Part shown: positions 1 to 20,000 of the stretch, piece after piece | How the letters are laid out: each line of letters opens with the position of its first letter | How positions within the stretch are numbered: position 1 is the first letter of the stretch | DNA from: an uncultured virus (IMG/VR IMGVR_UViG_2834966965_000001) | Taxonomy: Duplodnaviria > Heunggongvirae > Uroviricota > Caudoviricetes | Reading direction: 5' to 3' (one strand) | Virus record (IMG/VR): IMGVR_UViG_2834966965_000001 | Length of the DNA stretch: 20,000 nt | The notes under the pieces: model-generated | The model's input: the letters and a program-made list of their open reading frames with translations, nothing else | Told to the model about the DNA's origin: nothing | Database searches by the model: none | Position numbers and translations under genes: made by a program

Positions 1-151
1 CCTGTTCAGGAGATAAACCATCATTTGCATATATATGATTATGAATATCTTCGAATATTCTTAACAGGCTACCGCTTTTTTCAAGTGAGGTTTTGTCTTC
101 AAAAGTAAATAGTGGAAGATTGTGTGGATCAGATTCAATATATTTTTTCAT
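1..151 (-). CDS. 5' part of a probable N6-adenine DNA methyltransferase (HsdM/N-6 DNA methylase-like), truncated by the window edge
   Basis: Not in the ORF track. Manual translation from ATG at 151 stays open to position 1: MKKYIESDPHNLPLFTFEDKTSLEKSGSLLRIFEDIHNHIYANDGLSPEQ. The segment FEDIHNHIYANDGL resembles the N-terminal helical region of N-6 DNA methylase-family proteins. It lies directly downstream of the C and R genes and has its own promoter. Confidence 0.6.
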   Translation of the reverse strand, partial: MKKYIESDPHNLPLFTFEDKTSLEKSGSLLRIFEDIHNHIYANDGLSPEQ

Positions 152-153
152 AA

Positions 154-189
154 CACATATATGTTATTCCATTTACACATATGTGTCAA
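154..189 (-). promoter_or_regulatory. sigma70-type promoter of the putative MTase gene, overlapped by a palindrome
   Basis: Minus strand reads TTGACA (189-184), 17 nt, TAACAT (166-161), then ATG at 151 with no SD. A perfect 12-bp palindrome ACACATATGTGT is at 175-186, and a second ACACATAT is at 154-161. Confidence 0.65.
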
Positions 190-193
190 TAGG

Positions 194-1144
194 TTAAACT
201 AGCCTACCGTCAATTTGTGACCTATCTATTCGGCGATAACAGGGTTTAGTTATATTAATACAATCATCTACATCACGATACCATGGCCTTTTTATAATAA
301 CATCGCGTTTAAGACCCTTAACAAGGATATCAATAATATAATTCTGATATAAGTGCTCCGGTGATGATGGAGAGTGACCGATCTCCTCAGGATTCATAAA
401 AACAAATTCGTGCTTTCCTGTTCTCAAGAATAAATCAACGCTCATGATATTAAAATCGCATACTAAAGGTGCGGCCTGATCAATGTTTGTTATAATTCCC
501 ACTCTTTTACTAGGCTGGTGCGTTTCAAGAATAGATATCGCCCCCTCAACATCTCGATATGCCTTTTCTGTAAAATATGACTTATCCAGAGAATACACCC
601 ATGTTTTTAAAGCGGCCTCATTTTCCCAAATATTGTCTAGTGAACAAGATTCGCAACCTGGAAATTCCTTACGCCACTTGAAATCTGGGAATTTCTGATC
701 TGAATGCTTGAGTTCCCACTGTTCTTTAACTTTTAAATAGGTTTGATAACCTTTTTGATATACCGTATCTGCATTTTTTTTGGTGTTAAAAACTCGACCT
801 TTGAGAAAATTAATAACTTTTTCAGGTGAATCGAGTTTACCGCCTCTAAACTCCGAGTTACTCTTTAGCCCTTTACTTTCGATGACCAACCAGTCATCTC
901 CAGTAACACCTCTTTTTCTTACGTAAAAATCACCGCGAGCTTCGGCGTTTTTGGCATCATTCCCGCCACTTGGCTTTTCCTTGATTCTAACTACTTCAAA
1001 ACCCTTATCCTTTAAATAATTCCCGAGTAGCAATTCGCTGATAGCCCCAATGATATACCCCTGTGCACTTGGGCTCTCTATCAAGGCTTGCAAAAAAATA
1101 TCTTCAGCAACACCAAAATTCTTTAAAATAAAATCTTTCAACAT
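194..1144 (-). CDS. putative type II restriction endonuclease (PD-(D/E)XK fold)
   Basis: 316 aa with SE...RGDFYV...VIESK, a PD-(D/E)XK-like catalytic arrangement. It starts 8 nt after the C-protein stop and precedes the MTase-like ORF. Confidence 0.7.
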   Translation of the reverse strand: MLKDFILKNFGVAEDIFLQALIESPSAQGYIIGAISELLLGNYLKDKGFEVVRIKEKPSGGNDAKNAEARGDFYVRKRGVTGDDWLVIESKGLKSNSEFRGGKLDSPEKVINFLKGRVFNTKKNADTVYQKGYQTYLKVKEQWELKHSDQKFPDFKWRKEFPGCESCSLDNIWENEAALKTWVYSLDKSYFTEKAYRDVEGAISILETHQPSKRVGIITNIDQAAPLVCDFNIMSVDLFLRTGKHEFVFMNPEEIGHSPSSPEHLYQNYIIDILVKGLKRDVIIKRPWYRDVDDCINITKPCYRRIDRSQIDGRLV

Positions 1145-1152
1145 AATTTTAA

Positions 1153-1365
1153 CTAAAATTTCAATAAATCACTTACATCAATGTTCAGAGCGATAGCTAT
1201 TTTTTCGATATTTTCCAATGTAATATTCTTCTCTGCCCTTTCAATCATGCCAATATATGTCCGATGGACTCCCGCACGAGCTGCTAGTTCTTCCTGAGAT
1301 AGTCCTTGCCGCACGCGTTCATCTCGAACTCTTTTACCGAATTTAGAAAGTATCTCTTTTGACAT
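1153..1365 (-). CDS. XRE-family HTH controller (C) protein of the R-M system
   Basis: 70 aa, containing LSQEELAARAGVHRTYIGMIERAEKNITLENIEKIA. The HRTY motif is typical of C proteins, and a C-box lies upstream. Confidence 0.9.
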   Translation of the reverse strand: MSKEILSKFGKRVRDERVRQGLSQEELAARAGVHRTYIGMIERAEKNITLENIEKIAIALNIDVSDLLKF

Positions 1366-1378
1366 ATAATTCTTTCCA

Positions 1379-1422
1379 AGTATAATTTACGGCTAACTAT
1401 AGTTCTACATACTATAGTTAGC
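1379..1422 (-). promoter_or_regulatory. C-box operator and C/R promoter
   Basis: A 12-bp inverted repeat GCTAACTATAGT (1392-1403) / ACTATAGTTAGC (1411-1422). The minus strand reads ACTATAGT-ATGTAGA-ACTATAGT, two palindromic operators around a central TGTA as in PvuII/BamHI-type C-boxes. -10 TATACT is at 1384-1379, with a poor -35 inside the operator. Confidence 0.8.
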
Positions 1423-1495
1423 ATGTAGCTAAAAAGCGGAGATTTTTCTCTCTTATCGACTAATCTATCACGTCTGTATCTTGGGGAAGCCCTGA

Positions 1496-1524
1496 TTGTA
1501 TGCAGATATTTTTGGGAGTATAAT
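1496..1524 (+). promoter_or_regulatory. sigma70-type promoter of mrr
   Basis: TTGTAT (1496-1501), 17 nt, TATAAT (1519-1524). SD GGAGG precedes ATG 1569. Confidence 0.6.
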
Positions 1525-1568
1525 TCACCAATGTAAATCAACGAGCTACATCGCATGGAGGTTATAAT

Positions 1569-2474
1569 ATGGCAATACCGGATTTTCAGACCATAATGCT
1601 TCCTTTTCTAAAAATAGCTGAAGATGGGAAAGAGCATTCTAAACGAGAAGCAATAGATAACCTCACTAGTCTATTCAAACTCAGTGAAGCGGAACTAAGA
1701 GAATTGTTACCAAGCGGCAAACAAGAGTTATTTGATAATAGGGTCGGCTGGGCAAGGACTTATTTAAAGAAGGCTGGATTATTAAACACAACTCGAAGAG
1801 GGTATTTCTGCATATCCGAACGGGGTCTAGAATTATTAAAGCAAAACCCAAGTAAAATTGATGTAAATTTACTCAAACAATATCCAGAATTCAAAGAATT
1901 CATTACCTATAAAAGCGATAAAAGTAATATTATTTCCAAAGAAGATGAAAAAACGACTCCTCAAGAGAGCTTGTATAATGCCTATCAGCGAATCACCGAA
2001 GAGCTCGCAAAAGACATTCTTCAGCAAATAAAAATGGTATCTCCAAAAAACTTTGAAAATATAGTGGTTGATCTATTGGTCAAAATGGGTTATGGAGGGA
2101 GCGACAAGGATGCAGCACGTGCAATCGGAAGATCAGGAGATGAAGGTGTTGACGGAGTAATCAATCAAGATACTCTAGGTATTGATAGGATTTATGTACA
2201 AGCCAAACGTTGGAATGATAAATCTGTTGGTCATCCGGATATCAGGGACTTTATCGGCGCGCTTGATTTTAAACATGCTGAGAGGGGAATTTTTATCACC
2301 ACTTCAACTTTCACAAAAGAGGTCAAGGAGAACGTAGACCGCAGTTCCAAAAGGATTATTTTAATTGATGGGGACGAACTCGCCAAGCTAATGATTACTC
2401 ATAAGGTCGGAGTATCTATTGAAGATACATTTGAGTTAAAAAAGATAGATATGGATTATTTTATTGAGGAATAA
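1569..2474 (+). CDS. mrr: Mrr type IV (modification-dependent) restriction endonuclease
   Basis: Mrr_N wHTH (MAIPDFQTIMLPFL...FDNRVGWARTYLKKAGLL) plus Mrr_cat (FENIVVDLLVKMGY...GDEGVDG...YVQAKRW...GIFITTSTF...IILIDG). Confidence 0.95.
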   Translation: MAIPDFQTIMLPFLKIAEDGKEHSKREAIDNLTSLFKLSEAELRELLPSGKQELFDNRVGWARTYLKKAGLLNTTRRGYFCISERGLELLKQNPSKIDVNLLKQYPEFKEFITYKSDKSNIISKEDEKTTPQESLYNAYQRITEELAKDILQQIKMVSPKNFENIVVDLLVKMGYGGSDKDAARAIGRSGDEGVDGVINQDTLGIDRIYVQAKRWNDKSVGHPDIRDFIGALDFKHAERGIFITTSTFTKEVKENVDRSSKRIILIDGDELAKLMITHKVGVSIEDTFELKKIDMDYFIEE

Positions 2475-2499
2475 TTATAATATGACTCTATTTTTCAGG

Positions 2500-2536
2500 G
2501 AAGGAAAATAAAATAGGCGGTTGTTCCGCCTATTTT
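2500..2536. terminator. intrinsic terminator, probably bidirectional, between convergent mrr and the element's last gene
   Basis: Stem AAAATAGGCGG (2510-2520), loop TTGTT, stem CCGCCTATTTT (2526-2536). On the minus strand it is followed by TATTTTATTTT. Confidence 0.85.
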
Positions 2537-2539
2537 GGT

Positions 2540-4840
2540 TTAACTTTTAGATTTACCGCTTCCGTTAGCCAGGGCTAGGACCGCTATTCCGGCCACAGCT
2601 ACCAAGCCCCAAGAAGAACTTGCTGCTGGAGGAGGCGTAACTCCGGAGGGCGTGATTGTGATAGCCTTTTCCGCTACTTTATACCAGCCAGTTGTCGGAG
2701 GAGTAGGACTAATCGGATTAACTACAGCCCCACCTGGACAACCTTCCAAAACCGCCTTGCCGGTTAAAACCGTTTTCCCCATCACTCCCAGGAGTACCTT
2801 AATGGTATCGGTAGCGTCCCGGCCCAGGTGAATCGTGTCCACTTTGCCGCTTAAAGTGCCCAGGGTAACAGTGGTCCGTGTCCACCAGCCGTTAATTTGT
2901 TGCCAGGCATTATCATCAAAGGCCTGGATTTGAACATTTAACTCCAGCGGACTCCCGGTTTTAATTGTGGCAGGTTGCACACCTACGATCTGCCCGGTTA
3001 TTTCCCCGGATCCTGGCGTCGCCACAACAATAACGGCCCCCATCTTGACCGGAGAGATTACCTCAGGACTTGCGATCTTAGCATACACATCATAGGGACT
3101 CTTAGACGGATCTATGCCCTCACTAATGAATATAGGGATCTTGCCGGTCTGTGGACTCCAAGATGCACAAGCCGGGATATTAATATCCTGGGTAGCATTT
3201 AGGACTTCATCAAAGCCGAAAATGCCCTTAATACCGATAGCCCCATAGAGTTGTTTGGAGGTTGCCGGTCCCAGGTATTCAAAGATTGTCTCGATCCAGC
3301 AAGTATTTCCGACACTTACCGGAGAGGTGACTGTTTTAATTACCAGGTTACGGAATTGTGGATTAGTGCCCTGGACGATGATCACGTCTTGCTGGGTAGG
3401 CGAAACGATCTCCGGGAATGCCCCATCAAATTTGGCATAGCAGCTGTAAGGGCTATTTGCCGGATCAATAGCTGAACTGACATTCACATTCACGTCCACG
3501 TAATAGGTAGTCCAGTCATCGGATTTGGGTATCTGGACGCTAACCGATCCGGTAATAATCTCGTCGAAACCGGCCCATCCGGCAGATCCGATAGCTGCGT
3601 AAAGCACCTTAGACATAGCCGATCCACGGTAGTCCCAGGATACCGATATTTTACAGTTTTGCCCTACTTTTACCGGCGTGGTCCAGCTGGTAACCATCAA
3701 ATTCCGGAATTCTGGATTAGGGACCGGATTGCCTCCATTTACAACGATCACATTGGTCAGTGTAGGAGAGCTTACTCCTCCAATCTTGACATAAAGGCAA
3801 TAAGGACTATGAGTGGGATCTATGGCCGAAGTAACAGGGACCGCTATATCCATAGTTACCGAAGTCCAGGACCGGGCCTCCGGCATAAAGAAAAGCTGAT
3901 CTTTCCATTCTATCTCGTCAAACATTCCTAATAATATTTGACCGATGGAAGCGTGTAAGTTTTCCGCACAAGCCGGTCCCTGGTATTCACAAGTTACCCG
4001 GACTTGACAGGTCCCTCCCTGGTCCACCTGAGCCGTATAGCTCACTATCTTTACATTTTTCCAGGCCGAAGCTGGTATGTCCGTCCCTACCATGAGAACG
4101 TTTACCAGCGTGGGCGAGATAATGGTAGGGAATACCCCGTTAAACTTGGCATAGATCGAATATGGCGAATTAGCCGGGTTAATCGCCGTGGTAACCGGCA
4201 CATCTACCCCGACATAGTATTGCGTCCATACCTGAGTTTCCGGGATCTGGACCCATACCTCCCCAGTTAGGATCTCGTCAAAACCGCCCCATCCGGAGGA
4301 CCCTATAGCTGCATGAAGTAGCTTGGAGAGAGCCGGTCCCTGGTATTCAAACTGTACCTCTACCCGGCAGTTTTGCCCGGCCTTGACCGGGTTCGTGTAC
4401 TGATAGGCTGTGAGATTTCTAAACTCGGATTGAGGGACCGGAGGATTGCCAGGAATGGCGGATCCGTAAAAACTTGCCAGGTGTACCATTCCGTCTGGGA
4501 GTCCATATCCCCAATCCATCCAGGCTCTAAATGAGTTCCAATCCCATGACTGAGACGCGTAAGGCGTACCGAATAGGAAAAAGCTGATATAAGAGTTTTC
4601 ATTTGGCATATTAGCCAGGTCATACGCACGGTTATCGCCTCCGTCTCCTCCCCACTGGACCGTTTGATCCAGGACCTTACCATAGGGATTCCCCTGCCAA
4701 AGCTGATATGAGGTAGCAATCAAAAAAGTTTTCCAGAGAGTGCCATCATTGTTAGCCACATACCAATCAATATTCGCCTTGAGCATTTGCCCGGCCGCGA
4801 CCTGGGGAATATCTATGCTGATTAGTTGCCCGGTAATCAT
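2540..4840 (-). CDS. 766-aa beta-sandwich repeat protein with C-terminal membrane anchor (putative spike/adhesion virion protein)
   Basis: Four ~115-120-aa repeats, Pro-rich linkers, and a C-terminal hydrophobic helix (WGLVAVAGIAVLALA) followed by a basic tail. No signal peptide. The start overlaps the upstream stop (ATGA-type 4-nt overlap). Confidence 0.65.
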   Translation of the reverse strand: MITGQLISIDIPQVAAGQMLKANIDWYVANNDGTLWKTFLIATSYQLWQGNPYGKVLDQTVQWGGDGGDNRAYDLANMPNENSYISFFLFGTPYASQSWDWNSFRAWMDWGYGLPDGMVHLASFYGSAIPGNPPVPQSEFRNLTAYQYTNPVKAGQNCRVEVQFEYQGPALSKLLHAAIGSSGWGGFDEILTGEVWVQIPETQVWTQYYVGVDVPVTTAINPANSPYSIYAKFNGVFPTIISPTLVNVLMVGTDIPASAWKNVKIVSYTAQVDQGGTCQVRVTCEYQGPACAENLHASIGQILLGMFDEIEWKDQLFFMPEARSWTSVTMDIAVPVTSAIDPTHSPYCLYVKIGGVSSPTLTNVIVVNGGNPVPNPEFRNLMVTSWTTPVKVGQNCKISVSWDYRGSAMSKVLYAAIGSAGWAGFDEIITGSVSVQIPKSDDWTTYYVDVNVNVSSAIDPANSPYSCYAKFDGAFPEIVSPTQQDVIIVQGTNPQFRNLVIKTVTSPVSVGNTCWIETIFEYLGPATSKQLYGAIGIKGIFGFDEVLNATQDINIPACASWSPQTGKIPIFISEGIDPSKSPYDVYAKIASPEVISPVKMGAVIVVATPGSGEITGQIVGVQPATIKTGSPLELNVQIQAFDDNAWQQINGWWTRTTVTLGTLSGKVDTIHLGRDATDTIKVLLGVMGKTVLTGKAVLEGCPGGAVVNPISPTPPTTGWYKVAEKAITITPSGVTPPPAASSSWGLVAVAGIAVLALANGSGKSKS
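3024..4435 (-). repeat. four tandem protein-level repeats (Ig-like beta-sandwich)
   Basis: Approximate consensus FRNL...PVxxGxxC...EYxGPA...LxAAIG...FDEI...IP...W...IDPxxSPYxxYAK...SP...V, occurring four times. Repeats 1 and 3 are the most similar pair. Confidence 0.9.
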
Positions 4841-5298
4841 TTACTTGCCTCCTTATTGCTGGATCGTCCAGCCCCCAATAGAACAATACCAAACAGGACA
4901 GCGATAGCTATTGCTCCTATTCCGATAGCAGTAGCAGCTCCCGGAGAATATTGGGCAATATCATCTACCTGTTTGACCGTGAAGAAAACAAAGATAATCG
5001 CCAATACCGCCAGGACTCCCAGGATGATCGCATTCCACCAAAGCGGAGAGGCCGAAGCGACTAATTCCACCATGTAATCCGTTGTAAAGATCCCGGATTT
5101 ATCCTCATATACCCTTAACTCCAGAAGTAAGCTGCCCTGGGCCTGGAGTTCGTTTACATGGGCGTTTACCAGGTCCTCAGCCCTCCAGTTGGCCCCCATC
5201 TGATCCGGGAGATTGACCCTGAAAGTATAGACACACCTTTCCGCATGGCCGTTAAATTCCTGGTTTGCTTTAACTTCTTTGATTAATTGATAAGCCAT
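4837..5298 (-). CDS. membrane protein with two C-terminal TM helices (putative virion membrane protein)
   Basis: 153 aa. Hydrophobic stretches LWWNAIILGVLAVLAIIFVFFTV and AIGIGAIAIAVLFGIVLLGA. Confidence 0.7.
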   Translation of the reverse strand: MAYQLIKEVKANQEFNGHAERCVYTFRVNLPDQMGANWRAEDLVNAHVNELQAQGSLLLELRVYEDKSGIFTTDYMVELVASASPLWWNAIILGVLAVLAIIFVFFTVKQVDDIAQYSPGAATAIGIGAIAIAVLFGIVLLGAGRSSNKEASK

Positions 5299-5301
5299 AT
5301 A

Positions 5302-5625
5302 TCACCCCTTTTTAGGTTGATATTTTTCGAGTATGTGTAAGATCGCATTAACGTTCCCCTCGACATTAGCTAGTTTTTCGTTGATCCCTTGAAACGAGTC
5401 CCGGCATTCTGGAATGATCTCCAGATGGACTTGATGAATTTTGCAAGTAAGATCTTGAAAGTCTTTGTCATGTTTCTCCTTAAGTTCTTTAATTTTCACG
5501 TCCTGGTTGGCTAGCTTGGTATTAATGGATCCGATTGTCCGTCCCCAGGCATAAGCCCATACCAGGACATTCAAGATAATCGCGATTAAGACTCCGCTGA
5601 TTATTGCCGAAATGGATAATTCCAT
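5302..5625 (-). CDS. N-terminal TM plus coiled-coil protein (lysis-cassette- or virion-membrane-type)
   Basis: 107 aa. One N-terminal hydrophobic helix followed by a heptad-rich region. Translationally coupled to the upstream ORF (TAATG). Confidence 0.65.
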   Translation of the reverse strand: MELSISAIISGVLIAIILNVLVWAYAWGRTIGSINTKLANQDVKIKELKEKHDKDFQDLTCKIHQVHLEIIPECRDSFQGINEKLANVEGNVNAILHILEKYQPKKG

Positions 5626-5810
5626 TACTTAGTCCCTCCAGGATCCTCAGGTTTTTTACGAAAGTAGTATTGAAGCACTAAGGTCCAGGAGACGATTGTT
5701 GCTCCCAGTACTTCGCTTGGCAGCATTAGCCAGCTATTCACAATCCACAAGGCTGGGATAAGAATAATAAGAAATAAAGCTAGGCGATCATTAAAGAATT
5801 TCCATCCCAT
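5625..5810 (-). CDS. small two-TM holin-like membrane protein
   Basis: 61 aa with two hydrophobic helices and a charged tail (YYFRKKPEDPGGTK). SD GGAGG. Confidence 0.6.
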   Translation of the reverse strand: MGWKFFNDRLALFLIILIPALWIVNSWLMLPSEVLGATIVSWTLVLQYYFRKKPEDPGGTK

Positions 5811-5819
5811 AGGTCCCTC

Positions 5820-6566
5820 CTAGGCCAGATAAACTAACGATATTGTGTACTGTAACCGGATTTGACCTGCGTTTGGAATAAGGATCTCCGGACTCAAAAC
5901 ATCTCGACTAAAGAGAAAATTACTCATGCTGTAGGCTGTACCAGTTTGCATCTTGACGATATAGCCAATTTCTCTTACCGTGATGTCTCCTCCGGAATTA
6001 TTATTCATAAATCTGACCATACTATCGGTTAGAGTTTTAGTGCCAGCGTCATAACTGAGAACAGGGGCCTCTTGAGCAATCATTGAGAGCTGTCCACTCC
6101 CTAGTCCGTTAGCGATTGGAGTTTGTAGGTTGTAATGCTCAAAACTTTCAACTGCCCCATTGGTCCCTACAACTATGCCATGACCGGCATCGTTAGCAGC
6201 CGCCCTTGATCCTCTCCCAGCACTTTCGTTTTCCCTCGTTTCAACATTGTAGTAATCAATATAAGTTACCCAAGCACCATAAGAACCGGTGTATCTGGTA
6301 ATATTTCCGTCAGTTTTTTTATAACTGAGAAGTCCGGATCCATAAGTGGCGTCTGTGGGGTTTGAACTTCCAAGCTGGCAAAAGATCAGGTTATAAGAGT
6401 TCCGTGTCCAGCTATGACTTCGCTGTTTACGGTGAGTCACGATCTTGCCGTTTTGGGTTACTCGAATATCCAAGTGTCCACAAAGGATCGGTATTCCAAG
6501 TTTCTTCCCCAGAGCCTCAAGCCGTTGGTATTTAGCTTCGGTTTCGGGCGTATCTAAAATTAGCAT
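5820..6566 (-). CDS. beta-rich putative virion structural protein, paralog B
   Basis: 248 aa. Shares KQRSHSWTRNxYN, GIVxG, LQTPI, MNNNSGGxITVREI and RDVLxPEIxxPNAGQ with the adjacent ORF. Confidence 0.65.
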   Translation of the reverse strand: MLILDTPETEAKYQRLEALGKKLGIPILCGHLDIRVTQNGKIVTHRKQRSHSWTRNSYNLIFCQLGSSNPTDATYGSGLLSYKKTDGNITRYTGSYGAWVTYIDYYNVETRENESAGRGSRAAANDAGHGIVVGTNGAVESFEHYNLQTPIANGLGSGQLSMIAQEAPVLSYDAGTKTLTDSMVRFMNNNSGGDITVREIGYIVKMQTGTAYSMSNFLFSRDVLSPEILIPNAGQIRLQYTISLVYLA

Positions 6567-6578
6567 TTTATTACTCCT

Positions 6579-7316
6579 TTATACTGGATAGGTCAGCGCG
6601 ATCGTGTAAGTTACTTTTAACTGTCCAGCGTTAGGTAGGGCAATCTCGGGGGCAAGAACGTCTCTTCCAACCATCAGCGTAGGAAATTGACCATAAATCA
6701 TACCTCTAGTGTATTGAGCAATTTCCCTTACCGTGATAATGCCTCCGGAGTTGTTGTTCATGTAACGGGCAATAGCCACACTCCAGGTTTTGGTTCCGGC
6801 ATCCCAGGACTTTACATTAGTCAAATGAGCCGAGTAGTTGAGTTTTCCAGATGAGGCCCCTTCGGTAATGGGCGTCTGGAGAGCAAATCCGTTGAAGTCC
6901 TCGACAGCGTTTCCGGATCCTGCGACAATTCCAGCAGCTAGGGATCCAGTATCGGCCCGGTAGCTACTGCCAAGACCTTCGGAGTCCCCAGGGGCGAAGT
7001 TGCTAATTCCGCTTACAATGTGTCCAGCGTAATTATTACCGTAAATAGTTCCGTTGGTGTACTTCATGGTCAGGACTCCACCCTCGAAAGTGGCCCCTGA
7101 GTAGTTTTTGGCAGTTAATTGAGTGAACAAGCCATTATAAGCGTTCCGTGTCCAGCTATGACTCCGTTGCTTATGATGATGGATAGTCTTTCCCTTCAAG
7201 GTGACTTCCATTTCCAGGAAACACTCCGGGACCGGGATACCAAGCTCAAGTCCCAATTTAGCCATTTCCCGGTATTCTCTTTCGGATTTCTTTGGTTCTG
7301 TATATTTACAGGTCAT
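6579..7316 (-). CDS. beta-rich putative virion structural protein, paralog A
   Basis: 245 aa. Tandem paralog of 5820-6566. SD AGGAGG. Confidence 0.65.
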   Translation of the reverse strand: MTCKYTEPKKSEREYREMAKLGLELGIPVPECFLEMEVTLKGKTIHHHKQRSHSWTRNAYNGLFTQLTAKNYSGATFEGGVLTMKYTNGTIYGNNYAGHIVSGISNFAPGDSEGLGSSYRADTGSLAAGIVAGSGNAVEDFNGFALQTPITEGASSGKLNYSAHLTNVKSWDAGTKTWSVAIARYMNNNSGGIITVREIAQYTRGMIYGQFPTLMVGRDVLAPEIALPNAGQLKVTYTIALTYPV

Positions 7317-7327
7317 TATTGCCTCCT

Positions 7328-8545
7328 TTAGTACGTCCCGATCCAGACCCTGCCTAAGATTGGCTGAGTGGTTTGGCTAGTGTATGCCGTAACTTCGGCT
7401 TTTACCCAATAGAGGTTATAGGCCAGGATTGTTGTTATGGCCCAATCCCCAGGTCTGGTGAAGTGGATAGTATGTCTGCCTGGACGTTTCCAGCTATTTG
7501 ATTTGTCCCCATCGCTACTTAAAGTTAGAGGTAGCCAAGAGACACCATTGTAATATTTCCAGGTGATTGTGTATGTTCCGACTCCGGCTTGGTTTACCCA
7601 CACGTTCACGTAGTCAAACGGAGAACTATTACCAACGTAAAGACCATCCCCAACAGCCGTTGGATTTGGAGTGGCCGGAACATCAAGAGAGTTATTTCCA
7701 TACTCCTCAAACAACAATTCTCTAGTGGCGTCAGCGGTCCATGATCCTCCGGAGTTGGTAGAACTACACTTTTGCCCTCCAGCATATCCGGCAGCCGAAG
7801 ATCTCCAGTTAAGGGTCCCGGCGGCCGTTCTCACGACAATAGCGTAAACGGTTCCAGCAGTTAAAGCGGTTCCAGCCCCTAGAGAGATGTCGTAAACTCT
7901 TTCGTCATTTGAGCTACTAAGTTGGCCTCCGTCCAGGGTTCCACTACAAAGATCGCCTCCAGTGGGCAGACCGCCAGATGTAGCCCGGATTGAGACGGTA
8001 ATTGCCCCAACACTAGATCCATAAAGGCAAAGCCTCACTCCCCGGATAGTGTGATTTGTGCCTGGAGTAAAGGTCATGGCTTTCCAGGTAGTATTAGTAA
8101 TACTTTCCTGGTTGTCGTCATTTTGTAGCCAGGACTGATCTACTACAGGGTCGCTATTGGCCTGGGTTGTTACTTCGGTATCTGTGGGAGGCGCATCATC
8201 ATGGCTGACAACTCTTTCCGAGTCGCTGATGGCAGCTTGAATGCAAACCTGGGCAATAGTGGGAACAGGACACGTCAGGCTAGGCGTAGCGGTTTCCGCA
8301 CCGCTAAAGGTAGCAATAGCCTGGGCCTGGATGGTAGGAACCGGAATATTCAGACTTGGGCGAGCTTGAGCTTGCCACTGGACCATTGTGCCCTCAATCC
8401 CAAATATAATCGTATGCCACTTGATATTAGGGGCAGCCAGGTCAGCATCTACTCCCACCAGGCCGGAGGGGTTGCCTCGATGGAGTCCCTTTTTGTAATC
8501 TGAGCTATCGGGAGATAAGAACCTACGAGCTACATAAAATCCCAT
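7328..8545 (-). CDS. multi-domain putative spike/turret or receptor-binding protein
   Basis: 405 aa, rich in T/G/S. It has a short internal repeat (PSLNIPVPTI / PSLTCPVPTI) and two beta-sandwich-like regions resembling carbohydrate-binding modules (AMTFTPG...VRLCL...ITVSIR; DYVNVWV...TWKYYNG..W..L). Confidence 0.55.
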   Translation of the reverse strand: MGFYVARRFLSPDSSDYKKGLHRGNPSGLVGVDADLAAPNIKWHTIIFGIEGTMVQWQAQARPSLNIPVPTIQAQAIATFSGAETATPSLTCPVPTIAQVCIQAAISDSERVVSHDDAPPTDTEVTTQANSDPVVDQSWLQNDDNQESITNTTWKAMTFTPGTNHTIRGVRLCLYGSSVGAITVSIRATSGGLPTGGDLCSGTLDGGQLSSSNDERVYDISLGAGTALTAGTVYAIVVRTAAGTLNWRSSAAGYAGGQKCSSTNSGGSWTADATRELLFEEYGNNSLDVPATPNPTAVGDGLYVGNSSPFDYVNVWVNQAGVGTYTITWKYYNGVSWLPLTLSSDGDKSNSWKRPGRHTIHFTRPGDWAITTILAYNLYWVKAEVTAYTSQTTQPILGRVWIGTY

Positions 8546-8949
8546 TATTTCTCCTCCAGCGTGTACTCATAAGGGATCGCCTTGCCGTTATCCAGGGCGT
8601 TATCGCTTTGCGCTTCAACACGGAAGGCCTCATAGATCCCGAGAGGGCTGTTAATCACCGGAATTGCCTGGGGATCAGCCCCGACAATATAGTCATCGTC
8701 CAGGATACATTTCTCTGTTCCGTTGACTTGCTGATAAAGTCGGATGCTGATGTTTGCAGCAGCAGTTAACGCCGAAAGGTCTACCAGGAGAGAGTCAATC
8801 ATCTTTCCATCGTCATTTTGTCCGATAGTTACGAGATCGGCCCCGGCCGTGCCACTGGTCGCCACTCCGGATTGCCAGTTAGCGGTTACGGATCCCTTAT
8901 AGCGTTCAATCTCCGAAGAATATGCCTTAATATTCAGCTTATTCACCAT
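8545..8949 (-). CDS. small all-beta structural protein (single jelly-roll penton candidate)
   Basis: 134 aa with alternating hydrophobic beta-strand patterns. Second gene after the MCP, abutting both neighbours. Confidence 0.5.
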   Translation of the reverse strand: MVNKLNIKAYSSEIERYKGSVTANWQSGVATSGTAGADLVTIGQNDDGKMIDSLLVDLSALTAAANISIRLYQQVNGTEKCILDDDYIVGADPQAIPVINSPLGIYEAFRVEAQSDNALDNGKAIPYEYTLEEK

Positions 8950-9522
8950 TTAGATCGCCTCCTGGGTAATAACCGAGGCTGTGACAGTCCCTAAAGTCGG
9001 ATTAACCGAGGGCGTAACCGTACAAGCGATAAAAGGCATCCACTCCTCAAGTTTGAGTCCGTAAGCCCCTTTCTCACCGGCTGCGATTTTGAAAGTATTG
9101 ATCTGATAGGATCCCTCAATGTTATCGCTGGAATTGCCCATTACAGCAACCGTGACCTCTTGATTAAATCCGTTGAGGACTGATAAGAGTACCCGGTTTG
9201 CTGCCAAGACGTTAGCCATGCGTTGAGCTTTTAGAACATTGGTAGTTACCGAGGCCAGGGCCATAACTTCGACTGATTTGATGCCTAACTTGGGCAAAGT
9301 GATTGTCCCTCCGGATCCCCCGGTCCCTCCTGTCCCTCCAGTTCCCCCGGCTAAGAGTGTCGCCAGGGTACTATTTACCTGTAGAAGTTCGTATAGTAAG
9401 AGGTTAGTAAAGTCTTGACGATCATCCCGGCCGGAGAGCAGATCCGTAAACCTTTCCACAGGATTAAGTTTAGTTGCGAGATATTGCCGGTAATCTTGCA
9501 GTGATTGTCTATTTTCAAACAT
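8950..9522 (-). CDS. minor capsid/vertex protein candidate (helical N-terminus, Gly-Thr linker, beta-sandwich)
   Basis: 190 aa. The linker GGTGGTGGTGGSGGT separates a helical region from a ~110-aa beta-rich domain. First gene after the MCP. SD GGAGG. Confidence 0.55.
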   Translation of the reverse strand: MFENRQSLQDYRQYLATKLNPVERFTDLLSGRDDRQDFTNLLLYELLQVNSTLATLLAGGTGGTGGTGGSGGTITLPKLGIKSVEVMALASVTTNVLKAQRMANVLAANRVLLSVLNGFNQEVTVAVMGNSSDNIEGSYQINTFKIAAGEKGAYGLKLEEWMPFIACTVTPSVNPTLGTVTASVITQEAI

Positions 9523-9542
9523 CTTTGCCTCCCATATTGAAA

Positions 9543-9595
9543 GAGGGCCGTAAGCTCATTAGAGAGCTAATACTCTCCAGAGAGCTACGGCCCTC
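9543..9595 (-). terminator. long hairpin after the MCP gene (partial terminator or processing site)
   Basis: GAGGGCCGTA (9543-9552) pairs with TACGGCCCTC (9586-9595), with inner stems GCTC/GAGC and TGGAGAG/CTCTCTA. Only TTT follows on the minus strand. Confidence 0.65.
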
Positions 9596-9630
9596 CTATT
9601 CTTTTCAGTGATCCTTAATTTAATAAGGTC

Positions 9631-10668
9631 CTATCTTCGACCGGCATAAGGCTGGACGGCATCATAGTAAATTATGGTATCGTCTCCGACAGCATAATTC
9701 TGGATCGTCAAGCCGAGCTTTATGTCTCCGGTCTGATAGCCTCTTAGATCCAGGCCATAGTCCGGATTGGCAAACTCACGGAGATCCAGGAGACCGACTC
9801 CAGTAATCGCCTGGTTAATAGGTTTGGTCACGGCCCCAGCTGCGGTCATCGCCGGGATTTGGGTCAAGGCCAGGGGTTCAGTCAAGAACACCCAATTACT
9901 TTCGATCAAGCGTCTATTTTCCTTCGGGAGAATAAGGCCAACCTTCGCTATTTCATCATCAGCCAGCAAAGGGCCTCCGCTTGCGATTGCAGTATCATCC
10001 TGGGATAACAGGAAAATTCTGCGTAAGAAACAGCCGGTAGGCACATCGTGCAGATCGGACAGGTCCGATTTGTTAGCCGAATGCGCATAAAACTCGGTAT
10101 TGCTCATTGGCTTATATCCGGCCATGCTCGGAAGGCCCAGGACCTCATACACATCGGCAGAGAAGGTACCAGCCGAAATATCAATCGCGGTATCACAAAT
10201 ATCGGCTGCCTGGGTTGTGGAAATGGTCAATTTCAGGCCGTTCGGACTTTCATCCTGGGCTGGAATAAAAGCGGTCAGATCAAAGGGATTATCGCGCCCG
10301 TAAGCGTCCACCGGCCGGGATCCGAAATGGAGAATGAGGTTACCATAGATATTATTGGTAGTCATTCCCTTTGCGAAACTAGTCTTTTTAAAATCCACCT
10401 GGTTAATAACGTGGAGTAAGCGTCCCATCTGTTCACCGGAAGCTCCGAAATAGGTTCCTCCAACGCTCCCCTCAATCTTGAGGTTCTGGATCGCTTTATA
10501 GGCAGCTAACTGTGTATTGGTATCGGCAGCAAGACAGGCCGTTACGGTCAGGATGTAATGCAATACGATCCTGGTAATGGCCCCTTCATTGGGGAGAGTG
10601 ATCTGTTTCTCGCTACTGGCTGCCCAGGCCTGAGTTTCGGTTAAAGATTTTCTAATTTGATACTTCAT
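9631..10668 (-). CDS. double-jelly-roll major capsid protein, STIV B345-like
   Basis: 345 aa. Colinear by-eye matches to the STIV MCP as recalled from memory: LTETQAWAASSEKQITLPNEGAITRI vs LQQTYAWTAGTNIPIKIPRNNFIRKI; IQNLKI...TYFGASGEQMGRLL vs VQTFNL...TLYSVSGTGLGILM; VPTGCFLRRIFL vs LQPGQIYKRQLV; LLDLREF...LDL...GDIKLGLTIQN vs IIDFRKY...LDL...DSIEYDLALQN. Confidence 0.8.
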   Translation of the reverse strand: MKYQIRKSLTETQAWAASSEKQITLPNEGAITRIVLHYILTVTACLAADTNTQLAAYKAIQNLKIEGSVGGTYFGASGEQMGRLLHVINQVDFKKTSFAKGMTTNNIYGNLILHFGSRPVDAYGRDNPFDLTAFIPAQDESPNGLKLTISTTQAADICDTAIDISAGTFSADVYEVLGLPSMAGYKPMSNTEFYAHSANKSDLSDLHDVPTGCFLRRIFLLSQDDTAIASGGPLLADDEIAKVGLILPKENRRLIESNWVFLTEPLALTQIPAMTAAGAVTKPINQAITGVGLLDLREFANPDYGLDLRGYQTGDIKLGLTIQNYAVGDDTIIYYDAVQPYAGRR

Positions 10669-10703
10669 TGTTTACCTACCTTATCAATTCTTTCCGGGCT
10701 TAA

Positions 10704-11285
10704 TTAGTGCCCACCCAGGGCAGCGGCATAATAGCTAGATCTACCGGTTCCGGCATTGGAAACACCGGTATTAGATCTTAACGCCTCTAATTCGACCTTA
10801 TGAGAGGCCAGGCCAGCAGCCGGGATGCTGCCGGTTATCTTGTTAGCGAGAGACTGCGCCCAGGTATCAATCGGCAATAGGTCTCTGGTTCCATCAAAGG
10901 CCAGTAACAGAGCTACGCCTTGAGACAACTTCTCACCCAGGAATTTCTTACCGAATTTGATAGAAGCCCCGGCTATGACGAGCTTGACCAGGCCCTTTTT
11001 CCAGGGTTCGCTGGTCGCCATGAAGCCATCAATTAACTCGGTAGCGAATACGGCCCCAAAGCCTCCGACTACTGCTTGGCCCAGGGGAATATCCCACACC
11101 TTGAAACTCATCATTTCATCCAGGGATCCAATCCGGTTTAGTTCAGCGACTTCGGGCTTCTCGATTTTGTTATCGCCCAAAGTGGCTAATTTCGTGTCAA
11201 TCCCTTCGACCTTGGCAAATAAATTCTCAAATGCCTTTTTATCGGGCATTTCGTCAATCATGGCAGCTAATTTTATAGCGTCCAA
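10704..11285 (-). CDS. membrane-associated protein immediately upstream of the MCP (putative major membrane/assembly protein)
   Basis: 193 aa, TTG start with SD-like AAGGTAGGTG. Charged N-terminus followed by three Gly/Ala-rich hydrophobic or amphipathic helices. Confidence 0.65.
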   Translation of the reverse strand: MDAIKLAAMIDEMPDKKAFENLFAKVEGIDTKLATLGDNKIEKPEVAELNRIGSLDEMMSFKVWDIPLGQAVVGGFGAVFATELIDGFMATSEPWKKGLVKLVIAGASIKFGKKFLGEKLSQGVALLLAFDGTRDLLPIDTWAQSLANKITGSIPAAGLASHKVELEALRSNTGVSNAGTGRSSYYAAALGGH

Positions 11286-11315
11286 TTTTCACCTACCTTA
11301 TATAAATTGGGGGGC

Positions 11316-11411
11316 CTACTTACGGCATTTCCCCTTTATGCGGACCTTTCCATTCTGTAAACGGCAAATCTTCATGCCGGACCGGGTACATTTGCAGCTA
11401 TTTTTCTGCAT
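11316..11411 (-). CDS. 31-aa basic Cys-rich peptide (not in ORF track)
   Basis: MQKNSCKCTRSGMKICRLQNGKVRIKGKCRK*. SD AGGAGG at 11426-11421. 4 Cys, 11 K/R, no acidic residues. Confidence 0.7.
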   Translation of the reverse strand: MQKNSCKCTRSGMKICRLQNGKVRIKGKCRK

Positions 11412-11429
11412 TAGCCAGATCCTCCTGTA

Positions 11430-11537
11430 CTATTTCTTACGAGGGGATTTGAGGCAGCGATGGGTTTTCCTGCTGACGCCATAGCGACATTTCCGCTTTC
11501 GCTTCGCCAACTCCGCTACTTTAACCTCTTTGTCCAT
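11430..11537 (-). CDS. 35-aa highly basic peptide (not in ORF track)
   Basis: MDKEVKVAELAKRKRKCRYGVSRKTHRCLKSPRKK*. Perfect SD AAGGAGGT at 11550-11543. First gene after the operon-2 promoter. Confidence 0.8.
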   Translation of the reverse strand: MDKEVKVAELAKRKRKCRYGVSRKTHRCLKSPRKK

Positions 11538-11560
11538 GATCCACCTCCTTAAATTTGCCC

Positions 11561-11641
11561 GGAGAAAAGGCTTCACTTATAAAAGGGAAGGGGGAAGGAT
11601 CCTCACCCCCTTATAGAGCGAAGCCTTCCCCCTGTTTTTTT
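11561..11641. other. structured RNA element in the leader of the structural operon
   Basis: AAGGCTTC (11567-11574) pairs with GAAGCCTT (11620-11627), extendable by G-U pairs on the minus strand. An alternative stem is GGGGGAAGG (11590-11598) / CCTTCCCCC (11624-11632). A T-run follows on the + strand at 11635-11641. Confidence 0.55.
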
Positions 11642-11689
11642 AGCTGGTTTGATCAGTCTTGATCAGAGACTAATACTTACCATGAGTTT

Positions 11690-11733
11690 ACTGTAAGATT
11701 GATACGCTAAAATTGTCAAAACTTAGCCTCAAA
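11690..11733 (-). promoter_or_regulatory. promoter of the structural operon with conserved upstream motif
   Basis: Minus strand TTTGAGGCTAAGTT-TTGACA, 18 nt, TACAGT. The 19-mer at 11715-11733 matches 19441-19459 at 18 of 19 positions. Confidence 0.75.
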
Positions 11734-11738
11734 TAATC

Positions 11739-11966
11739 CTATCGGATTACAGCCGATATGTTTTCCCTTTTGAATTTGGATTTTATCGGCCTTCCGCGAA
11801 CCGGCATAGGGGCCGGAGTTGCATCAGTCCTATGACCGCACTGAATACACACCAAGTTAAAACCCTCAATCGTGATCTCCAAGTTGCGATCTCCTCCGCA
11901 CTTCGGACAGCTTCTAAGCTGCCACACTGAGGGATAGAAAATTGGACAATTCATTATTGCCTCCAT
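11739..11966 (-). CDS. Zn-ribbon protein with basic tail (candidate transcription regulator)
   Basis: CPKC...CIQC. The true start may be the second Met (MNCPIF), which is preceded by GGAGG. Last gene of operon 1. Confidence 0.7.
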   Translation of the reverse strand: MEAIMNCPIFYPSVWQLRSCPKCGGDRNLEITIEGFNLVCIQCGHRTDATPAPMPVRGRPIKSKFKRENISAVIR

Positions 11967-11968
11967 CT

Positions 11969-12241
11969 TTAATCACGTTTTATCTTGTAACATCTTGTGG
12001 ACCCCTTCTTTCCATTACTCACGCAAATATAAGGGATCTGGTGGTCCTTACCAGTCTGAACATCCGTTGAAGATAGTCTGAGCGATCCACTTGGATGGGT
12101 ATGCCAGAGGGCCAAGGGATCCGTCCCGGCCGGACATTTAACTGGAACCTTGACGCTATCCCGGTCCCCATGTGCCGGAGGTCCGGCGGATAACCGACCC
12201 AGGTGAGATTTACAGATTAGAATACCGATTTCTTTTTCCAT
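11969..12241 (-). CDS. minimal stand-alone JAB/MPN+ metalloenzyme
   Basis: 90 aa with an N-terminal catalytic Glu (KEIGILI) and the JAMM motif WHTHPSGSLRLSSTD (HxH-x7-S-x2-D). Confidence 0.8.
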   Translation of the reverse strand: MEKEIGILICKSHLGRLSAGPPAHGDRDSVKVPVKCPAGTDPLALWHTHPSGSLRLSSTDVQTGKDHQIPYICVSNGKKGSTRCYKIKRD

Positions 12242-12271
12242 TGGCGAACCTCTTTATTTTAGGGTTTCTCT

Positions 12272-15200
12272 TCAGCTTGCGATAGTGGCTTGCGGCATGG
12301 CTTCTTTGACTTCATGGAGAACGTCGGACATCAGGGTCCGACCATTTTCAGCGTCACATGAGGGATTCTTGCCATGTTCCAAAGTATAAGCCCTTTGTCC
12401 CACGTTGGAATTCAATCTTCTAACCTGCATATCTTCAGCCGGGTTGGAGTTTGTCCGGCCAATTTCCAGTTTGTACGGATCGTGAGTTACACAATAGGCT
12501 TCAATATCGGCCTTACGTTGCCCGGATGATTTTACAGAATAGAAGCGCAGTCCGTCCGGATCGGCCATTTCCCCGGTCCTGGTAGCCGTCCAGCGTTCCG
12601 GTTTGGAGCTATCGGCCTTTCGATGGAGGACTTCTCCTTTGGCTTCCAGGTATTCCAAGGCCTCTTTTAACCGGCTATCATTCACGGACTTGACCTTGCA
12701 ATACTGTTTAATCTGGTCCATGGAGAGCCAATCACCGGCATAAACCATCATTTCCGGGAGTAGCTTTTCATTGGCAAACTCCTCCATGTCCATGTTGTCC
12801 CATTTACTTTCCAGCTCAGCCTCGGAGTCGAGTAATCGGCCCTGGGAAGGACTAATTTTGGCATTATTCCATTCACGGTTAGGGCCTCCAACCTCGTACT
12901 TATCCAGGAAATCCCGGTATTTCGGTCCTAACTGTTTAGTCGTGGAATCATTGAGAAAATCCTGCCACTGCCGGTCATTCATCCATGCTGGTCTAAACCT
13001 CCCGGCATACATTGCCGAAAGATGATAGATATGGCCATCCAGGTCCGGAGTTTCATCGTCCGGATGTTTCAGGTCATATCGTCCGGAATATGTTTGTCCG
13101 TCCTCCCAGTTAACCTTGAAATCACATTTATCATAGCCTCCGTGCATGGGGGCCGTTTTCCCCCACTTATAAAGAAGATAAAAGGCTTTTTGCCACACAT
13201 CAGGCCCGGTAAGAGTGACGGGCTTTCCGCATTCACTTGCCGGTCCCTCGGCTCTTTCAATGACTATTGTTTTGGCCTTAATTTTTGCCATATTATCCCC
13301 CATCTTTACTATTTGCCCTCGGCTTGATTTGGCGTTAAACATCGCTGCCTGGACGCCCTGGGGAAGCCGGAATGCCGGTTCGGGTTTGGATACGTCTTGC
13401 TTATTCCAGGTTAGAGTTTGCGGTTCGTCGGCTGGCAGCATGACCTCAAAATTAATTGAGGAGTAGGGATCCGCGCTATGTACCTCTTTGGCCCAGGGGA
13501 TCGCTTTGCCTATTTTGACTACGTTCATCCATTCCGGGCCTTCATACAATTTCGGCTTAATGCCGTAAATCGTGACTATATAGGCCCCGACGTTCATCCC
13601 GGCTTCGCAAATTTTAACCTTTCCGATAGAAATCCCATAAGCTAGAAACTCCCGGAGGGGTTTCCAGTTCATTACTTTAGTTATCTGATCTGGAGGGAGA
13701 TTGCAGAAATCAACCTTCCGGCTTAACCATTTGGAGTCTATCATCCCGGAGTCAAACAGATTGCCTAGAAATTGAAAACCGTCTCCTGATAGATTTAGGA
13801 CTTTAGCCGTACCTGCGCCTTCAAGTTCGGCAAAATCGGCGTCTGGATCCTCTTCCTCTTTGACGTACTGGACGGGATCTGACAGGAAAGGCTTATGAAT
13901 GAAGGAATTAAGTAACTCCGTAGAGATTGAGTTTTCAAAGGCCTCTTGTTGAGATCTGCCGTCTATAGCCTGGGCAATCACCATTTCCTTATAGGCCAAT
14001 ATTTCCATCATCCTCTCGTCAATGGTCCCTTTTGCCAGGACATTCACGATTTCAACTGGCTTCTTTTGCCCTATTCTATGTGCCCTGTCCTCGGCCTGGA
14101 GCTTGCCTCCCGGCGTCCAGGGAAGATCCATGAAAGCCACACGGTTAGCAGAGGTTAGCGTAATGCCTACCCCGGCCGCTCCTACGGTCCCGAAAAAATA
14201 GCATTGGTCCGGATCGCGCTGGAATTTATCAACGAGAGCTTGCCGGTCCTCTTTGGCGAGACTTCCAGAGTAGATAGGAGAACTAACTTGCTTCATTTGT
14301 TTAAGTCTTTCGAGAGGTTCCAGGAAATTACTGAATACCAGGACCTTACTCCCGGTTTCATGGCAGGGTTTCAGCCAATCGCTAACAGCATCCACCTTGC
14401 CCTGTGCTGCCAGTTGCCGGAGAGCATTCATCCGGGTAATCAATTCGGCCTTAGATGCTCTTCGGGCTGCCTCAGTCCCTTTTGTTTTGACCAGGTAGCG
14501 GATAAAGTCCAGTTCAGCCTCTTTATACTCTTTGACATTGGATATGGGGACAAACATCGGAGTCTGTGTCTTAGGCGGCAACTGTTTCAAAACGTCCTTT
14601 TTCAGTCTCCGCAACATGATCGATTGCAGTGTCTGGTGCAAGTGGCCGAGATTCTTGGCTCCGGTATATATTCTCCGGCCTTTAACCACCTTGCTTTCGG
14701 TATAGGTCTGGAGAAATTCTGGGAATTGGCCTCGCCTTTTGAAGCCCAGGAATACCAGCAAAGCAAAAAGCTCAATCGGCCGGTTAAGGATGGGAGTCCC
14801 TGTCACGGCTACACGGTTCGGGATTGGCTTATCAGCCGGTTGCTTTTCCTTTGGTTCCACTAACTCCAGGATCGCCCTGGTCCGGTGCGTGTCCATGTTC
14901 TTTACTAAGTGTGCCTCATCTATAATCACGGCCTGAAATCCGGCTTTTCGCAAGGACGTGAGATATTTCGCTATCATGCCATAAGTAACTAAGGTCCAAT
15001 CCGGCAGAGGATCCGGTAGCCGGTTTTGTCCGTCCAGTATGACAACTTTATCTTTTTGTCTCCACATTTCGGAAATCTCACGCTTCCAGTTGAAGATCAG
15101 CGAAGCCGGGACAACTACCAGGACTGGCCGATGATCGGCCCCCCAATGGATCGCTTGCGGAGTCTTGCCGAGGCCCATTTCATCGGCCAGCAAAGCACTC

Positions 15201-17884
15201 GATCTATTTTTTAGCCAGGCTACGCCCTCCTTTTGAAAATCATAAAGTTCATATTCCACTTTCGGTTTAGCCGTTGTCGGAGGCGTGACAGTACAAGTTG
15301 GGCAATAGCCGGATGAAGGCAACGGCCCCTCCGGGAAAAAGGAATAACCGAATTTTTTCAGGGCTTCTCTTTCGGTTTTGGTCATGGTCCGGAGTCCCAG
15401 GATAGCGTCCTCCAGTTGGGCAGCTCGTTTGATGGCCGACTCAAATAATTCCGCTTTGGTTACCTTCCCCAGACCCGGCATCAGTGAAACCTGATTTGGA
15501 GGCGTGGAGTCTATTACCATTTGGGCATAGGTCCCCAGGATGGCAGCGATCTTTTTAGCGGACCGGGAATTTTCGTCCATGACTACCAGTATTCTCTCTT
15601 GAAATTTATTGAGTTCTCTTTCCAGCATGGACATTTGAGCTAAATATTTAGCTACGGTATAACCGTCCTGTTTCTTAATGGCAACCAGTACCGCGATCAC
15701 TTTCGCCAGGTCCTCGCCTATGGCATACTCTTTTTCCCGTTCCCCTTTTAGTGCCAGGGTTTCTGCCCGGCTTAAAAGGCCCAGGGTCCGGAGAAGTCCG
15801 TTAAAGACGGTCCGGACGGAGAGATCAGTTGACTCAAAAAATCTTTCCGCTAGTTTCTGCCCTACTTCACCCTTAAAGGTGGCCATGAAGAGGGCTAAGG
15901 TAGCCCTCCGGATACCGTCTTGACTCAAAATGCCTTTAGCGTCCACAATCCGGGCCTGTTCATTAGCCGCTAACTTCTGTACAAACTGCCGGACAAAGTT
16001 GGTATTTCGGGCCGATCTCAAGGCGTCCTCGATGTTTTCCCCCTCCAGGATCTCCAGGGAACTCAGCATTTCCGGAGTAATCTTATTGGCGTCTGACCGG
16101 CCGGTTTCAATGGCCGAGCTTTGGATAGTGGTGGAAGCATTGGCCTCCTCAACAAACTGTTTCCGGTCCACCTGTGTAAGTCTCACTCTTACCAGGATCG
16201 GAGCCTCGAAGGACTCCTCTTTTTTGCCGAAACTTAAACCAAACTCCGGAAGTTTATTTACCATTGTCTCCAGATACTTTGCCCACACGCTAGGATGATT
16301 TTTATAGGCCAGGATCATAGCCATTACCCGGCCGTTGCCGGACTCCACTACCATATCCGGCCCTACTATCGGAGTTCCCCGGTCTATGCCGTGAAAATCG
16401 GTAAGCAGGGATCCAGGATCAAGATTTGCGGCAATTCTTTCCACCTGGAGACGAGTTGCGGCCCGGTCCCGGTTGCGCGGCTGTAACTCCTGGGGATAGC
16501 CGGGAGTAGGTGTAAAATCAATCGGATTATGAGAGGCCTTGATCTTCAAGGCGTCCACAATCTTATGCTCAAACTCATACCTGGTCGTGGTCGAGGTCCC
16601 TACGGCCCAGGTCTTATTACTCACTGCCTGATCCGGTTTTTTGCGGATACTCAGATCCGGCCGGGCAGCAATTTGACTGATTAGCTTTCCGAGTTCGTTA
16701 ATGCTGGCAGTGGAGGCTTCGACTTTATCAATCCCCGCCACTTTGAAATTGCAGACTTTCCCCTCATTCTTGCCGCATTTGCCGGTCACTTTGATATAAG
16801 ACTCGGCTGTTGGATCCGCTAACCGGAGGCCCTTCTGCATTAACCGGCCTTGTCCGTGAATACCCACCGGCAATCTTCGATTAACTTCCGGTTGTCTCTC
16901 CGGTCCCAGTATCTCCGGGACCGTGACTTGTTTGGGTTTCGGATTAACTATCTCCAAAGCGGGCCTTTGGTCATTAGGGATCGGGAGAGCATACCCGGCT
17001 TGAAAGGAATAATCCGCCCTGTGCCCGGCAACCACAAACTCCGGAACCGCAATCTCCAGGTTTTCCAGGGAGTCTTTTAACTTCTTATGGAGTCTCCGAT
17101 CCGCTTCCGAAGGACTAGGATCCCCGGCCGGATGATTATGGACTACAATAACATTCGTGGCATTAGTCTTTAAGGCCATTCTTGCAACTTCTAGGACGGA
17201 GACAAGGGCCGTATCAGCTGTCCCAATAGCAAATTCCACCAGGCCGACCAGTCTTAGCCGGGTGTCCAGTAATATCAGCATTACCCATTCCCGGTCCTGT
17301 TTTCGCATCAGTTTTATTAAGTCTTGGACTTTTTCAAAGCTATTAATTTGAGGGGCATTCTCAATTGTCCAGTTAGGGGACCGGACTAAGTTAAGCTCAA
17401 CCTGATAGTTTTTATACTCTGGAGGGATAATTCCCTCATTCGGAGTAACGTGCCCCTGGTTAATTATCATTGGAGTCGGGAAATGTTCTTTGTAAGTGAT
17501 CCCGGAGTCTCTCATTTTCGCCAGGTGACACGCCCCGACAAGTAAAGTCTCAAAATATTTCCGCCACTTGCTCGCCCAGGATACCGGGCAAATGTCCTCT
17601 TGTTTCGGTTTTTTACCGCATAGCAGACTCTCCTCGGCTCTCCGGTAGGCTTTGGCTTCTTCTGCCAGTTGGACGAGCTTATCAAACTCTTTGTCTGAAC
17701 TCTGGGAATCTCTTGCCAGGATAATCATAGTCTCCGCGCAATAATCCTCGGACCTTTTCAGATGTTTCCGGGCACAGTTTTCCCCGGCTGAATGGCAAGG
17801 GCAATCCGGATCGGCCAGATGATCTTCTAATAGTCCCAGGGTCCCTTCCAGTTTCTCATATTGCCATTTTACGATGGGCTGCAT
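12272..17884 (-). CDS. 1870-aa polyvalent protein: Cys/His N-domain, RadC-like JAB, ddrB-like ParB, SWI2/SNF2 ATPase, LPD25-like, wHTH
   Basis: JAB at ~17360-16995 (DRE...HNHPAGDPSPSEAD). ddrB-like ParB at ~16580-16140 (YPQELQPRNR...GTPIV...VESGNGR). SNF2 at ~15250-13960 (LLADEMGLGKT, IIDEAH, TGTPILN, GVGITL, QAEDRAHRIGQ). LPD25-like at ~13275-13030 (GGYDKCDF...YSGRYDL). wHTH-like at ~12790-12580. Confidence 0.85.
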   Translation of the reverse strand: MQPIVKWQYEKLEGTLGLLEDHLADPDCPCHSAGENCARKHLKRSEDYCAETMIILARDSQSSDKEFDKLVQLAEEAKAYRRAEESLLCGKKPKQEDICPVSWASKWRKYFETLLVGACHLAKMRDSGITYKEHFPTPMIINQGHVTPNEGIIPPEYKNYQVELNLVRSPNWTIENAPQINSFEKVQDLIKLMRKQDREWVMLILLDTRLRLVGLVEFAIGTADTALVSVLEVARMALKTNATNVIVVHNHPAGDPSPSEADRRLHKKLKDSLENLEIAVPEFVVAGHRADYSFQAGYALPIPNDQRPALEIVNPKPKQVTVPEILGPERQPEVNRRLPVGIHGQGRLMQKGLRLADPTAESYIKVTGKCGKNEGKVCNFKVAGIDKVEASTASINELGKLISQIAARPDLSIRKKPDQAVSNKTWAVGTSTTTRYEFEHKIVDALKIKASHNPIDFTPTPGYPQELQPRNRDRAATRLQVERIAANLDPGSLLTDFHGIDRGTPIVGPDMVVESGNGRVMAMILAYKNHPSVWAKYLETMVNKLPEFGLSFGKKEESFEAPILVRVRLTQVDRKQFVEEANASTTIQSSAIETGRSDANKITPEMLSSLEILEGENIEDALRSARNTNFVRQFVQKLAANEQARIVDAKGILSQDGIRRATLALFMATFKGEVGQKLAERFFESTDLSVRTVFNGLLRTLGLLSRAETLALKGEREKEYAIGEDLAKVIAVLVAIKKQDGYTVAKYLAQMSMLERELNKFQERILVVMDENSRSAKKIAAILGTYAQMVIDSTPPNQVSLMPGLGKVTKAELFESAIKRAAQLEDAILGLRTMTKTEREALKKFGYSFFPEGPLPSSGYCPTCTVTPPTTAKPKVEYELYDFQKEGVAWLKNRSSALLADEMGLGKTPQAIHWGADHRPVLVVVPASLIFNWKREISEMWRQKDKVVILDGQNRLPDPLPDWTLVTYGMIAKYLTSLRKAGFQAVIIDEAHLVKNMDTHRTRAILELVEPKEKQPADKPIPNRVAVTGTPILNRPIELFALLVFLGFKRRGQFPEFLQTYTESKVVKGRRIYTGAKNLGHLHQTLQSIMLRRLKKDVLKQLPPKTQTPMFVPISNVKEYKEAELDFIRYLVKTKGTEAARRASKAELITRMNALRQLAAQGKVDAVSDWLKPCHETGSKVLVFSNFLEPLERLKQMKQVSSPIYSGSLAKEDRQALVDKFQRDPDQCYFFGTVGAAGVGITLTSANRVAFMDLPWTPGGKLQAEDRAHRIGQKKPVEIVNVLAKGTIDERMMEILAYKEMVIAQAIDGRSQQEAFENSISTELLNSFIHKPFLSDPVQYVKEEEDPDADFAELEGAGTAKVLNLSGDGFQFLGNLFDSGMIDSKWLSRKVDFCNLPPDQITKVMNWKPLREFLAYGISIGKVKICEAGMNVGAYIVTIYGIKPKLYEGPEWMNVVKIGKAIPWAKEVHSADPYSSINFEVMLPADEPQTLTWNKQDVSKPEPAFRLPQGVQAAMFNAKSSRGQIVKMGDNMAKIKAKTIVIERAEGPASECGKPVTLTGPDVWQKAFYLLYKWGKTAPMHGGYDKCDFKVNWEDGQTYSGRYDLKHPDDETPDLDGHIYHLSAMYAGRFRPAWMNDRQWQDFLNDSTTKQLGPKYRDFLDKYEVGGPNREWNNAKISPSQGRLLDSEAELESKWDNMDMEEFANEKLLPEMMVYAGDWLSMDQIKQYCKVKSVNDSRLKEALEYLEAKGEVLHRKADSSKPERWTATRTGEMADPDGLRFYSVKSSGQRKADIEAYCVTHDPYKLEIGRTNSNPAEDMQVRRLNSNVGQRAYTLEHGKNPSCDAENGRTLMSDVLHEVKEAMPQATIAS

Positions 17885-17894
17885 ACGCTGCTCC

Positions 17895-18716
17895 TTATAA
17901 TTTAGCTACTATCGGATCAACGGAAGGCGATTTTTTTGGTCTGTTCAAATACCCGGTTGATGGGCCGGTAAAGGCTTTTGGGTCGCTGACTACGACCGTC
18001 CTTCCCCTGGTTCCGATTTTAACGCCCTCGATCAAGGCTTTTTGAGCTACATTAAACATAGTTTCGGGCTGATTAGCCGGTTGACCGCCTCCGAAAATGG
18101 CCTGTAATCTCTGGTACCGGCCCATTTCCCTTTCCATTTTGTCCAAGAAGTCTTCCGGTTGGGCCTGGGTTCCCCCAAACATTTTTTCCAGGAACGGGAG
18201 GTATTTGTCCATCGGACCGGTCCCTCCGCTACTCCCGGCCGGACTCAGGTTTTTTAATTGCTCGGTAAGGTTCTGATTGATAGCCTGTATGATTGAGTCC
18301 TTATTCTGCGCGAATATTTGCTCAATCATCCGGGCATTTCCCTCCCGGATCTGTTTAAGCTGTTCGGCTACAGCCATCTTGAACTCGTTCAGGGTTGCCA
18401 GCATATCCGCATTCAAGGCGTCCTTGACCTGTTTGATGATCCGGGCTTCCTCAACGGCCCCGCTGGTCGGGATCCGGGCTACAACCTGATTAACAACATC
18501 CTCAATATTAACTTTGGGGACCGGAATACGGGCCGCCAGCAATTCAACAATTTCCTGGAGAGTGGGGATGTTGGCCTTCACAGCTGACTCGATCCGGCCC
18601 TGGATCTCCGGCATAATCGCTTTTGCGATTTGGTCCTGGGCTTCCTGGATGATAACATCAAAGTTTAAACCAAAACTCCGGGCTTTATTGCGGAGATCTT
18701 CGTAGTCCTTATTCAT
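17895..18716 (-). CDS. alpha-helical/coiled-coil protein of unknown function
   Basis: 273 aa, predominantly helical, with a short internal repeat (IPTLQEIVELLAARIP / VNIEDVVNQVVARIP). Overlaps the upstream stop. SD GAGGGGG. Confidence 0.7.
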   Translation of the reverse strand: MNKDYEDLRNKARSFGLNFDVIIQEAQDQIAKAIMPEIQGRIESAVKANIPTLQEIVELLAARIPVPKVNIEDVVNQVVARIPTSGAVEEARIIKQVKDALNADMLATLNEFKMAVAEQLKQIREGNARMIEQIFAQNKDSIIQAINQNLTEQLKNLSPAGSSGGTGPMDKYLPFLEKMFGGTQAQPEDFLDKMEREMGRYQRLQAIFGGGQPANQPETMFNVAQKALIEGVKIGTRGRTVVVSDPKAFTGPSTGYLNRPKKSPSVDPIVAKL

Positions 18717-19227
18717 TCATTCCCCCCTCAAGTTTCACATAGCAATTTAGGGTTTTGCTGTATGCCCATCCGGTCATATCGGCCGGTTTTTCCTGGGAAA
18801 TGATTACATCTGGAGAAGGATCCCTGAGTTCTCCAGCCTCCGGTTGTTTTTCTGTACTGATTTCTTCCAGATAACCTTTCCGGACGCCCAGAGCATAGTA
18901 AGAATCTCCGTCCAAATTATTCAGCCACTCCAGGATTAGATTATCCCGGAATTCCGGGCTTTCGAGTAAGGCAATTTGAGACTCCAATTCGGAGATTTTG
19001 GTATCTCTTAATTCCAGTTCGCTAGTCGAGATATTTCCAGAGGTTTCGAGGGATACCGGCATGTCGCTCTTTTCTTCGGGAGGCTGCTCTTCTAAGCTGG
19101 AAAGCCGGTTGTCCAGGACTTTCACCGTCTCCGGTAGGTCCTCCAGCTTCGCTATTTGGTTCTCCATCCTGGAGAGAATTTTGGTAATCCTCGGATCCGC
19201 CTGTGTCTCGGTTGATTTCGTTCCCAT
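18709..19227 (-). CDS. acidic coiled-coil protein of unknown function
   Basis: 172 aa, E/D-rich, with two heptad segments. SD GGAGG lies 6 nt upstream of the ATG. Confidence 0.7.
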   Translation of the reverse strand: MGTKSTETQADPRITKILSRMENQIAKLEDLPETVKVLDNRLSSLEEQPPEEKSDMPVSLETSGNISTSELELRDTKISELESQIALLESPEFRDNLILEWLNNLDGDSYYALGVRKGYLEEISTEKQPEAGELRDPSPDVIISQEKPADMTGWAYSKTLNCYVKLEGGMNE

Positions 19228-19396
19228 TATCGTCCTCCAAAATTACTATCGAATCCCTTGCAATTAGCCGGGAATGATCCCAGGTTTGATCGTCTTGATT
19301 GTGCAGGTGTTTGGTAAGTTCTTTGCGAGGCGCAATTTTCGGATCTGGTGAATACACTTTAGCCTTGCAAATTGGACAGATCGCACATTTTCGCAT
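19022..19396 (-). CDS. Zn-finger-like protein, first gene of operon 1
   Basis: CAICPIC...ELTKHLHNQ (C2H2-like). SD AGGGGG, directly after the promoter. The low-complexity C-terminal half overlaps the next gene by 206 nt. Confidence 0.6.
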   Translation of the reverse strand: MRKCAICPICKAKVYSPDPKIAPRKELTKHLHNQDDQTWDHSRLIARDSIVILEDDNGNEINRDTGGSEDYQNSLQDGEPNSEAGGPTGDGESPGQPAFQLRRAASRRKERHAGIPRNLWKYLD

Positions 19397-19415
19397 GGTT
19401 TCCCCCTATGAGGTC

Positions 19416-19459
19416 ACAATAAAGCCGGTAGTCTCAAACAGTCAAAAGTTAGCCTCAAA
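19416..19459 (-). promoter_or_regulatory. promoter of operon 1 with conserved upstream motif
   Basis: Minus strand TTTGAGGCTAACTT-TTGACT, 18 nt, TATTGT. Same architecture as 11690-11733. Confidence 0.75.
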
Positions 19460-19547
19460 AAATACGAGTATTGCTTGAGGGAAGCGGTTGATTTAGCTAA
19501 CAAATGGGAGTAGACTGAGCAAAACTTAATACCTAACTGGGAGGAAA

Positions 19548-20000
19548 ATGATAGATAAACCATATCAACGTAAAGGCTCTACAAGTAATACTCAAGTGGG
19601 CATTGATTTCGAAATCAAAGCCAGAGAGTATTTCAATAAATTAGGATTGCATCTAACTCCTAAATACGCTGTAGAAATAGGCATTAGTGGTCGAAAATTC
19701 CATAATTTTGATTTAGGAAATGGGCAGGAAAAAATCCTCGTTGAGTGCAAGGCACATACTTGGACAGAAGGTAAAAATGTCCCAAGTGCAAAAATGACTG
19801 AATGGAACGAAGCTATTTTCCTCTTTCACGTAGCTCCCGATGGATATAGGAAAATTCTATTTGTTCAGAAAGATTTTAGCGCAAAGAGAAATGAAACATT
19901 AGCTGAATACTATGTACATACATACTCTCATTTAATCCCTGCCGATATAGAGATTTGGGAATTTGAAGAAAAAGATTTAACGGGCAAAAGAATCAAATAA
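19548..20000 (+). CDS. PD-(D/E)XK restriction-endonuclease-like protein
   Basis: 150 aa, complete (TAA at 19998-20000), SD GGAGG. Motif GIDFE...HNFDL...ILVECK. AT-rich like the left flank. Confidence 0.7.
   Translation: MIDKPYQRKGSTSNTQVGIDFEIKAREYFNKLGLHLTPKYAVEIGISGRKFHNFDLGNGQEKILVECKAHTWTEGKNVPSAKMTEWNEAIFLFHVAPDGYRKILFVQKDFSAKRNETLAEYYVHTYSHLIPADIEIWEFEEKDLTGKRIK

Follow-up and report, generated by a model that had tools for sequence, protein, structure and literature searches.

Positions 2540–19463 of the stretch of DNA analysed here (20,000 nucleotides, hereafter the window) are likely to represent the early and morphogenesis core of a virus integrated in a bacterial chromosome. This virus would belong to an uncultured lineage whose members have a double jelly-roll (DJR) major capsid protein (MCP) but no packaging ATPase, and its genome would be condensed, not pumped. 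The preliminary description of this DNA as a capsid element with no recognisable packaging ATPase, replicase, integrase or att sites was confirmed for the window by profile searches, Walker-motif scans, and a repeat search.

Between 2540 and 19396, the window contains a single minus-strand run of 17 consecutive, closely spaced open reading frames (ORFs). As described earlier, these are intact and coupled, with overlapping or short junctions: a 4-nt overlap at 4837–4840, 1-nt overlaps at 5625 and at 8545, an 8-nt overlap at 18709–18716, and abutting ORFs at 8949/8950. The GC content of the block is about 49% (0.44–0.52 by position) versus about 36% in the flanks (0.36–0.37 in 1–2500 and 0.41 in 19001–20000). 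A promoter-like site and a hairpin corresponding to the right-hand promoter and left-hand terminator of the preliminary description could also be located. The total of promoter-like and terminator sites in the window is the same as in shuffled sequence, so that the support for these signals is their position and a 56-nt repeat of 71% identity, common to the early and late promoter regions (11682–11737 and 19408–19463). The features of the block, from its right-hand to its left-hand edge, are as follows.

19445–19416 within 19408..19463, minus strand: early promoter region, promoter-like TTGACT-18-TATTGT (sequence and 56-nt repeat)
19022–19396, minus strand: 124-aa ORF, CxxCxxC motif near the N-terminus, no family in Pfam, PHROGs, or NCBIfam
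18709–19227, minus strand: 172-aa early protein with homologues, no family match
17895–18716, minus strand: 273-aa early protein, no enzyme family in Pfam, PHROGs, or NCBIfam; homologues in L010–L012
12272–17884, minus strand: 1870-aa polyvalent protein (profile searches)
11969–12241, minus strand: 90-aa JAB/MPN-type metallopeptidase (profile match to Prok-JAB, DUF4329)
11739–11966, minus strand: 75-aa zinc-ribbon protein (weak zinc-ribbon matches)
11719–11690 within 11682..11737, minus strand: late promoter region, promoter-like TTGACA-18-TACAGT (sequence and 56-nt repeat)
11430–11537, minus strand: 35-aa basic micro-protein with two Cys, preceded by an AGGAGG ribosome-binding site
11316–11411, minus strand: 31-aa basic micro-protein of the type A family, with invariant C, T, G, C, G, V columns
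10704–11285, minus strand: 193-aa Gly/Ala-rich 'cons1-like' protein (position before the MCP gene, homologues)
9631–10668, minus strand: 345-aa DJR MCP (AF2 fold and Foldseek)
8950–9522, minus strand: 190-aa candidate vertex protein, with homologues
8545–8949, minus strand: 134-aa candidate penton or minor capsid protein, with homologues in L008, L032, and L057
7328–8545, minus strand: 405-aa structural-module protein, weak match to phrog_5986 (unknown function)
5820–7316, minus strand: two tandem, beta-rich paralogues of 245 and 248 aa, 42% identical (sequence)
4837–5810, minus strand: three small proteins with hydrophobic segments, of 61 aa (one segment), 107 aa (one, N-terminal), and 153 aa (two)
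2540–4840, minus strand: 766-aa candidate spike or receptor-binding protein (repeats and anchor)
2509–2537: bidirectional hairpin terminator at the left edge of the GC-rich block; the convergent Mrr gene uses the same hairpin

The 345-aa ORF is, on the evidence of its modelled fold, a DJR MCP of the PRD1/STIV type. The AF2 model (pLDDT 84.1, pTM 0.86) found its best structural matches in the Tectiliviricetes, namely the STIV MCP 2bbd_A (Foldseek E 4.9e-16, TM 0.70), PRD1 P3 (E 3.9e-15), and PM2 P2 (E 9.8e-12). The vertical double jelly-roll MCP of the Bamfordvirae is represented by this ORF, as judged by AF2 and Foldseek. A gap of 35 nt separates the MCP gene from the cons1-like gene upstream. 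Homologues of the latter were detected in 68 of 88 sources, directly before the MCP gene wherever inspected, and the hydrophobicity of the 193-aa protein is below the transmembrane threshold. The candidate vertex protein consists of a helical N-terminus, a Gly-rich linker, and a C-terminal domain; its family occurs in 26 loci, on the downstream side of the MCP. Folding in search of a single jelly-roll penton covered the 245-aa paralogue, whose poor model (pLDDT 59) gave no significant structural match (Foldseek E 0.018 and VIA Z 5.3 at best). The 766-aa protein comprises about five repeats of ~118 aa (DNA spacing 354 nt) and a C-terminal hydrophobic anchor at 739–757.

Among the early genes, the final 206 nt of the 124-aa ORF overlap the next ORF in a different frame. 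Profile searches assigned the 273-, 172-, and 193-aa ORFs, singled out in the preliminary description, to no known family. Homologues of the 172-aa protein (28–29% identity) are encoded by the first gene of the early operon in L011 and L012, and the Atlas model of the 273-aa protein is of low confidence (pLDDT 0.52). The polyvalent protein contains RadC-JAB (181–295), ddrB-ParB (433–568; E 2.1e-27), and SNF2 helicase (883–1272) domains; its C-terminal ~550 aa had no match in Atlas. The ddrB-ParB domain is present in all six Pfam-annotated polyvalent ORFs (window, L001, L006, L007, L100/L101, and L021), and the 90-aa JAB gene adjoins the polyvalent gene in 30 loci.

DJR-MCP viruses of the Bamfordvirae encode a packaging ATPase (FtsK-HerA superfamily) 'in most cases' (PMC10848233); this enzyme was found neither in the window nor in L021, a complete relative. 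Pfam, PHROGs, and NCBIfam searches of 21 window ORFs detected no ATPase of the FtsK/HerA/A32 type and no polymerase, Rep, primase, or recombinase. The strict Walker A motif matched once in the six frames of the window, in a non-coding frame containing a stop. A relaxed GK[ST] scan of 20 ORFs gave five matches. Consistent with the profiles and with the earlier reading of SNF2 as the only P-loop, the SNF2 match (residue 906 of the 1870-aa ORF) alone lies inside an ATPase domain. Pfam revealed no FtsK/HerA-like ATPase in relatives (53, 59, 130, 122, 28, and 19 ORFs), and such an enzyme is missing from L021 and all longer relative loci scanned. Walker A motifs of the relatives belong only to IstB/DnaC-like, AAA_25, and kinase-like proteins of peripheral modules and to host genes; an A32/FtsK ATPase just outside the window, which would contradict the preliminary description, has no counterpart in any relative scanned. 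Since Pfam coverage of small PRD1-type ATPases is poor, this absence rests largely on the Walker-motif scans. Judging from the sequences compared, it is a trait of the entire lineage and no artefact of the window.

Highly basic, Cys-containing micro-proteins of 20–50 aa are encoded just upstream of the capsid genes in 46 of 52 loci, versus 64 of 1362 control windows; a qualifying micro-ORF is absent in the other six loci. Among 22 aligned type A sequences, six columns are invariant. The motifs are almost restricted to the pre-capsid position, with 28 (A), 17 (B), and 12 (C) occurrences in 802,515 bases. This set of micro-proteins upstream of capsid genes is a new finding. By composition and position, they may be DNA-condensing core proteins. 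Small, very basic proteins condense dsDNA inside jelly-roll capsids in adenovirus (core proteins VII, V, and Mu) and in the polyomavirus minichromosome; adenovirus nonetheless uses the packaging ATPase IVa2. The analogy with VII, V, and Mu is functional, with no sequence relation, and condensation by the window proteins is presumptive. Protamine-like micro-proteins may explain how DNA enters a capsid without a packaging motor.

The MCP family comprises 65 close homologues and 278 clusters at 50% identity (E <= 1e-3). An MCP homologue was found in 120 metagenome stretches, 80 of which were kept, and in seven genome loci, five of them from Dehalococcoidia, Dehalogenimonas or Chloroflexota. The lineage thus appears to be large and uncultured, with chromosomal relatives mostly in the Dehalococcoidia/Chloroflexota. 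Flanks differ from locus to locus; the conserved gene order is polyvalent ddrB-ParB protein, JAB peptidase, micro-proteins, cons1-like protein, and MCP. Locus L021 is a complete, att-bounded provirus of 11.1 kb. It carries a tyrosine integrase and a perfect 65-nt direct repeat (2973–3037 and 14081–14145) overlapping tRNA-SeC; an ATPase and a replicase were not found among its 19 ORFs (Pfam, PHROGs), and no ORF has a P-loop. Neither the window nor L021 contains portal, terminase or T4SS genes (Pfam, PHROGs). In relatives, the element periphery carries recombinases of the tyrosine or serine type together with RepO/DnaD/DnaC-like genes.

These data are best accommodated by motor-free assembly, one of the three readings initially offered. 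It is kept as the best packaging explanation because L021 and the longer loci are free of the ATPase and conserved, tiny basic proteins head the capsid operon. Transcription from the early promoter (about 19430) would yield two proteins of no known family and the giant polyvalent protein. The latter would be cut by the JAB peptidases and carried in the particle, like DdrB of phage P1, where it would dampen restriction by the host upon entry. Genes served by the late promoter (about 11700) would be those for two protamine-like micro-proteins, the cons1-like protein, the MCP, the proteins of vertex and spike, and four hydrophobic-segment proteins, which would fit an internal lipid membrane. Instead of being pumped into a preformed shell, the genome would be condensed by the basic micro-proteins, perhaps with the ParB domain as the nucleating element, and the condensed DNA would have membrane and capsid assembled around it. 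Integration and, where present, replication genes would be peripheral; in the window copy they would lie outside the window, on the far side of the R-M cargo, or have been lost. Sequencing runs contained only minor portions of the stretch, and a particle, transcript, or excision product was not observed.

The proposal that missing modules lie outside the window is supported in part: analogy with the periphery of relatives favours it for integration and replication genes only, the packaging ATPase being absent from the relatives scanned as well. The lack of integrase and replication genes probably reflects the window edge or this particular copy. It is conceivable, if doubtful, that the block is a defective remnant, incapable of autonomous excision or replication, whose integrase, repressor, and replication genes were lost or replaced by low-GC R-M insertions at both ends. 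The window flank indeed consists of low-GC Mrr/R-M defence genes, and the low-GC genes on both sides (Mrr, control protein, 316-aa ORF, and 150-aa ORF) are absent from all relative loci compared. In the closest long relatives, L011 and L012 (MCP 65%), a RepO/DnaD and DnaC-like module lies directly upstream of the early genes, at which position the window has an unrelated ORF. No tRNA, no Rfam match, and no integrase (Pfam, PHROGs) were detected in the window, nor any att-like direct or inverted repeat of >9 nt between its ends. However, serine recombinases leave no long repeats, and the G187 element likewise has none of >14 nt. Two Dehalococcoidia chromosomal relatives share the layout of structural followed by low-GC defence genes, with recombinase and replication genes further out. 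Moreover, all 17 ORFs are intact, and the structural genes are shown by their dN/dS values, the comparison proposed earlier, to be under purifying selection (0.08–0.15 versus the close relative L008 in 8 of 8 genes compared).

An NTPase motor supplied from elsewhere is unlikely. Candidates would be a gene located beyond the window, an FtsK/HerA-like translocase of the host, the polyvalent SNF2 domain or the peripheral AAA+/AAA_25 proteins. SNF2 enzymes translocate on dsDNA, and SNF2 is the only ATPase of the window; IstB-like or AAA_25 ATPases are present in L011, L023, L104, and L106. Yet SNF2 occurs in only three of the six annotated polyvalent proteins, being missing from L006, L007, and L021, the IstB-like genes adjoin RepO/DnaD-type initiators, as in lambdoid replication modules, and the complete L021 provirus is devoid of P-loop ORFs altogether. 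A domesticated capsid (GTA-like, or for protein or DNA delivery) or a helper-dependent satellite, the remaining initial reading, is very improbable: the missing replicase, integrase, and packaging enzyme, the strong purifying selection, and the adjoining defence genes would suit it, but the MCP is patchily distributed (9 of the 401 genomes sampled from the class, with two copies each in G002 and G004) and 29 to 91% identical across relatives, the differing flanks reveal no vertical inheritance at a fixed locus as expected of a GTA, relatives possess integrases, att sites, and repressors as well as replication modules of their own, and a complete set of genes for capsid, vertex, and membrane would be unusual in a satellite.

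STIV and PRD1/PM2, the best structural matches of the MCP, possess a late operon with several small hydrophobic-segment proteins, as expected for an internal membrane, and the window late operon resembles them in this respect. Their FtsK/HerA-type packaging ATPases are B204, P9, and P10; in addition, a protein-primed polymerase is encoded by PRD1 and an RCR Rep by PM2. No such enzyme was found in the window. The STIV and PRD1/PM2 groups encode the packaging ATPase (Table 1, PMC8328091).

The window virus, known here from its genes alone, is probably of the same kind as the 'Odin group', DJR-MCP viruses with no detectable packaging ATPase (Yutin et al., 2018, Virol J 15:67; PMC5894146), and may belong to it. 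The likeness is one of gene content and description, the MCPs being compared by description and three short motifs. According to the available part of that source, shared traits are a DJR MCP closest to STIV and PM2, an undetected packaging ATPase, a small non-enzymatic conserved protein whose gene immediately precedes that of the MCP, a nuclease domain of the ParB type, integrases that occur sporadically, and members in Chloroflexi, proviruses included. A PD-(D/E)XK nuclease is a further feature of the Odin group; in the window, the right-flank ORF 19548–20000 shows a D...ExK-like motif by eye, with no profile match (Pfam, PHROGs, NCBIfam) and no homologue in the relative loci. Its genomes are 7–11 kb, versus 17 kb for the possibly incomplete window block; L021 (11.1 kb) fits this range. 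In the window, unlike in the Odin group, ParB is one domain of the 1870-aa polyvalent protein, beside RadC and SNF2. The Odin description, as available, mentions neither the micro-proteins nor the JAB peptidase or defence cargo of the window lineage, and the MCP has 345 aa versus 395 aa in the published Odin representative. None of the 215 proteins of this analysis matched the three motifs from the published Odin MCP, and the supplement accessions available include none of this lineage's contigs. Flavobacterium phage FLiP also combines a DJR capsid with the lack of a packaging ATPase (PMC5894146), but its genome is small, circular ssDNA, whereas the window element, of 17 kb or more, is integrated as dsDNA and lacks a Rep.

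The giant protein with ddrB-ParB, RadC-JAB, and SNF2 resembles the polyvalent proteins of Iyer et al. (2017; PMC5512222). With P1 DdrB-DarB-type systems it shares a processing peptidase and predicted delivery with DNA; P1 DdrB is processed and packaged. Phage polyvalent proteins are tied there to portal-terminase (tailed) phages and T4SS elements, in contrast to the DJR-capsid setting of the window, and 'jelly', 'PRD1', and 'tectivir' do not occur in the available text of that paper. The Sphaerolipovirus-like provirus of Dehalococcoides sp. CBDB1 (Makarova et al., 2014; PMC4158269) is likewise an integrated element of Dehalococcoidia with a jelly-roll capsid and a serine integrase. It represents a different lineage: its capsid protein is a VP16-like single jelly-roll, and it encodes a packaging ATPase.

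The block of interest occupies positions 19396 to 2540 on the minus strand and consists of 17 unbroken ORFs with overlapping or very short junctions, which agrees with the preliminary description of these ORFs as intact and translationally coupled. The GC content is 0.44–0.52 in the block, 0.36–0.37 at positions 1–2500, and 0.41 at the right end of the window. A 56-nt repeat (11682–11737 and 19408–19463) corresponds to two similar promoter-like regions, which split the block into an early part (19396–11739) and a late part (11537–2540):

19445–19416, minus strand: promoter-like hexamers (early), within the 56-nt repeat region 19408–19463
11719–11690, minus strand: promoter-like hexamers (late), within the 56-nt repeat region 11682–11737

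A bidirectional hairpin (2509–2537) forms the boundary of the block against the convergent mrr gene. Positions 11580–11642, approximately 50–100 nt downstream of the late promoter and ahead of the first late ORF, contain a 19-nt inverted repeat (loop of 25 nt) and, after it on the coding strand, a T-rich run. This structure is absent from the terminator-scan list and could be an attenuator or an anti-termination target. In sequencing run X3, one low-depth contig joined position 19396 to 11711 with 39 other letters in between; this most likely reflects the likeness of the two promoter regions in a related element rather than a rearrangement.

The major capsid protein (MCP) is encoded by a 345-aa ORF (9631–10668, minus strand) with 65 metagenome homologues. 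The AlphaFold2 model, for which 33 homologues were aligned, was obtained with pLDDT 84.1 and pTM 0.86. A Foldseek search with this model retrieved the MCP of STIV (E 4.9e-16, TM 0.70), P3 of PRD1 (E 3.9e-15), Vp54 of PBCV-1, and P2 of PM2. The predicted structure thus establishes a double jelly-roll (DJR) capsid fold for this ORF. PRD1, PM2, and STIV possess an internal membrane, and the hydrophobic segments present in four late proteins (61 aa, 107 aa, 153 aa, and the C-terminus of 766 aa) are compatible with such a membrane. The fold of the 245-aa protein, one of two tandem paralogues (5820–7316), was poorly modelled and had no significant structural match; a penton was not identified among the proteins folded. 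In comparison with the close relative L008 (protein identity 76–92%), dN/dS values, whose measurement the preliminary description had proposed, were 0.08–0.15 in all eight structural genes analysed, and these genes are therefore under selection.

The largest gene of the block (12272–17884, minus strand) codes for a 1870-aa protein in which a RadC-type JAB domain is combined with a ddrB-like ParB domain and an SNF2 helicase. It is a 'polyvalent protein' in the sense defined by Iyer et al. (2017; PMC5512222). This gene is followed by those for a 90-aa JAB peptidase and a 75-aa zinc-ribbon protein. The remaining 13 ORFs of the block, including an overlapping 124-aa ORF and the 273-, 172-, and 193-aa ORFs singled out in the preliminary description for profile searches, had no usefully significant family match in Pfam, PHROGs, or NCBIfam. 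An Atlas search with the 273-aa protein gave a best feature score of 0.82 with TM values of at most 0.35 (pLDDT of its own model, 0.52), and the C-terminal 546 aa of the polyvalent protein had no usable Atlas match.

Several features of individual ORFs deserve mention. In the 766-aa ORF (2540–4840), a unit of ~118 aa is present about five times (DNA repeat spacing 354–360 nt); the C-terminal end, made up of a Pro/Ser-rich linker, then a hydrophobic segment and a short basic tail, resembles a membrane or cell-surface anchor. The 124-aa ORF with a Cys motif (19022–19396) overlaps the 172-aa ORF (18709–19227) by 206 nt in a different frame. In the related locus L003, one 171-aa protein unites a zinc-ribbon with a similar coiled-coil region, and loci L011 and L012 carry a homologue of the 172-aa ORF without the zinc-ribbon. 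Gene overlap, a frameshift, or decay of a fusion may account for the pair. A small variable spot within the structural operon was found at 5302–5625, where the window has an extra gene for the 107-aa membrane protein and a different small ORF; the corresponding region of L008 (4710–4943) has only a 70-aa ORF.

The survey of the window for packaging, replication, and integration functions was negative, as had been reported from the initial inspection. Searches against Pfam, PHROGs, and NCBIfam revealed no FtsK/HerA/A32 ATPase, polymerase, Rep, primase, or recombinase; no tRNA or Rfam family was present in the window, and the two block edges had no repeat in common, direct or inverted, that exceeded 9 nt. 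The single match of a strict Walker A scan of six frames fell in a stop-containing, non-coding frame. With the relaxed GK[ST] pattern, the ORFs gave five matches, among which the SNF2 motif was the sole one inside an ATPase domain; the preliminary description had named SNF2 as the only P-loop. SNF2 was rejected as a packaging motor because it occurs in only three of the six annotated polyvalent proteins.

The lack of a packaging ATPase characterizes the lineage as a whole. Pfam analysis of the longer relative loci (53, 59, 130, 122, 28, and 19 ORFs) detected no FtsK/HerA-type ATPase, and Walker A scans of the relatives found P-loops in four kinds of genes only: IstB/DnaC-like proteins (L011, L023, and L104), an AAA_25 helicase (L106), a nucleotide kinase-like protein together with one unassigned ORF (L066), and host genes. 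The decisive case is locus L021, which contains an att-bounded and complete relative. A perfect 65-nt direct repeat (2973–3037 and 14081–14145), overlapping the 3' end of a tRNA-SeC gene (2940–3034), bounds an 11.1-kb provirus with a tyrosine integrase (13033–13974, minus strand). The provirus encodes a 666-aa polyvalent protein (PBECR3, ddrB-ParB, and JAB), an HTH repressor, an RHH protein, a zinc-ribbon protein, the MCP, a homologue of the cons1-like 193-aa Gly/Ala-rich protein (10704–11285, minus strand, in the window), and small membrane proteins, but no ATPase and no recognizable replicase. This element (L021, 2973–14145) is the smallest fully delimited family member among the loci examined.

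The preliminary description had also considered that the missing modules might lie outside the window. This explanation is not supported for the ATPase, which none of the longer loci scanned encodes, and gains support by analogy for integration and replication genes, which are peripheral and variable in the relatives. Tyrosine integrases were identified in L021, L023, L057 (a fragment), and L062, and a resolvase in L007. L011 carries Phage_rep_O, IstB-like, and DUF5131 genes as a divergent operon immediately upstream of the early genes; L012 encodes a DnaD-like protein and L028 a replisome organiser. Past the structural genes, two chromosomal elements have low-GC defence genes first and only afterwards a recombinase and replication module. 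In genome G001 (L003 and L104) these are GmrSD, SIR2, methyltransferases, and ResIII, then a resolvase, IstB-like, DnaD-like, and DUF5131 genes. In genome G187 (L102 and L106) they are PLD-SNF2, an Eco57I/MmeI-type (type IIG) restriction-modification (R-M) system, and PIN-DUF433, then a resolvase, AAA_25, and DUF5131, with a large serine recombinase next, adjoining host radA. No att repeat longer than 14 nt was found for the G187 element, as expected for serine recombinases.

The window displays the beginning of the same layout, its structural genes being followed by low-GC genes for the type IV restriction enzyme Mrr (PADLOC E 2.7e-88) and an R-M control protein (E 4.1e-23). Since this start matches G001 and G187, the window probably cuts the element, with integration and replication genes located beyond it. 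Less probably, the element is a remnant that has lost these genes, a reading suggested by the lack of any counterpart of the window's flank genes in the loci examined. A 316-aa ORF in the left flank and an open-ended 150-aa ORF in the right flank matched no family. Low-GC defence genes thus directly follow the last structural gene in three chromosomal elements (G001, G187, and window positions 1–2500), among them PIN-DUF433 as a toxin-antitoxin pair, and this position may be a cargo hot spot.

The family is sizeable. A scan of species-representative genomes with the MCP alignment gave seven loci, five in records titled Dehalococcoidia, Dehalogenimonas, or Chloroflexota and two on short contigs of MAGs labelled Alpha- and Deltaproteobacteria. 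The same alignment gave 120 metagenome stretches, 80 of which were kept, and an MCP profile search of 1.84 billion representatives returned 278 clusters (50% identity) at E <= 1e-3. The MCP is present in 9 of 401 sampled genomes of the class of G001, with two copies each in G002 and G004. All-versus-all comparison of ORFs from 88 sources recovered the MCP in 88, the Gly/Ala-rich protein, always immediately upstream of the MCP, in 68, the polyvalent/JAB pair in 39, and a 190-aa family in 26; these counts are lower bounds, because many loci are short contigs. The block had no megablast match among 50,697 phage records, a genome-contig scan with the single MCP sequence was likewise negative, and three matches in an IMG/VR pattern scan with the MCP alignment included no relatives. 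The whole-window DNA gave only short weak matches to the 401 genomes, with no close relative. Comparison with empty sites, suggested in the preliminary description, yielded none in these genomes. Parts of the window occurred in 19 sequencing runs (best share 0.15), none of them listed as RNA; the four assembled gave scattered contigs of 150–750 nt, in which no excision or empty-site joint was found. Two MCP homologues in NCBI records (P0009 and P0010) lie on contigs of 20,295 and 20,327 nt, and the contigs of some others measure 20.6–25 kb; these may be complete free genomes of ~20 kb.

Yutin et al. (2018; PMC5894146) described the Odin group of DJR viruses with genomes of 7–11 kb, an MCP most similar to those of STIV and PM2, no packaging ATPase, a conserved small protein ahead of the MCP gene, ParB and PD-(D/E)XK nucleases, sporadic integrases, and some Chloroflexi members. 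The account of the group by Woo et al. (2021; PMC8328091) again gives no ATPase and places all members except one in bacteria. The family studied here matches the published description feature by feature and, judged by description rather than by MCP sequence, is probably part of the Odin group. The observation of a capsid element with no recognizable packaging ATPase is correct, but the main puzzle it poses is already published for that group. The element in the window is a larger variant of the Odin kind with a polyvalent protein and, probably, cargo. The supplement text of PMC5894146 contains no contig names of the present family, although its genome maps may show some. Literature searches on jelly-roll capsids in dehalococcoid or Chloroflexi hosts yielded one different provirus and no description of the family; the sphaerolipovirus-like provirus of Dehalococcoides CBDB1 differs in having an ATPase (PMC4158269).

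The 2018 description of the Odin group raised the question of how ATPase-less DJR viruses fill the capsid. The interval between the late promoter and the gene for the Gly/Ala-rich protein contains two tiny ORFs with good ribosome-binding sites:

11537–11430, minus strand: micro-protein of 35 aa, ~40% Lys+Arg, with cysteines
11411–11316, minus strand: micro-protein of 31 aa, ~40% Lys+Arg, with cysteines

Of the 52 loci whose sequence extends 300 nt or more beyond the start of the Gly/Ala-rich protein gene on its upstream side, 46 had one to four basic, Cys-containing micro-ORFs of this kind (20–70 aa), compared with 64 of 1362 control windows taken from these loci. Three motif types were distinguished (A in 20 loci, B in 16, and C in 12; any type in 35 of 52). 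Their six-frame occurrences in 802,515 bases (28, 17, and 12, respectively) were nearly all at the micro-ORF position. In the alignment of 22 type A sequences, the C, T, G, C, G, and V columns are invariant, and type A ORFs usually end 2–16 nt ahead of the start codon of the Gly/Ala-rich protein. Composition and position suggest that the micro-proteins are abundant virion core proteins neutralizing and condensing DNA. No mention of them was found in the passages of Yutin et al. (2018) consulted.

Four things are demonstrated, namely the fold of the capsid protein, a conserved order of genes, selection on the genes, and a complete relative that has no motor. We tentatively propose, at somewhat less than even odds, that this lineage packages 10–30-kb dsDNA without any NTPase motor: protamine-like micro-proteins of 20–50 aa would condense the core, perhaps nucleated by ddrB-ParB of a virion-borne polyvalent protein, and the membrane and DJR shell would assemble around it. 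On entry, the polyvalent protein, carried in the particle and cut by JAB peptidases, would counter restriction, a step with a precedent in DdrB of P1 (PMC5512222). In packaging, the ParB domain would possibly act as a site-specific nucleator for condensation by the micro-proteins, and membrane and capsid would then form around the condensed genome without an NTPase. Replication would depend on host enzymes or, where present, on accessory RepO/DnaD/DnaC modules, and integration on whatever recombinase a given element has. If true, this would be a prokaryotic counterpart of the nucleoprotein cores of adenoviruses and polyomaviruses and a second, motor-free way to fill a PRD1-type capsid. The conserved micro-proteins are a concrete, testable packaging candidate, and the 11.1-kb L021 provirus, as a minimal complete genome, makes packaging experimentally tractable. 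Giant 'polyvalent' anti-defence proteins, previously of tailed phages and conjugative elements, are now also found in jelly-roll viruses. Dehalococcoidia, which this family infects, are organohalide-respiring bacteria used in bioremediation, and such viruses and their defence-gene cargo could affect strain stability.

Some loci show further variation. A distant member in genome G012 (L103, 9236–10890) has a 379-aa MCP (profile E 1e-22), retains the order Gly-rich protein–MCP, and carries a lysozyme-like ORF recognized by eye; it may link the family to more divergent DJR groups. Additional genes for mobility or modification occur in or beside the element at L030 (2242–3760), L034 (5019–5453), and L066 (85–2413), namely IS200/IS605 TnpA and TnpB, a LAGLIDADG endonuclease, and, as a pair suggestive of DNA hypermodification, a Tet/JBP dioxygenase and a P-loop nucleotide kinase.
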